Shown here in pieces: positions 1 to 64,000 of a stretch of 64,000 nucleotides of DNA; positions within the stretch are counted from its first letter, which is position 1; each line of letters opens with the position of its first letter. The notes below the pieces were generated by a model. The model worked only from the letters and a program-made list of their open reading frames with translations, did no database searches and was not told where the DNA came from. The position numbers and the translations under genes were made by a program. Source of the DNA: Thermoprotei archaeon (GTDB taxonomy: Archaea > Thermoproteota > Thermoprotei > Thermoproteales > B15-G16); the NCBI GenBank assembly GCA_003649205.1, contig QMRC01000008.1, positions 1 through 64,000 of the forward strand, given 5' to 3'.

Positions 1-3000
1 GCACTCATTGAGTTGTATGGATCCATCCACTTAACGTCTAGACCAGTTATCACGTAGGTGTAGGTGTTCGTAGCGTTATTGTACACCTCTCTCACATTAG
101 CTTTCTTCATTGCGTCAACTAGGTACTCTGGTGCAATGAATGGAAGCTCTCTAACTATTGACCTTATTCTAAATGGTAGGTCAACTAGCTCAATCATCTT
201 TATCTTGAACTCTATCGGTGTTGTGTAGTGGAATCTCAGGAATCCGCCCCAGTCCGTTATGATGAATGGGCACTTGATACAGACGTCTGCTTCTAGTGTA
301 CCCTTGACTAAGTACTTATTCGTTAGGTCTGGAGGTGTTATTACTAGTGAGTCAACACCTTCAACAAACCCTATCTCGTACACTACACCACTTGGAGTTA
401 TGCTTCCATTCACTCTATGACCCGAGACTGTGATGTAGGGTAGCGTAGATAGTATTGCCTTTGGATCCTTAATCTCTCCTCCAATGTCCTTGATCTTCTC
501 AGGGGGTAGCAATCCAGCGATTCTGAAGTACATTCCCCTTATGTGCATGTCAAACTCTGAAACTAGGTTGTACGTCCATCCGATCACTGCTGGTTCTCCA
601 GTAACTGCAAATATTAGATACGTCTCAACACCCTTAATCACTGCTTTAGTTACATCACCGTACTTCGCAATGTCCTCTATGATCATCGTCTTAACGTCTA
701 GGTGCGTGACAACTCCCTTCCTAATCGCATGTAGGTACTCCTGCAAGCTCCTACCTACCTTTATCGGTCTATGTATTATGACATTGGGGAACAGCCTCTC
801 TAGTACCTCGACTGCGTACTCACCTCCCTTCGTATCTGGAACTATTGGTACAGCCCACTTAACCTCTCTATCTCCTATCTGTATCCTCACTATGTTTGCT
901 CTGATAAAGCACGGGTAGATCTTAGCGTGAGTTCCGCCATACCACACATCTACTGCACAGACTGAGCAGTAGATTATTGCGAGCGGAATACCAACCATGG
1001 GCTTTGCTACTGCTAAAGCTAGGAGACCAGCTAAACCTCCAAATGTAGTTACCAACTCTGGACTAGCATATGCTTTAGGTTCCTTGACGAAGTGTATGTC
1101 GAAGGCTTGCTCAAGATATAGCTTCTCGTACTCCGTCAATGGTACGTCAATCGGTAATTCCCTTATCTTTACCTTAACACCTCCAAACTGCTCACCAGCG
1201 AGAAATGGAGGATGGAGCACAGTCTTGAAGCTAAGTCTAATTGTTGCATCGTCAACATAGTCAACACTGTAATCAACATCTACACCTCCAGTACGGATGT
1301 ACACCCAGTGCACAACCTTACCAACACTAACATCTCCCCTCTTGTAGAGAAGTCCTAACCTCAACTTGTACAGTGCAACATCCCTTACGTAATCAACCCT
1401 ACTAGTCGGAACATAGAGAGTATTGACAGTTAACTTAACCCTAAAGAAGTAGAACTCATATGTCTTACCTCTTGGCACCAACACATAAGGTAGCTCAAAT
1501 ACCTCACCCTTAGTAGTAACTATACCCCAAATCCTAATACGAGGCTCACCAGTCTCTGGATCAAAGGCAATAGATCTACATATTACTGGATTGTAATCAA
1601 CAACTACAGTATAGTTATTTTCATGATCAACTCTAAGTACAAGATATGCTACTCCATTTAGCCAACCTAGTATTTCCTTGATACCGAATGTACCAAAGTA
1701 AGCAATATTGTCATATGCTACAAAGAATATGGGATCTATCTCACTATATCTCGGAATTATAAATGTTGGTTTTCCTATAATTTCTGTTAAAGTTTTAGAA
1801 GGTATCAAAACAAGATGTCCACTTGGAATTGTAGCAACAAACTTTACTGTGCCGTTGAAGTATAGGTAACCTATGTAGTTTCTGTATTCACTTCCTGTCC
1901 ATACTCGTGCATATACTAACGCCTTATTCTCATCTAACAACCTAATGTCAGTTATTCCAGACACATCAGTCTTGTAAACCTTAGTAGGAAGACTACTTAA
2001 GTCCAGAATGTAGCAGTAGAAACCATAGACATCTGTATCTGGGTGATCCAAAGTTATAAATACCAAGTTCTTGTATGAAAATACCTTTGTTATAATTGGA
2101 GGAGCACCAGCAGTAGTAGTATAAAGAACACCTTCATCTACTAGCTCTGCTTGATAAATATTGTCAACTGTCTGATATAGATGTGCTACTATATAGACTA
2201 TTTCATTGGTATCGTAGTTAGTTGTCACTATGACTAAGTAGCTTTTCTCTGGTAGATATGCCAAATACCAACGAGATTCGTTTACATATTCAAGATACTG
2301 CGATTGTTGAAGTAAGGATGTTATGTTTACTAGAAGTAGATTGCTGGGTTTCTCAAAGAGAGTGCTAATATCTACTAATGTTGATGTGCTGTTTATTATT
2401 GTACTATTACAATACCAAACAGTTGTAAGAGTACCATTTGGATATAGAAATCTCTTGATTTCATAGTGTGTATTGTTGATATACCAATCTCGGACTAGTG
2501 AGTAGAATAGATAGTCGCTTGGTGCTTGCGAATTAATGTATATTGTTGTTGAATTCATGAGATTAAATAACTCTCTTGTAAAGGTCAATAACCAACTCTT
2601 TCTCGGAATATGCCATCGAGAATCAAATAACCCAAATATGTACGTATTGTAGTAGAATAGTGGTTTAGTATATACCCTTGCAACTAAAAACTTACCTTCA
2701 AGACCTATGAAATACATTAGCTTATCTACTCTTAGTGACATATCGGTTTCATTTAGCTTATAAATCACTAGAAAAACTGGTACTGGTGAATCTTCGTGAT
2801 CTGGAACAACTCTGTTAGGTAGTGGATAACCAATACCACCAACAGCTGGAGATTCAAGTAAGTTCACATACAAAATATAGTTATTTTTCTCTATGTCACT
2901 CGTCCACAGATAAATAGTATAACCTCTAGCTTGAACTCCTCCTTGGTTGGACAGCTCCCAACCTTCAAGAGGTGCATATCCTAGATTCTGTATTACGCTT

Positions 3001-3410
3001 ATGTTTGTGTACTCTATTATTCGAAATCTCTTAGCTGGCTCGGTACTTAGATATGAGGAAACTACATCATATACAGATATGCTGAATTCAGCATAGGTTG
3101 TTCTATTAAACATATAATAGCTGAATGAAAAGTCTTTATTGTCTAAGACTTTCCTTCCAGTGATGTTGACCCACTGTGCTACATCGCAAGGAAGACCAAC
3201 TAGTAGTATTTCACTTCGATTAACTTCACCTAACTTGATAAATTCTGAAGCACTAACACCAGTTCCTTCCGAACGTTCTACAGCTATCAAGGTTATGTAC
3301 CTACATTTTTCATCTGTTACAACTACCGAAGCTATGGTTGGATAAACAGATACCATTAGTATAGTTGTAATGAGTAGTGCTATACCTAGAGTTGTCTTTT
3401 CAAACTTCAT
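1..3410 (-). CDS. Giant secreted/surface glycoprotein, partial (runs off the window start); paralog of 19834..25749
   Basis: Missing from the ORF track. Manual translation from ATG 3410 gives MKFEKTTLGIALLITTILMVSVYP (signal peptide). Later blocks (IKDPKAILSTLPYI, TPSGVVYEI, LEADVCIKCP, KWMDPYN) match the 1971-aa protein (IKDPVKILNIIPRI, TSTGVVYDV, LEADTVIKVP, KWLDPVN). Frame checked at both ends, not codon by codon throughout. Confidence 0.85.
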   Translation of the reverse strand, partial: MKFEKTTLGIALLITTILMVSVYPTIASVVVTDEKCRYITLIAVERSEGTGVSASEFIKLGEVNRSEILLVGLPCDVAQWVNITGRKVLDNKDFSFSYYMFNRTTYAEFSISVYDVVSSYLSTEPAKRFRIIEYTNISVIQNLGYAPLEGWELSNQGGVQARGYTIYLWTSDIEKNNYILYVNLLESPAVGGIGYPLPNRVVPDHEDSPVPVFLVIYKLNETDMSLRVDKLMYFIGLEGKFLVARVYTKPLFYYNTYIFGLFDSRWHIPRKSWLLTFTRELFNLMNSTTIYINSQAPSDYLFYSLVRDWYINNTHYEIKRFLYPNGTLTTVWYCNSTIINSTSTLVDISTLFEKPSNLLLVNITSLLQQSQYLEYVNESRWYLAYLPEKSYLVIVTTNYDTNEIVYIVAHLYQTVDNIYQAELVDEGVLYTTTAGAPPIITKVFSYKNLVFITLDHPDTDVYGFYCYILDLSSLPTKVYKTDVSGITDIRLLDENKALVYARVWTGSEYRNYIGYLYFNGTVKFVATIPSGHLVLIPSKTLTEIIGKPTFIIPRYSEIDPIFFVAYDNIAYFGTFGIKEILGWLNGVAYLVLRVDHENNYTVVVDYNPVICRSIAFDPETGEPRIRIWGIVTTKGEVFELPYVLVPRGKTYEFYFFRVKLTVNTLYVPTSRVDYVRDVALYKLRLGLLYKRGDVSVGKVVHWVYIRTGGVDVDYSVDYVDDATIRLSFKTVLHPPFLAGEQFGGVKVKIRELPIDVPLTEYEKLYLEQAFDIHFVKEPKAYASPELVTTFGGLAGLLALAVAKPMVGIPLAIIYCSVCAVDVWYGGTHAKIYPCFIRANIVRIQIGDREVKWAVPIVPDTKGGEYAVEVLERLFPNVIIHRPIKVGRSLQEYLHAIRKGVVTHLDVKTMIIEDIAKYGDVTKAVIKGVETYLIFAVTGEPAVIGWTYNLVSEFDMHIRGMYFRIAGLLPPEKIKDIGGEIKDPKAILSTLPYITVSGHRVNGSITPSGVVYEIGFVEGVDSLVITPPDLTNKYLVKGTLEADVCIKCPFIITDWGGFLRFHYTTPIEFKIKMIELVDLPFRIRSIVRELPFIAPEYLVDAMKKANVREVYNNATNTYTYVITGLDVKWMDPYNSMS

Positions 3411-3587
3411 CAAGATAGAGACTAGTGAAGTAAATTTAATAGTTTCTCTAGCTCTATGAATATCATCATCTCAAAACGATTGTTTTACTATTAGCTGATA
3501 CCACTCTTAGTAGAATCGTGAACACGAAGCAACAATGTACTTCTATTGGCAAACCCTTAAATTATCCTACTGAGCTTTACATTAGGG

Positions 3588-4292
3588 TTGGGCATGAACT
3601 CTAGAAAGATAGTAACTATAGCTCTAGCTATTCTATGCTTCATAGCTGGAATCATCTTAGGAGCAGTGATTAATACAGGAGTCAATAACGTAGCCGAAGA
3701 GAATGGAAACAGTAACTCAGTAGTAATAGGTACATTTCTTGAAGTGAGAGTGTACGATCGAGATGGTCACTTAATCAATACCTTTGTTAAAACCAATGAT
3801 TTACCATTAAAAAACTTTCTATTATTCATAATGCATTCAATGTGGTTTTATGATACATCAATACAGATTGTTAATGGGACTTGGACTACTGAAGATGGTT
3901 CTAGTGGGATGCCTTGTGATGGAAATCCACATGGTGCATACTATACTACTGTTGCGGGAATAGAATATATTTCTGTTAGAATTGAGCTTGGGAATGGAAC
4001 TACACCGCCAACAATAAATGATTACAAACTTGAGAATAAATTAGTTGATGTTCCAGTAACCTACTATTGTTTTGATGCTAACGCAACGCATATGTGGTTA
4101 ATACTTCGTGGTGTATATACTGCTACGGAGGAAATAAACATTACAGAGGTAGGTCTAGCAGTATATAGCAATTATGCCATAGGTACCGCTAGAAAGTGGA
4201 TACTATTATTTAGAGATGTAGTTCCGACAATTACTCTTCAACCAGATCAAACACTTGAGATAAGATACTACATATATGTTAGATATGCTTGA
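3588..4292 (+). CDS. N-terminally anchored protein with a phage tail/baseplate-like beta domain; paralog of 15303..16106
   Basis: N-terminal TM helix; motifs LGNGTTPPTINDYKLEN, INITEVGL and C-terminal LLFRDV..I.L......I.Y.I resemble tail-fibre N-terminal domains. Confidence 0.7.
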   Translation: MGMNSRKIVTIALAILCFIAGIILGAVINTGVNNVAEENGNSNSVVIGTFLEVRVYDRDGHLINTFVKTNDLPLKNFLLFIMHSMWFYDTSIQIVNGTWTTEDGSSGMPCDGNPHGAYYTTVAGIEYISVRIELGNGTTPPTINDYKLENKLVDVPVTYYCFDANATHMWLILRGVYTATEEINITEVGLAVYSNYAIGTARKWILLFRDVVPTITLQPDQTLEIRYYIYVRYA

Positions 4293-4302
4293 GGTAGTGT
4301 AG

Positions 4303-6990
4303 ATGAGGCTCAATAAGATTCGTTTTTTCCTACTGCTTTTTCTCGCCTTTATATCTGGATTACTAACATCACTCTGTACAGATATTTCACCTCCATCCTT
4401 TCGAGTTACTCAAGTCAATGCAACTCATTGGTTAGCTGAGGGATTTTACGAAATTGGAAGTGAGGTATATCTCAATGAAACTACTACTCTATCATCTAGC
4501 TATCTCACTACTTACAAAGTAAAGTATGAGACACCTATAAACACTGTTGATACATCGGTACTAAGATGTAAAATAGAGTATGGAGTGCCTACAAGTAGTG
4601 TTGGTACGGTATTGTTAGGTTATAGGCTTGAATTTGTCATCAATTATGGAGGTAACTTCACAGTACTTAACCTCTCTGTATTGGATCCAATTAAGAAGCC
4701 TAATTGGTGTGGTGCAGAGAGGATACACAAGATTAATGTAACTATTTGGGATCCATACGGGTACAACTATGTTTCTTTGGTGCTTCTGGAATTGGCTGAT
4801 GTGAGACTTATGTGGAACAAAACTGGCTTCTATGAGGTTGATGATCCATATGATAGAGTTGATCTTCTTGGAGGTAATGTAACTGGTTCAGGTGCTGTAT
4901 TGACTTTAACATTTTGGATTAAACCACATTGGAGCATTGGAGGACTAGTTGATGTATATGTGTACGCTAATGATACCTCAAATAATTTAGTATGTGAAAC
5001 TGTCTTTAGTGATGCACTGTACTTTGTAAACTGTACTAAGATAGTTAATTTGCAGTTGAAGAAGCAGTACTATGAACCTAATGAGACTGCTTGGATTTCT
5101 GGGTATGTAGTCTACAATGGTACTACAGTGGGTACTTACGACTACTTGACAATAAATGGAACTGCTGTATCTGTTTCTGAGAATGGATTCTTTAACTATA
5201 CCTTCACAGTACCATCACTAGCAGGTAACTACACATATGTTCTTGAGCTTGCTCACGGAGTTGAGAAGTACTTAATCAACATAACTGTTGCCAAGAATAG
5301 GATTGAGGTTAGGGTGCTTACGGAGTACAATGAAACGGTACCTCTCGAAGATGTAGTGGTTGAGATTAGAGATCTTGAAACGGGTGAATTAGTTAAGAGA
5401 GTGCATGGAGGTGCAGAGATAATAACTGAGATCGAGGCTGGGAGCTACACGATTACAGTCTATGTGCATGGAATTAAGTTGTTTAAAGGTAATGTCTCAG
5501 TAACAGGTGCAATTGTTGAAGTAGATGTACCTAAGTTGAAGAGAGTTATTGACTATCTCGGAAGGTTGAGACCATTCATTACAAATGCTACAGTCAAGCT
5601 GGCTCTATACGACAATGAAACGAGAAGAGCAGTATTCCTATTGAGTGGTAGTGGAGTAGTGAGGTTTGTGTACTACTGCAATGTAACGCAGTTACCGTGT
5701 ATACTATGTAATGTGACGTATCACATAGTTGAGCTAAGTAAGAAGAGGGTCATAGTAGATCTGGAGATTGGTAGCACTGCTAATGTCACAGTTATCGATC
5801 CAAGGTACTTGAAGGTAACTGTAATCAATCCATTTGGAAGAGTTTACCCACTTAACATAAAGTTGCTAAACATTACTCAGTACATAGAGATTGAGAACGC
5901 AACGACATACCTACTACCTGCAATGAATATGACAGAGCTGATTGTAGACTACAGAGGTATTGCTAAGAAGCTAGCGTTCTCACTTCTCACTGACAAGAAC
6001 GTAACCGTGATGTACCCGATAGCAGAAGTTATATGCTACAAGAACGTTACTAGGTATCTCTGGAGCAATGCAACATCTATGAAAGTACACGACATCAGCT
6101 ACAGTAAGTTCAATTGGTCTAGAGTAGAGATCCTACTGTCTGGTGAGGGTTGGGTTGCCTTAGCAGTGGATTTAGGACTTCTACCTACGAAGATAGCTGT
6201 AGAAAGCAATGTAACGTGTAATTATAGATTGAATGGTACTGTACTCTACGTATACTGTAAAACCAGCTCAACAGCTAGAATCGTTGTGGAGGATGAGTAC
6301 AAGTTAACTATCGAATTACTTGATAGACTTGGGAACTACCTACCTGTTGAAGTAACTGTGGTGATTAACGGTAGTGAGGTAAGTGGAAGGCAGATTATTG
6401 AGAGCTTTCTACCTCCAGCAATGTACGTAGTTGAGGTTCCAGTTAATGTATCTGGGTTCAACTTATACGGAATAAGTGAGGTCTGTATTGAACTAAGTGA
6501 GGACAAGGTCTTGAGGTTTGAGTATAGGGTACCGTCTAAGTTCAGAGACGTGAAGGTAGTTACAATTCGTGAAACTAACAATACAGTGATTCTGTACTTT
6601 GAGGGTTACCTCATTGACTACTATGGAAACCCAATTGTTAATAGATTGATCAATGTGTTGGTGTACGATGGAGGTAAATTGCTTACAAACTTAACAGGAT
6701 TAACAGATTCAACTGGTTACTTCACTACTGAGACTACAGAACTTGTGAAGGGTAGGAAGTACACACTTGTATTCGAGTACTCTGGAGACGACACATATGT
6801 AGAGAGTAAGTACACAACCACATGTGAGGTACCTAAGAAAGTTTCAGCACCTATACCAGCACCAACAGTTACACCGCTTGAGTACATTATCCTAGTACTC
6901 ATAGGTATAGCACTTGCACTAGCTATAGCAACTGCAGTAATAAAGCTAAGAAGGAAGGTCATTGCTATTAGGAGCTTGAGATACATCTAG
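4303..6990 (+). CDS. Type I membrane glycoprotein with Ig-like domains; paralog of 12666..15293
   Basis: Signal peptide, many NxS/T sequons, C-terminal Pro linker + TM + basic tail ending RYI. Confidence 0.85.
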   Translation: MRLNKIRFFLLLFLAFISGLLTSLCTDISPPSFRVTQVNATHWLAEGFYEIGSEVYLNETTTLSSSYLTTYKVKYETPINTVDTSVLRCKIEYGVPTSSVGTVLLGYRLEFVINYGGNFTVLNLSVLDPIKKPNWCGAERIHKINVTIWDPYGYNYVSLVLLELADVRLMWNKTGFYEVDDPYDRVDLLGGNVTGSGAVLTLTFWIKPHWSIGGLVDVYVYANDTSNNLVCETVFSDALYFVNCTKIVNLQLKKQYYEPNETAWISGYVVYNGTTVGTYDYLTINGTAVSVSENGFFNYTFTVPSLAGNYTYVLELAHGVEKYLINITVAKNRIEVRVLTEYNETVPLEDVVVEIRDLETGELVKRVHGGAEIITEIEAGSYTITVYVHGIKLFKGNVSVTGAIVEVDVPKLKRVIDYLGRLRPFITNATVKLALYDNETRRAVFLLSGSGVVRFVYYCNVTQLPCILCNVTYHIVELSKKRVIVDLEIGSTANVTVIDPRYLKVTVINPFGRVYPLNIKLLNITQYIEIENATTYLLPAMNMTELIVDYRGIAKKLAFSLLTDKNVTVMYPIAEVICYKNVTRYLWSNATSMKVHDISYSKFNWSRVEILLSGEGWVALAVDLGLLPTKIAVESNVTCNYRLNGTVLYVYCKTSSTARIVVEDEYKLTIELLDRLGNYLPVEVTVVINGSEVSGRQIIESFLPPAMYVVEVPVNVSGFNLYGISEVCIELSEDKVLRFEYRVPSKFRDVKVVTIRETNNTVILYFEGYLIDYYGNPIVNRLINVLVYDGGKLLTNLTGLTDSTGYFTTETTELVKGRKYTLVFEYSGDDTYVESKYTTTCEVPKKVSAPIPAPTVTPLEYIILVLIGIALALAIATAVIKLRRKVIAIRSLRYI

Positions 6991-7004
6991 GTTTTCTGAC
7001 TACT

Positions 7005-7286
7005 TCACAGGTACTTTATCTTTCTCTTGTTTGATGCTGTTTCTTTTATGGATCTGAAGATTATTGTCATTCCGATAGTTGCACCAGTGCTCATTACTAG
7101 TGCTCTAATTATGTCGAAACCTAGGACTAACCACGTAACTAGTATCATTGCACCGAATATGATCAACATGCCGATCACTGAGTTAGCTAGTACGTCTAGG
7201 AACTCACTTATGAAGGCAAGTACTACACCAGCAACAAGACCAATACCAAATAGCAGAGCCATATCGACAATAGTCATACACAACAC
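7005..7286 (-). CDS. Small 3-TM membrane protein; paralog of 7342..7623
   Basis: Hydrophobic, LFGIGL..G...FLDVL...VIG motif, ends KYL. Confidence 0.75.
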   Translation of the reverse strand: MLCMTIVDMALLFGIGLVAGVVLAFISEFLDVLANSVIGMLIIFGAMILVTWLVLGFDIIRALVMSTGATIGMTIIFRSIKETASNKRKIKYL

Positions 7287-7341
7287 CTATCAAACCTAAC
7301 ACTAGTACACACTTAAATAAGGTAGTTCATCTAGATTTCAC

Positions 7342-7623
7342 GTGAGTGATACCATGCTTGAGGTACTTATGTTATTTGGTTTCGGTATACTGCTCGGTAT
7401 CTTCATGGGGCTACTAGCTAAGTTCATAGATGTACTCACGAAGACCGTAATTGGTTTGATTGCACTATTCACGATCTTCTTCATCATCAATTTAGCGTTT
7501 CTGAAGTTCAATGTAGTTCTTGCACTGTGTACGTCACTAGGTGAAGTTCTCGGTATATCAGCAGTAACACGCTATGGATTCAAATCGAAGACAGTAGTTG
7601 AGAGAAAGAGAGCATACTTGTAG
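7342..7623 (+). CDS. Small 3-TM membrane protein; paralog of 7005..7286
   Basis: LFGFGI..G...FIDVL...VIG motif, ends RAYL. Confidence 0.75.
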   Translation: MSDTMLEVLMLFGFGILLGIFMGLLAKFIDVLTKTVIGLIALFTIFFIINLAFLKFNVVLALCTSLGEVLGISAVTRYGFKSKTVVERKRAYL

Positions 7624-7677
7624 TTTAGGTCTTTTCATTAGAAAAATACAAATTACCTCCATAGTTAATCCTTCCTG

Positions 7678-8856
7678 ATGTCTACAGAATATGAAGGATG
7701 CTACCTTGAATGCTTTACTAATATATTCAATATTCTTAAATTATTTGTGAATAGTGATGCCATACTAGATTACGCAATTAAAAATAATGCATGTGAATGT
7801 ACTTGTATAGATGCTGTTATTAAATTCCTCTCATCTTTGATCTTATGTGCTTATGCATCTCCATGTCATACCTATAATTCTGAAGGACTACTCAGCGATG
7901 TCACAACAGCTATGACTACATTACTACACAACACCTTACAGATGCTAGTAGATGTGAAGATACCTGAACCCAAAACTCATAGAGAGGCTGTATTTTTCTT
8001 CGGTACTTTACAAAGTTTAAAAACACCAATACGGTACTACCTACCAAAGTTACTTCGTGAACATTCTACTATAGAGCAGATGTATTATGTCGTGGTTGAG
8101 AAACAAGATGAGAGGTACTGTATAGAGTCACCTGCTGAAGAAGATGGAAATGAGGAGATCCTTAAGGGTTTCATATATAGTTTTGTGGAACTTGCTTGCT
8201 TGACTAAATATCCAGTAGCGTATAGATGTGTAGATTGTTCCCATATCTTTCACTATAGTACGCTCGCTATACCACTTCTAACAGGTTCAGTAGTATACCG
8301 CACAGCATCCTTACGCTGGGAATGTAGTATCTGCCCTAATGTACTTGCTGAGGTCAAAGCAATACTTCCTTCACTCTGCCCCATTTGGGGGCTTATAGTC
8401 GCTAAATTAAGCTGTATACTATGTGAGTTTTGTTCTAAAGAACATGGTTTCGGAGGACATATACCGAGTTCATGTGTTCTCTGTCCTTGTATGCATGTTC
8501 GTGCTACACTACGTACACGAGATACATTTTACTACATGTACATACTGAGCATATTTGGTCGAGAGTACTCGTGCTCGACACCATATTACGAAGTCAAAGA
8601 TTTACTTGGTGAAATAGTTATGTGTAGAGAATGTTTTCAAAGAGCAATACTACCAGTAGATTTTTGGGTGAACTTAGTAGCTAAGATTGAGGAGTACGGT
8701 GTAGATCACGCTCTACAGTATCTAAGAGAAGTATTATCTGAGTACTTATGTGAGGAACATATGCAGTATATGGATAAGATATGTGAGGCAATACGTAAAG
8801 TCTGGTTAAATGGAGATACCTCATCTCTAATATCATCACTAAAGTACATAAGGTAA
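7678..8856 (+). CDS. Cysteine-rich hypothetical protein (multiple CxxC)
   Basis: 392-aa ORF with CVDC, CSIC, CILCEFC, CVLCPC, CREC. Confidence 0.7.
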   Translation: MSTEYEGCYLECFTNIFNILKLFVNSDAILDYAIKNNACECTCIDAVIKFLSSLILCAYASPCHTYNSEGLLSDVTTAMTTLLHNTLQMLVDVKIPEPKTHREAVFFFGTLQSLKTPIRYYLPKLLREHSTIEQMYYVVVEKQDERYCIESPAEEDGNEEILKGFIYSFVELACLTKYPVAYRCVDCSHIFHYSTLAIPLLTGSVVYRTASLRWECSICPNVLAEVKAILPSLCPIWGLIVAKLSCILCEFCSKEHGFGGHIPSSCVLCPCMHVRATLRTRDTFYYMYILSIFGREYSCSTPYYEVKDLLGEIVMCRECFQRAILPVDFWVNLVAKIEEYGVDHALQYLREVLSEYLCEEHMQYMDKICEAIRKVWLNGDTSSLISSLKYIR

Positions 8857-8859
8857 TAG

Positions 8860-9393
8860 CTAGAGGTACCTCCTCTCAAGCTCATCTGCTAACCTCCTCA
8901 ATCTACTGACTAATTCTCTAATTCTCTTTCTCTCTCCTAAGAAGAGTGGTTTCCAGACATCTCTCCTAGCTTTAGCATCCCATCTAAGCGATTTCCAGTT
9001 ACCGTATGGATTAACTACTTTCTCCTCAAGACCTTCAACAAATTCTTCCTTTCCATGTATGTAGTCTAGTGGTGCTACTGGTGATCTACGTACTCTAGAT
9101 GGTGTAGTTACCTTGACCTCACCTGTTCTAGTATTTACAGTAATGTAGTACTCAAGTCTAGGTCTATCATCAGTCCAGAAATCTCTATACCAACTAAACG
9201 TAACCTTACCGTCCTTACAGACCTTAATCACATTGTAGGGAATCCTACTACAGGCTACGTCCTCACCTAGGATACTACACATCTTCTCTCCAAGAATCTT
9301 CTTAGCCTTCTCAAGAAGCTCCCTAGCCCACTCAGGAAGCTCATGCTCACAACCATAGTAGACATATACACACATAGGCATTTCCTTCGGCAT
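8860..9393 (-). CDS. Hypothetical soluble protein ending RYL
   Basis: 177-aa ORF, typical codon usage, GGTG RBS. Confidence 0.7.
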   Translation of the reverse strand: MPKEMPMCVYVYYGCEHELPEWARELLEKAKKILGEKMCSILGEDVACSRIPYNVIKVCKDGKVTFSWYRDFWTDDRPRLEYYITVNTRTGEVKVTTPSRVRRSPVAPLDYIHGKEEFVEGLEEKVVNPYGNWKSLRWDAKARRDVWKPLFLGERKRIRELVSRLRRLADELERRYL

Positions 9394-9452
9394 ACAGACA
9401 CCACTATGTAAACCACTTATAAGTTAGTTTCTGCACTATTGTAAGTGGGTGA

Positions 9453-10109
9453 GTGTATAAGGCTGAAAAGTATGAGAGTGTATGTCATAGTATTGGAGGT
9501 AAGTTAACACCAAGTGGATACTGTATTCTAGAGGTTTCATCACATGAAGAAGCTTTAGAGAAGATGAAGAGAGCATTGAGGGAGCTGGGGTATGGTGAGG
9601 AATTTGGTGCAAGGTTCTTCATTCACGATGAGGCATTCTTTGACTTCATTGCAAAGAGATTTAGAGATGGTACATATGAAGTACGTGTAGAGAACTATAA
9701 CCACATAGAGGGATCTGAGGTATTCTCACCAGATTACTTAACGGGTCTCTACGAGTATTCACTACTTGAGAAAGCTCTAGGCTCTGAAAAGGCTAGTGAT
9801 ATTGCTGGTGAAGTAGCTGAGAAGCTAGATCTAGATGATGTAGAGGATTACCTAGATGATGCACTGTATAAGTACTCTGAAACATATCCAACTCTTAGGA
9901 CTTGTGAGGGACATGTAGAGACTGGTACTGAATCAGTCTACGTAGAACTCAACTGTATAAAGAATGTTGGTACATTGAGTGAAGCTGAGAAGTACTTAGA
10001 AGATCTACTGGAAGAACTTCCCGATGCAATAGTTGATGTAGGAGACTATGTAAAGGGGAAGATTCTGGACACAATGAGAGATGAGTTAGCTAAGGTATTT
10101 AAGAAGTAG
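9453..10109 (+). CDS. Acidic hypothetical protein with N-terminal CxxIGG motif
   Basis: YESVCHSIGG...C; ends VFKK. Confidence 0.75.
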   Translation: MYKAEKYESVCHSIGGKLTPSGYCILEVSSHEEALEKMKRALRELGYGEEFGARFFIHDEAFFDFIAKRFRDGTYEVRVENYNHIEGSEVFSPDYLTGLYEYSLLEKALGSEKASDIAGEVAEKLDLDDVEDYLDDALYKYSETYPTLRTCEGHVETGTESVYVELNCIKNVGTLSEAEKYLEDLLEELPDAIVDVGDYVKGKILDTMRDELAKVFKK

Positions 10110-10148
10110 ATCAATGATTAGTGTCCTAACGTAGCTAGTTTCTCATCT

Positions 10149-10538
10149 CTATTTTTTGAATACCTCTACTGTAAGCTTTTCACCTTCTCTCTTAATTCTG
10201 ATAGCTGTAGCAGTTTCTACATACGCATAGAAACTTGAAGTTTTGTATTCTTCCTCTGTACCGTAAGAAACATGTCCTTCCCCCTCTTTGAAGAAGCGTA
10301 CAAATACTTCAATTATATCATCTGTAAAGAACTCAAAGTCCCCCTCCTGTTGCATTGTACTAATTCTTACCTTCTTCAAGTGTCTTCTCACATCAGGAAC
10401 GTAAACCTCCAATTCCGATATAGATATATCAACAATGACTGTCCTATCATGTAGATAACAAGTTACAGAGTTATCTGTTCTCTCTGGTATACCTCCAATC
10501 CTTTTACAATATCTCTCAAAAGAGTCGAGAGTACTCAT
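10149..10538 (-). CDS. Hypothetical protein with N-terminal CxxIGG motif
   Basis: FERYCKRIGG...C; GAGGTGA RBS; ends VFKK. Confidence 0.75.
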   Translation of the reverse strand: MSTLDSFERYCKRIGGIPERTDNSVTCYLHDRTVIVDISISELEVYVPDVRRHLKKVRISTMQQEGDFEFFTDDIIEVFVRFFKEGEGHVSYGTEEEYKTSSFYAYVETATAIRIKREGEKLTVEVFKK

Positions 10539-10571
10539 CTACTCACCTCATTAGAAGAAATCCACTGCTGA

Positions 10572-10931
10572 TTAGTATCCTAACATTGCTAGTTTTTCTT
10601 TTAGTTTCTCGATTTCTTCCTTTGATAGTTCTGCAGTTTTACCCTCGACTTCAACTAGGAGTGGTAGTTCTTCTTGTGGTTCCTCGATTTTCTTTCCCAT
10701 GTAGACTCTCTTCGTGCACATACCCTCATCTATGTCACATACCTCCATGACTATGTAAAATGGTTTTGAGCTGAAGCACATCAAGACATCTACGGAGTAA
10801 CTTCCCTTCTCGAAGCTACCTAGTACACGACATGTAACATCTTCAGGAATCTCAACAATCTTCGTCTCTAACTCATTTAATCTCCTCCTAAGTGAAATAA
10901 CTTCAGCATATATCTCACCCATGTTCCTCAC
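10572..10931 (-). CDS. Hypothetical protein
   Basis: 119-aa ORF abutting the methyltransferase gene. Confidence 0.65.
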   Translation of the reverse strand: MRNMGEIYAEVISLRRRLNELETKIVEIPEDVTCRVLGSFEKGSYSVDVLMCFSSKPFYIVMEVCDIDEGMCTKRVYMGKKIEEPQEELPLLVEVEGKTAELSKEEIEKLKEKLAMLGY

Positions 10932-11486
10932 CTACTTCCTAACCTTTACAAAGCAGTAACACATGTCTCTACCCTTACACCTAAACTCAAGGACATCTCC
11001 CGTCTTCTCACATACGTACCTACTAGCTTCTCTAAAGGTCTCTGGATTGGTGAAGTCTGGATTTAGAGCTGACTTCACTCTGTAGAAGCCATACAGCACC
11101 ACTCCTCCATCCTTAGTAATTCTCTTGATTTCCTCAATTGCTCTATCTAGGTCTTCCTTCGGTATGAACATCAGTACGTGCCAGCAAAGTACCTTATCGA
11201 AGTAGTTATCAGGTACGTCCCCTAGATCACGTACATCACACTTAAATGCCTTGAATCCAATTAACTTACGTAGCTCCTCAACAAATTCCTCACATATATC
11301 ACACGCATAGACATCTCCCTTCGTAGCAGTACAGAGGAAAACAGTCTTGTGCCCCGTTCCAGCACCTAGGTCGAGAACCATCTCATTCTCTTCAATCATC
11401 TCAGCAAACTTCCTTACCTCACTCGGTACAGGTGCAGTCCTACGTCTTAGTGTAGGAGCAATAACTGGTTTGGCACTCAAGTACAC
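10932..11486 (-). CDS. Class I SAM-dependent methyltransferase
   Basis: VLDLGAGTG motif I, ACD, FD.V....VL.F, I.R..K.GG. Confidence 0.9.
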   Translation of the reverse strand: MYLSAKPVIAPTLRRRTAPVPSEVRKFAEMIEENEMVLDLGAGTGHKTVFLCTATKGDVYACDICEEFVEELRKLIGFKAFKCDVRDLGDVPDNYFDKVLCWHVLMFIPKEDLDRAIEEIKRITKDGGVVLYGFYRVKSALNPDFTNPETFREASRYVCEKTGDVLEFRCKGRDMCYCFVKVRK

Positions 11487-11542
11487 TCACCACAGTTAGT
11501 AATGGATTAAGGTACTAAAATTAGTTTGTTGTAGTGTAGCTA

Positions 11543-12028
11543 GTGATGAGTGCTCGACCTGTAGTCTGTACGGTGCTCTTCTATGTTGTAGCTTCGTTAG
11601 TTGATGTTCTAGTTGTTGAGTTCATCATTAGGTCGACCTCAGCGTGGAGCATAATAAGTTACTGGCACTCAGCACTAACACTACTTCTCATAACGACTCC
11701 TGCACTCATCTCACTAGCTACTAACAGCACCAAACCACTCATACTCGGGATACTCTACTACATCACATGTGTTGAAGACCTCATGTACGCACTGTGGTGT
11801 AGCCTACTTAGACTGTGGACGTGGGATTGGGTAGACCCGTTCTTCTCGTGGTACTGGTTAGATAAGTCACCATTTGTTAGGTTGATAGCTACTGTGCTCG
11901 GTCTACCTCACGTAACGACGCTGTGTCTATACATTTCGTGTGGTGTAGCAACTGTACTGACACTACTCATTGCAAGGATTAGAGAAGTGAGTGTAGTTGG
12001 GAGCTGTGCTAAGGTACGTTACCTGTAG
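11543..12028 (+). CDS. Multi-pass membrane protein ending RYL
   Basis: About 4 hydrophobic helices. Confidence 0.7.
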   Translation: MMSARPVVCTVLFYVVASLVDVLVVEFIIRSTSAWSIISYWHSALTLLLITTPALISLATNSTKPLILGILYYITCVEDLMYALWCSLLRLWTWDWVDPFFSWYWLDKSPFVRLIATVLGLPHVTTLCLYISCGVATVLTLLIARIREVSVVGSCAKVRYL

Positions 12029-12319
12029 CTAGACCTTGAGCAGTTCCTCAATTTCCCTCTCAATCATCTCCTCGATCTCTCTCTGTAGCTTTCTAATTCT
12101 CCTAAATGTTTCAAGCATGGATTTCCTCATTGTCCTCATTCTACTCTTCATCTCGTCAATGAGCTTCCTAGCCTCATCACCAGTAATCTCCCTACACTTC
12201 ATCTCCTCAAAATCAATTACAAAACAAATTCCCTTATCCTCTCTGCAGATCGTAAATACCTTACCCTCTACCTTGTAGAGCAATTCATCTGTCCTACCAT
12301 ACGTAACCATAGGAATCAC
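12029..12319 (-). CDS. Hypothetical protein with C-terminal coiled coil
   Basis: 96-aa ORF, E/R/M-rich helix. Confidence 0.6.
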   Translation of the reverse strand: MIPMVTYGRTDELLYKVEGKVFTICREDKGICFVIDFEEMKCREITGDEARKLIDEMKSRMRTMRKSMLETFRRIRKLQREIEEMIEREIEELLKV

Positions 12320-12368
12320 CAGTCATATTAAGAGTTAGGGTCACTAAATCTCTTAGCTCAAAACTGGT

Positions 12369-12659
12369 GTGGTGTGGAGCTTGAGCTTTAGGTTATTTCC
12401 ACTTGCAGTGAGTGAGGAGAAGGTTAGTGAGCATGCTGTCAAGTTAATTGAGCAGATGCTCATGCTGAAGTGGGAGAAATGGAGCATAACAGTTGAGAGT
12501 GAAGAGAAGATCGATGACAGAATCATCATAGTAACGATCTCAGTGAGTAGAGAAGTGTCGATACTGGATGAAGAGAAGGTAGCATACCTACAGCTAATGT
12601 ACGAGAAAGAGGGGAAGTTATTCTACTTAAAGAGAATAGAGGTGTTGTGGGTTAGGTGA
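12369..12659 (+). CDS. Hypothetical protein
   Basis: 96-aa ORF with typical codon usage. Confidence 0.55.
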   Translation: MVWSLSFRLFPLAVSEEKVSEHAVKLIEQMLMLKWEKWSITVESEEKIDDRIIIVTISVSREVSILDEEKVAYLQLMYEKEGKLFYLKRIEVLWVR

Positions 12660-12665
12660 TAGTTG

Positions 12666-15293
12666 TTAGATGTATCTCAATCTCTTGATTTCTAGTGTCT
12701 TCTTCAGTAGTAGCTTCAGTGATATGACTGTGATCACTACGATAATCAGTACCACAATCACTATGATTAGTAGTGGATACATCTCGACTACTGTCGGTGC
12801 TTTGGGTGGTGGTGATGGTGCTTTACCAACCTTGATCTCTGTACTGTATGAGGAGCTTACGTAGGTATCGTCTCCGCTAAACTCTAGTACTGCTGTTATG
12901 CTGTATCCCTTCAGTACTTCAAATGGATCTGAGGTGAAGTAACCGCTACTATCTGTAGTTGCTGTTAGATTTGCTACAGGTGTTCCATTGACTACAAGTG
13001 CTATTGTCACATTTCTATTCGGTACTGGATTACCGTAGTAGTCAAGTAACTTACCCTCAATTCGCACTAGAGCAGTAGTATTCATCTCCTGAACCACATC
13101 TACCTTAACGTCCTTAAACGCTGTCGGCACTCTGTACCACACCTTGAGCACGATATCAGAGGCATTCACCGTAATGACCCTAGTAGTTTCATTGTATCCA
13201 TCGAAGAAGCTGTAGAAGTCAAATCCATCGACATTCTTCGGCAACTTAATTACGTAGTCCTCTGGGTAGAGGTATGCTCCAATTACATTACCGCTGTACT
13301 CCGTATCATTTATGTAGACAGTAGCTGAGATAGGTACTAAGTTCCCGAGCATATCGTAGAGTTCAATTCTCAGTAAGTAGAGATCCTCTACAATGACCTC
13401 TGCCGTACTACTGAGTCTACCCTCAACTATTAAGCGATTGTCTACTAGGCTCCACGTAGCTGTTACATTCGATAGAACACCTATTCTTGTAGGTAGAGTC
13501 TGAATGTAGAGGACTACCCTAAATCCTCCCTCACCTGAGACAAGTACCTTCACTCTACTGTACGGGAACTTAGGTGACATATTCTCGTAGGTTATGCTCG
13601 CATTAGCAATAAGCTCCCTAGTCCCTCCTCTGTAGTCTATGAACTTCGTGTACGGTAGCACTACCGTTAGGTTCAAGTCCCTCAACAAGTTGATTACCTT
13701 CTTAACCTCTACATCTCTGTAGATGACCCTCACAATGGTTTCTCGCTGTGGAGGTACTGTGTAGAGTGTTGCATTGCTTAGAGTCTCCCACGTAGTTAAG
13801 TTGAGGAACTCTATAGTTGCATTGTACGGTATTCCAAATGGATTAAGTACGAGTACTCTCAGCATTCTTGGATCGAGAACAGTTACATTAGCTGTACCTG
13901 ACATATTGAGATCGAGGATTACTCTCTTACTACTTAGCTCAACAACTCTGTAGCTCACGTTACAGAGTACGTAAGGTAGCTTACTTAGGTTACAGTAGTA
14001 CACTAACCTATATGTACCGCTTCCACTCAGTATGAACTCAGCCCTCCTAGTTACGTTATCGAATACTGCTCTCACTACTGAGGCATTTGTTAGCCACGTC
14101 CTAACTCTACCTAGGTGATCAACTAGCTTCTTCATGATGGGTACTTTGATCTTGATGACTGGTTCTGTAACGCTAATGTTAATTACTCTACACCTAATAC
14201 CGTGTACATAGATGTAGACTGTCCAATTACCTCCCTCTACCTCAGTAACTATGTACTCACCTCCACGTACTCTCTTAACTACCTCTCCCGTAGTTGCATT
14301 CCTAATCTCCACAACGACATCCTCAACACGTGTAGTCTCATTAGCCTCAGTCAGTATGAGCACCTCAATTCTATTCTTGGCAACAGTTATGTTGATTAAG
14401 TACTCTCTAGCTCCGTGAACTGGCTTAATCACGTAGGTGTAGTTCCCTGCTACTGAAGGAGCATTGAAGGTGTAGTTGAAGAAACCGCTAGAGTCTACGT
14501 GCACTAGAGTTCCATTGATGTACACGTCATCTACAGCAGAGACATATGTCCCACTGTACACTACGTATCCACTAATCCACATAGTCTCATTTGGCTGTAC
14601 ATAGGTACTGCTCACAGCTAGGTTAATCACCTCAGTAGTATTTATGAAGCCTATAGCACCTACGTAGGTAGTCTCATTGACTAAGTTGTGGTACGTATCG
14701 TTGATGTACACGTAGACATCGTAGACACCAGAGATATTCCAATGCGGTACAATCTCAAACACCACAACTCCTCTACCGTACTTACCCTCAGCAGAACCCC
14801 CAACAAGACTTACCTGATTAAGTGGATCAGAAACCTCGTAGAAAGCAGTACCATTCCAAGCAATTGTAACATTCCCAAACCTCAACTCAACTAAGGTAGT
14901 GTAGTTCCAACCATGAGGATTCCAAAACGTCACATTCAACCTATGTACCTTCCCAGCACCTAAGTACACACCAGTTATAGGGTTTAAACACGTGAAGTTG
15001 AGTACCGTGAAGTTACCTCCATAAGATACATTGTATGAGAGAGAAACAGATACTAAGTAATTCGCTAGTGAAGTATCTGTAGTTACTTGAGCAGTACCCT
15101 GCACAGTACATATGCTTGTGTCAGTTGTCGTGTTTGCAGTTGCTACGTAGGTTGCATTGACACCCCATGCAGTAGCATTTATCTGATACACAACTAACTT
15201 AGCTGAAGAAGTAGTTACCTGAGCAATAGCAATAGAGGTTAGTAAACCAAGTAGAAAAAACAGTAGGGTTAAGAGAACACTTGTCTTTCTCAT
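12666..15293 (-). CDS. Type I membrane glycoprotein; paralog of 4303..6990
   Basis: Shared blocks YGGNFTVLN, PNET.WISGYVVY, YLINITVAKNRIEV, DYYGNP..NR, SGDDTYV; TM + basic tail ending RYI. Confidence 0.85.
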   Translation of the reverse strand: MRKTSVLLTLLFFLLGLLTSIAIAQVTTSSAKLVVYQINATAWGVNATYVATANTTTDTSICTVQGTAQVTTDTSLANYLVSVSLSYNVSYGGNFTVLNFTCLNPITGVYLGAGKVHRLNVTFWNPHGWNYTTLVELRFGNVTIAWNGTAFYEVSDPLNQVSLVGGSAEGKYGRGVVVFEIVPHWNISGVYDVYVYINDTYHNLVNETTYVGAIGFINTTEVINLAVSSTYVQPNETMWISGYVVYSGTYVSAVDDVYINGTLVHVDSSGFFNYTFNAPSVAGNYTYVIKPVHGAREYLINITVAKNRIEVLILTEANETTRVEDVVVEIRNATTGEVVKRVRGGEYIVTEVEGGNWTVYIYVHGIRCRVINISVTEPVIKIKVPIMKKLVDHLGRVRTWLTNASVVRAVFDNVTRRAEFILSGSGTYRLVYYCNLSKLPYVLCNVSYRVVELSSKRVILDLNMSGTANVTVLDPRMLRVLVLNPFGIPYNATIEFLNLTTWETLSNATLYTVPPQRETIVRVIYRDVEVKKVINLLRDLNLTVVLPYTKFIDYRGGTRELIANASITYENMSPKFPYSRVKVLVSGEGGFRVVLYIQTLPTRIGVLSNVTATWSLVDNRLIVEGRLSSTAEVIVEDLYLLRIELYDMLGNLVPISATVYINDTEYSGNVIGAYLYPEDYVIKLPKNVDGFDFYSFFDGYNETTRVITVNASDIVLKVWYRVPTAFKDVKVDVVQEMNTTALVRIEGKLLDYYGNPVPNRNVTIALVVNGTPVANLTATTDSSGYFTSDPFEVLKGYSITAVLEFSGDDTYVSSSYSTEIKVGKAPSPPPKAPTVVEMYPLLIIVIVVLIIVVITVISLKLLLKKTLEIKRLRYI

Positions 15294-15302
15294 GTTCTCA
15301 CA

Positions 15303-16106
15303 CTACGGAAACACTATCCTATACGTTACAGTTATACTACCCCCAGCAGGAACACTAACAGGTTCAGGAAGAACATCATAGAACATAAGTGCCTTAGCAT
15401 AATTATTGTTATCGGCGTCGTATGGATCAAATTGTAGTATTAAGCCAACTTCAGTTATATTTACGTCACTACTCGGTGAGTACGAAGCAGAGAAGACTAA
15501 AGTTATGTTACTCTCCGTCACACTCACCGTAGGAGTTGAGATCACTATCTCGACAAGTTCATTAGCTAACTTATATGCAGATCTGCTAAATGTAGCTGTA
15601 CCATTACCAAAAGCAATAAACCATCTATCTGACCGTACACAACACCATGTATCTTCATATGAGTAACTATCATCACTATATCCTATTTTTTTACTAGTAC
15701 CCCCTAGATCAACTACACTAGTAGAAAGATCACCACCACGTGGATCGAATATTAAAAGCAGTAATTTTGCGAAGTTTTCTACTGGTGAGTGCATTGAGTA
15801 TGTTCGTTTCAGTAGTAGCTTCCCGTATCTATCTCGTACCTCGACATCTATGAAGCCGAGAACCAGTGCATTACTCTTACTTGTCTTCTTCTCTCCCAAC
15901 TTCACAACTCCTTGAGTCTGCGTCATTAGGTGTGGTGTCACTAGGTACATACCCAGCACTAGACCTAGCACAAACGCAATAGACAGTATCACAACATCTC
16001 TCCTATTCACAGTCCTCACCACACTATCTTTATCAGAATAGATATTTATAATATGTTTCTTGATCTTGACAAGATAGGGATGATAGAGTAACTGCTTGCT
16101 TTTCAA
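15303..16106 (-). CDS. N-anchored tail/baseplate-like beta protein; paralog of 3588..4292 (true start probably GTG 16010)
   Basis: EVRDRYG, FGNGTAT...YKLANEL, VNITEVGL, LMFYDV shared with the 3588 ORF. Confidence 0.7.
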   Translation of the reverse strand: MKSKQLLYHPYLVKIKKHIINIYSDKDSVVRTVNRRDVVILSIAFVLGLVLGMYLVTPHLMTQTQGVVKLGEKKTSKSNALVLGFIDVEVRDRYGKLLLKRTYSMHSPVENFAKLLLLIFDPRGGDLSTSVVDLGGTSKKIGYSDDSYSYEDTWCCVRSDRWFIAFGNGTATFSRSAYKLANELVEIVISTPTVSVTESNITLVFSASYSPSSDVNITEVGLILQFDPYDADNNNYAKALMFYDVLPEPVSVPAGGSITVTYRIVFP

Positions 16107-16183
16107 TTAACTTCCTAACTACTGTGAAGTCTGAGTAAACCTTGAACAACCTAATGAAGCTTCGATTCATCACCTTCTCTTCA

Positions 16184-17005
16184 CTAAATGTATTTAGTAG
16201 TTCTTACTTCTACTATCTTCTTTCGTAGCTTTGTTAGGTATATTACAACTAGCACTACTAGTGCTATGATGACTGTGATTACTATTGCTATTGTTGTAGT
16301 TGGTACTGTCTTGATCTCTATGTAGTCTCCACTTGCTGTTGCTTCACCTTCAACAATAATTGCCTCACTTGGATCTACCGTTACTTTCGTTCCAAATGGT
16401 GTAGTTAAGGTCATGTTTGCTACGTAGTAGCTAAATACTGTGTGAGTACCATTGTACGTCCTTCTCCACTTCTCTAGCGGTACACTGAATGGTTTTAGGT
16501 ATATGAAGAAGCACTTAGCTGGGTTCAGCGGTATGTTATTGTAGATGAACTCAGTTGAGTTGATGTTAGGTGACATAGCTCTAAACCTAACGCAAATCGA
16601 CTTACCGAGCATTGTTGAGTTAGCCCTAACACCTATCTTAATTGTCATGGAGACATCGATCTTGAGCGTTCCCGCTGTTGGCTCTGTAACTGAGTACGAG
16701 AAGTCTAGTACCTCTACACTAGCATTCCTATACCCTAAATCTCTTGATAAGTGTCTACTCAGTACCTCACCTAGAATCCTCCTTACACTGTACTTAACAC
16801 TGAGTACTGCTGTCTTAAATCCAAACCAGTAATTCTTCTCAGTAGCCGAGACATTACTTATCGTTACAGTACAACTGTACTTCACAATAGCGTAGTCATC
16901 ACGTACCTCAATACTACACGACAATGCATATATTCTCACACTTGAGAGCAGTAGCACAATCAAGAGCACCGTCACTAACGCAACTCTACAATTCATACAC
17001 GACAC
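16184..17005 (-). CDS. Type I membrane protein; paralog of 40571..41356
   Basis: Signal peptide, C-terminal TM + basic tail ending KYI; PLEKWRRTYNG..T.F and ASGD shared with the 40571 ORF. Confidence 0.8.
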   Translation of the reverse strand: MSCMNCRVALVTVLLIVLLLSSVRIYALSCSIEVRDDYAIVKYSCTVTISNVSATEKNYWFGFKTAVLSVKYSVRRILGEVLSRHLSRDLGYRNASVEVLDFSYSVTEPTAGTLKIDVSMTIKIGVRANSTMLGKSICVRFRAMSPNINSTEFIYNNIPLNPAKCFFIYLKPFSVPLEKWRRTYNGTHTVFSYYVANMTLTTPFGTKVTVDPSEAIIVEGEATASGDYIEIKTVPTTTIAIVITVIIALVVLVVIYLTKLRKKIVEVRTTKYI

Positions 17006-17070
17006 CGAGAGATCTACATTGAGGGAGCAAATAAAGATTTAGCAAAGAACATAAAATCTACTGTGAGAAG

Positions 17071-17490
17071 ATGAGAAACATGCTATCGAGGTTGTTTAGG
17101 TACTTTGTGTACTTTAGGAGGGCTCATGCAACGTACTTTGCGTTTCTCCTAGGTTTACTGAATTTCGTTGTGATTCAGTATAGGTTGCTTATTGAGTATG
17201 TTCCACTTCTTAAGAGTCTCTTCCCAAGTATGCTCTACTTCACTCTAACCTTCATAGCACTGTACGTACCGATAGCTCTTGCTCTTGGTTGGTTTGACTA
17301 TAGGAGAGGTGTAGCTAGGAAGGAGCTACACATAGCTACTACTAGTAATCCTATTACTCGTGAGTACCATCTCGTGCTGAATGCTGAGTTAATTGAGTCT
17401 ATTGCTAGGTTGCTTGAGCTTCATGGTGAACATGAGCAGGCTAGGAAGCTACGTGAAGCGTATAATCAATTTAGGAGGTTGTTTAAGTGA
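17071..17490 (+). CDS. Two-TM membrane protein, first gene of the glycosylation operon
   Basis: Two hydrophobic segments; stop overlaps the GT4 start. Confidence 0.7.
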   Translation: MRNMLSRLFRYFVYFRRAHATYFAFLLGLLNFVVIQYRLLIEYVPLLKSLFPSMLYFTLTFIALYVPIALALGWFDYRRGVARKELHIATTSNPITREYHLVLNAELIESIARLLELHGEHEQARKLREAYNQFRRLFK

Positions 17491-18617
17491 TGAGAGCACT
17501 AGTAATACACTACTCACTAAATGCATGTGGTGGAGGAGAACGAGTTTGCCTATACACGATACGGGTACTCAATGAGTTAGGGCTAGAGGTAGATCTGGTT
17601 ACAGGAGAGAGAACTTCATGGGGTAAAGTACTTGCACTAACTGATGTACCTGTTAAGGTACGTAGAGAGTTCGTAATTGTGAGGAATCCAGTTAGGAAGT
17701 TGAGTCTATACGGTAAGCTCCTCACTAACTTCAGGATACTGAACCTACGTAAGAGGTATGACATAACTGTGAACACTAACTTCGAAGCTCTACTAGTTCC
17801 AGCAGATCTAATCTACGTACACTTCCCACATGCCATATACGTGAAGGGTGAGTACGAGTACTGGAGAGCATTTGGAAAGTACTACAGATCACCACTGTGG
17901 AGACTGTACTTCGAACCGTATAAGGTAGGTATGGAGTTTCTCAGTAGTGAAGTTAAGCGATGTCTCATGGTTACGAACTCAAGCTTTACAGCAGAGCAGA
18001 TACGTAAGTACCTAGGGGTTAACCCAATTGTTGTTCACCCTCCTGTTGCTGTAGGTAAATTCCTCAAGCTAGCAGATCGTGAGGATCGTGAGGACACTGT
18101 TGTTACGGTTGCTAGGTACTCTAGGGTTAAGAGGCTTGAGCTAGTACCACTCGTAGCATCTAGGTGTAGAGATGTAACCTTCGTAATTATTGGTTCTGCG
18201 TACTCAGATGAGAGTTATCAAGTACTTAACACATTGATGAGGTTGAGGAGGAAGCTCAATTTAAGGAACTTGAAGCTTCTCGTGAATGTTCCTGAGAAGC
18301 TGAAGCTAGGTATCTTGTCTAGAGCTAAGGTGTACCTACACACTATGGTTCGAGAACACTTCGGTATATCTGTGGTTGAGGCTATGGCATCTGGACTAGT
18401 ACCTGTAGTACATAGGTCTGGAGGTACGTGGACAGATGTACTTGACTGCGGTAGGTATGGTTTTGGTTACGAAACTATTGATGAGTGTGTTGAGGCTGTG
18501 TACAGAGCACTTGACAACTACAGCAAGCTTAGGGGTATCTGCGTAGCTAGATCACTTGAGTTTAGTGAGAGGAGATTTAAGCAGAGAATGAAGGTTATTA
18601 TAGGGAAGCTCCTATGA
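17487..18617 (+). CDS. Glycosyltransferase family 4 (GT-B fold)
   Basis: GGGERV, TNSSFT, VHPPV, ARYSRVK, EHFGISVVEAMASG (ExFG motif). Confidence 0.92.
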   Translation: MMRALVIHYSLNACGGGERVCLYTIRVLNELGLEVDLVTGERTSWGKVLALTDVPVKVRREFVIVRNPVRKLSLYGKLLTNFRILNLRKRYDITVNTNFEALLVPADLIYVHFPHAIYVKGEYEYWRAFGKYYRSPLWRLYFEPYKVGMEFLSSEVKRCLMVTNSSFTAEQIRKYLGVNPIVVHPPVAVGKFLKLADREDREDTVVTVARYSRVKRLELVPLVASRCRDVTFVIIGSAYSDESYQVLNTLMRLRRKLNLRNLKLLVNVPEKLKLGILSRAKVYLHTMVREHFGISVVEAMASGLVPVVHRSGGTWTDVLDCGRYGFGYETIDECVEAVYRALDNYSKLRGICVARSLEFSERRFKQRMKVIIGKLL

Positions 18618-19429
18618 TATCTGTGTTCATACTCGGATTCCCTAGAACAGCAACAACGTACCTATACAGGAAACTCCTTGAGAGGTTGAAGATACCATCC
18701 ATATATGAGCCATTTAATGCAGATGCAGTCTACCAAGCTGTTTGGACAGATTGTGTACTACATGATCAAGAAGGGTATGTCCCAAGTAATCTCCGACAGT
18801 TTCTACCATCTGACGTAGTTAATCTAATGATTGAGAACTCACTGTGGTTCTATGAGTGGAGTCTAGTCGATACACCACTATCCCCAATATGTGGTTTTCA
18901 CATGTGGGAACTACTGGAGAAGATAGATGCACTTGAGACACCATTCCTGATAAAGGACGTTATTGCTTGGGTTTACGCAGATAAGATAGTTGATAGGTTT
19001 CCACGAACTAAGTTCATCTTCACAGTTAAGGACTTAGATAGTGTGAAGAATGCATTTCTTGAGTGGTATAGGTACTGGTCATTCACGTCTAGATTTAGGA
19101 GATGGCTTAAGACCTTGACCTTGAGGAAAGTAGTAACGAAAGCACATAGAGTAGGACAAGCAATTACGAGACTAATTACCCCACTACCACAGACACATCC
19201 TCGAAACTTCTTCCTAGTAGGATTCTTCTACAGACACTTCAACAACTTCAACTACCCAAGGGAGAGAAGCAAGAAGACACTACTACTTATGTTGGAGACA
19301 GTGTACAGGAAGTACTGTGAAATAGTTAGTAGTGCTGAGGGTAGATCAAATGTCTATGTACTACACTTTGAAAAGAGGCTAAGTGATGAGTTAATTGAGA
19401 AAGTTATTAAGTGGATTGAGGAGTCCTAG
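18614..19429 (+). CDS. Sulfotransferase-family protein
   Basis: N-terminal PAPS-binding-like loop ILGFPRTATTYL, YEPF, KD, FPRTKFIF, late HFE. Confidence 0.75.
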   Translation: MISVFILGFPRTATTYLYRKLLERLKIPSIYEPFNADAVYQAVWTDCVLHDQEGYVPSNLRQFLPSDVVNLMIENSLWFYEWSLVDTPLSPICGFHMWELLEKIDALETPFLIKDVIAWVYADKIVDRFPRTKFIFTVKDLDSVKNAFLEWYRYWSFTSRFRRWLKTLTLRKVVTKAHRVGQAITRLITPLPQTHPRNFFLVGFFYRHFNNFNYPRERSKKTLLLMLETVYRKYCEIVSSAEGRSNVYVLHFEKRLSDELIEKVIKWIEES

Positions 19430-19832
19430 CTATCGGTCTTCCTAGGAATCCTCTAAATACTCCTACACCTTTAACACCAATGCCGAATTCAAATGCTGAA
19501 GCTATTATCTCCATTATGACAAGTCTCTGAATTGCTGGATCTTCCTTATTCAACCTCAAGCAAATACCCTTCTCCACATCACACATGTAGACATCGAAAA
19601 ATGGTCTACCACGCTTATACGTCCCCCAGCTACGGTGAAGAGCCTCGAAGTAAATTCTCCTTGCTTCTTGCCACAGTGGTGAATCTCTTCCTTCTTCACT
19701 AGCTCTCTTCATAAGCTCTGCTACATCCCAACAGTACGGTGCTGGGTAGTGAAGCTCTTCAGCACTTGAATTCAAGGGTAGATCCTCCCTACATATCACA
19801 AGCCTATACCTCGGTAACTCCCTTCCTTCCAT
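19407..19832 (-). CDS. Hypothetical protein
   Basis: 141-aa ORF directly downstream of the giant gene. Confidence 0.6.
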   Translation of the reverse strand: MEGRELPRYRLVICREDLPLNSSAEELHYPAPYCWDVAELMKRASEEGRDSPLWQEARRIYFEALHRSWGTYKRGRPFFDVYMCDVEKGICLRLNKEDPAIQRLVIMEIIASAFEFGIGVKGVGVFRGFLGRPIARTPQST

Positions 19833-19833
19833 G

Positions 19834-22800
19834 TCACAAATACCTCACTCTCCTAATTGTTGCTTGTTTCTTCGACAGTGCCACAATTATGCCAATTATG
19901 AGCAGTATAACTACTATGGCTAGTAGCCCTATGAATGCCATTGCTAGTGCAAATCCAGTAGATACCACAGTTACTATGTACCTCTTACTGTCATTTCTCG
20001 GGTCGAGATCTGTCACACCTATACCTACCTCAACTACTCTATCTTGTCTAGCTCTCTCAATTGGTGGGAACTTAATCCATAGATCGTTTGGAGGTACCTT
20101 AGCTGTTACTGTAACTGTGTAGTACTCTGATGTACCTAGCTTGAAGTCTGTCTTGGAAAGTGTTGCATTTATGAACGATACGTAGAGATTTGCTAAGCCG
20201 TGTATCTCATTTGTTCTGACAATAGCCTTAACCGTGATGTAGCTATTAGACGTGACTACTCTTGGAGGAGGCTTAATCACTTTAACAAGCTCGAAGTCTC
20301 TATCTATGTACAGTGTATAATTTACAACTTCATTACCAGCAACTAAGTCTAGTGGATTACTTGCATTGACAAACACATAGAGGTACGGAGTCCAAGGCAC
20401 CTTAATCGTGTAGTTCAACCAGTAGATACCTCTCTTCGTTATGTTTAGATCAAGCATCTTCTTGAATATACCGATCTTCCTCGGCTTAGGAGCAATACCG
20501 TACTTGCTAACCACAATGTCTATCTTGGTTAGGGTTTCTAGCACTCTCGTAGGTGATACAATACCTACACATACCTTTATTGCGTCTTCTGGTAGTATAG
20601 CTCCCTTAACTCTCTGTGATACTGGTTCAATAACTACGAAAACTCTAATGTCTACGAATCCCCTAATCTTCTCAACTTCACTCCACAGCTCATTATTTCT
20701 AGGATCTGTATCGTTCATGTACTTAACTATCTTGACGTGTGCTCTAACGTAGCCTCCCTCCGTCATGTTTATGCTGAACCACTTCCAGATTGGGTTCATA
20801 CCTCTCCACAAGTATATTGTCTCTGTTATGTTTCCTAGTAGGTTGAGTGGTTTGCCCTCTGCAGTGCAGTTCCACAGCTCTAGTACGTACGTTATGTTCT
20901 GTGGTGTATTTGTCCAGAAGAGTACTGTAACTAGGTGACTGATGTTGCCGAAGTAGTAGCCTAGACCCATGTGTCTCCAGATGTGGCACTCTAGAACAGC
21001 TACCTCTGGTGTGTAGAGTGGCGAGTTCTTAGGTACTACAAATACTAACCAGTAGCACTTATCCATGTGTAGTGTCCTAGTCCAGTTATACTCTCCAGCC
21101 TGTACAAATACTTTGACTGTACTGCAGTTCCTAATGTAGAAGTATGCAAAGCCTGTTCCATTTGTCCTAGTTACAGTTGATACACCTCTTGTTAGGTCAG
21201 TAACGTTAACTAGTGCTCCTTCGTAGGGTGCTGTATCGTTGTATATTACCTGTACTGCTAGTACCCACATGTATGTACAGTTTGCGAAGTGTATTGGGTA
21301 TGGCGGGTGTGTCCAGTTGCTTCCTGCTGGAGGAGGTACAAACGTTATTGACTGATTGGCAACTACCTTGGGAACTAGATATATTCTCAAGGTCATTGTC
21401 TTGTTGAAGAGGTATATCTGCCAATCAGTTACATTGTAGAATCCTTGCTTGTACACAGATACATTGTACCAGTAACCACTCCACAGACCAAATGTAGCTA
21501 CACCACTTGCATCAGTATAGTTCGATACCTTGTATCCTCCACGAGTCTTCTCAACTATTACGAGAGCACTTGGTACTGGTGAGTAATTCAGTGCATTCAC
21601 TACTTGTACGATTAACTTTGCTGGCATTACGTAGCTGTACCAAGGTAGATAGAACTCAAGCCAAATACACCTATCTAGGTATACAGTCCTATTCTCATCA
21701 AAGACCTGTGTCGTATTGTGTGGATTAACTGCATGTACATTGACTACATATGTTCTATTTGCTTGCAACCAGAATACTACGAATCCAGTACCGTTAGTAA
21801 TTCCTTGTCTAATCAATGTATTGTCGTGATAGACCTTTACCTCAGCTCCGTGAAATGGCTTACCATCCTTCCACACAACCTGTATAGCCAATGCGTAGAG
21901 TACAGTACCGTTCGGTAGCACTATGGTTGGATATGTTGCATTGCTCCCTTCTGGAGGAGGTTGTACAGTTACGTTCTCAGGTACTAGGTATACGTAGAGC
22001 CAATCAACTGTCTCATTCATGAATATAGCACCGTAGCCTGTTCTGTAACCACTCTTACTAGCCTCAACATACCAAGTCCTCATGGTCACTACCTGTATTG
22101 GAGGTGTCCAACCAGTTTCATTTGTTGTGAACGTCCTTAAGTCAGCCCTATCAGGTCTAGACCACACCTTAACGGTAGCACCTTCAATACCTGTATTAGT
22201 CACAGCATCAACTACTCTCACGTAGAGAGTAGCATTCTCACCTACTGGAGGTACTACTGTGAGTAGGAGCGGGAAGGACTTCTTATCGTAGTCATCAGAC
22301 TTCAAGTAGTTACCGACAGAAGCATCAACTACCCAAGCTTCACACAGTAACTCTACAGGTCTCTGAACTACTTGATACATCTGCTGTGCCTCAGCTATGT
22401 AGTTACCCATGTCAACTATCACAAAGGTGCTATTCACGACATGTACCTTCGTTATGTTACTCCACGACTTCACATCAATCCAATCCATCTTCGTCTCATT
22501 GAAGTACCTCAAGCTAACTCTCCACTCCACAGTGACATCCTGCTCTACATTACTGTAGACGTATATGCTGAAGTGTCTTGGAGCTGTTGCAGTAACTGAG
22601 GTACCATTGAAGTATATCTTCAACCCAGCATTGGGAGGTAGTACTGTGTAGATGATGAATGTGTAGTTCTTACAGTACTGTAGAGTACCGCCGTTAACTG
22701 GATCGAGCCACTTAGTCCTAGTTCTGGATATATAGACATAGTATGCGGTTTCATTTATTGTGTAACTACCATTGAATTCAAACATGTTACCATATCTTCT

Positions 22801-25749
22801 CCACAACTCGTAACCTAGTATGTCCTTGAATAACTTCTCATAACCTTCAGCAATGTAGACGAGATGTCTAAATGTACCTTCTTCAAAGCTGTACACTCTC
22901 TCTATCCATATAGCTGGCTTCTCTACGTCTAAGATCTTTACACTTCTTATTCTCATTACAGTATTCTTAAGTGGGAAGTGGAGAGAGCATCTATATCCAT
23001 AGTCGAATTCCTTGAGTGGTACCTTGATGACAGTATCTGCCTCCAGCATTATATCTGCTAGGAAACCAGTCATGTTGCCAAATGATATTTCAACATCTTT
23101 TAGAAATGGTAAATCAACATCGTAGACAACACCTGTACTTGTTGCTCTACCAACTACAGTTACTTCATAAGGTATGTTCACTTGCTCAATGACTCCACTA
23201 ATCTTAATACGTGGAATTATATTAAGTATCTTTACTGGATCCTTAATTACTTGCTTTTTCATGGTACCTACAGCGTCAATGCTAACGACATTTATTTGTA
23301 GTCCTGTCTTGAATGGTACGCCTCCTCCAAACCACTGTAGTAACGTTATCTTTCCTTGAACTATGTGTAGTACAGTTATGTAGACTGAAGTTATCTTCAA
23401 TCTCTCAGCAGGTATACCACGCTCAGCTACTAGATACTCCATTACATCCGTCACTATGTTGTATGGAGGTAGTTTACCAGTTTTCAGAACCTTATAGTAT
23501 TCAGTCCATGTCTTACACTTTGGAGGGTAGTAGTAGATTACGTTCTCGATACCTAGTGTCTTAGCTGTCTCCACAACACACTTCTCAAGCATTTCATAGT
23601 CCTTAAACTCTTCAGGTACGTAGATCCTCACTACGGTGTACTTGTCTCCAGTAGCACTATCAACTATGACAGGTATGTACATGATAAATATGTAGTCCTT
23701 AAGACCAACTCTGTACGGTTCTGGAATGACCTTTAACTCTGATAACACTAGGTAGGATACATCGAATGTAAATACTGCTCCAAGGATTTTCCAGTAGGCT
23801 ACGGATAGTGTTTTTACGGGTAAGGTCATCATTTGTTCTGCTAGAACCTCTCCAGCCATTCCAAATACAGTAGCTGAGAAGCTTACGAAATGTGTTTTAG
23901 CTAGATTAACAATACCGAGAAGAGCATGGTACGGTATTCCTGTACCAAAGGTGAGCATTACTGCTCCCTTTAGTTCTGAAGTCCAAGGATCGTAGGTTAG
24001 TAGTAATTCACTTACTGCAACTTTAGGAATCACCGTTATGTTGTTGTATAGTGCAACTACTGGTGTTCTCAGAGGTACATTGATTACACATGCATACGAT
24101 GTGAATCCAGTTCCGAAGAAAGGTGTAGTATCGATTCTACCCCATGCAGATAGAAGTAAGGTGTTCTTAGTTGGGTACACATACTTAAACTTCTCAATAG
24201 CACCTCCTTCACTGTGTACAGCAAACCAACCCTTGTGAATCTTCTTAACATCTCCCTCAATATAGTACTTACGTAAGTACTCAGGAATTAAGCTAGTTCT
24301 CACCTCATGAGTGAATAGCTTTGAAATAGTTAACTTGAACCTAGTAAAGTAGTAGTAGTTCAAGGGTAGCTTTATGAGAAGTGAGTGTCCTAAATTGACT
24401 CCAGAGTAGGAAATGTATAGTGTACCCTCAAATGCTACTCTCGGTATCTTTGTCTCTGGCTCTGCTTTGATGAACTCTAGCTTGTAAATCTTATAGTCAG
24501 TATAGAGAACATTGCTTTCCCAATCATAGTATCGGTACAGTGGCTTACCTCCGAGTGAAAACTTTACCATAGTAAGATTTTGTGGATCTACTATACCTAC
24601 CTCACTCTTATTGAATGCTAGAATTAGATTATCATCGTAATCTAGACATGTTGCTAGGTGAAGTCCCCATACACTACCTCCATACGCAGGTTCTGGTGTT
24701 GGATCTACTCTTACACTCAATTCTTTAATGTCTACTGGAGGATAGTAGAGCCATAATGTTCCATTTACATCATCGACAAAAACTATACCTCTCTTACACA
24801 GTGTTACGTAGTTAAGAGGAAGTCCAAGTATGACATCGTTACCTATATCCAGTAGTGCATTTATTTCCTTTGTTGTATATAATTTACCTGTCTCTCTATC
24901 GTACATGAATACTATTGATTTCTTCGTATAGGTTGACGCTATGAACCCTATGACGTGAACACCATCGAAGTAAACTATTTCACACCAACGGAAAGGACTT
25001 GCTGGAAACGGTATATAACTTGGCACTGTCTCATTAACTCCAATCCAAGTTCCTACCTTTACCTTGTCTAATAAAGTACCTGCTGTGTTGTAAATCTTGA
25101 GGTAAACATCGTAGTAGTAAACCTCTACTCCTTTCTGAGTATCAATTTCAGTTTTTATATGTGTAAGGTTTAGAAGTGCTATTTTACCATCTATAATTTG
25201 ACAATAGATATTATATGCTGAACCCTTAGCAATCTCTGGGAGTTTATGCAGAAGAACTAGTGAACCATTGAAAACTGCTATATAGATATTATACTCTCCT
25301 CCAGTACTAGGTGAAATTAGATTTCGTACAAGAAGATGTACAGGAAGAGATGTCTTCTTTTCGATGGCTAATATGGACGATAAAGCTATTCCCTTGTATG
25401 CAATTACTTTATATTCCTTAGTCTTTATATTAATAACATAGAGGTAATCAGCTACATCCTCTCCAAAGATTAGATCTCCTATAGCATAGGCTCCGCTCCA
25501 ACCCGAAATTACTAGGTTGACTTTCTTTTTCTCGATATCGACATGAACTATTCCCTTTCCCTCTGGAAGATTGTATAAGTATTTGGTGTTGTGTATGATA
25601 CCTGCGAACTGAAGATCTCGAGATAGTCCTATTGCTTGAGAGAGAACTGCTATTGGTTTTTTAAACTGTAACTCTAGGCATGATGTTGGTAATATTAGAG
25701 CTATCAGTATAAGGCAGAGTACTGTTAGAATGCTTTTTCCATACTTCAT
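19834..25749 (-). CDS. Giant (1971 aa) type I membrane glycoprotein/adhesin
   Basis: Signal peptide; beta-rich N-terminus; four T[ND]xxG beta-sandwich repeats (carboxypeptidase-regulatory-like); D.DPRN CARDB-like motifs; C-terminal TM + RRVRYL. Confidence 0.88.
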   Translation of the reverse strand: MKYGKSILTVLCLILIALILPTSCLELQFKKPIAVLSQAIGLSRDLQFAGIIHNTKYLYNLPEGKGIVHVDIEKKKVNLVISGWSGAYAIGDLIFGEDVADYLYVINIKTKEYKVIAYKGIALSSILAIEKKTSLPVHLLVRNLISPSTGGEYNIYIAVFNGSLVLLHKLPEIAKGSAYNIYCQIIDGKIALLNLTHIKTEIDTQKGVEVYYYDVYLKIYNTAGTLLDKVKVGTWIGVNETVPSYIPFPASPFRWCEIVYFDGVHVIGFIASTYTKKSIVFMYDRETGKLYTTKEINALLDIGNDVILGLPLNYVTLCKRGIVFVDDVNGTLWLYYPPVDIKELSVRVDPTPEPAYGGSVWGLHLATCLDYDDNLILAFNKSEVGIVDPQNLTMVKFSLGGKPLYRYYDWESNVLYTDYKIYKLEFIKAEPETKIPRVAFEGTLYISYSGVNLGHSLLIKLPLNYYYFTRFKLTISKLFTHEVRTSLIPEYLRKYYIEGDVKKIHKGWFAVHSEGGAIEKFKYVYPTKNTLLLSAWGRIDTTPFFGTGFTSYACVINVPLRTPVVALYNNITVIPKVAVSELLLTYDPWTSELKGAVMLTFGTGIPYHALLGIVNLAKTHFVSFSATVFGMAGEVLAEQMMTLPVKTLSVAYWKILGAVFTFDVSYLVLSELKVIPEPYRVGLKDYIFIMYIPVIVDSATGDKYTVVRIYVPEEFKDYEMLEKCVVETAKTLGIENVIYYYPPKCKTWTEYYKVLKTGKLPPYNIVTDVMEYLVAERGIPAERLKITSVYITVLHIVQGKITLLQWFGGGVPFKTGLQINVVSIDAVGTMKKQVIKDPVKILNIIPRIKISGVIEQVNIPYEVTVVGRATSTGVVYDVDLPFLKDVEISFGNMTGFLADIMLEADTVIKVPLKEFDYGYRCSLHFPLKNTVMRIRSVKILDVEKPAIWIERVYSFEEGTFRHLVYIAEGYEKLFKDILGYELWRRYGNMFEFNGSYTINETAYYVYISRTRTKWLDPVNGGTLQYCKNYTFIIYTVLPPNAGLKIYFNGTSVTATAPRHFSIYVYSNVEQDVTVEWRVSLRYFNETKMDWIDVKSWSNITKVHVVNSTFVIVDMGNYIAEAQQMYQVVQRPVELLCEAWVVDASVGNYLKSDDYDKKSFPLLLTVVPPVGENATLYVRVVDAVTNTGIEGATVKVWSRPDRADLRTFTTNETGWTPPIQVVTMRTWYVEASKSGYRTGYGAIFMNETVDWLYVYLVPENVTVQPPPEGSNATYPTIVLPNGTVLYALAIQVVWKDGKPFHGAEVKVYHDNTLIRQGITNGTGFVVFWLQANRTYVVNVHAVNPHNTTQVFDENRTVYLDRCIWLEFYLPWYSYVMPAKLIVQVVNALNYSPVPSALVIVEKTRGGYKVSNYTDASGVATFGLWSGYWYNVSVYKQGFYNVTDWQIYLFNKTMTLRIYLVPKVVANQSITFVPPPAGSNWTHPPYPIHFANCTYMWVLAVQVIYNDTAPYEGALVNVTDLTRGVSTVTRTNGTGFAYFYIRNCSTVKVFVQAGEYNWTRTLHMDKCYWLVFVVPKNSPLYTPEVAVLECHIWRHMGLGYYFGNISHLVTVLFWTNTPQNITYVLELWNCTAEGKPLNLLGNITETIYLWRGMNPIWKWFSINMTEGGYVRAHVKIVKYMNDTDPRNNELWSEVEKIRGFVDIRVFVVIEPVSQRVKGAILPEDAIKVCVGIVSPTRVLETLTKIDIVVSKYGIAPKPRKIGIFKKMLDLNITKRGIYWLNYTIKVPWTPYLYVFVNASNPLDLVAGNEVVNYTLYIDRDFELVKVIKPPPRVVTSNSYITVKAIVRTNEIHGLANLYVSFINATLSKTDFKLGTSEYYTVTVTAKVPPNDLWIKFPPIERARQDRVVEVGIGVTDLDPRNDSKRYIVTVVSTGFALAMAFIGLLAIVVILLIIGIIVALSKKQATIRRVRYL

Positions 25750-25759
25750 TTCTACACCT

Positions 25760-26164
25760 CTATGGTTTGGGTATTAGTGGCATTTTGACTAGTTTTTCTC
25801 TTAGTTCTCGTGGTAGTAGCTTCTCTAGTTCTTTCTCTACCTCTTCATCGCTTACTAGGTGACCGTACTTCATGAGTAGTATCCTGTAGTCTCCTACGTA
25901 CTTCTCGAACTCACTTGCAAGCTCCATCCACTCCTTGTCCTCAACAGGTGCGAAGATGAATTCATCTGGTAGGTACTCAGCTCTACCGTAGCAAAGTATC
26001 ATCAAACCCCTGTACTTCCTCCCCTTCTCCTCTATGGTAAAGGATATGTTCCCGTACTTCGTCCTTATCATCGGTAACCCGCCAATTGCTAGACACATCT
26101 TAGCAAACTTCACAAGCTCCTTAATCGCTTCTCTAGAATTCTCAATAACCAACCTAATACCCAT
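25760..26164 (-). CDS. Hypothetical protein; paralog of 26274..26582
   Basis: F...C..IGG...IRT.YG...L.CYG. Confidence 0.75.
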   Translation of the reverse strand: MGIRLVIENSREAIKELVKFAKMCLAIGGLPMIRTKYGNISFTIEEKGRKYRGLMILCYGRAEYLPDEFIFAPVEDKEWMELASEFEKYVGDYRILLMKYGHLVSDEEVEKELEKLLPRELREKLVKMPLIPKP

Positions 26165-26273
26165 AGCTGAAACACCTGAGAAATAGAACCTAAACTATAT
26201 TTTATGTGTTTAGAATGAGATTGAAGCTGTAAAAAGAAGGGTTTATGAAGTAGATTATAGAGGTGCCCTAGCT

Positions 26274-26582
26274 TTACCTAATACCTGCCTTGTGTAGTGC
26301 TTCAATTAGGTCAGCTACTCTAATACCCTTCATCTTTATTAATCCTGCTAGTGACTTAGCTAGATCTGGTGTCACTGGAATGTAGACGTTCTTTACCTTT
26401 CCACTAGCTCCCCAACACACTAGCTGAATTACGTTTCTACCAAAGCCCTCAATACCGTACATCGATGTCCTTATCTGTGTTACACCTCCTGCCTCTCTGC
26501 ACGTTCTGTCGAACTCAACAATTCTCCTAGCTACTTCATCTGGGATCTCTACTGTGAAGCCCTTTACTGTGACTCTGACCAT
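26274..26582 (-). CDS. Hypothetical protein; paralog of 25760..26164
   Basis: F...C..AGG...IRT..YG...L.CWG; GGTGAG RBS. Confidence 0.75.
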   Translation of the reverse strand: MVRVTVKGFTVEIPDEVARRIVEFDRTCREAGGVTQIRTSMYGIEGFGRNVIQLVCWGASGKVKNVYIPVTPDLAKSLAGLIKMKGIRVADLIEALHKAGIR

Positions 26583-26668
26583 ATTTACTCACCTAGGTGT
26601 ACCTTATGTCTGGATATTTATTAAACTTTCATTCGTGTATACACTGACGTAGTAGTCTATACACGTCA

Positions 26669-27313
26669 CTACACCTTCTCCCTCATCTCGCTGGTAACTG
26701 CTAGGTACATCTTCAGTATCTTGTTTATCGCTTCGTTAAATGATGAGAATACTCCCTTACCCACGAGTATGCTCAGCTTCTCAAATGTATCACTGTCTAA
26801 CCTAACAGGTATGACCTTCTCACCACTGCTGTAGAACATTCTCCTAATCTTCTCATCAAGTCCCTTCGGCTCAATGTACACAACAAAGAGTAACCCTAGT
26901 TCAGGTGCTGATAGACCTAGGAAGTTGTACTTACTACCGTCCTCTGTAGCAAATACACCAACTGCTTGCTTCACTACCTTCTCACTAAATAGCTTGTTCT
27001 CATCTAGGTTGAACTCCTTAATGAGTTCATGCAGTATCTGTGCCTTATAGCTCAGGTAATCACTATAGCTCCAACCAAGTTCCTGAAGCACCTTATCCCT
27101 TACAGGACATCTCTTCTCTGGGCTACAGCAATACGCTAGGGATCCCCAACACAGATCAGCACTATGCTTACTGAATCTCTCCTTAATCTCCTCGTACTGC
27201 TTCGGATCGATACCTAGCTTCTTCAGTGCATAGTCTCTAACTGGGCATGGTTTCTTTATTGAACAGCAGAAAACTACTGATGCTAAGCAACCTCCAGCAC
27301 ATAGATTGGGCAC
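26669..27313 (-). CDS. Duplicated Cys-rich domain (methanogenesis marker 9-like) fused to a C-terminal ribbon-helix-helix
   Basis: Two copies of LC.G....CCS..K.CPVRD..L..LG.....Y...K; C-terminal VIPVRLDSDTFEKLSILVGKGVFSSFNEAI (RHH pattern). Confidence 0.7.
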   Translation of the reverse strand: MPNLCAGGCLASVVFCCSIKKPCPVRDYALKKLGIDPKQYEEIKERFSKHSADLCWGSLAYCCSPEKRCPVRDKVLQELGWSYSDYLSYKAQILHELIKEFNLDENKLFSEKVVKQAVGVFATEDGSKYNFLGLSAPELGLLFVVYIEPKGLDEKIRRMFYSSGEKVIPVRLDSDTFEKLSILVGKGVFSSFNEAINKILKMYLAVTSEMREKV

Positions 27314-27355
27314 ACCAACAAGCTTCTCAGTTAGCTTACGTATGTTTATCTGGCT

Positions 27356-27727
27356 TCACCTCCTTACACGGAGAATTGTCTGGAGTAAAAGTTCAAAATT
27401 TCTAAAGGCTTGTTCCTCAAGTCTAAAGCCCATGACTACAAACTTCATGGTTGACCCATCTGGTCTATACAGCTTGATTAGTACAATTGGTGTAGGTTGT
27501 AGCCTCCTCATTAACCTATCAACACCTTTAAAGGGCTCTGGTGATATCGTTCTCTTCTCTAGGTCAACTACGTAGAACTCACCTAGTTCACTGTACGGAT
27601 CTACGTATCTAGTTATGTAGCGTCTAATGTACGGTACACCTAATCTAGCACATATCCTCCTCAAGTGCTTATCAACACCCTTACACACTGGGCACCTACC
27701 TAGGTACCACAGCTCAACCTCTAGCAC
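27356..27727 (-). CDS. Thioredoxin/glutaredoxin-fold protein
   Basis: VELWY...CPVC and cis-Pro-like TPIVLI motif. Confidence 0.65.
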   Translation of the reverse strand: MLEVELWYLGRCPVCKGVDKHLRRICARLGVPYIRRYITRYVDPYSELGEFYVVDLEKRTISPEPFKGVDRLMRRLQPTPIVLIKLYRPDGSTMKFVVMGFRLEEQAFRNFELLLQTILRVRR

Positions 27728-28136
27728 GTCTACCTCTCTCCTCAGTTATTGCTCTCAGGACAGATACTAGGTGTCTAGCGAATTCAGGAGTTGATACAGC
27801 AAATTCAGAACCCAACATGACGACTCTACTCCTATAGTTCTCAACTCTCTTGAACCTAAATCCCCTAGGTAGCTCCACTGTATTAGGTACTTCAAGAACT
27901 ATACCATATGCGTGGATGCCCCTAAATCCACTCTTTGTCTCGAATAGCGTGTACTCGTCATCTGATAGAGATTCCTCAGCTTCCCTACCTCTCCTCTCCA
28001 TCTCCTCAGCTCTAGCAATGTACCCACGTTCCCTCATTCTCTTCAACCTAGCTAAGATACTGTACTTCCTCTCTAGGTAATCTGCCTCAGCCTTCTTATT
28101 AATTAAGTTCACTAAGGCAGGAATAACAAATGACAT
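27714..28136 (-). CDS. Hypothetical protein
   Basis: 140-aa ORF in an overlapping operon. Confidence 0.65.
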   Translation of the reverse strand: MSFVIPALVNLINKKAEADYLERKYSILARLKRMRERGYIARAEEMERRGREAEESLSDDEYTLFETKSGFRGIHAYGIVLEVPNTVELPRGFRFKRVENYRSRVVMLGSEFAVSTPEFARHLVSVLRAITEERGRRARG

Positions 28137-28140
28137 GTCC

Positions 28141-28815
28141 TCACCTCTTCAATCTCAACCTATGTTCTAGAGTTATAGGGTCTGTGTAGTCCTCTGCTAG
28201 CTCATGTGCTTTCAACTCTGCAATTACGTCACTAGCTCTCTCACCAAACATTATGTAGACATCTCTTATCGGTATATCTACTCTATTCAGTAGTATGGCG
28301 TATAGCTTCCTAGCACTTGGAGATAGCTCAGGTACGACAACCTCCTCAGTGTAGAACATACCTTTTGTCGGTATGACAATTCTCTCCTTTGTTACGAAAG
28401 CTGTCGTCACCTTGAGAATCAGATCCCTTATCTTAGCCTCGAACTTTGGAAGGAGGTTAATCAACTTGAACTTGTCTCTATGGTATATAGCAGACCTAAC
28501 CTCTGATAGCAGTGTGTTGTACTCCTTGAAGTCCTCAGTAAGGATCTCGAATATCGTGGATGTCGATTTAACACTGGTCGTTCTACACACGTACATGACA
28601 ATTGTCTCCATGCAGTTAATCACGCTAGTTAGGTAGTCATCAATCCTAATCCAGTCTTGCCCACTCATTAGTGACTTTCTAAGTATCTTCTTTATTGCTG
28701 TGAACCTATTGTTCAACTCATCTCTAAGCCTCATTATCTCCTTGCTAATACCCTCCACAACAACTACTTCCCTACTACGTTCACGTCCTCTCCTCTCCTC
28801 TACGTCCGAACTCAT
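28141..28815 (-). CDS. Helical protein with probable C-terminal winged helix
   Basis: LSPSARKLYAILL...VIAELKAHELAE pattern. Confidence 0.6.
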   Translation of the reverse strand: MSSDVEERRGRERSREVVVVEGISKEIMRLRDELNNRFTAIKKILRKSLMSGQDWIRIDDYLTSVINCMETIVMYVCRTTSVKSTSTIFEILTEDFKEYNTLLSEVRSAIYHRDKFKLINLLPKFEAKIRDLILKVTTAFVTKERIVIPTKGMFYTEEVVVPELSPSARKLYAILLNRVDIPIRDVYIMFGERASDVIAELKAHELAEDYTDPITLEHRLRLKR

Positions 28816-29804
28816 ACATACCTCACCTCTGCAGGTTTTTCAGCTGGTTTCTCAACAGGTTTAGCTAGAGGTTTCATACGTTCCTCAATGGTCTTCAGAG
28901 CCTCTGTGAACTCTATACCCATGTACTTCGTAACTACTTCTCTAAGTGCTCTCACCTGATCAACTAGATCAGATACCAACTTCCTAGTTTCCTGAAGGTT
29001 ATTTATCACTGATGTGATGATATCTTCTAGAGTTACTGTTGACTTCTCGTAGTACTCAATTACCTTCATCTGCCTCTCGATTTCGTGCTGTAGCCTCAGT
29101 ACAGTACCCTCTAGATTGACTAACCTCCTAGAGAGTTCATCTGCTAAGGTCTTGTACTTCTCTGCTTCATACGTCTTAATCGTTAAGTATGTCCTCAGTC
29201 TATTGACTTCGAGATCTAGTGAGTGCACTATCTGTGCATACACCTGTGCTGTTCTAGTCATCTCGTGGAGCTTAGTAGCTAGGTCATAGGTACCTCTGTG
29301 ATCTAGCACACCAGATGGGTCTGCCACTATGAGTGGAAACCTCCCCTCATACACCTCATCTAGGAACAGTATGTTGTCCTTCGGTACGAGAATTCTCTCA
29401 ATGTTCTCGATACCTATCGGGACGACAACTGCACTAGCTCTAAGCTCCTCCATTCTCCTTCTAGCAATGAAGGTACCTATCGTAGGGAGTCCATTGATGA
29501 AGTATGGGTACCACTCAACTACTCTCCTACCCTCAACACTGTACTCAAGCCTAATCCAGTACTCTAGATAGCCAACCTGAATCTCCCAGTACTCCCTACC
29601 ATCTATGAACACTGGCTTATGAGCTACGTAGTGACCTCTAAACGCTGGTTTCTCACCAATGACAATTACTGGTCTTCCTCTCAGTGCCTCAACTACCTCA
29701 AATGCTCTACCGTAGATAGGTGTTGGTCTAGGTACCTCAGCTACATACCTCGTAGGTGTGAGCAACTGTGTTAGTGCATCGTATATCCTATCAGCTAGAC
29801 TCAA
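28812..29804 (-). CDS. Coiled-coil protein with N-terminal beta domain, ending RYV
   Basis: Heptad-rich C-terminal half; EKPAEKPAE linker. Confidence 0.75.
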   Translation of the reverse strand: MSLADRIYDALTQLLTPTRYVAEVPRPTPIYGRAFEVVEALRGRPVIVIGEKPAFRGHYVAHKPVFIDGREYWEIQVGYLEYWIRLEYSVEGRRVVEWYPYFINGLPTIGTFIARRRMEELRASAVVVPIGIENIERILVPKDNILFLDEVYEGRFPLIVADPSGVLDHRGTYDLATKLHEMTRTAQVYAQIVHSLDLEVNRLRTYLTIKTYEAEKYKTLADELSRRLVNLEGTVLRLQHEIERQMKVIEYYEKSTVTLEDIITSVINNLQETRKLVSDLVDQVRALREVVTKYMGIEFTEALKTIEERMKPLAKPVEKPAEKPAEVRYV

Positions 29805-30450
29805 AGCTCACACCTCCAGAAGCAAGCCTCTCAACTTGCTCCCTCAACCTATCGACTTCACTTCCCAACCTAGTTATCTGAGTCGTCATCTCTCGTAGTG
29901 TACCGCTTATAGAGTCCATCCTCTCCTGTAACCTACTCAGCATAGACTCTAGCCTCGATACGCTTGCATCAACCTTCTCGACAATATCTGATAGGCTAGA
30001 CACTATTCTAGGGATGTTGCTCATAGCTGTATCACGGGTTAGTGTGGTGACTAGGTTCTTCATCTCGTTCACATCATTGCTCAGAACTGCAAGTGTCTCA
30101 AGTACCTTTCTGAACTCTGCAAAGCTCTCAATACGTTCTCGTACCTCCTCAACAACCCTCTCGGCTACCATAGACGACAACCTCTCACCTGCAGTGCTAA
30201 CTGCCTTCTCCACAGCTACTAACGATACGGACTGTACCGATGACGCTACTGCCTTAGCAACTATATCAGATGTACTCGACTCAACTAGGTGAATCCTCCT
30301 CTCTAACTCACTTACCTTAGCTCTAAGCTCACTAACCTCACTCCTTATCTTCTGTATCTCAGGCTCAATAGCTCTAGCAACAGCCTCAGCAATCACCCTA
30401 ATCGTCTCCTGCACCCTTCTCTGCTCCTCGGGAGTAGGTACCTGACTCAT
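29791..30450 (-). CDS. Long coiled-coil protein
   Basis: Continuous heptad pattern. Confidence 0.75.
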   Translation of the reverse strand: MSQVPTPEEQRRVQETIRVIAEAVARAIEPEIQKIRSEVSELRAKVSELERRIHLVESSTSDIVAKAVASSVQSVSLVAVEKAVSTAGERLSSMVAERVVEEVRERIESFAEFRKVLETLAVLSNDVNEMKNLVTTLTRDTAMSNIPRIVSSLSDIVEKVDASVSRLESMLSRLQERMDSISGTLREMTTQITRLGSEVDRLREQVERLASGGVSFESS

Positions 30451-30452
30451 AC

Positions 30453-30818
30453 CTACTCACGCTCCTTCACACTTGGGTAGAAGTACCTAATGACTTCAGA
30501 TGGTACTGAAGATACGACAACCCTATCAAGTGCATCAACTGGTATGTAGCCAAGTGCATAGGACTTCAGTAACTCACTACCAACCTTCTCCTTCTCTAGG
30601 TGATTTCTCAGCTTTGCAATCATCTGATCTACAATTCTGTGCTCTATACCTACACCAATGAGGAACCCTGACACTAGACCGAATATCACTGCTACGAAAG
30701 GTGTTGTCAGTATTGCTAGCTCTGGTGCTGATGTGTACAGCACTGTGATTAAGACGAAGTAGATAAGTAGTACTGCAATACCTAGCAGTATGAAGATAGG
30801 TACCCTACCAAACTTCAT
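30453..30818 (-). CDS. Two-TM membrane protein
   Basis: Two hydrophobic helices, first gene of the coiled-coil operon. Confidence 0.7.
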   Translation of the reverse strand: MKFGRVPIFILLGIAVLLIYFVLITVLYTSAPELAILTTPFVAVIFGLVSGFLIGVGIEHRIVDQMIAKLRNHLEKEKVGSELLKSYALGYIPVDALDRVVVSSVPSEVIRYFYPSVKERE

Positions 30819-30897
30819 GTATACACCAAAGGTGTTGTCTATACATGAATATTTAAATTCTCTGGTCTATCTCCGTTAAGTACTGGGGTTGAGGAGT

Positions 30898-31008
30898 ATG
30901 TCCTCGTGGTTTGAGGAGGTTAAGAAGAAGCTCAAGCAGAAGGAGAGGGAGAGCGAGCTAGAGGTCATGTTTGGTAGTGAGGAGGGTAAGAAGCTGGATG
31001 CGTGTTGA
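30898..31008 (+). CDS. Small charged peptide (36 aa)
   Basis: GAGGAG RBS before ATG; MSSWFEEVKKKLKQKERESELEVMFGSEEGKKLDAC; overlaps the radical SAM start. Confidence 0.45.
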   Translation: MSSWFEEVKKKLKQKERESELEVMFGSEEGKKLDAC

Positions 31009-31741
31009 GAAGCTAACTGTAGTATTTGAGGTAACGTACAGGTGTCCCTTCTCATGCCCACACTGTTTTCAACCTAAGAACCTGTCGAGAGAGGTATCAC
31101 CTAACGAGTTTCACTTCGTGCTCAATCTCATTAAGAAGGTTACAGACTTCAAACACGCAACAGTGATACTGTCTGGAGGAGAGCCGTGTACTGCACGACA
31201 CCTATCCACGTACATAGATATAGCGAAGCACCTAGGGTATGACGTAGTTCTCGAAACTAGATGGCTACCCCCAATGACAGTACTAGAGCATCTAAAACAT
31301 GTTGTTGTCTCTATAGATTCGTGGAATCTTGAGCTAGGTAAAGCTATTGTCAACTACGTACACAAGCTAGGAGGTAGAGTTGCCGTAAGGACAACACTTG
31401 TTAGGAATGGTCTAAGTACACTGAGTGAAATACTCAACTTCTGCATGAGTAAGAACATCCCACTAGCTGTCGCACCCTACATAGGTACTAACACCGATCT
31501 AAGACCTACAAAGTTCGAGGTACAGAAGGCTCTAGACATGCTGTCAATGTATAGAGAGGTCTACTACATGTCGAACTGCATGGTAGGGAAGTCCATTGTG
31601 GTAGACCCGTACCTAAACGCTAGGTCATGTGTCTTCCTCTTCGATGATGTCATCTCGATAGTTCACTATAGGGAGAAAGCTATTGAGAAGGTACTTCAGG
31701 GTAAAAAGTATAGGTGTATTGAGTATGGATTAGTACCGTAG
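30971..31741 (+). CDS. Radical SAM protein (likely start ATG 30998)
   Basis: EVTYRCPFSCPHC (CxxxCxxC), LSGGEP, VSIDS, C-terminal C..G....VDP......C (SPASM/twitch-like). Confidence 0.88.
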   Translation: MVVRRVRSWMRVEKLTVVFEVTYRCPFSCPHCFQPKNLSREVSPNEFHFVLNLIKKVTDFKHATVILSGGEPCTARHLSTYIDIAKHLGYDVVLETRWLPPMTVLEHLKHVVVSIDSWNLELGKAIVNYVHKLGGRVAVRTTLVRNGLSTLSEILNFCMSKNIPLAVAPYIGTNTDLRPTKFEVQKALDMLSMYREVYYMSNCMVGKSIVVDPYLNARSCVFLFDDVISIVHYREKAIEKVLQGKKYRCIEYGLVP

Positions 31742-32269
31742 GAATGTTGGTACTGCAATTACCTCGACTAGGTACAGCATTACGTAGCCGAAGAGACCTA
31801 GAGCAACACCTAGTACTGCTGAGAGCAGTAGGATGTACCTCGGTTTGTCGAGTGGTAGAAATGTTAGGTGTTTCAGTACTTCCCTCATTATGTACTTAAC
31901 AGATATGCCGTACATGAAGCCCCATAGGAAGATCACTGGATTCGTTACACCTGCAAATACGTATGCCATGATGTACCCTGTAACTAGTGCACACACTATT
32001 GCAGATACCTCATCTACTGCAGTACCTACCATACTTCTACTCTCGACTTGATGTACGTACTTCGGTACTCTAATGGCTACGAGTGACTTACCTAGTGCCT
32101 TGGATATCATGTACATGACTACGTAGTTGTAGCTAACGAACATAGACGCTATGAACTGATTAACCAAGTCATCCCCAGCACAGAGCAACCTTATCGTAAG
32201 TATTGCAAATGCAGTAGCTACAGAGTGATAGAGCCCCAGCACCTTCTCAACAATGTCCTTACTCGACAT
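31730..32269 (-). CDS. Multi-pass membrane protein ending LRY
   Basis: About 5 hydrophobic helices. Confidence 0.7.
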   Translation of the reverse strand: MSSKDIVEKVLGLYHSVATAFAILTIRLLCAGDDLVNQFIASMFVSYNYVVMYMISKALGKSLVAIRVPKYVHQVESRSMVGTAVDEVSAIVCALVTGYIMAYVFAGVTNPVIFLWGFMYGISVKYIMREVLKHLTFLPLDKPRYILLLSAVLGVALGLFGYVMLYLVEVIAVPTFLRY

Positions 32270-32290
32270 TACTGTCCCCTACCTCAGTCC

Positions 32291-32587
32291 CTACTTCTTC
32301 TCACTACTTACCCCTGCTCTTTCTCGGACTAGAGACTTTAACTCTCTAAGCGATATGTCGAGACCTTTCGTTATTGTAGCTATTACATCTTGCATGCAGA
32401 GGCTGTAGTGGTGCCAGAACTCATCTTCGTTCTTAGCTAGCTTCGAAGCTACCTTGATGCAGTACATGAACGCTGGTTTCAAGTACTCAACTGGGTGACC
32501 TATACCGAACTTGTCTGAGTAGTTCTTTGTTAGGTACTCCTCAAGTGCTTTCTCAAGTTCAGAAGCTACCTTCTCTACTGTTGACAT
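32291..32587 (-). CDS. Small helical hypothetical protein
   Basis: 98-aa ORF with a Cys pair. Confidence 0.65.
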   Translation of the reverse strand: MSTVEKVASELEKALEEYLTKNYSDKFGIGHPVEYLKPAFMYCIKVASKLAKNEDEFWHHYSLCMQDVIATITKGLDISLRELKSLVRERAGVSSEKK

Positions 32588-32623
32588 ACATGAGAAAAAG
32601 GAGGAGTGGAGAAATTAAATGTT

Positions 32624-33340
32624 TTAGACGTACTTCACTCTTCTAGTTGATGCTACTGACTTAGCTCCAGCCCTCATCAATATTGCTAGTGCAACTATGA
32701 ATATTATCGCAATGCCGATAGCTACAAACCAGAAGTACGTCACTGGTATGACGTAGACTAGCTGGTAGTAGCCCATGACATCGTAGTCTCTATCTACTGT
32801 GATTGTGAGTGATGGTTCTGTTAGCTCACTTGTGTCGTATGTTAGCTTCTTGAAGACTGCCTTCCTCAGTAGCTCTACCTTGTGCTCCTTCGGATATATA
32901 ATTGTCACCGTCTCAGCCATGTAGATGGTTGCATTGGTGTTTACTGTGTAGTTTAGCTTAGTTGCATTGATGCTCACTATCACGGGTATGGAGTACGTTA
33001 GGTTTGCTAGAAGCCTCACCTTGTGTAGTGTCGTTAGGTTGTACTCAACAGTACCGTTAACTATGTCACTTGGTTTGAAGGTCTTCAGTGCGTACTCACC
33101 AGTTGCTAGCGTTATAATCACTGTGAAGTCCTTGCTGGTGTCGATATCTACAACTGCCCAACCTGTTGAGTTTGTTGTTGCTTCAGCAACCTTCTTACCG
33201 TCCTGATAGACGGCGAGTGGCACACCTGCGACTGCCTCGGTCTTATTCACTACGTGGATGTACACCTTATCTGGTTCTGCAAGTGCAATTGGTACTGCGA
33301 GCACTAGTGCTATTGCTAGCAGTAGCAGTAGGTACCTCAT
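32624..33340 (-). CDS. Type I membrane glycoprotein with a TNxxG beta-sandwich, ending KYV
   Basis: Signal peptide; ATTNSTGWA similar to the giant-protein repeats; TM + basic tail. Confidence 0.8.
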   Translation of the reverse strand: MRYLLLLLAIALVLAVPIALAEPDKVYIHVVNKTEAVAGVPLAVYQDGKKVAEATTNSTGWAVVDIDTSKDFTVIITLATGEYALKTFKPSDIVNGTVEYNLTTLHKVRLLANLTYSIPVIVSINATKLNYTVNTNATIYMAETVTIIYPKEHKVELLRKAVFKKLTYDTSELTEPSLTITVDRDYDVMGYYQLVYVIPVTYFWFVAIGIAIIFIVALAILMRAGAKSVASTRRVKYV

Positions 33341-33395
33341 ACCTCTTCACCACTCCTGATAGGAGTACTAAACCTACTTTTTAATAAGTTTCTTA

Positions 33396-34901
33396 TCAAC
33401 TCCTTATCTTCTCCCTAGGTACTCCGTAACCCATCCAGATGTCCTTCATCTTCAGCTCGATAGCACCGAAGAGAGCGTACTTCTCACACCAGCTCATCAA
33501 GGTCTTCCTCACATCCTCTGGAGTTGGCTCCCTCCCAATAACCTCCCTATACAGCTGAACTACCTTAGCACACATCCCAGCTACACACGGAGTAGCCATC
33601 GAGGTACCCGACATCATGACGTAGTACTCACCTATCTTGAGGGGTAGGTTGTACTCATCGATTAACTGCTCGTAAAGTGAGTACACCGTAACTGGTAGGC
33701 AGGAGACAACCCACACACCTGCACCACAGCAATCAGGCTTAATCCTACCATCTATTGTCGGACCTGCAGAGCTGAAGCTAGCTACTTGATCTAGGTATGG
33801 ATCCATTGCTCCTACGCTAATTACCTTGTGTGCACATGCAGGTATGTTTATCGTGTATGGGAAGATGTAGTTGTTACCCATCGCAACACACACCACGATA
33901 CCTTTCTCAACCAACTTATCGCATGCTAGCGATATTGGGTCACTACCATCACTAGCCTTCGGTATACCCCACGAGAACGAGCACACCTTTATCTTGAACC
34001 TCTCAGCATTTCTGTAGATCCACTCAAGTGCATCAAGTATGATGTCACTAGATGAGTAACCCTCCCTACTAAATGCCTTAACCACAACAAGCTCACTAGC
34101 AGGAGCAAGACCCATGTACCTACCATTACTAGCAACACCCCTAGATGCTACAATACCAGCACAGTGCGTACCATGTCCGTTGCAGTCTATCCAAGGGTAC
34201 TCGGTTAGGTTGTAGGTCTCTACTAGTTGTCTCTCGAATTCCCATGCCTCTTCAAGAGTTCCGTTAACACCCTTAATCCATGTGAGTGGTGTTCCTTCTT
34301 TAGTTCTTACAAGCATTGAGACGAGTACTTTAACTGCATCTCTCAGATCTGGATGTAGGTAATCTACACCGCTATCAACTATACACACTACTACACCTCT
34401 ACCAGTTAGGTACCTCGATCTGTGGTAATCTCGCTTTATGTCACCACTGTATGCTATCGCTATGGGTAGTGTCTCCGTTAGCTCTGACCTAGTCATTATC
34501 ATACCAATCCACTTACTGATAGGTTCTGGGAATGTTGGCTTCATCGAGCCGAAGACCGATATTGAGAATTGAGCTATTGACTTAACCTCATCTAGACTTC
34601 TCGCACAGTACTTCACAATTACTAAATCACCGAACCTCCAAGTCTTCACTATTCGACTTCTATCGAGTTTACTGAGGTTCTCAGCATTTAGGGATATGTA
34701 GACTGTGCATGGGTATGCTGTTGAGTTCATCAGCTCTGGATCAATGTGTGTCAGTAGGTAGCTTATAGATGCTGAGTACCAGAACGCACTTGAGAAACCT
34801 AGGAGTGTACCCACTACAGTAAGCACTGTCACTACTGCTATGTAGAGCCTTCTCCTAGCTCTTACACGTACCTTCCTGTACTCAGCACCTAGGTAGCTCA
34901 T
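33396..34901 (-). CDS. Membrane-anchored subtilisin-like serine protease (S8)
   Basis: Catalytic triad motifs IVDSGVD, NGHGTHCAG, SGTSMATP; oxyanion AMGN; N-terminal TM. Confidence 0.95.
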   Translation of the reverse strand: MSYLGAEYRKVRVRARRRLYIAVVTVLTVVGTLLGFSSAFWYSASISYLLTHIDPELMNSTAYPCTVYISLNAENLSKLDRSRIVKTWRFGDLVIVKYCARSLDEVKSIAQFSISVFGSMKPTFPEPISKWIGMIMTRSELTETLPIAIAYSGDIKRDYHRSRYLTGRGVVVCIVDSGVDYLHPDLRDAVKVLVSMLVRTKEGTPLTWIKGVNGTLEEAWEFERQLVETYNLTEYPWIDCNGHGTHCAGIVASRGVASNGRYMGLAPASELVVVKAFSREGYSSSDIILDALEWIYRNAERFKIKVCSFSWGIPKASDGSDPISLACDKLVEKGIVVCVAMGNNYIFPYTINIPACAHKVISVGAMDPYLDQVASFSSAGPTIDGRIKPDCCGAGVWVVSCLPVTVYSLYEQLIDEYNLPLKIGEYYVMMSGTSMATPCVAGMCAKVVQLYREVIGREPTPEDVRKTLMSWCEKYALFGAIELKMKDIWMGYGVPREKIRS

Positions 34902-35326
34902 AGGTACTTCACCGCTCTAACACTCACTACCTTCCTACCGTATCTGAGCTTGAACATGTCGTAGATTGCCGTTACTACCATCATAGTACCTGCTAGTATT
35001 ACACCGAACCAGAACGGTATTGTGAAGTAGTGTATGTAGAGCATTCCGTAGAGTACCATTGCCATACCTACAATACCTGAAATAGACTCAAATACGTAGT
35101 TAGCTAGTCTGTAGATGCTCTTCTCCACTGGTATAAGTGATCTACCTGTTACTGATCTAGCGACATCATCTAGAGCATCTACACTAGACAGTAGCACTAA
35201 CACAGCAAGTAGTGGTGCTTCAGGACTTGTCATGGTTGCGAAGAACATCGCAACTATGAGAAGGAACACAAAGGTGAAACCATTCAGAGCAGTAACGAGT
35301 ACCCTAGTTAGCAAGTTGATCACCAT
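34898..35326 (-). CDS. Four-TM membrane protein ending KYL
   Basis: Hydrophobic helices, basic tail. Confidence 0.75.
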   Translation of the reverse strand: MVINLLTRVLVTALNGFTFVFLLIVAMFFATMTSPEAPLLAVLVLLSSVDALDDVARSVTGRSLIPVEKSIYRLANYVFESISGIVGMAMVLYGMLYIHYFTIPFWFGVILAGTMMVVTAIYDMFKLRYGRKVVSVRAVKYL

Positions 35327-35359
35327 AAATAAAAAGGGAAGAGAGAAGGATTTAGGTGT

Positions 35360-35821
35360 TTACTCCTTGGTACCGAGCTTAGGTTTTGGTAGCTTTCCGA
35401 GGAAGAACAGTACTGCTAGTACTACGGCACCAGCTATGATTCCAGCTATGATGAGCGACTGCACGAATGTCATTAGGAGGAACTCTGTGTAGCTAGGTGT
35501 TGCATAGTGTAGTGCTAGTGGGAGGTAGCCCTTAACTGATGCACCCCACAGTATCAGTGCTAGACCGAGACCGAGCATGTAGTAGAACGGCTTAATCCTC
35601 TCGTACTTTGCTGGTAGGAACTCACCTATCATGAACCACACTGCAACTGCAAACACTGTCAACCCTGCTAGCAGTGGAGAGACCTTGAGCATTGTAACGA
35701 CTGTCAGTATGATCACTAGTACAACCATGAAGGCAATGAAGCTTAAGTACCTCCTCACTTCCGCTCTTCCTCTCCCTGCCTGCTTCGGCACTACGTAGAC
35801 TAGCTTAGCCATACTCCACAC
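35360..35821 (-). CDS. Four-TM membrane protein
   Basis: Hydrophobic helices; VRRYL just before the first TM. Confidence 0.75.
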   Translation of the reverse strand: MWSMAKLVYVVPKQAGRGRAEVRRYLSFIAFMVVLVIILTVVTMLKVSPLLAGLTVFAVAVWFMIGEFLPAKYERIKPFYYMLGLGLALILWGASVKGYLPLALHYATPSYTEFLLMTFVQSLIIAGIIAGAVVLAVLFFLGKLPKPKLGTKE

Positions 35822-35865
35822 CTAAGTTAAACAGCGACTACAAACATTTAAAGGTTCCACTTCCC

Positions 35866-36441
35866 TTAGAGGTACCTCTCTAAGTAACCGCAGAAACGTC
35901 TTAATCTAGCTCTCTTCACCTTCTTCTCAGTACGTATCTCGTTAATTGTTGCAACTAAGTTGTTGATGATGTGACCAAGCACTGATGCGAGTCCGTAACC
36001 TCTACTCCACATGTACCACGATACTAGAGCAAGGCTTCCGAAGTGAATTAAACCAACGAGAACTACCTTAAGTACTTCCCTTCTCCTACCTCTACTGCTC
36101 GGTACTAGCTCAAGTACACTATCTACCCAACCCCCAATGTGTAGAATAGCCCACAGCACTGCAGTTAACAAGCTGAGCCAAGGGCTCACGAGTAGTGGTA
36201 GTGCAAAGAAGACAATCTCCTCCAGTATAGGTATTGTGAATCCTGACTGAAGTGTAGTTAGTACAGGTGACTCAATTGGTACGTACCACATGTAGGTGAA
36301 CCAGTGCCTAACATCTGACCTCCTAGGTACGTACCCTATCCTCACGAATTTAATTGGGATTTGAGTCAGTACGTTAACTAACCAGTACACTATGAACCAC
36401 TTACACAGCTCAACAGCATTGAGAGAGAACACTAGAGTCAT
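35866..36441 (-). CDS. CPBP (Abi/Rce1, type II CAAX) intramembrane glutamic endopeptidase
   Basis: Motifs PILEEIVF, WAILH, GHIINN in a polytopic protein; ends RYL. Confidence 0.8.
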   Translation of the reverse strand: MTLVFSLNAVELCKWFIVYWLVNVLTQIPIKFVRIGYVPRRSDVRHWFTYMWYVPIESPVLTTLQSGFTIPILEEIVFFALPLLVSPWLSLLTAVLWAILHIGGWVDSVLELVPSSRGRRREVLKVVLVGLIHFGSLALVSWYMWSRGYGLASVLGHIINNLVATINEIRTEKKVKRARLRRFCGYLERYL

Positions 36442-36995
36442 GCTTCAAGTCCCTCACTTCTTGCGAATTCCTTTAGGTCTCGAATCTTTGTCTCGTAGTG
36501 TGGTATGAATACTACACGTAATATCAGCTGTATAAATGCTAAGATCATGAAGGCTAGGTACGTGTAAATACCTGTGTAGGTTAGAGCAACTGTACCACAG
36601 AATAGGTGAATTAGGAAGTCTACAAAGTAGAGAGGTAATGGAATTCTGATCTCAACCTCTTCACTCGGTATTCTAACTCCGTAGATTGCAAATATTATTA
36701 TAAATGTGATGAGTATGTAGCAGTCGTAGAAGATCTTGATGTATGGTGTGATGGCACGTATGTATGCTGGTAATCTAACAAATACACCTCTAAGTGCCTC
36801 GAAGACAATCACTGGTGGGATACCTAGTACAGTGAATGTATGGGTTACTACGAGTAGAAAGTACGCCACAAATGAGAGATTCGCAATTCTCCTGAACCTT
36901 CTCTCAAAGGCTTCAGCTTCTATAGGTGTGAACGTTAATCTAGCTAGTTCCTCAAGCTCTCTCGAAACGTCACCTCTCTCACGTTCTTCAGCCAC
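36438..36995 (-). CDS. Four-TM membrane protein
   Basis: Hydrophobic helices. Confidence 0.7.
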   Translation of the reverse strand: MAEERERGDVSRELEELARLTFTPIEAEAFERRFRRIANLSFVAYFLLVVTHTFTVLGIPPVIVFEALRGVFVRLPAYIRAITPYIKIFYDCYILITFIIIFAIYGVRIPSEEVEIRIPLPLYFVDFLIHLFCGTVALTYTGIYTYLAFMILAFIQLILRVVFIPHYETKIRDLKEFARSEGLEA

Positions 36996-37381
36996 TAGAT
37001 GCTCACCTCCTCACAGCCTGTAGGTAGTGTAACTGGATCTAGTACGAGATCTCCATTTTCATCAGCGTCGGTGACGTCTATGTACCTCCAACCGCTCGAT
37101 CCCTTGAAGTAGCAAGCTACTACACACCTAGTTCTCAAACCTACCTTTCTGAGAACTCTAGCAAATTCGTGCAGTTGCTTAAGCTGGTGTAGAGGTAACC
37201 TAACTACACTTCCTCTACTCGTCTTAACCTCAACTAGGTACACCGTACCTTGCTTAAACACTATGAAGTCAGGTGTACCAAAGCGACACAGCGGTACATA
37301 CGGTAGTCCCCTACTCCTCAATTTCATCTCAAATTTCTTCTCACCCTCTCTACCAATGATCCTCCTAAGTACTCTCTGCAT
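36995..37381 (-). CDS. hjc: Holliday junction resolvase-like PD-(D/E)xK nuclease
   Basis: G...E, TPDFIV, LVEVKT, Q...L..F. Confidence 0.75.
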   Translation of the reverse strand: MQRVLRRIIGREGEKKFEMKLRSRGLPYVPLCRFGTPDFIVFKQGTVYLVEVKTSRGSVVRLPLHQLKQLHEFARVLRKVGLRTRCVVACYFKGSSGWRYIDVTDADENGDLVLDPVTLPTGCEEVSI

Positions 37382-37432
37382 CTAGTACCTATACCTCATA
37401 CTTTAATATATGTTCTATGTGATGTACTCAAT

Positions 37433-37693
37433 ATGGGCTATCGAGCAGTTCTGAGAATTGTCTCTGCGGGAATGTCATTACTTGCAGATACTCTAGACCT
37501 AATCCCTGCTCTGTGGATTCCAGTTCTCGGTGATGTACTCGACCTAGTTACTGTAGTACTGAATCTACTAGCTATAGGCAATTGGGGATTACTCGGCTTA
37601 CTTGAGCTAATCCCAGTACCACTCTTCGATGTTGCACCATTCCACACCCTAGCACACATACTTAGGTCTTTCTTCTCTTCGAAAGAACGTTAG
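37433..37693 (+). CDS. Small membrane protein
   Basis: D.LDLIP...IPVLGDVLD...LELIP...DVAP pattern. Confidence 0.6.
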   Translation: MGYRAVLRIVSAGMSLLADTLDLIPALWIPVLGDVLDLVTVVLNLLAIGNWGLLGLLELIPVPLFDVAPFHTLAHILRSFFSSKER

Positions 37694-38258
37694 TCCAAGG
37701 ATTGTCACGGATGAAGTCAGGTAGATCGCTTAGGTCAGTGCTCTTGCTCTCCTCAGCTAGCTTACCGATATCTCTCCTAATCTCTTCACTAGATAGCTTA
37801 TGTACTCTAGGCTCTACTGAGTAGAGCATTGTCTTCTCTATGAACGATAGCTTACTACGTAACTCATACAGAATCTTCTTAGCCTCAGCCACATCGTAAC
37901 CCATTGACAGCAACTTATCTAACTTCATATTTATCTCATCTAACCTAGCCTTAATCTCCTCCAAATCAAAACCTAGGTAATCCCTCATAGCCTCAATAAG
38001 GACAACAGTCTTGAACTTACCCTCATCATACATCCTCCTCAACCTATACCAATCATTGAGTATTCTATGCATGAGTTCATAGAGTATATCTGTTCTAAAC
38101 ACTTGAGTTGCATATCTCAAGATCCTCATATTTGCTGGATTAGAAACAAAGGTGAAGTAGTATATTGGTCTTTGCCTCAATGATGCAACAGTTCTCTCAG
38201 TTGGCATACTGTGAATTAATACGCAGATTCTCTTTTTAACTAAAACGCTCCATAACAA
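37662..38258 (-). CDS. Hypothetical coiled-coil protein (likely start ATG 38207)
   Basis: C-terminal LPDFIRDNPW motif. Confidence 0.65.
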   Translation of the reverse strand: MLWSVLVKKRICVLIHSMPTERTVASLRQRPIYYFTFVSNPANMRILRYATQVFRTDILYELMHRILNDWYRLRRMYDEGKFKTVVLIEAMRDYLGFDLEEIKARLDEINMKLDKLLSMGYDVAEAKKILYELRSKLSFIEKTMLYSVEPRVHKLSSEEIRRDIGKLAEESKSTDLSDLPDFIRDNPWTNVLSKRRKT

Positions 38259-38313
38259 ACTAAAATGCTGTAATGCAGGTAAAGACTTTTAAGCTTGACT
38301 CTACTACGTATCT

Positions 38314-38652
38314 ATGGGAACTACCATGTCTTTCGATGTTGTTATCTACTCGGTTGCTGGGAGTTTAGTTGCTGGTATCTGTACTGGTATGTTCTTGAGG
38401 TACCTCACAAAGTTCATTCTACTGCTAGCTGGTTTCGTATCCTTTGTCCTTGCTGTACTTGCTTCACTAGGAATTGTTGTCGTTAGATGGGAAGCACTCT
38501 CAACACTAATCGAGAAGATTATCACAGCTCTAGGAGGTTACGCACCAGCCGTACTAACTCTAGGTGTACCATTTGCAGTTGGGTGTATTCTAGGGTACTT
38601 CATCAAGCTACCACTAACTGTAGAAAAAAGAAGGAGAATTAGATACCTTTAA
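38314..38652 (+). CDS. FUN14-like membrane protein ending RYL
   Basis: G...G..LR...KF.L...G.......L...GIVVVRW..L and F.VG..LG pattern. Confidence 0.7.
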   Translation: MGTTMSFDVVIYSVAGSLVAGICTGMFLRYLTKFILLLAGFVSFVLAVLASLGIVVVRWEALSTLIEKIITALGGYAPAVLTLGVPFAVGCILGYFIKLPLTVEKRRRIRYL

Positions 38653-38681
38653 GGAATTGAGCACGTACCTCCTCTAATCAC

Positions 38682-39089
38682 TTAATCAATGACTACTAGG
38701 TACGATGCCTTGAACCCTGTCTCAGTAACTACTTCAACAATGTAGCTTCCCTCTGGTAGGTGCTTACATATCTTCACTAGAGCTACTTCATTCGGTTTCA
38801 CTACTACGTCAATATCCTTGATGAACTGTACTTCCTTGCCTTCTTTATACACGATGACTTGTACTAGGTGTGCACTTACCTTTCCTATGTTTCTCACGTA
38901 GATGTACAGTGTTGAGTCCTTGTAGCACACTGCCTCAATTCTCACGAATTGATTGAATACCTTTGGTATTGCTGATAGCTGTGTCTGTACGAAGCTGGAG
39001 ACAAATGCGAACACCGTCAGCACTAGTATCACTGCTACTAGGCAGTACAGCACCACGCTTAGTGTGTATGAAACTCCTTTAGACCTCAT
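38682..39089 (-). CDS. Archaeal type IV pilin-like protein (class III signal peptide)
   Basis: MRSKG|VS + hydrophobic helix; IYVRNIG; IVEVVTETG. Confidence 0.75.
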   Translation of the reverse strand: MRSKGVSYTLSVVLYCLVAVILVLTVFAFVSSFVQTQLSAIPKVFNQFVRIEAVCYKDSTLYIYVRNIGKVSAHLVQVIVYKEGKEVQFIKDIDVVVKPNEVALVKICKHLPEGSYIVEVVTETGFKASYLVVID

Positions 39090-39157
39090 ACTACATTCCC
39101 TACACCTCTAGTATCTTACAGAATTTTTAAGTAGTTACACATACTGAGAAGTTATGT

Positions 39158-39559
39158 ATGAAGATTAGGAATATCTTACTAACTGTAGTAGCTATACTAG
39201 TTGCTATAGACTACACACTAACCTACATCATAGTTAAGTCTGGTCTAGGTGTTGAGGCTAATCCCTTCACTGCTAGGTTCTTCACACGTGATGTAGACAT
39301 CAGTACTGTCGTCACTCTCTACGTAATGTCTATATCTACTGCCTACACCATGTTGAAGGTACTTGAGCTAGTGTACACGTACCTCGTGAGGCTCCTCAAG
39401 GTTAAGTCGAGCAAGTTCATCGAGTACGTTAGGTTGTTCATGTACATTCAGTTCCTAGGCACAATATCAGTTCTAGAAGCCATCACAGTAGTGAACAACC
39501 TCATGGTGTACCTAGGACTAGGACAACTACACTTTTTAATACATTTGATTAGTGGTTAG
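39158..39559 (+). CDS. DUF5658-like membrane protein
   Basis: D..LT......G..EANP motif; late NN. Confidence 0.65.
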   Translation: MKIRNILLTVVAILVAIDYTLTYIIVKSGLGVEANPFTARFFTRDVDISTVVTLYVMSISTAYTMLKVLELVYTYLVRLLKVKSSKFIEYVRLFMYIQFLGTISVLEAITVVNNLMVYLGLGQLHFLIHLISG

Positions 39560-39574
39560 TGTCGGTGAGTATGT

Positions 39575-39844
39575 ATGAGGCATAGGGAACTACTGACTTC
39601 TCTACTTGCTGTAGGGAATGAGCTTAAGGTAGAGATACCTAGAGCTTGGTTGGAGGAGTACGTGGAGTCGTATGGACTTGGGAGAGACTTCGTAGAGAAG
39701 GTGCTTAAGTGTAGACCAAGTGAGACACCTGACTACTACGTATGTACGCTAGCTGAGAAAAAGGGAGAGAGTATTGTTCTAAACGTGGTGATGTTGAAGG
39801 TACTTGATGAGTTTCTGAGAGATCTACAGAAGATGCTTGGTTAG
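39575..39844 (+). CDS. Hypothetical protein
   Basis: GGTGAG RBS, 89 aa. Confidence 0.65.
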   Translation: MRHRELLTSLLAVGNELKVEIPRAWLEEYVESYGLGRDFVEKVLKCRPSETPDYYVCTLAEKKGESIVLNVVMLKVLDEFLRDLQKMLG

Positions 39845-40125
39845 TGCTCAACATCTACGTCAGGTATTTTTGTATCTACAATCGCTACTCTAATACCTAG
39901 ATCATCATCGAGGTAGACCTGTAACCTAATTCTCTTTCTATCTGCACGGAAGTAATCTAGTGCTCTAATCACCTTCACTAGCTGTCTAGAAAGAATGTAG
40001 AGAGGGCAGAAGTTACATTTCCGCTGTTTGCAGTACTGCAAGACATCTTCAGCTAACTCATCCTCCATGTAGTACTCTATGCCTTCCCTAGTACAGACGA
40101 ACTGCCTCAAGGCTTGCTTGCTCAA
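39841..40125 (-). CDS. Hypothetical Cys-containing protein
   Basis: C...C..CP motif. Confidence 0.6.
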   Translation of the reverse strand: MSKQALRQFVCTREGIEYYMEDELAEDVLQYCKQRKCNFCPLYILSRQLVKVIRALDYFRADRKRIRLQVYLDDDLGIRVAIVDTKIPDVDVEH

Positions 40126-40568
40126 GGTCTAGCGAACCTCACGTGAACTTTCCTAACCTCGATGTACGGCTTTCTCCTCTTCAACCTACTGATGAAGAAC
40201 CCTAGCTTATCTAGGAACTCCCTTATCTCACCAGCTTTCAAGCTCTTCGTTATTATTAGCTCGTCGTCGTGGTATAGGAGTGGGATATCTATTTCCTCCA
40301 TTCCGTAGAATCTCCTAATTACGTTCAGTAACTTGCTGTACTCCTCACTAGATAGCTCTGCAACCCATCTAGTACCTCTCGGTACTGAGACATTGATGTT
40401 AACTCCAGTTGGTGACTTCACTAACTCAATCTCTATATTACCAAGTCTTCTATCGGGAACAATGCACAGTGCTAGATCTCCTCTGACATCGCACCCAACC
40501 TCTATGCCGTACTTCGAGAATATTTCCTTAAGCTCAGACGCTACCTTAGATATCTCAACCTCAGCCAT
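40122..40568 (-). CDS. Hypothetical protein
   Basis: 148-aa ORF in an operon. Confidence 0.65.
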   Translation of the reverse strand: MAEVEISKVASELKEIFSKYGIEVGCDVRGDLALCIVPDRRLGNIEIELVKSPTGVNINVSVPRGTRWVAELSSEEYSKLLNVIRRFYGMEEIDIPLLYHDDELIITKSLKAGEIREFLDKLGFFISRLKRRKPYIEVRKVHVRFARP

Positions 40569-40570
40569 AC

Positions 40571-41356
40571 CTACTCACCACAACTCACACTCACTCCATC
40601 TAACCTATAAGTAGTTACATATATTGGTTTTCTACGCTCAACTACCTTGGAGTAGTACATCTTTACCGCTACTAGACTTACAGCAACCACAAGTGCAATA
40701 CCTATAATCGCTAGAACTAGCACGGGTAGTTCAAACTTCTTCTCCTCCGTAGCTTTGGTAACTTTCTCAGCCTTAGGATATGTAGTCAGCAAGATATCTC
40801 CTATTGCTTTCGTTCTTCCAAGTACTGATACAACAATGTTACCGTGTACGAATCTAGTGATATTACCGTAGTATGTGTAGAACTTCTCTAGTGATGGAGT
40901 GTTATCGAATACGTCTAGTCCGTAGTAGGTGTAGTTTGTAACTCTCGTGAAGTCTAGTTTAGAGAGTGGAAGTAATGTGATGTAGATACCTTCTAGTGTC
41001 TTCGGTACAAGCATTATCTCGGTACTGATAGTCACTGCATATGTTGTATTTGTTGCAAATCCATGCTCTATACTAGTTACTGCATTGACCTCAACTCCAT
41101 AGTACCTATAGGCATCTACAAAGCACCTAGTAATGTTCTCGACTAAGCTACTGTAGATACTTGTGTCATTCAGCCACCTCTCAATCTTTGTACCTGTCTC
41201 CTCATCGAGACTTGCAGATACCAGTACTGAGATAACTCCATTCTGTGGATTGACTGTGATCACAGCATATCTCTCATACACTACACCTAGTGTAGGTACT
41301 GTCGAGCATAGTAGGAATAGTGCTAGGAGAATGCTAACTATACACAACCTCGACAT
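40571..41356 (-). CDS. Type I membrane protein; paralog of 16184..17005
   Basis: Signal peptide; PSLEKFYTYYG..T.F, AIGD; C-terminal TM. Confidence 0.75.
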   Translation of the reverse strand: MSRLCIVSILLALFLLCSTVPTLGVVYERYAVITVNPQNGVISVLVSASLDEETGTKIERWLNDTSIYSSLVENITRCFVDAYRYYGVEVNAVTSIEHGFATNTTYAVTISTEIMLVPKTLEGIYITLLPLSKLDFTRVTNYTYYGLDVFDNTPSLEKFYTYYGNITRFVHGNIVVSVLGRTKAIGDILLTTYPKAEKVTKATEEKKFELPVLVLAIIGIALVVAVSLVAVKMYYSKVVERRKPIYVTTYRLDGVSVSCGE

Positions 41357-43358
41357 GAATTGAGTTCACCTCCTCTATATCTATGCTAGATAGAGCTTCT
41401 AATAGGTCTAGAGTAGGTTTCCTAACAGTTAACGTCTTCTCACCGTGTGATGTAAATACGTGTACTATGAACTTCATGAATTCGAGCTTGTGATTAGTTA
41501 CTATGACTGGCGTGTACGCTGTAACCACAGGTACAACACATGGTAACCACGTAGAGTTGATGACTTCTCCTCTGTACCTAAGTATCTCCCTAACGTAGAA
41601 TACTGTTGCTTCTCCATTAGTAGTAATTACCTTACTTCCACTTGGTAGAGCTACATCAATTCTCGGACTTATCAGAAACCTCATCTCGACATCACCTAGC
41701 TCAATCTCAACATACTCCTCCCTAATTGCACTCGCTAGCTCTAGTCTCCTACTGAAGTTCATGAATAGAGCAACTGCTGTATCCTCTGGCAAGATATTTA
41801 CATAGGCAACTACTGTGAATTTGAGCCCCTCTTCCTTTGGTAGCTTCTCTTCTAGTACTGAGACATTGCACTCTCTCACGTGTGGTGTTATGTAGATAAC
41901 GCAGTTGTGGTATCTAGGTCTTGAGATTGAATCGAAATAGCACTCAGGAGCACCAGATGTCAAGAGCAACCTTGCGTAAACTGGGTACTCAGTCTCATTA
42001 CTGTACAGTAGCTCTGAAGGAAGTTCACCTCTTGAGTGATATTGCTCCAATCTCGCTATCGTTCCCTCAATAGTGATCTTCCTAATGACAACATTACTGA
42101 AGTTATACTCCAGCTCGTGATATACAGCTAGGTACTCAGGCTTCATTATTGTCGAGTCAACTAGCCTATACTGAATATAACAGGTATCCGTCTTAAGCAA
42201 CCAGAAGCTCATAGCGTTACCGTGCCCAAATACAAACATTGGCTTTAGCACCACTTCCCTACTGAAGTCTATAGAGGTGGATACTGGTGAAATGCGTAGT
42301 GGTATTGCCTTAATTTCGTAATCTACCTCAACATCCTCAATACCGTGCCACTCATCAGGATCCTTCAAGAACACTATCTCTACTGATAGATCCTCGTAAT
42401 CTGGTACCCTCTTCCAGAACTCATACCACTCCTTGCTGTACTCATAGATTATCCTTATGACAATTCTACGAAGTGCATACTCAGGGTGTTTTGACAGTAC
42501 TTCATTGATTTTACGCACTTCCTCAGATGTTGGAGGTCTGTAGTTGAGCCCTATACTCCTCAGTAATCTCAGTGCAAGTGTTATGTGATGCCACGTGAGT
42601 TTAGTACCTAGTACCTTTCTCGATAGAAAGACACCTCCGTAAGGTGCTCCCAAAACAGTTAGTTCCTTAATTGTTAAACCTGAACCAGCAGTGATTTCCC
42701 AGCTCCAGTACATCATTCCAGCTTGCCTCATGATTGCATATGCCGTAGCGACACCTGTGCCAACAGTCATTGTCGCTAGTGTACCTAGTACGCCCCCCGC
42801 TAGTCCTGATGCCATACAGAGTGCAATTAGCGACACAATCAACCTATCGTATGGTTGCATCAGCTTATGCACTAAGTAGCTGTAGAGTATAGGGGGTAGA
42901 CTCTCGATCTCTATTCTCCACGATCCATAGCACGGTGCTGAACTCGCTAAGATAGCTACTGGTAGAGCATTGTCGAAGATACCTCCAGTTATGTTGATTT
43001 CCGTAACAACTCTGACCTTAACTGACGAGAATGCCCTAAGGTACCAAGGAATCATACACCTCCACTTGACGTACTTCACAAAAGCCCACAGCGGATACTG
43101 AATCTTCTTCCCACGGAATTCCGTAAGTTCCTTAATCTCGAAGATCTTGGCTGTAGCATAGCTAACGTGCTCAACTCTAGCATTCACAACATCTATCTTC
43201 TTAGTTCGTGCATGAGAAAGTAGGTCTGAGGCAGTTGCTCTATCCATACTCACCCAAATACCCTTCTCAGCACTGAGCACAGGTCTCACACCTATAGCTA
43301 CGGTAAGTATTGACGATAGTACGAGCAGTATTAGGACTGTAGCCCTAATCCACATCAA
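41334..43358 (-). CDS. Large secreted/membrane protein with an internal Gly/Ala-rich hydrophobic hairpin
   Basis: Signal peptide; LIALCMASGLAGGVLGTLATMTVGTGVATAYAI segment. Confidence 0.75.
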   Translation of the reverse strand: MMWIRATVLILLVLSSILTVAIGVRPVLSAEKGIWVSMDRATASDLLSHARTKKIDVVNARVEHVSYATAKIFEIKELTEFRGKKIQYPLWAFVKYVKWRCMIPWYLRAFSSVKVRVVTEINITGGIFDNALPVAILASSAPCYGSWRIEIESLPPILYSYLVHKLMQPYDRLIVSLIALCMASGLAGGVLGTLATMTVGTGVATAYAIMRQAGMMYWSWEITAGSGLTIKELTVLGAPYGGVFLSRKVLGTKLTWHHITLALRLLRSIGLNYRPPTSEEVRKINEVLSKHPEYALRRIVIRIIYEYSKEWYEFWKRVPDYEDLSVEIVFLKDPDEWHGIEDVEVDYEIKAIPLRISPVSTSIDFSREVVLKPMFVFGHGNAMSFWLLKTDTCYIQYRLVDSTIMKPEYLAVYHELEYNFSNVVIRKITIEGTIARLEQYHSRGELPSELLYSNETEYPVYARLLLTSGAPECYFDSISRPRYHNCVIYITPHVRECNVSVLEEKLPKEEGLKFTVVAYVNILPEDTAVALFMNFSRRLELASAIREEYVEIELGDVEMRFLISPRIDVALPSGSKVITTNGEATVFYVREILRYRGEVINSTWLPCVVPVVTAYTPVIVTNHKLEFMKFIVHVFTSHGEKTLTVRKPTLDLLEALSSIDIEEVNSIHVEVVYS

Positions 43359-43401
43359 GTAAGTAGATGTGTAAAAAAGGAAAAATAAGTTTCAGTCACA
43401 G

Positions 43402-43506
43402 CTAGAGTACAAGTACCTTGATCACAGTCTTACCGTTAATCTTCTCGACATCGTAGCAGAGAAATGTCCAAGTAATTGGTGTATGTACCTTTCCTCGTTT
43501 CTCCAT
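43402..43506 (-). CDS. Small peptide (34 aa) translationally coupled to polB
   Basis: TGATG stop/start overlap; MEKRGKVHTPITWTFLCYDVEKINGKTVIKVLVL. Confidence 0.35.
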   Translation of the reverse strand: MEKRGKVHTPITWTFLCYDVEKINGKTVIKVLVL

Positions 43507-45965
43507 CATAAGATACCTATCTCCCTGAGCTTTATCTTTGTGTACTCGTGTACGCAGTTTCTAAGTATGTCTTCATCGATTCTCAGCTTATCTACCTTCA
43601 TCTTAGACTCAACAGCGAATACAACTAGGCTCTCTCCGTATATCCTACCTGTCTCCGATGGTCTTACCTTGAGCACTCTACCTTCTCTCGTCGATAGGTA
43701 GTACAGTATGTCTTCTAGCGTAATTGCGTAGATATTTCCATCATCTCCATACATCAACATGTCTGCTCTAGTGAGTTTGTTGAGTGGTCTAGCTCTCTTA
43801 CAGGGTAGGCACCTAGCTTCGAGCACTACATAGCCCTCGTAGTCTGCTAGGTTTATTCTCGGTACCTTAGGTGCCTTACGCAGAAGCTCTATCAGTGGTG
43901 CGTGCTGTGGTGTAGCGAATTGATGTACATTAGCCTTCTTCAGGTAGATAGATCTAGGTTCCTCCCATGGTGTGAAGACTCTCAGGTAGTACTTACCACG
44001 TACCTTAATCTCCCTCTTAACTGACTGCAAGTCCTTACCTATCAACCTATAGAGCTGATTTGCAGGGTACGTGAACAAGTCCTCAATATCTGCACTATCG
44101 ATGAGTTCTCTAATGAGCTTAATCCTCTCCTCGTAGCTACTCGACACTATCTTCACGAAGTTATCTGTGATTACCTTCGGCAACCTAAATCGCAGGAGGC
44201 TCTTGATGGGGCTTCCCTTGAGCACTACCTTCTTGCCCTGTAGTATGTATGACTTCCTGCTGTAGATGTACATTACGTTCCACACATCCTCTAGATCTGC
44301 CTCTAGTCCAAATCTCGACAGGTAGTCCGCTATGTCCTTTGCTAGCTTCTGAATATCTTCTCCGCTGTTCACTACCACGAATATGCTATCTGTATCGCTG
44401 TAAATTACCTTCCAACCTCTAGACCTCAAGTACTGAATCCATCCCATCTGTATCTTGTACGTGCCGTAGAAGATCTTGGTTGGGCAAGCTAGGTTCCCTA
44501 GTGGTGCAGGTGATGCTTGCTTACCTTGTACACCGTATGCTAGTGCATTCAGTACTGCCTTAATAGAGTGGTCAACTGGTTCGTACATTGGTGACTTCTT
44601 CTTGAGCTTCTTAGTTAGCTCACGTATCTTCTTCAGCTTGAGAACAGTTGCGTACAGTATACCTAGACCACTTCTCCTATCGAACTCAATTCTCTCAACC
44701 ATATCCTCAACAACACTACCGATATCTTGCATCGTTGCTTCAGGTTCCTTTACGAGCAGTGTAGGGTCTACGAAGTTTGCTAGTACGAAGCTTGGGTACA
44801 TCATCTTTATGTCGAACTGAGCTACGTTCGTGTACAGTACCTTCTCACGCTCTAGCCAAACCCTAGACGCACTTGCTCTCCACTTAACAGCTCTGTACTC
44901 AGGTACGAATCCCCTCACCTCGCACTCATGTGTGAAGAAGTACTCTGCAACCATTCCAGCAGGTAGATTCTGCAGTATCGACATCGGTATCTGTGTTAGT
45001 GCAGATAGTACTGCGATTAGCGAGAACGGAACTATCATTATCTTAGCAGTTATGACTACATCATTTATGTTGTACTTAGCTAGCTCATCTAGATTCATGG
45101 AGTTTAGTCTCTTCTTACCCTCCTTCTTGATCTTCAACTCCTCATCAGTTATACCTACCTTATCCTTCAGAACCTCAGCAACATCGTGTAGTGCCCTTGC
45201 TGAACCTATTGCAAGTGACTGACCCCACGTAGCGAGCGTCTGCGATGTATCGAATATAGCTATCTGCTCTACAGGAATTACGACACCACTTCTACGTAGT
45301 ATAGGTATGTCGAAGCCAACTATGTTATGTCCCGCAAGTAACCTATACCTATTGATCTCCTTCTCAAGTTCATCAAATTGCTTAGGTAGTTCATAGCACT
45401 GAACATCATCAGGTCTAATCTCCTCAAATGGAGTCCACACGTAAGTTGACGCTAGAATAGGCTTCTCCTCTCTAGCCTCGACATCTAGGATAAGTACCTT
45501 GAGCTTTCTGAGGTTCTGTATCGTAGATACATCAAGTACGTAGTAAAGTGGCTTAGTGTCGAAGAACTGTAGACCTAGATCCCACGAGCACCTAGCTAGG
45601 TACCTCACATTGAACATAGATGCCCTAACATCTACACCAGCTCTCTGCAGTGCGAGGACATCCCTAGCGACATCTGGTACCTGAGTTGGTAGCTGACACT
45701 TGACCTTAGCTACACCGTAATCGCTCTTAACCTCGTACCTAGAACCATGAACCTTAATTATAGGCTTCATGTCAACTTCTTCAACCTCAACAACACCACT
45801 GAACTTCTCAATCTCCTTCAGTATCTTCTTGTTCTTGTATATGACGTAGAAGTACGGTCTTATTGCTCGTACTGACGTGACATCACTATCCCTTATCAGT
45901 ATCAGTTGCTCTATCTCCTTCCTACCCTTCAATCTAGGTAGCTTGAGGTCGATATACACTCTCAA
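43506..45965 (-). CDS. polB: Family B DNA polymerase with proofreading exonuclease
   Basis: ExoI LDVE, ExoII HNIVGFD, ExoIII YNIND; PolA FDIKMMYPS, PolB KAVLNALAYG, PolC YSDTDS. Confidence 0.95.
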   Translation of the reverse strand: MRVYIDLKLPRLKGRKEIEQLILIRDSDVTSVRAIRPYFYVIYKNKKILKEIEKFSGVVEVEEVDMKPIIKVHGSRYEVKSDYGVAKVKCQLPTQVPDVARDVLALQRAGVDVRASMFNVRYLARCSWDLGLQFFDTKPLYYVLDVSTIQNLRKLKVLILDVEAREEKPILASTYVWTPFEEIRPDDVQCYELPKQFDELEKEINRYRLLAGHNIVGFDIPILRRSGVVIPVEQIAIFDTSQTLATWGQSLAIGSARALHDVAEVLKDKVGITDEELKIKKEGKKRLNSMNLDELAKYNINDVVITAKIMIVPFSLIAVLSALTQIPMSILQNLPAGMVAEYFFTHECEVRGFVPEYRAVKWRASASRVWLEREKVLYTNVAQFDIKMMYPSFVLANFVDPTLLVKEPEATMQDIGSVVEDMVERIEFDRRSGLGILYATVLKLKKIRELTKKLKKKSPMYEPVDHSIKAVLNALAYGVQGKQASPAPLGNLACPTKIFYGTYKIQMGWIQYLRSRGWKVIYSDTDSIFVVVNSGEDIQKLAKDIADYLSRFGLEADLEDVWNVMYIYSRKSYILQGKKVVLKGSPIKSLLRFRLPKVITDNFVKIVSSSYEERIKLIRELIDSADIEDLFTYPANQLYRLIGKDLQSVKREIKVRGKYYLRVFTPWEEPRSIYLKKANVHQFATPQHAPLIELLRKAPKVPRINLADYEGYVVLEARCLPCKRARPLNKLTRADMLMYGDDGNIYAITLEDILYYLSTREGRVLKVRPSETGRIYGESLVVFAVESKMKVDKLRIDEDILRNCVHEYTKIKLREIGIL

Positions 45966-47340
45966 TCACCTCAGCAACAATCTTGAAAAGTGGCTTACCT
46001 GCCTCAATACCTCTCACATAGAGATTGTACATGTAGCATACGTCACGGTACATGCACTCCTCATCACACCTCACGTACTGTCTAACCATCTCAAAGACGT
46101 CCTTAGGCACTTTAACTGCTGATAGAGATCTAACTCCAAGTTCCTTATCCTCAGCAGTGAAGTACTTCCAGTAATAGTCCCTAGGTTTTCTAAAGCCATA
46201 CCTCTCAGCAAAGTCCACAATCATCTTCTCAAGATTCTGCTCATCTAGGTACACAAGTGCAGGTGCTACTACGCACGCTAGCCTACACATTGCGTATCTG
46301 TAACCCTCCTCAACCTCACCTAGAAAGCACTTCACAATGCATGGAGGTAGCACGTGCTTAGCCTTTGAGAGAAGCTCCTTGAACTCATCATATGTGAGAG
46401 TACCTACGAAACCTAGATTAACCTCATCTTCTCTAGGCTTAACATCACTAAGTGCTATTCCCTGTATCTTCTCGTACTCTTCATCACTCTCCACTCTCCT
46501 AATAGATAGTGTTGTTTTGATTTGTTTTGCAACACCTTCATCTCCTATTACCCTAGCTATATTGCAGAGAAATTCATGAATGTAGTCTACGTCCTTAACC
46601 GCAATCTCTGTTAAGTCACCCACATCCACTACGTGCTGAAACTCCTTCGATAGAACTCTATAGCACTTGACACTAACGGTATTATTGCTGAAGACTAGGT
46701 ACCTAGACTGTGGAGGGTATGAACCTAAGTACCTATACCCTGACATTACCTCGATCTTGATTCCTAGCAAATTCCTGTAATCTAGTACCTTCTTTGTTGT
46801 CCAGCTCTCTCCCTTAGGTGTTCTCTGTCCTACAGCTATGCTCACTGCATCAGGTAGGTAGAAGTACTTGTGGAATCCACGTCTAGTCTCAACATCGAAG
46901 AGTCCACTTGCTCTGAGCTTACTACGAACATTCTCATCATAGCACTCAACATCTATCAACACGAAGTTCCTAAGTACGAAACCTACATTGATTAAGCAAC
47001 CTAGTTTAGAGCATCTGTACTTCACATCAACTACTTCAGAATCTGTAACCGACTTCCTCTGTAGATTCCTCCACTCAATCATTGGTACCTTCGTGAATAT
47101 GTACCTAGGAACAACAACAAGCTCAATAGGGTACACTACATCTCTTCTTCTTGAGAGGAGTCTCCTAGCTATGATGTAGAGAGCTTGCTCTGGTATGTCG
47201 GGAATATCCTTCTCTCTTTCTCTCAAGATTTCAAGACTCTTCTTCAGATATTCTACGTAGGAAGATACACTTTGTATCTTCTCTAACATGCTCTGGAACA
47301 TAGAGTTTCCTCCCACACCTCGGGCACGTACCATCCTCAT
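45934..47340 (-). CDS. Archaeo-eukaryotic primase (prim-pol) fused to a PriL/PriX-like helical domain (likely start ATG 47301)
   Basis: VLIDVE, ETRRGFHKYF, YPPQS; C-terminal LPPCI......EG.R. Confidence 0.8.
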   Translation of the reverse strand: MRMVRARGVGGNSMFQSMLEKIQSVSSYVEYLKKSLEILREREKDIPDIPEQALYIIARRLLSRRRDVVYPIELVVVPRYIFTKVPMIEWRNLQRKSVTDSEVVDVKYRCSKLGCLINVGFVLRNFVLIDVECYDENVRSKLRASGLFDVETRRGFHKYFYLPDAVSIAVGQRTPKGESWTTKKVLDYRNLLGIKIEVMSGYRYLGSYPPQSRYLVFSNNTVSVKCYRVLSKEFQHVVDVGDLTEIAVKDVDYIHEFLCNIARVIGDEGVAKQIKTTLSIRRVESDEEYEKIQGIALSDVKPREDEVNLGFVGTLTYDEFKELLSKAKHVLPPCIVKCFLGEVEEGYRYAMCRLACVVAPALVYLDEQNLEKMIVDFAERYGFRKPRDYYWKYFTAEDKELGVRSLSAVKVPKDVFEMVRQYVRCDEECMYRDVCYMYNLYVRGIEAGKPLFKIVAEVIESVYRPQAT

Positions 47341-47737
47341 ACACTGTAGTTAAGCAAAATGGACACTGAACGTCATAAAGTGTTGCACAGGTGTATCCTC
47401 CTCCAATACCTTCAGGAAATATCACGACATCTACAATCCTAGGTATCACCCTATTTCGTCTCCTATACTCTTCAAGAAGTGCATCACTCTCTCTCAGATA
47501 TATGTGGAATTCAGGGTAGTCAACAACTATTTTCTCGACTCTATTCACAAACTCTCTATAACTCATGCTGTGTCTGTAGAAGAACCAGTGTGCTAGCTTC
47601 AGTGCTACGACTATGTTTTTCCTAACAGAACTCAGTGTCCTAAATACGTATGCTCTACAAATAATGGGGATTGGAGTTCTTCGACGAGGTACCCTTACTT
47701 GAACTACTCTCAGTGTGTCCTCTGTGTTACTCGACAT
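47231..47737 (-). CDS. Zinc-ribbon protein
   Basis: CPFC...CPRCG. Confidence 0.65.
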   Translation of the reverse strand: MSSNTEDTLRVVQVRVPRRRTPIPIICRAYVFRTLSSVRKNIVVALKLAHWFFYRHSMSYREFVNRVEKIVVDYPEFHIYLRESDALLEEYRRRNRVIPRIVDVVIFPEGIGGGYTCATLYDVQCPFCLTTVYEDGTCPRCGRKLYVPEHVREDTKCIFLRRISEEES

Positions 47738-48470
47738 CGCCTACCTTAATCCCTCCAGTCTCTTCTCCTGTCTTCTCCTCCTCTACCTTCTCTCTTGTTG
47801 TTGTCTCTTCCTTCTCTGCTGTCTCTCCTCTCTCTAGCTCTAGTGTTTCTAGGTCTAGTCTCGATAGTAAGAGTGTGTCGTAGATGCTTCTTAGGTCTGT
47901 CTGTAGTGCGAATAGGTCTGCTATGTTTTCTCTTCTTGGTTCGTAGTGGTTTACTCTATCGCATACGAGGAGTATCTGCCTTCCTAGGAGTGCTATCTCT
48001 CTTAGGTTGATGATCTTGTGTGTGTAGAGAACTCTCGTGAGTGTTTCGATGTTCTCAGCGTACACTAGCCACTGATCTGGTTTCGATATGATTGCTCTCT
48101 CTACTCCTGCTCTCAGTACTCTCTTGACGATTTCTCTCACTAGTGTTTTGTAGTCTTCTTTTCTGTACGTTACTGGATTGTCTAACCTATGCACTGTCTC
48201 TCTCATGTCTATGACGTTCCTTATGGGGTATCTGGTTGGTTTTCCTAGTGGTTCTACTGCTGTCTTAACTGGTCTTCCCTCTACGTCCATGCTTATTGTC
48301 TTCGTTACGTACTTCTCCCATGCTAGTGTTGTCTTCTCGATCTTGTACGTTGCCATTCCGCACCCTGTCAGTATTCTCTCCTCTCTCTCATCTGTATCGA
48401 AGCACATCGGTATTCTCTTTGTCAGTATTCTCGCCTCTATCTTTAGGTTTGCTGGGAAGAGGAGGATCAT
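47727..48470 (-). CDS. Hypothetical protein with acidic tail, first gene of the primase/polB operon
   Basis: GTGAGG RBS; E/T-rich C-terminus. Confidence 0.7.
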   Translation of the reverse strand: MILLFPANLKIEARILTKRIPMCFDTDEREERILTGCGMATYKIEKTTLAWEKYVTKTISMDVEGRPVKTAVEPLGKPTRYPIRNVIDMRETVHRLDNPVTYRKEDYKTLVREIVKRVLRAGVERAIISKPDQWLVYAENIETLTRVLYTHKIINLREIALLGRQILLVCDRVNHYEPRRENIADLFALQTDLRSIYDTLLLSRLDLETLELERGETAEKEETTTREKVEEEKTGEETGGIKVGDVE

Positions 48471-48503
48471 ACCTCACACCTACTGTATCTCTATCTCGTA
48501 TGT

Positions 48504-48519
48504 TTTATTAGGGGTTAGT
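48504..48519 (-). promoter_or_regulatory. Conserved upstream motif ACTAACCCCTAATAAA
   Basis: 16/16 identical to 56390-56405; 34 nt upstream of the 48470 start. Confidence 0.7.
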
Positions 48520-48671
48520 TAATCACCTTCTGGTCTCTCTGTGCTTCGTGTCTTTGGTGTTCTTTGCGTCGTCTCCTCTACGTTGCATTGCTCAGTTGCT
48601 CTCGGCTCTGTACGTAGCTCTGCTCACCCCTTCTCTTGCTGTCGTAATTCCTGTCATTGATGGTTTGCTAC

Positions 48672-48976
48672 CTTAAATAGGGGTTTATAAGTTTTCTCAT
48701 GTGTCTCACTTCAGGTGTTTTAGGGTCGCAGAAACAGGAAATATAGGGATTAGTTAGTAGTTTTTGCGTAAGTAAGACGGAGGTTGGTTTGTTGATTGAT
48801 TGAGCTTCAGTTTTATGGAGGTGACTCTACTCATGGCTTCATTTCGGTAGAGTTTGCTACCATCCCACACCTGCTCCATGTCACGTCAGCACGTAATATA
48901 TAATAATTTTTACACAGTCGATTCTTGTACCCCTGATGTAGCATTCATGAGCAATTTTTATTAACCCCTATTTAAG
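48672..48976. repeat. 19-bp inverted repeat CTTAAATAGGGGTT(T/A)ATAA; candidate origin or divergent promoters
   Basis: 48672-48690 vs reverse complement of 48958-48976, 1 mismatch. Confidence 0.7.
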
Positions 48977-49036
48977 CTCGTTTGCTGATGAATATCACAT
49001 GGACAGTTCGCTCGACGGTAATGATGTGCTCTCTTT

Positions 49037-49051
49037 CTAACTCCTAATAAA
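49037..49051 (+). promoter_or_regulatory. Conserved upstream motif CTAACTCCTAATAAA
   Basis: Variant of the 48504/56390 motif, about 24 nt before the 49075 start. Confidence 0.65.
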
Positions 49052-49074
49052 TTACGTAGGATTTAGCTACTTAG

Positions 49075-49593
49075 GTGATGAGGGTGTGGGTCATAGCCTT
49101 TCTGAGGGTTGAGAACTTTCCAGTTAAGACACTGGTCTACAGTGTATCGCACCTCGTATCTGTGCTCTCTAGGTGTGGTGTTAGGTGTAGTAACTACGTG
49201 TCCTTCAACGACGATGAGATCTACCTTGCGAGAAATGTAGCTTATAGAAACGGTATTTACTACGCTCAACGTGGCACTAAGTACGTGAAGTTTCCTGCAA
49301 AGTTCCTTAGAGATTACCTTGTTGATTTGCTGAACTTTGTAACTAAATTCGATAGGGTTAAGACAATTCCTGAAGCAATGTCTGATCAACTGTGTGGTCG
49401 TGGTGCTGTACCTATCTACGTTGATGTTGATTACATAACATCAAATATGTACGATGTCAAGAATAGGAAAGTTGCTGGCTTTCTCCACTTTTCAATATCT
49501 CTACCCTTTCGTGGATGTAAGGATCTGGTAATGCTATTCTCTTGGAGGTTCCTAAAATATGGTAGAGAAGTACATAAGAATAAAAACAGATGA
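49075..49593 (+). CDS. Hypothetical protein upstream of the helicase
   Basis: 172-aa ORF after the conserved motif. Confidence 0.65.
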   Translation: MMRVWVIAFLRVENFPVKTLVYSVSHLVSVLSRCGVRCSNYVSFNDDEIYLARNVAYRNGIYYAQRGTKYVKFPAKFLRDYLVDLLNFVTKFDRVKTIPEAMSDQLCGRGAVPIYVDVDYITSNMYDVKNRKVAGFLHFSISLPFRGCKDLVMLFSWRFLKYGREVHKNKNR

Positions 49594-51466
49594 TATTCTC
49601 CTAAATGACTTGCTGGTACTCACTGCACCAAATGGCTTCGGGAAGACTTATGCTGTTGCTGGTGCTGTAGCTAAGTTATCCAGTATGAAGATCTTCGATA
49701 GAATATACTTCCTAGCTAATTCACAAGATGCTTGTGGATCTATTGTACAGAAGTTGAGACATCACAATGCTAAGTTAGTTATCTGGTATGAAGGTATTGA
49801 ACGTAGCTGTATGAATAAGGAACTTCTTGAAGTGGTAGAGCATTTAACTGGAGACCCATCTCTTGCATGTCTAGTATGTCCATACAGTATACTGCAACAG
49901 AGTAAGAATAGAGAAATAACTCCAGAGACCTTGGTTCGAAGGGTGTTGAAGTTCTTTGAGGAGCGTGATGTAGCTGTTATTAGGGCTAGAGATGTGAAGA
50001 TGTACTTACTACCAAATCAAGAAATCTGTGGTCACAGTGTAATTAGAGCACTTACACTAAGACCTTCTCTAGACTTTAAGATTTATCTAGAGCGACTGAA
50101 TGTAACACCGATTTTTGTGGCACCTTTCCAGCTCTTTCTAACGTACAGTACAGCACAAGTCTTCATGAAGAGTGCTGAGAGATTGAGAAAAGAGCGTAGG
50201 TACCTATTCGTATTTGATGAGGCTGATAACTTACTTCTAATGGGTAAGGTCTACACGATAGAGAAGCCAGATTTTACAGACTTTGACTACGAGATCTTGA
50301 ATAAGCTATCTCCGTCTACCTATCGTCTTAGTGCTTTCATAGATATCTATACTAAGTTATTTAACATAATTGCGGAGGGTAGGAAGGAGCTTTCTAGGTA
50401 CGATTCTAGGATTGGTGTTAGTGATATTAAGAGGCAAGTACATGAGTTACTTAGCTCAAGGACTGTTGAGCGTGTTGTTGCTGGTGTCTGTAAGCGTCTA
50501 CGTACGATACTTCTTGAGGCTTTGAAGCAGATGAAGAGGACATTTCTCTTTAGGGCTGTTGAGTCTCTAAATCCCTTCACGCTAAGATTACTTAAGAGCT
50601 ATGGTGTTCAAGAGTTTGTTAAGTACATTGACTGTGATGTTGTTCGTAGGAGAAAGGGTAGTCAGGTTGAGGAGGAGGTTACTGCTATTCGTCTTCAGAA
50701 CTTCTCAATAGTTTCCGACATGGTGTTCAGCAATGAGAAACCTATTCGTAAGAGTCAGAAGGTAGTTGTAACTGCTACGTGGTGTGATGACTTAATGCGT
50801 AGATTATTCAAGGTAGGTGCAGAGTGTGTGAGGGTTGTCCGTGCTGTACCTGATAACGTGTACTTTGGTAGATTTGTAATCTATGAAACTGGTAGTAGGG
50901 CTCTAGAATCTACAGTATATGGTAAGGGTCAGTTCACATATCGAGTACTTTACCTAATTAAGAAGGTAATAGATGTCTATGCTGAGAAGTTCGGTATGAA
51001 GCCTAGTGGTGTTCTCGTGTGGTTTATGTCTAAGAGGCAATTTAGAGCATTTCTATCAGTACTTCGAGAGAAGAGGGCTAAGATCTCGATTGAGAGCGAT
51101 GATTTAGCGAGCATTACAGTTGCTAAGGTTAAGGTGTTACTCACATACCTTGGTTCTAGGATTACCAGAGGTGTTGACCTACCTGACTACGATATCTCCA
51201 TAGTGTTAGCACCGTTTCTAAGACCTCCTAGATCCTTCGGTGCTAGATGGCTTGACTGCGACTATGCTAGAGCAATATTCGAGAGCATACAAGCAGTCAT
51301 GAGAATTGTCAGATCACCATCACCTTCTAGACCAAAGGTTGTAATGCTTGAGGATTCACTATTTAAGAGCCCATACAAGGACTATGCACCAGCATGGTTC
51401 GTAGACTTCATCAAGAGTGGAAGGAAGTTTATTGAGCTAGATCTCGTAACTGCTGTATCAATCTAG
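49559..51466 (+). CDS. Superfamily 2 helicase (XPD/DinG-like, possible Fe-S cluster)
   Basis: Walker A APNGFGKT, DEAD, TAT, TRGVDLP, QAVMRIVRS; Cys cluster after motif I. Confidence 0.85.
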   Translation: MVEKYIRIKTDDILLNDLLVLTAPNGFGKTYAVAGAVAKLSSMKIFDRIYFLANSQDACGSIVQKLRHHNAKLVIWYEGIERSCMNKELLEVVEHLTGDPSLACLVCPYSILQQSKNREITPETLVRRVLKFFEERDVAVIRARDVKMYLLPNQEICGHSVIRALTLRPSLDFKIYLERLNVTPIFVAPFQLFLTYSTAQVFMKSAERLRKERRYLFVFDEADNLLLMGKVYTIEKPDFTDFDYEILNKLSPSTYRLSAFIDIYTKLFNIIAEGRKELSRYDSRIGVSDIKRQVHELLSSRTVERVVAGVCKRLRTILLEALKQMKRTFLFRAVESLNPFTLRLLKSYGVQEFVKYIDCDVVRRRKGSQVEEEVTAIRLQNFSIVSDMVFSNEKPIRKSQKVVVTATWCDDLMRRLFKVGAECVRVVRAVPDNVYFGRFVIYETGSRALESTVYGKGQFTYRVLYLIKKVIDVYAEKFGMKPSGVLVWFMSKRQFRAFLSVLREKRAKISIESDDLASITVAKVKVLLTYLGSRITRGVDLPDYDISIVLAPFLRPPRSFGARWLDCDYARAIFESIQAVMRIVRSPSPSRPKVVMLEDSLFKSPYKDYAPAWFVDFIKSGRKFIELDLVTAVSI

Positions 51467-51807
51467 ACGTACTTCATTACCTCTAGCTTTGCTGATGTAC
51501 TACCTATCTTCGATCCAAGCATCATCAAACCTCCAGTAATGAAGCCGAAGCTACATACCTCCGCTATATATCTTACTTCGTACATTAGTCCTATTGCTAG
51601 TATGATCAACGTGAAGCCTGTTAGTACGTACCCTAGGACGAGAATCTTCTTCATTTCCTCTCTAACTACTTTTCTCGCTCCTGTAAGTGCTGACACTATG
51701 ATCCCTAGCCCGAGGCATGCTAGGAATGGTATAACTGTGTGGAGTAGTACTGCAAGACCTATACCAAGTACTAGAAATCCTATGAATATGTCTCTATCGA
51801 ACTTCAC
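51463..51807 (-). CDS. Small 4-TM membrane protein ending KYV
   Basis: Hydrophobic, GGTGA RBS. Confidence 0.7.
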   Translation of the reverse strand: MKFDRDIFIGFLVLGIGLAVLLHTVIPFLACLGLGIIVSALTGARKVVREEMKKILVLGYVLTGFTLIILAIGLMYEVRYIAEVCSFGFITGGLMMLGSKIGSTSAKLEVMKYV

Positions 51808-51851
51808 GTAATCACCGTACTTAGCTAGGTGAAGGAACTATTTCTGTATTT

Positions 51852-52304
51852 CTACGCTGTGAGCATCCTAGCAAATAACTGTGCCCTATCAAGATCGAGG
51901 ACAATCTCCCTAGCTAGGACAATACATGTGTTATGTTCTAGATCTACAACACCCTCAATGTCCCTGACCTCTCTGACAACTGTTGAGCATGCTAGCTCTC
52001 TATCTGTTAGGTAGAAGATGAACTTTGCACCTATGTGTTTTCTCTCGATGAATCTCTGTAGATAGCTCTTTATCTTGGGAGGGCTTGTGAATGCTAGACT
52101 CCTTGTCTTAACCTTAACGGAGTTCGCTCTTACGAATCTATATTCCTTGAAGATGGGTACTTCGGTGAATACTGGTGTCTTAGGTATCTTCTTCTTGCAG
52201 TACGATGTAGTAAATAGCCTAACTAACCTAGGTTTCTCATTCTCGTGCAGGAGCACTGCGTAGTACCCTTGCCACTCAAATGTTCTTGGGAGTACGACTA
52301 TCAT
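51852..52304 (-). CDS. Hypothetical protein
   Basis: AGGAG RBS, 150 aa. Confidence 0.65.
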   Translation of the reverse strand: MIVVLPRTFEWQGYYAVLLHENEKPRLVRLFTTSYCKKKIPKTPVFTEVPIFKEYRFVRANSVKVKTRSLAFTSPPKIKSYLQRFIERKHIGAKFIFYLTDRELACSTVVREVRDIEGVVDLEHNTCIVLAREIVLDLDRAQLFARMLTA

Positions 52305-52385
52305 TTCTATCTCCTACATTTGCTATCGTTCTTCTAAACTATAAACTTCGCTAGATACTGTATATGGAGGTGCTTAGCAACCGAT

Positions 52386-52400
52386 CTAAGTCCTAATAAA
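52386..52400 (+). promoter_or_regulatory. Conserved upstream motif CTAAGTCCTAATAAA
   Basis: Variant of the shared motif, about 26 nt before the RadA-like gene. Confidence 0.65.
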
Positions 52401-52425
52401 TACTTCTGCAAGTAATCTACTTGAG

Positions 52426-53388
52426 GTGAGTGTGTTGAGTGCGAGGGGTATTCGTGAGAGGTTGAGGGAGAAGGCTAGGGAGATTGAGGCTGAGGAGATG
52501 GAGGAGGAGAGGAGACCAGAGCTAGATCTCTACACCTTAGTCAGCATGGTGGCACCACACGAGGCATTGATGCTGTTTGGGGGTACGAGGACAGGTAAGA
52601 CTACGTTCTGTTACGTGGTCGTTAGGGAGGCAGTTGAGAAGTATGGTCTAGATGCAGTGTACATAGATACTGAGGGTAATCTACACTGGAAGCTACCTCC
52701 AAAGGCACTGTACTACCGTGTATCAGGGCTAGATGACCTAAATGCAGTGATCAATGAGGTACATAGGAAGTTGATTAGGGAGGAGATTGGGCAGAATGGT
52801 CTCGTAGTAGTAGTTGACTCTCTTGAGGCGCCTGTACTGAGGTCAGCGGGCTCTAGTAGGAGCTTCTATTACAGAGCACAGGCATTTATGACACGTACAG
52901 TGCTTGGTGATAGGTTGATCGCTATTGCTAATGAGTACTCTAAGAAGTACGATAAGCCATTTACAATACTGATAACTGAGCACGCTAGATCTGAGATCGG
53001 TCTATCTAGGTTAATTGAGCAGGCAGTGAGCAGTGCTAGGGGTGAGGAAGGTGAGGGGAGGAGGAGTAGGTTCATTCGTCCTGAGGAGGTACCTCCTGAG
53101 ATCAGGTTGCTGTACACGAGACCTAAGGGAGGTTCACTGCTGTACCTAATAAAGGACATCTGGGTTACTGAGCAACTTGAGGCATATGCTGATGAGAGTG
53201 GTTACAAGAGGACGACATGTGGTGTCTATGCATGGGGTTCGAGAGCGTATGCTAGGATGGAGAGGGTTGCAACATTGAACATAGAGACTATACCTGAGCG
53301 AGGTAGGAGGAGAGTTAGGATTACCTACAAGATACATGCAACACCAATACCCTTATTTGGTGTTGAGCCAGAGATAGCTCCTGAGTAA
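52426..53388 (+). CDS. RecA/RadA-superfamily ATPase (RadB-like)
   Basis: GGTRTGKT, YIDTEG, VVVDS, LITEH. Confidence 0.85.
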   Translation: MSVLSARGIRERLREKAREIEAEEMEEERRPELDLYTLVSMVAPHEALMLFGGTRTGKTTFCYVVVREAVEKYGLDAVYIDTEGNLHWKLPPKALYYRVSGLDDLNAVINEVHRKLIREEIGQNGLVVVVDSLEAPVLRSAGSSRSFYYRAQAFMTRTVLGDRLIAIANEYSKKYDKPFTILITEHARSEIGLSRLIEQAVSSARGEEGEGRRSRFIRPEEVPPEIRLLYTRPKGGSLLYLIKDIWVTEQLEAYADESGYKRTTCGVYAWGSRAYARMERVATLNIETIPERGRRRVRITYKIHATPIPLFGVEPEIAPE

Positions 53389-53389
53389 C

Positions 53390-54262
53390 ATGCTCAGTAA
53401 GGAGCAACCAAGCCCAATACCCTACAGATTTTTCTTCCCCTTCATCCAGTCCGTACTCTATGCAAGTAAGTTGACTCTATCTGAGCTACTTCTCCTATGT
53501 AGGAGAGAGCTTAAGATTCGTGAGGTTAGGGGAACAAACCTATATGTTGTTAGGTCTAGACTACACAAGCTAGGTTTCATAAACGTCAGCGACATATCAA
53601 GCTACGTCTACTGTCCAAGACGGTTCTGGTACATGTACAGGTTGTTAGGTGATGAGGTTAAGGGAGTGATAATATGTGATAGGTATCAGCTACGTAGACT
53701 ACTAGTCGGTACATATGCACACCTGTGCTTCAGAAACTTCGTGAACTACCTAACCTCAAAGCTCCGTTCACTAGGTGCAGATCCACATCTCTACACAGAA
53801 GACGAGCTTTACGACTACGAGTACGGTCTAGCAGGGCACGTAGATCTAGTCTACGTAGATCCACACGAGGACTACGCTGTCGTCTACGAGCTTAAGTCGA
53901 GCTACAGACGTAGAGTACACGATACCTACATTGCTCAAGTACTTAGCTACTGCTACCTAGTTGAGAAGGCTAAGGACGTAGTAGTTGATAGAGGTTACAT
54001 AGTTAACTGCTCTGGAATGTGGAGAATACCCTATGCAGGAGATGAGAGGTCACTCATAAGAGACCTACTTAAGGAAGTACGTAGATGCATCATCAAGGAT
54101 GAACCCCCTAGTGAGGAGGAATCTGCTAGAGTGGAGAACATAAATAAGTGTAGAGTCTGCGGATTCAGATGCATCTGTCTTCAAGATCTCGAAACCGAGA
54201 AGAAGCTAAGGTCTAGACTTGTCGAGGAGTTTCCTGAAATACGTAGAGTGCTGAGAAGATAG
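53390..54262 (+). CDS. cas4: Stand-alone Cas4-like (RecB family) nuclease
   Basis: VSDI..Y.YCPR, G...H, G.VDL, YELK, Q...Y, CRVCGFRCIC. Confidence 0.88.
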   Translation: MLSKEQPSPIPYRFFFPFIQSVLYASKLTLSELLLLCRRELKIREVRGTNLYVVRSRLHKLGFINVSDISSYVYCPRRFWYMYRLLGDEVKGVIICDRYQLRRLLVGTYAHLCFRNFVNYLTSKLRSLGADPHLYTEDELYDYEYGLAGHVDLVYVDPHEDYAVVYELKSSYRRRVHDTYIAQVLSYCYLVEKAKDVVVDRGYIVNCSGMWRIPYAGDERSLIRDLLKEVRRCIIKDEPPSEEESARVENINKCRVCGFRCICLQDLETEKKLRSRLVEEFPEIRRVLRR

Positions 54263-54433
54263 GTGATCTAGAAACTGCTTCTTAGTCACAAACAACCTAC
54301 CACAGACTGGACACTTGAAGCAGTAACCATACCTAAACTCATAGACCTTAATCGTCCTCTCAGCCAACTTCCTCCTACTAGTCACGAATATACGTAGTAC
54401 AGTTCTAGATTTAAGGACATCTAGCACAAGCAC
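54206..54433 (-). CDS. C2H2 zinc-finger protein
   Basis: FKCPVCGRLF.TKKQFLDHLSSQH. Confidence 0.7.
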   Translation of the reverse strand: MLVLDVLKSRTVLRIFVTSRRKLAERTIKVYEFRYGYCFKCPVCGRLFVTKKQFLDHLSSQHSTYFRKLLDKSRP

Positions 54434-54519
54434 TCATGCAACTCAAGAGAGGTACAACTGTACTTCACTAGCAGAAATCTAAATATTTCACCTACAAATA
54501 TATTTGTTGGTGATTTCGT

Positions 54520-54891
54520 ATGAGTGGTGTAGGTACTAATGGAAAGGTATTGGAGGTTGATGTAGAGGTAGTGACGTACTTCAGGGCGAAGTTCAGGAGG
54601 AGTAGTAAGGGGTTACAGCACTATAGGTGCTTTGTTGAGTACCTTGAGAATAGACTCTTCGGTGAGCGTGGTAGGGTAGTAACCTTGAGGGCTAGGCAGT
54701 TGACGGAGTATGCTAGTCAGAGATTGAGGACGAGTGACTCCAGAGCTGGTTTCTATGCGTACCACTTCATTAAGCTGATTGGTAAGCTGTTGAAGAGAGA
54801 TGTTGAGTGCAATGGAAGAGGTACCTTTATTCAAGTGAGTAGAAGTGAACTTGAGGAGCTGGTACCAGTCTTGAGAAGTCTCGTGAGGTGA
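54520..54891 (+). CDS. Hypothetical basic protein (possible winged helix) coupled to the RAMP gene
   Basis: GTGA overlap with 54888; GGTGA RBS. Confidence 0.7.
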   Translation: MSGVGTNGKVLEVDVEVVTYFRAKFRRSSKGLQHYRCFVEYLENRLFGERGRVVTLRARQLTEYASQRLRTSDSRAGFYAYHFIKLIGKLLKRDVECNGRGTFIQVSRSELEELVPVLRSLVR

Positions 54892-55514
54892 AGTACATGA
54901 GTAGGAGTAGTGTAGGTACCACACCTAAACCACAAATTCCACACTTGATACAAGGTCAGGAGGGTGAGCTAGCTCTCCTCGTTATCTGGATGAGGACTAT
55001 TACGCCAGTCATAGCACCAGCAATGTGTAAGTCAGCTATACAGCTCTATGCTAGGATTAGGGGGCTAGAGAAGAAGTACGGTAGAGAACTCCTAGATCAC
55101 GTAGATAGGTTGTTCAAGGGATTTAAGTGCCCAATTCACGGTACAGTTGAGCCTTGTCTAGATGGTTCGACGCTGAAGTCCGTGATAAATAACTACCTGA
55201 GGTTATTCGGTAGAAAGTACATCACATACGGCATATTCTTCAGCGAGGACTCGTGCTCATGTGAAACTAGGATCATAACGACTATGAAGAAGGTTAAGAG
55301 AGGTAATAAGGAGGAGACTGTCTTAGTTAAGAACCCACTAACCTACGAATTCATCGCACCTGAGCAAGAACTTCACGGAGTCTTAGCGACAAACGACAGA
55401 GAGGTAATCAATAAACTATCGACACTTGTCAACAAGGTAGTCATCATTGGAGGAAGAGTATCGAGAGGCTTCGGTAGAGTCCTAGTTGAAAGAGTGGAAG
55501 CAGTACAAATATAA
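54888..55514 (+). CDS. Stand-alone RAMP superfamily protein (Cas7 group, Csm3/Cmr4-like)
   Basis: Four ordered RAMP motifs: MRTITPV, PCLDGSTLKSVI, YEFIAP...L.G, terminal G-rich loop IGGRVSRGFGRV. Confidence 0.8.
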   Translation: MKYMSRSSVGTTPKPQIPHLIQGQEGELALLVIWMRTITPVIAPAMCKSAIQLYARIRGLEKKYGRELLDHVDRLFKGFKCPIHGTVEPCLDGSTLKSVINNYLRLFGRKYITYGIFFSEDSCSCETRIITTMKKVKRGNKEETVLVKNPLTYEFIAPEQELHGVLATNDREVINKLSTLVNKVVIIGGRVSRGFGRVLVERVEAVQI

Positions 55515-55549
55515 AATCACACCTCTCTTTTCCTTTTTAAGAATAGAAT

Positions 55550-55980
55550 GAGGGGTGCTTACCTCGATGAAGTATCTGGAGTTGGTGATAACTAGCTATT
55601 AGTACATGCTTTACGCTATGTAGTCCTTAACTACTCATTTACCATTCTTCCTTGAATATTCATTCTATACAGTACCTTATGTAGCATAATTATATTAGAA
55701 GTTGTGTAGTGGGAATTACCTCAGTTGGAGGGGAGGTACTTGCTCCCTGATGATAAGTAGTATGCGGAGAATCCTTCGTATCAAGTAATGTATAGCGAAT
55801 CCTTCATATTGGGTATGATGTCTTTGGTACACTGTATAGTGCTCACACTTTCAAGTACCTTGCAAAATGAAGTACATTCACCATGCATACTAACATGTTG
55901 TAATTCATAAATTAGGCATTCCTAATTCATGCTAGGTTGTCATCCGTAACACATTGCTACTGTTTACCTAGTGTCCAGTG
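55550..55980 (+). ncRNA. Candidate ncRNA units 1-2 (GAGGG-stem-loop-GATGA leader)
   Basis: Leaders at 55550-55570 and 55728-55753; AGTACCTT starts 101 nt after the end of each leader; no long ORF. Confidence 0.55.
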
Positions 55981-55988
55981 TATGTGAG

Positions 55989-56330
55989 CTATATTGTGTA
56001 TGTTGGTTTCTCTAGTTCTGGTGTTGTGTTTGTGATTGGTTCAATGACTGTATCTCCAAGTATTGCATTCACTATGTTTGACGCTATGACGCATAGGTGT
56101 GCAGTTGCTGTATTTAGGTACTTAGCGAGGTCTATCAACACATTTGGGTCACTATACCTTATCTCAATAGTTGATCCACGTAGGTTCACTACAGCTCTAC
56201 CACTACACACCTTCGCAAATGTACTTAGTACCTCACGAATTATGTGCTGAATCTCAGGTTCAAGTCTGTGCATTTCGATAATTAACGAGTTCCTATCTAC
56301 CTCAACTCTAAAACCAACCTTCCTCTTCAT
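55989..56330 (-). CDS. Hypothetical protein
   Basis: 113-aa ORF. Confidence 0.6.
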   Translation of the reverse strand: MKRKVGFRVEVDRNSLIIEMHRLEPEIQHIIREVLSTFAKVCSGRAVVNLRGSTIEIRYSDPNVLIDLAKYLNTATAHLCVIASNIVNAILGDTVIEPITNTTPELEKPTYTI

Positions 56331-56389
56331 GGTACCCTGTGCACAAAGTCGTGTTAACTAATTTATATTCTCTTACCTCTAGCTAACGT

Positions 56390-56405
56390 ACTAACCCCTA
56401 ATAAA
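56390..56405 (+). promoter_or_regulatory. Conserved upstream motif ACTAACCCCTAATAAA
   Basis: Identical to the reverse complement of 48504-48519; upstream of nrdD. Confidence 0.7.
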
Positions 56406-56420
56406 TTCTTTAGGAAATAT

Positions 56421-58259
56421 ATGTTCGGTGATTCGATGAGCTTAGTAGAGCAGTACATTAAGGATCTTGACTGGGAAGTGCGGGAGAATGCTAACATGAG
56501 GAGAAGCTTCACACACCTAATAACGTACCTAGGTACCAAAGTTCTGAAGGACTACACACCAAAGGTCTTCGGTGAGAAAGCTTGGAAGTTACATTGTGAT
56601 GGCTGGATTCACATACATAAGCTTCCGTTCAGCCTATTGATACCGTACTGCTTTGGCATAAACACTGCTAAGTTACTGCTTCTAGGTCTACCTACGGAGA
56701 CAGTTGCCTCTAACCCTGCTAAGCACTTGATATCTGCTTGTGACCACATAAAATCACTGACGGTTATCATAAGCCAAGAGTTTAGTGGTGCAACTGCTCT
56801 CTCAGCAATTGACCTATACCTAGCACCGTTACTCGCAGAAGACATGAAGTTCATTGGAGATGGTAGAGTACTTGAGTGGTACGTAAAGCAAGCACTTGAG
56901 GAACTTACATGGGACATAAACTACCCGTATCGCTACGGTTATCAATCACCATTCGTGAACCTATTCATCAACTACACGTCGAGCAAGAAGATACTGGATG
57001 AACCAGCAATTGTAGGAGGTAAAGTACTTGAGAACACTAGGCTAGGTGACTACCTCGACTACGCAGAGAAGCTAATCAAGGTTTACTGCAGGTTACTTCT
57101 ACACGGTGATGCATGGGGTAGACCATTCACATTCCCAATACTGTCAATCTTCCCAACGAAGGAAATAATGGAGAGCCCCATATGGGAGGACATAGCTCTG
57201 TTAACAGCTAAGCGAGGAACATTCTATTTCCTAAATCCAAATGTCGTAAATCCAGATGACATGTTCTCAATGTGTTGTAGGCTGACTATTAACCACGCTA
57301 AGGTTGCTGTTAGGTGTAGGGGTATGTGGACTATACCTGATGAGACGGGTAGCATTGGTGTAGTCACGATTAACATGGCTAGGATCGGTATGGAGGCTGT
57401 TAAGAGAGGTGATGAGAAGTACATCTATGACCTATTGCTTGAGCTATTGGGTGAGTGTAGGAAGATTCTAACCATCATGAGGAATAGGTACTATGTGACG
57501 ATGAACGAGCTAGATATGATGCCTCTAGCTAAGAAGCTAGGTGTTAGGCTAGAGAACTTCTACAGCACTGTAGGTCTAGTAGCACTACCTGAGTTCGTTA
57601 GCGTTGTACTGCAGAGACCGAGGCTATGGTATATAGAGGATAGAGGTGTTGCTAAGGAAGTCGTGAAGATTTACAGAGACGTACTAACGTTTGTGAACAA
57701 GGTGCTTGATGAGTGGGAGAGAGAGGACAATGTGCTGTATAATGTCGAGCAGGTACCAGCAGAGTCTGCATCGTATAGGCTAGCTGTTCTAGACTATGAG
57801 AAGTATCCAGAGTTCAGGAGCTATATACCAGTTGAGGTACCTATGTACGGTAGTGAGAAGGTACCCTTCTACAGCAGTCAGAATACACCAAGCTACAGTA
57901 CGTGGGATCTGAGGCTACAGCTAGAGATTGAGTCTGAGGTACAACCGCTCTTCACAGGAGGTGTCATGAAGCACATATTCTTAGGTAGAGAGCTAAGTGT
58001 AGATGAGGTCACGAAGTTCGTTAGGCACATCACTGAGAACACGAAGATAGTGTACTTCAGCTTAACACCAGTACAGACAACATGCAATGACTGTGGCTTC
58101 TGGACAACAGGCATGTATACTAGATGTCCAAAGTGTGGAAGTGCTAAGGTAGATATCTGGAGTAGAATAGTGGGATACTACAGACCAGTGAGAATGTGGA
58201 ACATAGGTAGGAGAGCAGAATTCAGAACCAGACAACACTACATGAACATACCAATTTAA
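56421..58259 (+). CDS. nrdD: Anaerobic (class III) ribonucleoside-triphosphate reductase
   Basis: ENAN, YC, MCCRL, VPAES, CNDC...CPKC Zn site, glycyl-radical loop SRIVGYYRPV..WN.G...EF..R. Confidence 0.95.
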   Translation: MFGDSMSLVEQYIKDLDWEVRENANMRRSFTHLITYLGTKVLKDYTPKVFGEKAWKLHCDGWIHIHKLPFSLLIPYCFGINTAKLLLLGLPTETVASNPAKHLISACDHIKSLTVIISQEFSGATALSAIDLYLAPLLAEDMKFIGDGRVLEWYVKQALEELTWDINYPYRYGYQSPFVNLFINYTSSKKILDEPAIVGGKVLENTRLGDYLDYAEKLIKVYCRLLLHGDAWGRPFTFPILSIFPTKEIMESPIWEDIALLTAKRGTFYFLNPNVVNPDDMFSMCCRLTINHAKVAVRCRGMWTIPDETGSIGVVTINMARIGMEAVKRGDEKYIYDLLLELLGECRKILTIMRNRYYVTMNELDMMPLAKKLGVRLENFYSTVGLVALPEFVSVVLQRPRLWYIEDRGVAKEVVKIYRDVLTFVNKVLDEWEREDNVLYNVEQVPAESASYRLAVLDYEKYPEFRSYIPVEVPMYGSEKVPFYSSQNTPSYSTWDLRLQLEIESEVQPLFTGGVMKHIFLGRELSVDEVTKFVRHITENTKIVYFSLTPVQTTCNDCGFWTTGMYTRCPKCGSAKVDIWSRIVGYYRPVRMWNIGRRAEFRTRQHYMNIPI

Positions 58260-58290
58260 CCACCCTCGACACCTATTCTTCAAACAATCA

Positions 58291-58640
58291 GAGGGGTACA
58301 TACCTGATGAAGGACAGAGAATTCCTCTTACGCTATCATCATTTGTTCAGTTTAGTTTCATAATACTCCGTATCAGTATCCTATGGGTTATAACTCATTA
58401 TCAGTACCTTGTGCATAATACTCATTTAGTAGTTGAACACCTTTGAAAACTGCAGTAATCTCCAGCATTGTCTCCTAAGCAACCTGAGGGAGTGTATTCC
58501 TGATGAGGGATGTATTTTGCACCTTACACCTTGCGAAGTATAAAGTCCAGTATTTGAGGTATCAGGTACTCACTAGATATTTTATCCTACATTACTCATG
58601 CTATAGTGTCTGAAGTTTCCGATGAGGAATGTCCACTGAT
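58291..58640 (+). ncRNA. Candidate ncRNA units 3-4 (same leader as 55550/55728)
   Basis: GAGGGGTACATACCTGATGA (58291-58310), GAGGGAGTGTATTCCTGATGA (58486-58506); blocks shared with unit 1. Confidence 0.55.
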
Positions 58641-58735
58641 CTATACGTTGTGAACTCTAGTAGTTGATTTCGTTCTGTGTAGTACAGCTGTTTGTCTGCT
58701 CTCGGTGTGAGTCCTTATAGTTTCGGTAACTTGTA

Positions 58736-59053
58736 TTGCTGTTAGCTATGAGGTGTAGTGGTGAGAGTGCGTATGAGTTGGCTAGGAGGTTGCTGTTGAG
58801 ATCTCTCCTAGTGTTGAAGCAAGGTACGAGGAGTTCAGGGTTCTGGATAACACCGCATAAGGTAGCGAAGATCAATAAGGTGAGTGGTAGAGCAATCGGT
58901 AGATTCATACACATGTTACTGAGTGAACTTGAGAAGGAAGGACTAGTTCAAGGAATGAACACTGGTAGTAGAAGGTACTCAAAGAAGTACTACGTCAAGC
59001 TAGATAACGTAGATAAGTGCATTGAGTACTTGAGAAGAACTAAGTACCTCTAA
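58736..59053 (+). CDS. Winged-helix DNA-binding protein ending KYL
   Basis: ITPHKVAK...IGR....LSELEKEGLV......KKYYV. Confidence 0.7.
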   Translation: MLLAMRCSGESAYELARRLLLRSLLVLKQGTRSSGFWITPHKVAKINKVSGRAIGRFIHMLLSELEKEGLVQGMNTGSRRYSKKYYVKLDNVDKCIEYLRRTKYL

Positions 59054-59099
59054 TCCTCTTTTTCCTTGCTACCTACCTTACTTTACAATACTTATTTAG

Positions 59100-59729
59100 T
59101 TGTTTCTGTGTTGTTTAGTATTGATGTCGGTCTGCATAATTCTCGACACATCTACTCTCACTTACATGCATGAGAGTTGGTTACACGGTGTTAGGTCTGC
59201 GGTACACCATGCTAGGGAGTCTGTAACTCATCCGAGAACTCAAGAGGCTCTTGCTAGGAGGAGGGTTGCTGAGTACTTGAGTAGGGTTCTCGGTGACTAC
59301 TGTCTCTACGGTGCTACTTGCTACGTGACGAAGTCTATCAAGGATGAGGTTGAGGCACTTGCTGGTGAGTACAGAGATCTCTACGAGGCAATTAAGGACT
59401 TCCTAGATAAGGCTAGGGTAGGTGAGGTGAGTGCTGTTGCTACTAGAGAATTCGAGTTCGTTAAGTCTGTTGCAGAGAGGAGAGGGTACAGAGTTGTTGA
59501 GTCTCCTGAACTTGAGTGGAGGTTGAAGAGGAGAGGTATACGTGCTCTAACGTACGGTGATATCGAGGCTATTGCAACAGCACTATCACGTGGTTGTACA
59601 CTCGTAACTGGTGACAAGGATGTGTACCAGCTAGCTAGGGAAGTAGGTGCTAAGGTACTGTACCTATACGAGGACTACGTACAGGAACCAATCAAGAGAG
59701 TAGCTAAGAGAGTACTACCTCGGAGGTAG
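59100..59729 (+). CDS. PIN-domain nuclease (likely start ATG 59124)
   Basis: IILDTSTL, DEV, TYGDIEAIA.A....LVTGDKDV. Confidence 0.8.
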   Translation: MFLCCLVLMSVCIILDTSTLTYMHESWLHGVRSAVHHARESVTHPRTQEALARRRVAEYLSRVLGDYCLYGATCYVTKSIKDEVEALAGEYRDLYEAIKDFLDKARVGEVSAVATREFEFVKSVAERRGYRVVESPELEWRLKRRGIRALTYGDIEAIATALSRGCTLVTGDKDVYQLAREVGAKVLYLYEDYVQEPIKRVAKRVLPRR

Positions 59730-59738
59730 CACCTAGAA

Positions 59739-61103
59739 ATGAGTGAAGCAAAGCAAGTCTCTAAGATACTTAGTGAGGAACAGCTAGCAGAACTGAGGTC
59801 TCTAGTTGAGAAGCTATTTGAGATTGAGGCTAGAGGTAGAGACATAGCATCTAGATCAGACGTACTCGATACAGTGAAGGAAGCGGAGGAGTACTTCGAT
59901 AGAGCTAATACAGATCTAACAGATCTCTTCTACCTACTATCACTCATTAGAGCTAGGTTACCTCCTGATATCAGTGAGAAGATTAAGCTAACTATAGTGC
60001 TATCTGAGATTGCTAGAAATAGTGAGGAAGCACTAGAGGATCTTGAGAGAGCTAAAGAAACAATCGCTACTACACTGGCTGAAATTCATAGAGCTAGCTG
60101 GAATAAATTTGTTGAGGGGAAGCACGAAGCATCTAAGGTACTTGACGAGCTGTACAATAGGCTTAGGGAGATTGCAGATAAGTACATACTGAAGCACAGA
60201 GCTAGGGAAGTCACTGAAGAGAGTATTAGGAAGGGTATTGAGGAGTTGAGTAAGTTATTTAGTGAGTACTGTGAATCAAAGGAGTTCGAGAAATTAGTTG
60301 GTTCATCCACTGCTATGAGCATATGTGGTAACTTGTCAATAGCTCAGCTAGGGTTGTCGTACTCTGTTGAGAGCTTCGATATGGTGAGTAAAGGTCTCGA
60401 TGTACTGGATGACCTCTGTAAGGAGGTATTCGGTAGTAGATGTACGTGGTTGCGAGGTGTGAAGACTCCATACACATTGTCGGCTCTAGTCAATGACTTC
60501 TCAGCTAGTGTACACAGATTAGCAGAGTCTCTTCGTGAGGACTTAATGAAGTTAGGTGAAGTTCGTGGAATGTGGGTAGGTAGAATCTTCGTGATGGAGA
60601 ACACAGACGAGAGATTAATCGAGTTCGCTAAGGTGTTGTCTAAGGCTTGGGAGTACGGTGATAAGTCACTGATCTACGCTCCTGAAGATGCTGAAGCTCT
60701 TGGAGGTATATGCTACGACAATAAGTGTGAACTCCGTGTTGGCTCTGCTGAGGGGCATAGAACACATGTAACTCTTCGAGATTCCGAGGTTAAGGTAGAG
60801 TACTACGATACTGATGACGATGTGAATCAGGTGATGAAGAAGCTACTTGAGGAATTTGGTGCGTGTAGTTGCAGTATAGAGTTTGAAACTGGTGTATTCT
60901 GTACATGCCCAGCAGATAGGTTGAGAGATGTAGCACCTGTACTATCGCTAGCAACATCGATGGACTACAGAATCTTCGATAAAGCGAAGTGGGGAACATA
61001 CCTCAACCTTGTGGAGGAGTGTAGAGAGAAGGTGAGGAACGATATCGAGTGGGAAGTCTGCATCTCAGAGAAGTACATTGAGGAGCTTAGGAAACACATC
61101 TAG
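59739..61103 (+). CDS. Helical hypothetical protein with a Cys-containing C-terminal domain
   Basis: 454-aa ORF, ends RKHI. Confidence 0.75.
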   Translation: MSEAKQVSKILSEEQLAELRSLVEKLFEIEARGRDIASRSDVLDTVKEAEEYFDRANTDLTDLFYLLSLIRARLPPDISEKIKLTIVLSEIARNSEEALEDLERAKETIATTLAEIHRASWNKFVEGKHEASKVLDELYNRLREIADKYILKHRAREVTEESIRKGIEELSKLFSEYCESKEFEKLVGSSTAMSICGNLSIAQLGLSYSVESFDMVSKGLDVLDDLCKEVFGSRCTWLRGVKTPYTLSALVNDFSASVHRLAESLREDLMKLGEVRGMWVGRIFVMENTDERLIEFAKVLSKAWEYGDKSLIYAPEDAEALGGICYDNKCELRVGSAEGHRTHVTLRDSEVKVEYYDTDDDVNQVMKKLLEEFGACSCSIEFETGVFCTCPADRLRDVAPVLSLATSMDYRIFDKAKWGTYLNLVEECREKVRNDIEWEVCISEKYIEELRKHI

Positions 61104-61924
61104 CTAATTACCTTGTTTATGTTGTCTATTATCCTATGTATGCTCTTCGGTGCCTTTGGGAACTTCATGTAGAATCCCTCACGTTCTAAGTACTCTCGAA
61201 GCAACTTAGCTATCTGTTTCTTCGGGACATTGACTTCTAGGTATGGCTTCACAAATTTCTTCAACCACTCTCTAGCCTTCTCGATATCCTCCTTGGTTAA
61301 CTGCTTAAAGTCTAGCTTACCACTTAGGTGTAGTGCTAGGTAGTCGATTAGTGATGGTCTGTGATAGAGCTTACCCTCGCCCCTCAATCTGTCGAGAGCT
61401 AGCTTCGTTCTGTACACAACCTCCTCCCTATATGCCTCAGCCTGAGCACCAGCTAGGCTAAATGCTATTTCTCCTACAACATCTAGGAGTGAGCAGAATA
61501 TGTCTACTAGTGCCTTGGTCAGTGACTTAGCTACGGGATTGTCTTCAGGTATCTTAATCTGTTCAAGTAGCTTAGACTTCAGCTCTGCTATGCTGGGTAT
61601 GGGATTGTTCACAAACACTACATCAAAGCCTTCACGAAGAAGCCACTTGTAGACTTCCTTCAAGTGCTCATACCTTCTAGAAAGTCTAGCTACATCGAGC
61701 ATCACTATCTTCCTTATCTTGTTCATTCTACAGAACTCAATCATTTGCTTGAAGACAGGTCTCTCGAGAGGATTCTCAGCACCAGTTATGGTCTCAGTGA
61801 AGAAGAGTGGCATGAATCCTCTCTCCCTACACCACTTCTCCAGAACAATTCTCTGATTTTCTGGATTTTCATCTGGTTGAGATATCCTTATGTAGCACGC
61901 TACGATTTCACTCATGTAGCTCAC
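61100..61924 (-). CDS. Serine recombinase (resolvase/invertase family)
   Basis: ACYIRIS (catalytic Ser), ENQ, ETITG, RPVF, DVARLSR. Confidence 0.9.
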   Translation of the reverse strand: MSYMSEIVACYIRISQPDENPENQRIVLEKWCRERGFMPLFFTETITGAENPLERPVFKQMIEFCRMNKIRKIVMLDVARLSRRYEHLKEVYKWLLREGFDVVFVNNPIPSIAELKSKLLEQIKIPEDNPVAKSLTKALVDIFCSLLDVVGEIAFSLAGAQAEAYREEVVYRTKLALDRLRGEGKLYHRPSLIDYLALHLSGKLDFKQLTKEDIEKAREWLKKFVKPYLEVNVPKKQIAKLLREYLEREGFYMKFPKAPKSIHRIIDNINKVIS

Positions 61925-61944
61925 CTCTACATGAATGAAAACTA

Positions 61945-62052
61945 GCGAAAGGGGGAGTAAAACGTTACCCCTCTACCACGTTTCACGAAAGGGGTTACGG
62001 AACGAAAAACAGCCACGAATCACGACACCATTCCGAAAGCCCCCCCTTTCGC
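61945..62052. repeat. Nested inverted/direct repeats upstream of the recombinase (candidate res/att site)
   Basis: GCGAAAGGGGG (61945-61955) inverted at 62042-62052; CGAAAGGGG again at 61986; CGTTACCCCT/AGGGGTTACG inner inverted pair. Confidence 0.55.
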
Positions 62053-62150
62053 AACATGTGTGGGGGTGTTTTGTGAGAATACGGTTGTACTAGGTAAGTG
62101 CTTATAAATCCTAGCAGTATAAATAACTAATCCGTAGGGGTGATCACTTA

Positions 62151-62354
62151 ATGAGTAAGTCTGAGGAAATCGACATTAACAAAATCAGAACATTAATGCT
62201 TAAAGCGGGCTTTATCTTTGCTGGTAGGATGACAGTTATTAGAGGTTCTGGAGGTAGATACTTCGTTTACCTACCTAGAAAGCTTGAACCTATACTAGAG
62301 CTTCTAGTGGGGAGAAAAGTTGAGGTATGGATTAGACCAATCGAGAAGAGCTAG
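62151..62354 (+). CDS. Small AbrB/SpoVT-like DNA-binding protein
   Basis: G.GGRYFVYLPR......L.GRKVEV.I. Confidence 0.6.
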   Translation: MSKSEEIDINKIRTLMLKAGFIFAGRMTVIRGSGGRYFVYLPRKLEPILELLVGRKVEVWIRPIEKS

Positions 62355-62568
62355 TTAACTCTCAATACTATTTCATGAAGTAGGGGGCGGAGCGAGGTGG
62401 GGGGTAGGAGGTGAGAGTAGGTGTCTATAGAAGATGATTACTACAGAGTTTATAAGGAGTTACATCATACCTGTCAAAGTAGGGCTTTCTGAAGGTATTA
62501 AAAACAAAGGTTTTTCTAATATCTAATGAAGAGTAGTATATGAGGACATGTAATTATGTGGTGTCTAC

Positions 62569-62769
62569 ATGAGTGAGGTACCTATTCCAAAGAAGAGGTT
62601 TTACTGTACTAACTGTGGTAGAGTAATTGAGGTGCCATTTGGTGCACCTAAACCACATCAATGTCCTTACTGCGGTGCTCACCACACAATGATACATAGA
62701 TTAGATAGAGGAGGATTTGGAAGAGGCTGGAGAGGAGGTAGAAACATTAACTTACAAAAAACAACGTAG
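62569..62769 (+). CDS. Zinc-ribbon protein with an RGG tail
   Basis: CTNCG...CPYCG...RGGFGRGWRGGR. Confidence 0.7.
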   Translation: MSEVPIPKKRFYCTNCGRVIEVPFGAPKPHQCPYCGAHHTMIHRLDRGGFGRGWRGGRNINLQKTT

Positions 62770-62778
62770 ATTAGAAGG

Positions 62779-63048
62779 TTATACTCTCCTGAGCTTAATT
62801 ATGTAGTCTACTCCTAGTTCTTTTCCTGATGCAATATCTTCAATAATTAAGTTTTTGAATTCTTTCTCAAGTTCCTTAAGTAGTTTATTCATATCTATAT
62901 CTTTCGTAGCTACAAGTATAACTATGTCATACCTCTTGAACATTTTCTTTAATTCCGTGTAGCATGCGTCAGTATTCTCACTACAGTACACCAGATTAAA
63001 CCACGATTCAGCCATTCGATCACCAAGTGCTATAGTGTGGGGATTCAT
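62779..63048 (-). CDS. Hypothetical protein
   Basis: 89-aa AT-rich ORF. Confidence 0.5.
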   Translation of the reverse strand: MNPHTIALGDRMAESWFNLVYCSENTDACYTELKKMFKRYDIVILVATKDIDMNKLLKELEKEFKNLIIEDIASGKELGVDYIIKLRRV

Positions 63049-63141
63049 TTATACGAGTTCTCTAATTATATGAGACACTACTTAACATGGAGATAATGTA
63101 ACTACTTATAAACTTGTTCTTCACTTACATTAATGTAGGTG

Positions 63142-64000
63142 ATGTGTATGGGCACTAGAGTATATGTGGAATGTATTGAAGGAGAAGAAGGAAGAGAACT
63201 AGAACTCAAGTACATACCAGTGAGGTATCTGTGTAAAGCTAGGAAGTACTATCTAAAACTACCGTTTGAAGAAGTAAAAGAGGTTTTGAAGGTAGATGAG
63301 TCGTTAGCTGTGTTAAATAAGTCATTAGGTGGATTAAGTGAGGAGCAATATGATGTGCTAAATGTGATAAAGTACAGAAGCTATGTAGAGCCTGTTTTTC
63401 TAGGGATTAGAGCTAGTAAGTTAAGTGAGAAAGAAAACTATGTTGAAGTTGAAGAGCCATTGAAGATTGTATATAAGGGTCAAGTACGTAAAGCACCTAC
63501 AGGATGGTATGGTTTACTTCATGTAGCCGAAGACTTCTATGTAGTAACTACATTACCTGTTGATATAGCTTTAAAACATGCATGTATATCAATTCTAGAA
63601 GCAACAGGATTTTGGAGTAGGGAAAGAGAAGAGATGATACTTGAAGCAGTTTCACCAATACCTCTCATTCTAGAGCTTTTAGATCTAGGTATTAGTAGAA
63701 TTACTATTAAAAGATATGTAGAATGGTATCCTCTCAACGTTATGTTTCTTAAGTACAAGAAAACATATAGGAGGTATGTTGTAACGAATGATTCTGACTG
63801 TAAAGTAGCTACGGAATTGAGACGGAATATAGTTGATTTCTTTGATGAGGCAGTCGTAGTAAAGAGAAGACATGACGTAGCTTCAGCTCATGTAGTTGAT
63901 ATGTACCTTGAACAACCTTGTACATTGTTGAGAACAGCAGACAGCGTTAAGGTAGAGATTCTTGAAGGTATTGATCTTGGAACTTCAATCCTCATTGAGG
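63142..64000 (+). CDS. Hypothetical protein, partial (runs off the window end)
   Basis: Missing from the ORF track; open frame from ATG 63142/63148 (MGTRVYVECIEGEEG...) to the end; GGTGA RBS. Confidence 0.7.
   Translation, partial: MCMGTRVYVECIEGEEGRELELKYIPVRYLCKARKYYLKLPFEEVKEVLKVDESLAVLNKSLGGLSEEQYDVLNVIKYRSYVEPVFLGIRASKLSEKENYVEVEEPLKIVYKGQVRKAPTGWYGLLHVAEDFYVVTTLPVDIALKHACISILEATGFWSREREEMILEAVSPIPLILELLDLGISRITIKRYVEWYPLNVMFLKYKKTYRRYVVTNDSDCKVATELRRNIVDFFDEAVVVKRRHDVASAHVVDMYLEQPCTLLRTADSVKVEILEGIDLGTSILIE

Follow-up and report, generated by a model that had tools for sequence, protein, structure and literature searches.

Sixteen mostly unrelated proteins of a virus-like element of roughly 100 kb, found with a heat-loving archaeon, share the same three-residue C-terminal signature, [KR]-Y-[ILV]-stop, and related elements carry their own versions of such a tail, which points to a private protein-sorting or assembly code. 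The stretch of DNA analysed here (the window) comprises the 64,000 nucleotides at positions 1 to 64,000 of the forward strand of contig QMRC01000008.1 (C8 below) in the Thermoprotei archaeon assembly GCA_003649205.1 (G000 below), a 2.07 Mb metagenome-assembled genome (MAG) of 31 contigs. The end of C8 overlaps the end of a second contig, C20, by 123 identical bases, so the two form one element of at least 96,453 bp.

The initial annotation had listed 14 open reading frames (ORFs) ending in this signature, and its observation is confirmed. All 14 termini end exactly as listed, in table order from 4303 to 58736 RYI, KYL, RYL, RYL, RYI, KYI, RYL, RYV, KYV, KYL, RYL, RYL, KYV and KYL. With a greedy ORF caller (≥60 aa, 2356 ORFs in the whole genome), the signature ends 14 of 101 ORFs on C8, 2 of 17 on C20, 1 of 82 on C7, and 0 of the 2156 ORFs on the other 28 contigs. 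This means that it ends 16 of 118 ORFs in the element compared to 1 of 2238 in the rest of the genome (Fisher p=9.3e-21). The tripeptide class is equally common inside proteins of the element (78/28198) and of the host (1615/576200), which gives an expectation of only 0.33 at element C-termini (binomial P(≥16)=2e-22). The result holds at ORF lengths of ≥100 aa (15/97 compared to 1/1905) and ≥150 aa (10/65 compared to 1/1537). RYL alone ends 6 of 118 element ORFs (P=1e-10, or 8e-7 after multiplying by 8000 tripeptides). In an unbiased scan of reduced-alphabet tripeptides at offsets 0–5 from the C-terminus, the element gives "basic-aromatic-aliphatic" at offset 0, with 17 observed and 0.64 expected (p=2.6e-19). 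The best values for 16 host contig pieces and four known crenarchaeal viruses lie between 2e-5 and 2e-3, making the element an outlier by about 14 orders of magnitude, and no equivalent was found in the four viruses.

As the initial annotation had stated, selection acts on the peptide and not on the DNA. The basic position is encoded by AGG (5), AGA (4), AAG (5), AAA (1) and CGT (1), and the tyrosine by TAC (13) and TAT (3). Nine different codons occur at the last position, the stops are TAG (6), TAA (6) and TGA (4), and nothing is conserved downstream of the stops. A hydropathy scan agrees with the earlier statement that 11 of the 14 are membrane proteins, and no replication enzyme carries the tag, also as stated. 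The description of the motif as genome-wide is not supported, since the tag is confined to the element.

Five near variants had also been proposed, at ORFs 7342 (RAYL), 3588 (RYA), 31730 (LRY), 7678 (KYIR) and 59739 (KHI). Their termini are as given, but only 7342, a paralogue of 7005, scores as a member of the extended tail. The RYA end of 3588 is the conserved last strand of a different, extracellular fold family, ...YYIYV[RK]Y[AG], and no support was found for 31730, 7678 or 59739. The open-ended ORF at the start of the window continues on C20 into a 2104-aa protein ending ...RRTRYL, and is thus a 15th tagged gene that touches the window. The tagged proteins and their neighbours are collected below.

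Table. Tagged proteins of the window and associated genes (window coordinates; TM, transmembrane helix; G025, L011 to L016, related elements and loci described in the text).
Position (strand)	Protein	C-terminal end	Supporting observations
3..3413 (-)	N-terminal 1137 aa of a 2104-aa type I membrane glycoprotein; C-terminus with TM lies on C20, beyond the window	...ARKTVTIRRTRYL-stop	123-bp exact overlap of C8(-) with C20(+); joined ORF; paralogue of 19834-25749
3588..4292 (+)	Conserved partner gene of the large glycoproteins; N-terminal TM and beta-sandwich; not a tag carrier	...YYIYVRYA	Orthologues sit next to the large proteins in L012-L016; AF2 model pLDDT 73.7; 48 BFVD hits at E≤1e-3, to phage tail fibre proteins and to lipothrixvirus/spiravirus proteins
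4303..6990 (+)	895-aa type I membrane glycoprotein	...KLRRKVIAIRSLRYI-stop	Family of 165 representatives at E≤1e-3
7005..7286 (-)	93-aa protein with 2 TM helices	...NKRKIKYL-stop	Paralogue of 7342-7623
7342..7623 (+)	93-aa protein with 2 TM helices; degenerate tag	...KSKTVVERKRAYL-stop	9.5 bits with the 12-residue tail matrix
8860..9393 (-)	177-aa soluble protein	...ADELERRYL-stop	No Pfam family
11543..12028 (+)	161-aa multi-pass membrane protein	...SCAKVRYL-stop	
12666..15293 (-)	875-aa type I membrane glycoprotein	...KKTLEIKRLRYI-stop	46% identical to 4303-6990; orthologue G025_21898-25161 carries RRVLR
15303..16106 (-)	Second copy of the tail-fibre-like partner gene; untagged		Paralogue of 3588-4292
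16184..17005 (-)	273-aa type I membrane protein	...RKKIVEVRTTKYI-stop	97%-identical orthologue in L011 ends ...VEVRTIRYI (K to R, class kept); L013 orthologue ends ...RRRFVRRRSP
19834..25749 (-)	1971-aa type I membrane glycoprotein	...SKKQATIRRVRYL-stop	Orthologue tails: L013 ...RRFVRRKE, L015 ...RPRKYLRVGR, G025 ...RKRRTLENGFGEVRT
28812..29804 (-)	330-aa soluble protein with a coiled-coil-like C-terminal half; tag follows a PAEKPAEKPAE linker	...EVRYV-stop	Only its own cluster found in a word-based search
32624..33340 (-)	238-aa type I membrane protein	...AKSVASTRRVKYV-stop	Syntenic orthologue G025_487-1395 ends ...ARRLLRRAD
33396..34901 (-)	Membrane-anchored subtilase (Peptidase_S8), untagged; part of the conserved six-gene membrane module		Pfam E=4.8e-47; orthologue in G025 (phmmer 5e-66) also untagged
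34898..35326 (-)	142-aa protein with 4 TM helices	...GRKVVSVRAVKYL-stop	Syntenic orthologue G025_2695-3132 ends ...KRYRRILRRA
35866..36441 (-)	191-aa Rce1-like/CPBP intramembrane protease homologue, itself tagged; motif 1 reads EEIVFF instead of EEIVFR	...GYLERYL-stop	Pfam PF02517 E=3.2e-4, 21.4 bits, below the 22.4-bit cut-off; aligned with 5 relatives, 2 of which carry precomputed PF02517
38314..38652 (+)	112-aa FUN14-family membrane protein	...EKRRRIRYL-stop	Pfam PF04930 E=3.6e-7; G025_8605-8988 (phmmer 5.5e-5) ends ...RKVRRVLRIAEEGE
51463..51807 (-)	114-aa protein with 2 TM helices	...AKLEVMKYV-stop	
58736..59053 (+)	105-aa soluble basic protein; may be a winged-helix DNA binder, on a reading of the sequence only	...YLRRTKYL-stop	No Pfam family

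The 16 carriers comprise six large or medium type I glycoproteins, six small multi-pass membrane proteins and four soluble proteins. They are mostly unrelated, as BLAST finds only three paralogue pairs that involve carriers, and two carriers belong to families known from cells (FUN14 and Rce1-like/CPBP). The tag is biased towards membrane proteins, since 12 of 34 TM-containing element ORFs are tagged compared to 4 of 84 without a TM. The type I carriers have N-terminal signal-like helices and many N-x-[ST] sequons, so their tails face the cytoplasm, and in most carriers the tag follows a last TM helix and a basic linker. The motif is also longer than three residues. In the TM proteins it reads roughly [KR][KR]-x-[VAT]-x-[IV]-[RK]-x-x-[RK]-Y-[ILV], and the tag is the end of a tail of about 12 residues placed 12–16 residues after the last helix.

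The strictly terminal position of the motif is peculiar to this element. Among 111 representatives of the glycoprotein family with a C-terminal TM, drawn from metagenomes, 60 have [RK][FYW][VILF] in the tail, compared to 14.6 expected from shuffled tails. In 47 of these 60 the motif ends 3–5 residues before the C-terminus (mode 4), in none is it terminal, and seven tails carry 2–3 copies or long extensions. These representatives are related to each other, and the figure of 47/60 therefore counts sequences and not independent events. In addition, tails are alike within an element and differ between elements. Within locus L013, four different large proteins end RRFVRR[KR]x, while in loci L014 and L015 the ends are KRYLRIGN and RKYLRVGR (for L015, of the form [KR][KR]YLR.G.).

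A distantly related contig, C8 of a second genome (G025:C8; 27.8 kb, GC 0.49), shares a six-gene syntenic module with the element, and carries RRxL[RE] on the orthologues of the tagged proteins instead. Seven of its 24 ORFs have [RK]R[RK]?[AVTIL]LR in the last 14 residues, compared to 2/2238 in the G000 host ORFs, although this pattern was defined after seeing the data and the replication rests on one contig. All seven G025 ORFs that match tagged window proteins carry RRxL[RE] near the end, five at 3–7 residues from it and the two giant proteins at 9 and 21. The two G025 ORFs that match untagged window proteins (the subtilase and a CPxC thioredoxin-like protein) lack it. Each element therefore has its own tail consensus, shared across unrelated proteins.

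The element itself looks viral. The conserved partner of the large glycoproteins has a predicted fold that matches phage tail fibres and lipothrixvirus proteins, and the glycoprotein family occurs in only 2/120 genomes of the class and 2/401 of a phylum sample, both counts including G000 itself. However, no capsid, packaging ATPase or other viral hallmark was found, so that "virion" is inferred from one fold match and from the gene content. The host assignment likewise rests on binning plus a few shared genes (NrdD is 54% identical).

The window is best explained as most of a virus-like mobile element of about 96–100 kb, co-binned with a Thermoprotei MAG, which marks a defined set of its own proteins with a short basic-aromatic-aliphatic signal at the cytoplasmic C-terminal end. 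It is proposed that one partner, as yet unidentified, most likely encoded by the element and co-evolving with the tails, reads all of them at the inner face of the membrane. This partner would gather the tagged proteins, mostly membrane proteins with a few soluble ones, into one assembly, either the membrane/adsorption apparatus of a virion or a DNA-transfer vesicle. The analysis itself establishes the enrichment, the selection at the peptide level, the cytoplasmic placement, the restriction to the element, the conservation of tag-bearing from orthologue to orthologue, and the concerted change of the motif between elements, whereas the existence of a single reader, its identity and the destination of the cargo are inferred. 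The interpretation in the initial annotation, a cytoplasmic tag read by a scaffold or matrix protein that gathers cargo into a virion envelope or vesicle, or else a processing signal, is partly supported. The idea of one common reader gains strong indirect support from the concerted evolution of the tails, but Pfam scans of 80 element proteins and PHROGs scans of 20 found no PDZ, TPR, WD40 or other peptide-binding domain. The tails are also very basic, and part of the signal could be plain electrostatics. This reading is held with only moderate confidence.

The main rival, which is possible but less likely, is that the tail is the substrate site of the element's conserved Rce1-like (CPBP) protease. 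The protease would trim the 3–5 residues after the aromatic-aliphatic pair, much as Rce1 removes -AAX from CAAX proteins, and in this view the genes of the present element already stop at the cut site. A CPBP homologue lies in the conserved six-gene membrane module of both elements, and the near-fixed distance of the motif from the C-terminus in relatives (3–4 residues in 6 of 7 cases in G025) is the geometry of a C-terminal trimming site. Moreover, all five CPBP relatives from elements of the extension type keep EEIVFRG, while the one from this "pre-trimmed" element has EEIVFFA, although this correlation sets five closely related sequences against one and the Pfam match of the window protein is below the curated cut-off. 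No Cys or lipidation site precedes the motif, four carriers are soluble, the protease is itself tagged, and the tails with 2–3 motif copies or long extensions suit binding better than a single cut. Processing would, however, be compatible with a reader that then binds the new C-terminus. It is more doubtful that there is no dedicated reader, and that the basic-aromatic tails bind the element's DNA or acidic lipid head groups directly, condensing the genome against the membrane or simply fixing topology. The apparent motif would then be a composition effect shared through common ancestry of a TM-plus-tail module. Tails are indeed Arg/Lys-rich in all lineages (RRRRALRRV, RRRRFVRRKR), and the large type I proteins share a homologous C-terminal domain with TM and tail. 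Yet the aromatic-aliphatic pair and its spacing are conserved well beyond composition, the tag is present on unrelated multi-pass and soluble proteins, and the whole tagged set switches motif type between elements. In addition, none of the 63 listed tails of host membrane proteins with C-terminal anchors (ORFs of 200 aa or more, tails of 8–25 residues) ends in the tag.

The resemblance to the HbYX motif, by which proteasome activators dock on the 20S proteasome, had also been raised in the initial annotation and is not supported. Docking on the host proteasome, or on another host factor that depends on a free C-terminal carboxylate, such as a PDZ protein, could serve to degrade the tagged proteins or to protect them, and the host has three proteasome subunit genes and one PDZ protein. 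However, beyond the penultimate Tyr at a free C-terminus in this element, the tags lack three of the four defining features of HbYX. Position -3 is K/R in 16 of 16 tags and not hydrophobic, the motif is not terminal in any of the 60 motif-bearing relatives, and the G025 lineage replaces Tyr by Ala, Val, Ile, Leu or Thr. The carriers include membrane glycoproteins, and are not ATPases or proteasome activators, while the host's own Cdc48-like ATPase ends in M-Y-Y. This reading is very unlikely. Chance, an ORF-calling artefact, or a DNA-level element such as a terminator or recombination site that happens to encode RYL-stop is refuted by the P values of 1e-19 to 1e-22, the varied codons and stops, the absence of shared downstream sequence, and the retention of the tag by orthologues.

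Several known systems resemble the tails in part. Eukaryotic coat-binding tails of type I membrane proteins (dilysine KKXX-COOH, and p24-family tails with a di-aromatic pair plus basic residues) are likewise short cytoplasmic tails after a single TM helix, with basic residues and an aromatic/hydrophobic pair at a fixed distance of a few residues from the free C-terminus, and are present on otherwise unrelated cargo read by one common partner. However, no COPI/COPII-like coat is known in Thermoproteota and none was found here, the consensus differs and changes from element to element, and soluble proteins also carry it, so the resemblance is of design only. CAAX boxes share with the relatives a motif at a fixed 3–4 residues from the C-terminus, together with an Rce1-like protease encoded in the conserved module, but here there is no Cys at -4 and no sign of prenylation, nothing follows the motif in this element, and the carriers are TM-anchored rather than lipid-anchored. 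In enveloped viruses, envelope glycoprotein tails contact the capsid or matrix, as in the alphavirus E2 tail, where Tyr-x-Leu docks in a capsid pocket. There too, a Tyr plus an aliphatic residue in a short cytoplasmic tail of a type I glycoprotein couples membrane proteins to an internal component during assembly, but the motif belongs to one protein, while here at least 16 proteins of different folds share it and it evolves in concert. No nucleocapsid or matrix protein was identified in the element.

Archaeosortase/exosortase signals (PGF-CTERM, PEP-CTERM and similar) are also C-terminal, shared by many unrelated proteins of one genome, and present in lineage-specific variants. In those signals the signature lies outside the membrane, before the TM helix, and is cut off, whereas here it lies after the helix on the cytoplasmic side and also occurs on soluble proteins, and no exosortase-family gene is present in the genome. 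Colossal Ig-rich S-layer proteins of Thermoproteales (bioRxiv 10.64898/2026.08.21.746120) are very large, Ig-domain-rich type I membrane glycoproteins of the same archaeal class, with a TM helix and a highly basic cytoplasmic tail whose residues show lineage-specific conservation. Those tails are said to end in Lys in all homologues examined, while none of the six type I carriers here does, and that paper, its supplementary alignment aside, does not describe the tail on unrelated proteins. BLAST finds no significant similarity between the element's giant proteins and the host's candidate S-layer protein (contig C15, 1779 aa, tail ...RRKRLARLLAPGAPAR). Finally, encapsulin cargo-loading peptides target unrelated cargo to one shell protein by a short C-terminal peptide. 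No encapsulin/HK97-fold shell was detected among the 80 proteins scanned in Pfam and most carriers here are membrane proteins, but such peptides sometimes follow a flexible linker, as the tag does in 28812-29804.

Contig C8, which continues beyond the window to 84,244 bp (GC 0.42), belongs to a 31-contig, 2.07 Mb genome (GC about 0.434) that is rated 93.8% complete and 4.2% contaminated and in which no 16S gene was found. The reverse complement of C8 overlaps the start of contig C20 (12,332 bp) by 123 identical bases, and across this join an open-ended ORF continues into a 2104-aa protein. The two contigs are therefore one element of at least 96,453 bp, with the assembly break inside a gene that has a 1971-aa paralogue. 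The protein cluster of ORF 4303 (ORFs are named here by their lower coordinate) is also recorded on a 99,827-bp contig elsewhere. No terminal repeat was found between the two available ends, no other contig of the bin matches the element, and no tRNA gene was found in the window. The genome lacks FtsZ and a detectable Snf7 protein, and no McrA was found in it. Its GTDB family holds only two genomes and its class holds 120. The host is read as a member of the Thermoprotei, which is an inference.

Pfam scans of 80 of the roughly 118 element ORFs revealed a replication and repair set comprising a family B DNA polymerase, two helicases, an Hjc resolvase, two Cas4-like nucleases, a DHH/DHHA1 protein, a ligase and a serine recombinase. 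In addition, the element encodes NrdD with a radical-SAM partner, an MtrA-thymidylate synthase fusion, a RAMP-like protein, a methyltransferase, a sulfotransferase, a GT4 glycosyltransferase, a membrane-anchored subtilase and an Rce1-like intramembrane protease. The remaining scanned proteins matched no family, and PHROGs scans of 20 proteins gave one weak hit, to a RecA-like P-loop. Only a few element proteins have host homologues. The closest is NrdD, which looks like a host-derived metabolic gene and supports the host link.

Locations of element and host features discussed in the text
Sequence	Coordinates	Strand	Feature
Window; C20 (L010)	1-3413; 1-3025		Ends joined by the 123-base overlap; the open-ended window ORF (3-3413) continues on C20 into the 2104-aa protein
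Window	3588-4292		Conserved partner gene of a large glycoprotein
Window	15303-16106		Conserved partner gene of a large glycoprotein
Window	17487-18617		GT4 glycosyltransferase
C25	1245-2375		Gene 44% identical to the element's GT4 glycosyltransferase
Window	19855-25759		Positions joined in one contig of sequencing run X4
Window	30971-31741		Radical-SAM protein that may be the NrdD activase
Window	35866-36441		Rce1-like protease
Window	53390-55514		Cas4-like nuclease (PF01930, E=2.6e-10) near a RAMP-superfamily protein (PF03787, E=1.3e-5)
Window	56421-58259		Anaerobic ribonucleotide reductase NrdD
C1 (host)	32530-34473		Host NrdD, 54% identical to the element's copy
L009 (C8 64001-84000)	2583-4166		527-aa fusion of an MtrA-like domain with thymidylate synthase
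C3 (host)	117852-119126; 172303-173577		Two host copies, 37% identical to the fusion
C3 (host)	64601-65047; 226382-226828	+; -	ORF pair at mirrored coordinates
C3 (host)	47452-48900; 242529-243977	+; -	ORF pair at mirrored coordinates

The initial annotation had listed 14 ORFs ending in [KR]Y[ILV]-stop, and this observation holds: all 14 termini are as described. Over 2356 ORF calls in the whole genome, the motif ends 14 of 101 ORFs on C8, 2 of 17 on C20, 1 of 82 on C7 (a radical-SAM/SPASM-like protein, presumably by chance) and 0 of 2156 on the other 28 contigs, so that the element differs from the rest by 16/118 to 1/2238 (Fisher p=9.3e-21). The same tripeptide class is equally frequent inside proteins of both sets (0.0028), which gives 0.33 expected termini. 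Because the motif had been chosen after inspection, a blind scan of all reduced-alphabet tripeptides at offsets 0-5 from the end was also run, and it recovered "basic-aromatic-aliphatic at offset 0" for the element at p=2.6e-19. The best values for 16 host contig pieces, and for PSV, TTSV1, SIFV and the first 50 kb of STSV1, stay between 2e-5 and 2e-3, and these four cultivated crenarchaeal viruses show no comparable C-terminal signal. Five codons are used at the basic position, two for Tyr and nine at the last position, all three stops occur, and nothing is shared downstream. Selection is on the peptide.

Of the 16 carriers, 12 have at least one predicted TM helix and 4 have none. Six are type I glycoproteins (4303, 12666, 16184, 19834, 32624 and the 2104-aa protein) with a signal-like N-terminal helix, many N-x-[ST] sequons and one C-terminal TM helix. 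Six are small multi-pass proteins: 7005, 11543, 34898, 35866 (Rce1-like), 38314 (FUN14) and 51463. The carriers without a TM helix are 8860, 28812, 58736 and C20 6954. In 28812, a 330-aa protein, the tag follows a PAEKPAEKPAE linker; a word-based homologue search for this protein returned only its own cluster, and an ESM Atlas search gave a best score of 0.84, below the level worth quoting. The proteins 58736 and C20 6954 are small and basic and by eye resemble winged-helix proteins, although no Pfam family supports this. Overall, 12 of 34 element ORFs with a TM helix are tagged, compared to 4 of 84 without one. In the TM proteins the tag is the end of a longer tail, roughly [KR][KR]-x-[VAT]-x-[IV]-[RK]-x-x-[RK]-Y-[ILV], which leave-one-out scoring recovers in about nine proteins and in the near variant 7342. 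BLAST finds only three paralogue pairs that involve carriers: 4303/12666, 19834/2104-aa and 7005/7342.

Orthologues from metagenomes were retrieved with an alignment (A1) of ORF 4303, its paralogue and two metagenomic homologues, which recovered six metagenome loci (L011-L016). Of these, L013 and L015 share gene order with the window. The large proteins of these loci end in ...VEVRTIRYI in L011 (a 97% identical orthologue of 16184), ...FKPRKYVKIKK in L012 (GC 0.28), and ...VPKRYLRIGN and ...RPRKYLRVGR in L014 and L015, while four different large proteins of L013 (GC 0.55) end in ...RRFVRRKE, ...RRRFVRRKR, ...RRFVRRRSP and ...RRFVRRRE. An exhaustive profile search found 165 family representatives at E<=1e-3. 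Of the 150 examined, 111 have a C-terminal TM helix by the criterion used here, and 60 of these carry [RK][FYW][VILF] in the tail, against 14.6 in shuffled tails. The motif ends 3, 4 or 5 residues before the C-terminus in 11, 30 and 6 of them, respectively, and it is never terminal. Seven tails carry two or three copies; among family members with repeated motifs in longer tails are P0050, P0052, P0048, P0033, P0028 and P0063 (for example ...RRRFVKHRH...TRFVRRKEFVRRADEED), and repeats of this kind are typical of short binding motifs. Other tail classes, such as ...RTPVFA and ...EDEFVG, also occur.

The most telling relative is G025:C8, a distantly related contig of 27.8 kb (GC 0.49). It shares a six-gene module in the same order, comprising a 185-aa TM protein, the Rce1-like protease, a TM protein of about 160 aa, a TM protein of about 143 aa, the subtilase and a type I protein of about 240-300 aa, and it also has the giant glycoproteins and a FUN14-like protein. 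Seven of its 24 ORFs have [RK]R[RK]?[AVTIL]LR in the last 14 residues, followed by 3-4 residues in six of the seven, while the same pattern, which was defined after seeing the data, occurs in 2 of 2238 host ORFs of the present genome. All seven G025 ORFs that match tagged window proteins carry RRxL[RE] near the end. The two that match untagged window proteins (subtilase and CPxC thioredoxin-like) do not, although the latter has KRFV ten residues from its end. It follows that tag-bearing is conserved gene by gene, and that the sequence of the tag is uniform within an element and differs between elements.

The glycoprotein family is rare in genomes, occurring in 2 of 120 in the class and 2 of 401 in a phylum sample, both counts including the present genome; the phylum sample gave one further weak hit (G334). 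A search of genome contigs with A1 returned one weak hit only, in a Nanoarchaeia MAG (28% over about 110 residues). No match was found in the phage collection (tblastn with PolB and with the 3588 protein) or among plasmids, and three scans of IMG/VR, with PolB, the 1971-aa protein and A1, returned no relative. Several family members sit on contigs of 69-100 kb, namely P0045 (100,056 bp), P0061 (96,575 bp) and P0155 (68,988 bp), and P0154 and P0006 lie on contigs of 36,772 and 31,010 bp. Near-identical copies of the element occur in seven sequencing runs of seven studies besides the possible source, labelled sediment, seawater or hydrothermal vent metagenomes. No RNA run is listed among those holding the element. 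When contigs of four runs were aligned to window positions 19000-38999, none of 40 inspected differences out of 594 falls in a tail codon, which is uninformative because tail codons make up only 72 of 20,000 bases. The X4 contig that joins two positions in this region skips the body of the 1971-aa gene but keeps its last six codons and the stop, with only 36 bases on the shorter side. It could represent a swapped glycoprotein cassette with the tail codons as a boundary.

No capsid or packaging gene was recognized. However, a conserved gene of about 230-270 aa precedes each ~880-aa glycoprotein and is also found in L012-L016. The AF2 model of the 3588-family protein (pLDDT 73.7) gives 48 BFVD hits at E<=1e-3, the best at 2.9e-9, to phage tail fibre proteins and to proteins of Lipothrixviridae (uncharacterized), a spiravirus (uncharacterized) and haloarchaeal tailed viruses. 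A PDB fold search with the same model gave no hit at E<=1e-3, the best being an HFTV1 tail protein and A511 gp105. The BFVD matches hint at a receptor-binding cassette shared with known crenarchaeal viruses. Taken together with the replication module and the rarity in genomes, the element is read, by inference, as a large virus or virus-derived element with a membrane-bound adsorption apparatus.

The initial annotation had proposed that the motif is a cytoplasmic tag read by a scaffold or matrix protein, or else a processing signal, and this interpretation is partly supported. The preferred reading, held with about even confidence, is a tail signal read by one co-evolving partner that brings the tagged set together at the inner membrane face. 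The strongest argument is the concerted switch of motif across the whole orthologous set between elements, which a shared reader predicts and which simple composition or shared ancestry does not. The enrichment, the selection on the peptide and the gene-by-gene conservation are shown by the analysis, whereas the existence and identity of a reader and the destination of the tagged proteins are inferred, and any cleavage of the tails is hypothetical.

A serious though tentative rival, or perhaps an added step, is CAAX-like trimming, suggested by the near-fixed spacing of 3-5 residues after the motif in relatives (47 of 60) together with the conserved Rce1-like protease. In this element no residues follow the motif, and neither any tag nor any relative's tail has a Cys before the motif that could serve as a prenylation site. 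The window protease matches PF02517 at E=3.2e-4 and 21.4 bits, below the 22.4-bit cut-off, while its relatives P0156 and P0157 carry precomputed PF02517. The EE...[R], H and H...N positions align, but the motif-1 Arg is Phe in the window protein: all five G025-type proteases keep EEIVFRG, while the protease of this "pre-trimmed" element reads EEIVFFA. That comparison is five closely related sequences against one, since the last homologue search returned only these relatives and the window's own cluster. The five relatives also carry a C-terminal extension of about 70 residues with an internal ARR[VI]LRYVG and a terminal RRR[AI]LRxx. Somewhat less likely, but possible, is direct binding of the tails to DNA or lipid without a reader.

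Docking on the proteasome through an HbYX motif, which the initial annotation raised on account of the penultimate Tyr, is not supported and is considered very improbable. Tyr does occupy position -2 in 16 of 16 tags, but it is replaced by Phe in L013 and by Ala, Val, Ile, Leu or Thr in G025. Moreover, position -3, which should be hydrophobic, is K or R in 16 of 16, and none of the 60 motif-bearing relatives is terminal, although a free carboxylate would be needed. The carriers are membrane glycoproteins, small TM proteins, a CPBP protease and a FUN14 protein rather than proteasomal ATPases or activators, and the host's Cdc48-like ATPase has its own M-Y-Y end. Archaeosortase and exosortase signals lie on the outer side, before the TM helix and a basic cluster, whereas the motif here lies after the TM helix and the basic linker and also occurs on four proteins without a TM helix; a six-frame search of the whole genome, which is 93.8% complete, with PF09721 found no cognate sortase. 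A single PDZ_2 match was found in the genome, on host contig C5, and none on C8 or C20, and the hydrophobic residue that PDZ domains would recognize is terminal here but not in relatives. The idea that the tags mimic the tail of the host S-layer protein was rejected, as the tail of the host candidate does not resemble the tag and the proteins show no significant similarity by BLAST.

In design, the closest things are eukaryotic coat-binding tails (KKXX and p24-type), CAAX processing and glycoprotein-tail contacts with the capsid in enveloped viruses, but membership in none of them is established here. The short cytosolic tail of a type I membrane protein is shared with dilysine and p24-type tails, and positions from the C-terminus are fixed in relatives, but the consensus differs from KKXX, and no coat-like domain was seen among the 80 element proteins scanned in Pfam. 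A 2026 preprint on colossal S-layer proteins of Thermoproteales (bioRxiv 10.64898/2026.08.21.746120) reports TM helices followed by basic tails with lineage-specific conservation, all ending in Lys. The element's proteins share this architecture, with Ig-like/CarboxypepD_reg matches, a TM helix and a basic tail, but none of the six type I carriers ends in Lys.

The phenomenon has no described counterpart in archaea or their viruses, as far as literature searches go; in particular, no sorting system based on a cytoplasmic tail code after the TM helix that co-evolves across a whole gene set has been described. If one partner reads these tails, this would be the first sign that an archaeal virus-like element carries a private targeting signal shared by many unrelated proteins. 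The tag predicts from sequence alone which 16 or so of about 118 dark-matter genes act together, the motif switch between elements ([KR]YΦ-COOH, RRFVRRKx, [KR]YLRxGx, RRxLRxx) is a natural experiment for finding the reader by co-variation, and the tail is a candidate portable tag for thermophile cell biology. The finding also defines a new, recurrent element family of about 100 kb in hydrothermal samples.

A more far-reaching and, on present evidence, doubtful possibility is that an uncultivated family of ~100 kb archaeal viruses or vesicle-forming elements runs its own protein-sorting code. In this view, each element would stamp its virion or vesicle proteome, including giant spike-like glycoproteins, small membrane proteins, a protease and small basic proteins that may bind DNA, with an element-specific C-terminal "zip code". 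An element-encoded coat or matrix protein would read the code, and in most lineages an Rce1-like protease would trim it in CAAX fashion. This would be a prokaryotic counterpart of eukaryotic cargo-tail recognition by coats, and it would allow the particle proteome to be read straight from sequence.

The Cas4-like nuclease and the nearby RAMP-superfamily protein of the element may have a counter-defence or recombination role. The host has two copies, 37% identical to the element's fusion of an MtrA-like domain with thymidylate synthase, although no McrA was found in the genome. The GT4 glycosyltransferase has its homologue on C25, a 4.9 kb contig (GC 0.47) that may belong to the host or to another element and that also carries an AAA+ ATPase ending ...AMYMR. 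Finally, many ORFs of host contig C3 occur twice with identical C-terminal stretches and matching lengths at mirrored coordinates, and this contig seems to contain a very large inverted duplication or to be a palindromic misassembly.

Follow-up and report, generated by a model that had tools for sequence, protein, structure and literature searches.

The locus studied here raises the question of what four similar hairpins are, lying in two stretches of DNA that are free of open reading frames (ORFs) downstream of a small RAMP gene in a Thermoprotei archaeon. The window, that is, the whole stretch of DNA that was analysed, comprises 64,000 nucleotides of contig C8. A sequence-only reading of it had described four RNA-like units, each opened by a GA-stem-loop-GAUGA leader and followed by a body of shared blocks, and had likened the leader to the kink-turn (K-turn) or K-loop bound by archaeal L7Ae. 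We analysed the units, their neighbouring genes and their counterparts in a second archaeon.

Hairpins in two ORF-free gaps

All four reported leaders are present on the plus strand, with spacings of 178 nt from unit 1 to unit 2 and 195 nt from unit 3 to unit 4. Unit 1 (55550-55570, GAGGGGTGCTTACCTCGATGA) is organized as GA / GGGGT-GCTT-ACCTC / GAU / GA and has five stem pairs, while unit 2 (55728-55753, GAGGGGAGGTACTTGCTCCCTGATGA), organized as GA / GGGGAG-GTACTTG-CTCCCT / GAU / GA, has six. The stem of unit 3 (58291-58310, GAGGGGTACATACCTGATGA; GA / GGG(G)-loop-(A)CCT / GAU / GA) is the weakest, with three contiguous pairs, and in a variant contig there is one additional A in its 5' arm, after 58296. 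Five pairs are formed in unit 4 (58486-58506, GAGGGAGTGTATTCCTGATGA; CUGA / GGGAG-TGTA-TTCCT / GAU / GA). The claim that the stems differ while pairing is kept applies, within the window, to the apical pairs and the loops, which do vary, but not to the first three pairs, for which every unit has G-C or G.U; the pair adjacent to the bulge is G.U in three of the four. Similarity among the units is limited to this motif of 17-26 nt.

Units 1 and 2 lie in gap 1 (55515-55988, plus strand) and units 3 and 4 in gap 2 (58260-58735, plus strand), each about 475 nt long and one on either side of nrdD. Apart from 55788-55910, neither gap holds an ORF of at least 40 aa with a start codon, and six-frame tblastn of both against the genome revealed no paralog. 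The two halves of the array are separated by a minus-strand ORF of 113 aa (55989-56330), with no Pfam family, and by nrdD itself, the gene for anaerobic ribonucleotide reductase (56421-58259, plus strand; Pfam NRDD, E 1e-119), which stands between units 2 and 3. An 83%-identical relative (L022) is without either gap, and the ORF upstream of nrdD in that relative shows no similarity to the 113-aa ORF. Possibly nrdD was inserted into a formerly contiguous array. A small wHTH-like ORF (58736-59053), with no family match, directly follows gap 2.

The clustering of the leaders is not random. A generic descriptor (GA, a stem of at least 4 pairs, a loop of 3-9 nt, 0-1 nt, GATGA) had 94 matches in the 2.07-Mb assembly, both strands counted; 16 of these fall outside stop-to-stop ORFs of at least 100 aa (such DNA makes up 10.5%), and four of the 16 are the window leaders. 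From the other 12 ORF-free sites, 0.026 leaders are expected per 957 nt of one strand, compared to the four found (Poisson P ~2e-8, a generous value because the descriptor was composed after the leaders had been seen). No further copies of the units are dispersed through the host genome.

The bodies of the units gave a different picture. The shared words of the sequence-only reading were all located where it had placed them: AGTACCTT at 55671, 55854 and 58403 (101, 101 and 93 nt past the leader ends), TTACGCTAT at 55611 and 58328, TACTCATTTA at 55632 and 58419, GAATCCTTC at 55769 and 55797, and CATAATACTC at 58359 and 58414. For repeated 8-mers the count is 27, compared with 12.1 in dinucleotide shuffles (27 is reached in 4 of 500); the corresponding values are 10 against 3.2 for 9-mers (6 of 500 reach 10) and 3 against 0.9 for 10-mers (47 of 500 reach 3). 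The excess is thus modest, the order of the blocks differs between units, and the copy of AGTACCTT in unit 1 has three changes in a variant strain. The idea of meaningful shared blocks is not supported on these grounds. In that strain, gap 1 has 33 listed differences in 55601-55956 (356 nt, ~9%), with a difference-free island at 55688-55764 (plus strand) that takes in an A/T-rich, TATA-like box (~55689-55696), unit 2 and the next 11 nt. A difference-free run of this length arose in 0.7% of random placements. The A/T-rich box may serve as a promoter.

The RAMP gene upstream of unit 1

The gene for a small RAMP of 208 aa (54888-55514, plus strand) overlaps the stop of an upstream 123-aa ORF by 4 nt. 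The sequence-only reading had proposed a binding test with a RAMP, an apt choice because unit 1 follows this gene at a distance of 35 nt. The protein scored 26.2 bits against Pfam PF03787 (RAMPs; cut-off 22.1), and PADLOC gave weak matches to Csm3 and to type III-D Cas5/Cas7. A profile of its family weakly matched type III Cas7, Csm5 and Cmr4 chains in the PDB (best E 2.9e-6), and a C-terminal glycine-rich loop, GGxxxxGxG, is nearly invariant in 35 aligned members. The protein is putatively a type III Cas7-like RAMP, its class being taken from these weak profile matches; its AlphaFold model has a pLDDT of 42. When 1.84 billion representatives were searched in full with HMMER, 42 proteins reached E<=1e-3, nearly all of 155-250 aa. 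The ten members that were looked up (P0004-P0013) come from metagenome sources only, and none bears a functional name. The family is real but rare.

Recurrence of the kink behind homologous RAMP genes

Among the species genomes searched, the only clear relatives of the RAMP are two paralogs, 29% and 27% identical to it, in the MAG G030, which belongs to a different genus and family of the order. Downstream of the first (locus L026), on the strand of the gene, come four GA-CCC-loop-GGG-GAUGA hairpins, units Ua-Ud, at 3513, 3611, 3707 and 3797 (spacing 98, 96 and 90 nt), with the stem arms swapped relative to those in the window. The pattern GACCC-loop-GGGGATGA has four matches in the 1.8-Mb G030 genome, all of them these units, and a control pattern has none. 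The second paralog (L027) is followed on its own strand by three K-loops of the form stem-GAUANAUGA-stem, at 3663, 3806 and 3902, with 5 nt between the GAs; for the pattern stem-GATANATGA-stem, three of the five matches in that genome are at L027. Between the loci the stem covaries: its three kink-proximal pairs are of the G-C or G.U kind in the window and C-G at L026, with GA and GAUGA fixed.

The motif therefore recurs behind homologous RAMP genes, as a K-turn in the window and at L026 and as a K-loop at L027. By blastp the RAMP is the only gene common to the window, L026 and L027. The pairing of RAMP and kink was counted at three loci, two of which are paralogs in one MAG, and units 3 and 4 of the window come after nrdD rather than immediately after the RAMP gene. 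This recurrence of gene plus kink in another archaeon points to a candidate protein-RNA module that would be new to the literature. At L026 an ORF of 89 aa (3545-3814) with a hydrophobic N-terminus spans Ub-Ud. These three units share one frame within it (spacings 96 and 90 nt), and for that reason this part of L026 may be coding.

The kink-turn core

The interpretation of the handle as a kink-turn or K-loop is supported by the finding of the same GA...GAUGA core with swapped stems, and as K-loops, behind homologous RAMPs. The tandem G.A/A.G core, with one GA on the non-bulged strand and the other after the bulge, is present in all 11 units (four in the window, four at L026 and three at L027). 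The three-nucleotide bulge (L1-L3) is GAU in the eight hairpin units and NAU in the three K-loops. The canonical (C) stem consists of 3-6 pairs in the hairpin units and is replaced by a loop in the K-loops. A candidate non-canonical (NC) helix, with at least three contiguous flanking pairs, is seen in 8/11 units (P ~1e-8, from a per-unit chance of ~0.05-0.06 for at least three contiguous pairs directly outside the two GAs) and is weak in unit 1, unit 3 and Ub. Within the window, unit 1 has alternating pairs only, unit 2 three contiguous pairs, unit 3 two, and unit 4 six of seven. Rfam 15 covariance models gave no match at gathering score in the window, none at E<=10 in 55400-58800, and none at E<=1 in L026, L027, L044 and L045.

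The host has an L7Ae gene at C1:84549-84827 and a second L7Ae-family gene on contig C14; neither is on contig C8. The GA-hairpin-GAUGA design of the units also forms the apex of genuine H/ACA guide RNAs in the host genome. In the L7Ae-bound K-turn of the l7ae 5'-UTR of S. acidocaldarius, two G.A pairs are described as coming after a GAU bulge (PMC5539422), and for the L7Ae sites of H/ACA RNAs K-turn and K-loop are described as interchangeable (PMC4652768).

Comparison with known RNA-protein systems

The units share features with several known systems. In archaeal C/D sRNAs, boxes C' and D' form a K-loop, which the units resemble in the succession of a D'-like ...GA, a spacer and a C'-like (U)GAUGA (in unit 4 and Ua, CUGA...UGAUGA or GAUGA). 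In the units, by contrast, the spacer is a real stem, and terminal boxes C and D and the 12-nt guide spacing are missing from all 11: a CTGA 9-15 nt downstream or an RTGATGA within 39 nt upstream was found in 0/11. That the handle is a box D'/C' element of a C/D sRNA is not supported, given this lack of a box C or box D at guide distance.

The arrangement in the window is also reminiscent of type III CRISPR loci with Cas7 (Csm3/Cmr4), since a Cas7-kind RAMP adjoins tandem short structured repeats with unrelated sequence between them. The window differs in having a single small RAMP without Cas5, Cas10, Cas11, Cas6 or Cas1. A CRISPR array was taken to require near-identical direct repeats of ~24-37 nt, spacers of ~30-45 nt and likeness to a known repeat, whereas the units are non-identical, of K-turn type and 9-26 nt long, with "spacers" of 75-170 nt. 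A CRISPR array was rejected, as a repeat finder returned only short leader similarity and not near-identical repeats. Small structured RNAs on mobile elements, near or related to Cas components, are known as RNA anti-CRISPRs or solitary repeat units of viruses, and these mimic host CRISPR repeats. The units do not, and alignment of the host CRISPR repeats with the gaps was no better than with shuffles (P 0.2-0.96).

HRAMP and ARAMP, array-less derivatives of type III systems, are diverged RAMP modules outside canonical CRISPR-Cas, often with PD-(D/E)xK nucleases (PMC8730458, PMC12669027), and are defined in PMC8730458 by diverged Cas5 and Cas7 homologs with nucleases (for ARAMP, also Cas1). 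The window has a Cas4-like PD-(D/E)xK gene two genes upstream, which is not conserved at L026 and L027. Assignment to HRAMP or ARAMP was rejected, given that one RAMP only is common to the three loci and that the Cas4-like nuclease is in the window only.

A proposed RAMP and kink-turn module

Contig C8 is matched by three of the host's 186 spacers (68036-68070, 82286-82328 and 82426-82468, outside the window), and therefore is or contains a mobile element, a virus or plasmid. The window encodes PolB, a helicase, Cas4, a resolvase and many ORFans. The neighbours of L027 include ordinary metabolic genes, so that not every locus is clearly mobile. Our preferred explanation, which we hold at about even confidence, is that the leaders are K-turns of the L7Ae type, that their array is paired with the upstream Cas7-like RAMP gene, and that the two form a module on a CRISPR-targeted mobile element. 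The array would be transcribed together with the RAMP gene or after it. Each K-turn would nucleate host L7Ae, by which its fold would be fixed and the RNA protected, and the RAMP would bind, and perhaps cut, single-stranded RNA beside the handle. The products would be small RNPs that have the K-turn handle in common and differ in their bodies, and they might act as guides, decoys or regulators in virus-host conflict. An extended form of this proposal is speculative and unlikely as it stands: a minimal system of archaeal mobile elements, RNA-guided or RNA-scaffolded and independent of CRISPR, made up of a single Cas7-like RAMP and an RNA array, with host L7Ae as the handle-binding subunit and variable bodies that guide the RAMP to its target RNAs or tie up components of the host's type III systems.

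Alternative explanations

The K-turns could instead be translational operators or leaders operated by L7Ae, with the AUG in GAUGA, or one just downstream, opening a small ORF and with only an indirect link to the RAMP. L7Ae on the K-turn, with Shine-Dalgarno-like G runs in the stem, would then repress or time translation. This is unlikely but deserves some weight. Every unit has an AUG within GAUGA, so that a tiny ORF can be read; the G-rich arm resembles the Shine-Dalgarno sequence of the genome, GAGGTGA, which is enriched at -11 to -13; and several of the predicted peptides (unit 1, Ua-Ud) are hydrophobic and start with M-x-Y. As described for S. acidocaldarius by Daume et al. (2017, PMC5539422), the K-turns of the l7ae and nop5 mRNAs are likewise simple, in one hairpin stretch, and the l7ae operator shares with the units the GAU bulge, two G.A pairs, a G-rich, Shine-Dalgarno-like stem flanking the bulge and a start codon close by. 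That operator, however, is a single one before a conserved gene, whereas the units come in tandem groups of three or four, after a RAMP gene and on a mobile element, with no conserved ORF behind them. Their AUG ORFs are of 4, 11, 12, 15, 15, 17, 18, 25, 26, 36 and 61 aa, with common sequence only where the motif forces it, and the changes of the variant strain in the ORFs of units 1 and 2 are non-synonymous in 4/4 cases. GAGGG stands at -16 or -17 from the AUG rather than at the usual distance, at L026 the G run directly abuts the AUG, and the RAMP pairing at 3/3 loci is left unexplained. A design of hairpin plus conserved 3' tail is also reminiscent of Cas6 substrates, and the hairpins may be recognition or cleavage sites of the RAMP itself, with an incidental likeness to L7Ae sites and an array that acts as a repeat-spacer-like precursor cut into unit RNAs. 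The RAMP gene directly upstream on the same strand at 3/3 loci and the regular spacing at L026 agree with this, but we consider it quite unlikely: the profile matches are to Cas7, Csm3 or Csm5 and not to Cas6, the repeats are not near-identical and do not resemble those of the host CRISPR arrays, and the same GA...GAUGA core caps H/ACA RNAs of the host genome. At L027 the hairpin is gone and the tandem-GA K-loop core and flanking helix are kept, which argues for recognition of L7Ae type and not of the stem.

Those host RNAs bring up the further reading that the units are atypical pseudouridylation guides of the Pyrobaculum H/ACA-like kind, a K-turn hairpin with single-stranded guide flanks. 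Host H/ACA sRNAs at C1:358823(-), C5:107283(-) and C2:48436(+) have a lower stem, a pocket, an upper stem, a GA-hairpin-GAUGA apex and a 3' ACA, and those at C2:208472, C2:262194 and C5:103864 appear H/ACA-like without a lower stem. The apex of H/ACA and Pyrobaculum H/ACA-like RNAs described by Toffano-Nioche et al. (2015, PMC4652768) has the same order as the units (helix, GA, capped stem or loop, bulge, GA, helix); guides without lower stems are described there from the same order of archaea, and the flanking helix of unit 4 is a further point of agreement. Productive guides are said there to need ~10 stacked layers between pocket and K-turn. The units, by contrast, do not have this GA stem (at most four contiguous flanking pairs in 10/11, and six of seven pairs in unit 4) and appear to lack a pseudouridylation pocket, lower stem and ACA. 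Minimum-energy folds of the four window units with 35-nt flanks gave no lower stem, unlike the true H/ACA RNAs of the genome. The units moreover lie on a mobile element and adjoin a RAMP gene, and we judge the guide reading very unlikely. The 16S rRNA is absent from the assembly. The repeats could also act as DNA, by binding a dimeric regulator, as repeats of an origin or a partition system, or as what is left of a small mobile hairpin element. Such a role would suit the inverted repeat in each unit, the mobile context and the wHTH-like ORF, but is highly improbable, with 11/11 units on the strand of the RAMP gene, no other copies scattered in the genome, and conservation of the asymmetric GA and GAUGA rather than of the palindrome, which a K-loop replaces at L027. 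That the gaps are decayed or unrecognised coding sequence, with leaders left from gene starts or from a peptide repeat, is scarcely credible: three L026 units do lie in frame inside the 89-aa ORF, but both window gaps have stops in all frames, their six-frame tblastn search against the genome gave E=1.4 at best outside the locus, and the similarity of the units ends with the short motif.

Implications

L7Ae-bound K-turns are known from ribosomes, guide RNPs and a few mRNA operators, and RAMPs from CRISPR effectors, in which they hold repeat-derived handles. If the preferred reading is true, mobile elements that pair a stand-alone Cas7-like RAMP with tandemly arrayed K-turn or K-loop RNAs link these two RNA-protein systems, in a compact module of one small protein and short RNAs. 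Such a module could reveal in what way a universal RNA-binding protein of hyperthermophilic archaea is used or subverted by their viruses, or how a RAMP recognizes RNA without CRISPR repeats. If the units are only L7Ae-controlled leaders, this principle of control would reach the mobile elements of an order, the Thermoproteales, whose own l7ae genes reportedly have no such leader (PMC5539422).

Clustering of the leaders in two ORF-poor gaps

The window makes up the first 64 kb of contig C8 (84 kb), one of 31 contigs in a 2.07-Mb assembly with 43% G+C. Among the relatives compared, this assembly is the one well-assembled representative of its family. A check of the sequence confirmed the four GA-hairpin-GAUGA leaders of the sequence-only reading at 55550, 55728, 58291 and 58486, all on the forward strand. 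The units that they head occupy two gaps, each ~475 nt long: gap 1 (55515-55988) with units 1 and 2, and gap 2 (58260-58735) with units 3 and 4. In these gaps the only start-codon ORF of at least 40 aa is one 40-aa frame. The gaps are separated by a minus-strand ORF of 113 aa and by nrdD, the gene for the anaerobic ribonucleotide reductase (56421-58259; Pfam E 1e-119). We searched both strands of the whole genome with a descriptor consisting of GA, a stem of at least 4 pairs, a loop of 3-9 nt, 0-1 nt and GATGA. It matched 94 times, 16 of them outside stop-to-stop ORFs of at least 100 aa (10.5% of the DNA), and the leaders account for four of these 16. The other 12 matches give an expectation of 0.026 per 957 nt of one strand (P ~2e-8), which places the motif frequency above chance; this P is a generous figure, because the leaders guided the design of the descriptor, and the clustering beyond chance is still clear.

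The case for shared internal blocks is weaker. The words reported as shared were all found at their positions, but the excess of repeated 8- to 10-mers over dinucleotide shuffles is modest, and the blocks do not line up collinearly from one unit to the next. Repeated 8-mers number 27 vs 12.1 in the shuffles (27 is reached in 4 of 500), repeated 9-mers 10 vs 3.2 (6 of 500) and repeated 10-mers 3 vs 0.9 (47 of 500). When the four units are aligned in full, column identity is 53%, with conservation confined to the leader; MAFFT unit alignments were structurally inconsistent, and the base pairs were tabulated by script. Stem covariation, also part of the earlier claim, is hardly seen inside the window, every unit having G-C or G.U at its first three pairs. 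Tandem duplications of 28 nt are present within unit 2 (55755-55809, 74% identity) and unit 3 (58365-58420, 71%), and in unit 2 a further loose K-turn-like site, GAATCCTTCATATTGGGTATGA (55797-55818), forms the end of the second copy.

Compared with its own genome, the gap DNA gave short chance matches only, and against 60 relatives the best E was no better than 0.0025. Six-frame searches of the genome returned no paralog of which the gaps could be decayed copies.

Anatomy of the unit and known RNA classes

Read as RNA, each unit runs 5'-GA, a Watson-Crick stem with its closing loop, GAU and GA-3'. This is the order of a kink-turn (K-turn) in which a loop caps the canonical stem and the flanks form the non-canonical helix. 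The GAU bulge and two G.A pairs are the same as in the l7ae leader of S. acidocaldarius, which PMC5539422 describes as an L7Ae-bound operator with a GAU bulge followed by two G.A pairs. The ORF-free descriptor matches include textbook H/ACA folds, with a lower stem, pocket, upper stem, GA-hairpin-GAUGA apex and 3' ACA. Three unannotated canonical H/ACA sRNA candidates have the lower stem and ACA (C1:358823-358850 and C5:107283-107305, minus strand; C2:48436-48454, plus strand), and three unannotated H/ACA-like candidates, all on the plus strand, are without a lower stem (C2:208472-208496, C2:262194-262219 and C5:103864-103889); H/ACA-like RNAs of the latter kind are known from Pyrobaculum (PMC4652768). 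These six candidates were taken as positive controls for the K-turn descriptor.

The units themselves were compared with known classes together with their counterparts at two related loci (11 units: four in the window, four at L026 and three at L027, described below). A box C or box D at guide distance occurs in none of the 11, and 10 of the 11 have at most 4 contiguous flanking pairs, vs the approximately 10 stacked layers needed for a productive H/ACA or H/ACA-like guide. Rfam gave zero matches in the window, the unit region and the related loci, and no tRNA was found in the window. Mimicry of CRISPR repeats was rejected on comparison with the host repeats, which the gaps do not resemble. 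As judged from these sequence features, the four units fall outside the known guide families.

Arrays of units downstream of RAMP homologs

Unit 1 begins 35 nt after the stop codon of a gene for a 208-aa Cas7-like protein (RAMP; 54888-55514, plus strand). Two homologs of this protein were found, at 29% and 27% identity, both in G030, a MAG from another family within the order (loci L026 and L027), and a contig scan for RAMP relatives recovered the same two loci. Starting 5 nt past the stop of the first homolog and on that gene's strand, L026 has an array of units at 3513, 3611, 3707 and 3797 (GACCCATATGGGGATGA, GACCCCTACGTAGGGGGGATGA, GACCCGTATGGGGATGA and GACCCTGTATGGGGATGA). The pattern GACCC-N3-9-GGGGATGA matches the 1.8-Mb G030 genome four times, each time at an L026 unit, and a control pattern matches it nowhere. 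The array of the second homolog, at L027, has units at 3663 (CCC-GATAAATGA-GGG), 3806 (GACC-GATACATGA-GGTC) and 3902 (CCC-GATAGATGA-GGG), whose pattern has five matches in the genome, three of which are the units. Two nucleotides take the place of the capped stem in these units, five nucleotides lie between the GAs and the flanking helix is retained, which is the arrangement of K-loops.

The RAMP gene is the only one common to the three loci (blastp, all ORFs of at least 50 aa). Constant across them are this gene, a downstream same-strand array of three to four units and a tandem-GA core with an xAU bulge, while the stem changes from G-rich/C-rich to C-rich/G-rich or is absent. Outside the GAs, a short helix can be drawn in 8 of the 11 units, the chance per unit being ~0.05-0.06. 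Exchange of K-turn and K-loop around a constant GA core is a known pattern of L7Ae sites (PMC4652768), and it is the main reason for which L7Ae-type recognition is preferred over recognition of a hairpin by the RAMP alone.

A third, truncated RAMP copy (L041, 1496-1743, on G030:C120) is near-identical to the L027 paralog over 82 codons, after which unrelated sequence and a stop follow. A second K-turn RNA candidate, comprising three hairpins, occurs on mobile contigs of the source assembly, at C8:75640-75760 (L044, 341-461) and C26:150-270 (L045). Its middle hairpin, CTGACCC(A/G)AATGGGGATGA, is of the L026 unit type. The two copies are 74% identical, and many of the changes in hairpins 1 and 3 are compensatory; they have no Rfam match and no adjoining RAMP gene. 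A further K-loop-like hairpin lies at C8:75800-75856. The 19-nt pattern of this second element was found on one IMG/VR contig, apparently by chance within coding DNA, and this contig carries no RAMP. A cluster of three loose-descriptor matches at C15:8961-9259 was dismissed, being inside a 631-aa gene.

The RAMP family

The RAMP scores 26.2 bits against PF03787 (cut-off 22.1). A word-indexed search of 5.8 billion proteins returned three proteins only, the RAMP and its two G030 homologs; HMMER, run in full against 1.84 billion representatives, returned 42 proteins with E<=1e-3, of which 20 reach E<=1e-10; almost all are 155-250 aa long. Ten members that were looked up all have a metagenome origin, and none bears a functional name. 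No relatives beyond G030 were found in 62 genomes of the order, 120 of the class and 401 sampled from the phylum, which gave marginal matches to longer RAMPs only, nor in IMG/VR, nor by tblastn in phage or plasmid records. ESM Atlas gave small RAMP clusters only (score 0.90), a lead and nothing more.

An alignment of 35 members displays the motifs AP, KYG, HLDRxF and GST(I/V)xGAxK, an invariant Glu and a glycine-rich loop. The Asp of HLDRxF is invariant among the 35. The Asp ~20 residues before the GSxxKG motif may stand at the position of the catalytic Asp of Csm3/Cmr4. The family profile has weak matches to type III Cas7-type chains (Cas7-Cas5-Cas11 at 2.9e-6, then Csm5, Cmr4 and III-D Cas7), and PADLOC gave weak Csm3 and III-D matches. 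The AlphaFold2 model (pLDDT 42) is too poor for fold comparison.

Mobile-element context and a variant strain

Three of the 186 spacers in the genome's own CRISPR arrays match C8, at 68036-68070, 82286-82328 and 82426-82468, and others match the small contigs C17, C20, C26 and C27, with identities of 88-100% throughout. The matching spacers stem from arrays at C1:269683-284087, C4:116611-121111 and C11:39659-43540. The MAG therefore holds viruses or plasmids of the host, or self-targeted integrated elements. The window encodes a diverged family B polymerase (PolB; 43506-45965, minus strand), a 635-aa helicase-like protein (49559-51466), a RadB-like ATPase (52426-53388), a Cas4 nuclease (53390-54262), a serine recombinase (61100-61924, minus strand), a PIN protein and many large ORFans, most large ORFs being without a family. 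The stretch upstream of the RAMP gene (41334-54262) looks, from its gene content, like the replication and recombination set of a mobile element. Because spacers of its own assembly match it and because of the genes in the window, C8 is, or contains, a mobile element.

The nrdD gene of G001, from the same genus, has 56% identity and a different context. On a metagenome contig (L022), nrdD is 83% identical, both gaps are absent and no neighbours are shared with the window. We infer that nrdD and the 113-aa ORF were inserted into a formerly contiguous four-unit array. The L022 gene (1468-4311) encodes 947 aa vs 612 aa in the window, only residues 175-612 are aligned, and an intein or some other insertion probably lies in its N-terminal third.

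The host CRISPR repeat GAAACAAACATTGAAAG also occurs singly, outside arrays, at C26:75-91 and at one C15 site. The C26 copy, ~100 nt upstream of the K-turn element on this spacer-targeted 4.4-kb contig, could be a solitary repeat unit belonging to a mobile element. Outside the window, C3 (291,428 nt) is its own reverse complement end to end, a perfect palindrome that is most likely an assembly artefact duplicating ~146 kb.

None of the sequencing runs listed as containing the locus is of RNA. A variant of the element was obtained from contigs of four DNA sequencing runs. Gap 1 of the variant has at least 33 differences over 55601-55956, and none of those listed falls in 55688-55764, which takes in an A/T-rich box as well as unit 2 with the 11 nt that follow it; random placement of the differences yields a run this long in 0.7% of cases. 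Three listed changes fall in the AGTACCTT block of unit 1. Unit 3 has an additional A in its 5' arm in one variant contig, which counts against strict conservation of that unit. A/T-rich octamers stand 39-44 nt upstream of the GA of each unit and are possible TATA boxes.

Proposed function and alternatives

We propose that the units are K-turn/K-loop RNA motifs that work jointly with the RAMP, a reading in which we place about half of our confidence. Array transcripts would bind host L7Ae at each of their kinks, and the adjoining RNA would be bound or cut by the RAMP. The main rival, which we consider unlikely, has the units as L7Ae-operated leaders of tiny ORFs. Every unit does have an AUG, and the stems contain SD-like G runs, but the ORFs (4-61 aa) share no conserved sequence, the SD spacing is -16 or -17 vs the usual -11 to -13, and the link to the RAMP is left unexplained.

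A RAMP acting in a Cas6-like role, with the resemblance to K-turns incidental, would fit the synteny; the K-loop variant does not fit it, and we regard this account as decidedly unlikely. Three other explanations fit worse than a Cas6-like role. That the units are H/ACA-like guides is improbable, and that they are repeats acting at the DNA level is very improbable. Least credible is that they are coding remnants. A caveat here is that three L026 units lie in frame inside an 89-aa ORF with a hydrophobic N-terminus.

For a RAMP gene and a K-turn array occurring as a pair, the nearest known concepts are L7Ae mRNA operators, the apical K-turns of H/ACA RNAs, CRISPR arrays with Cas7 effectors and the array-less HRAMP/ARAMP modules (PMC8730458 and PMC12669027). 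Such a pairing was nowhere described in the literature that was searched. There is a small but appreciable chance that the finding belongs to no known category and is a RAMP system independent of CRISPR, with K-turns as its handles.
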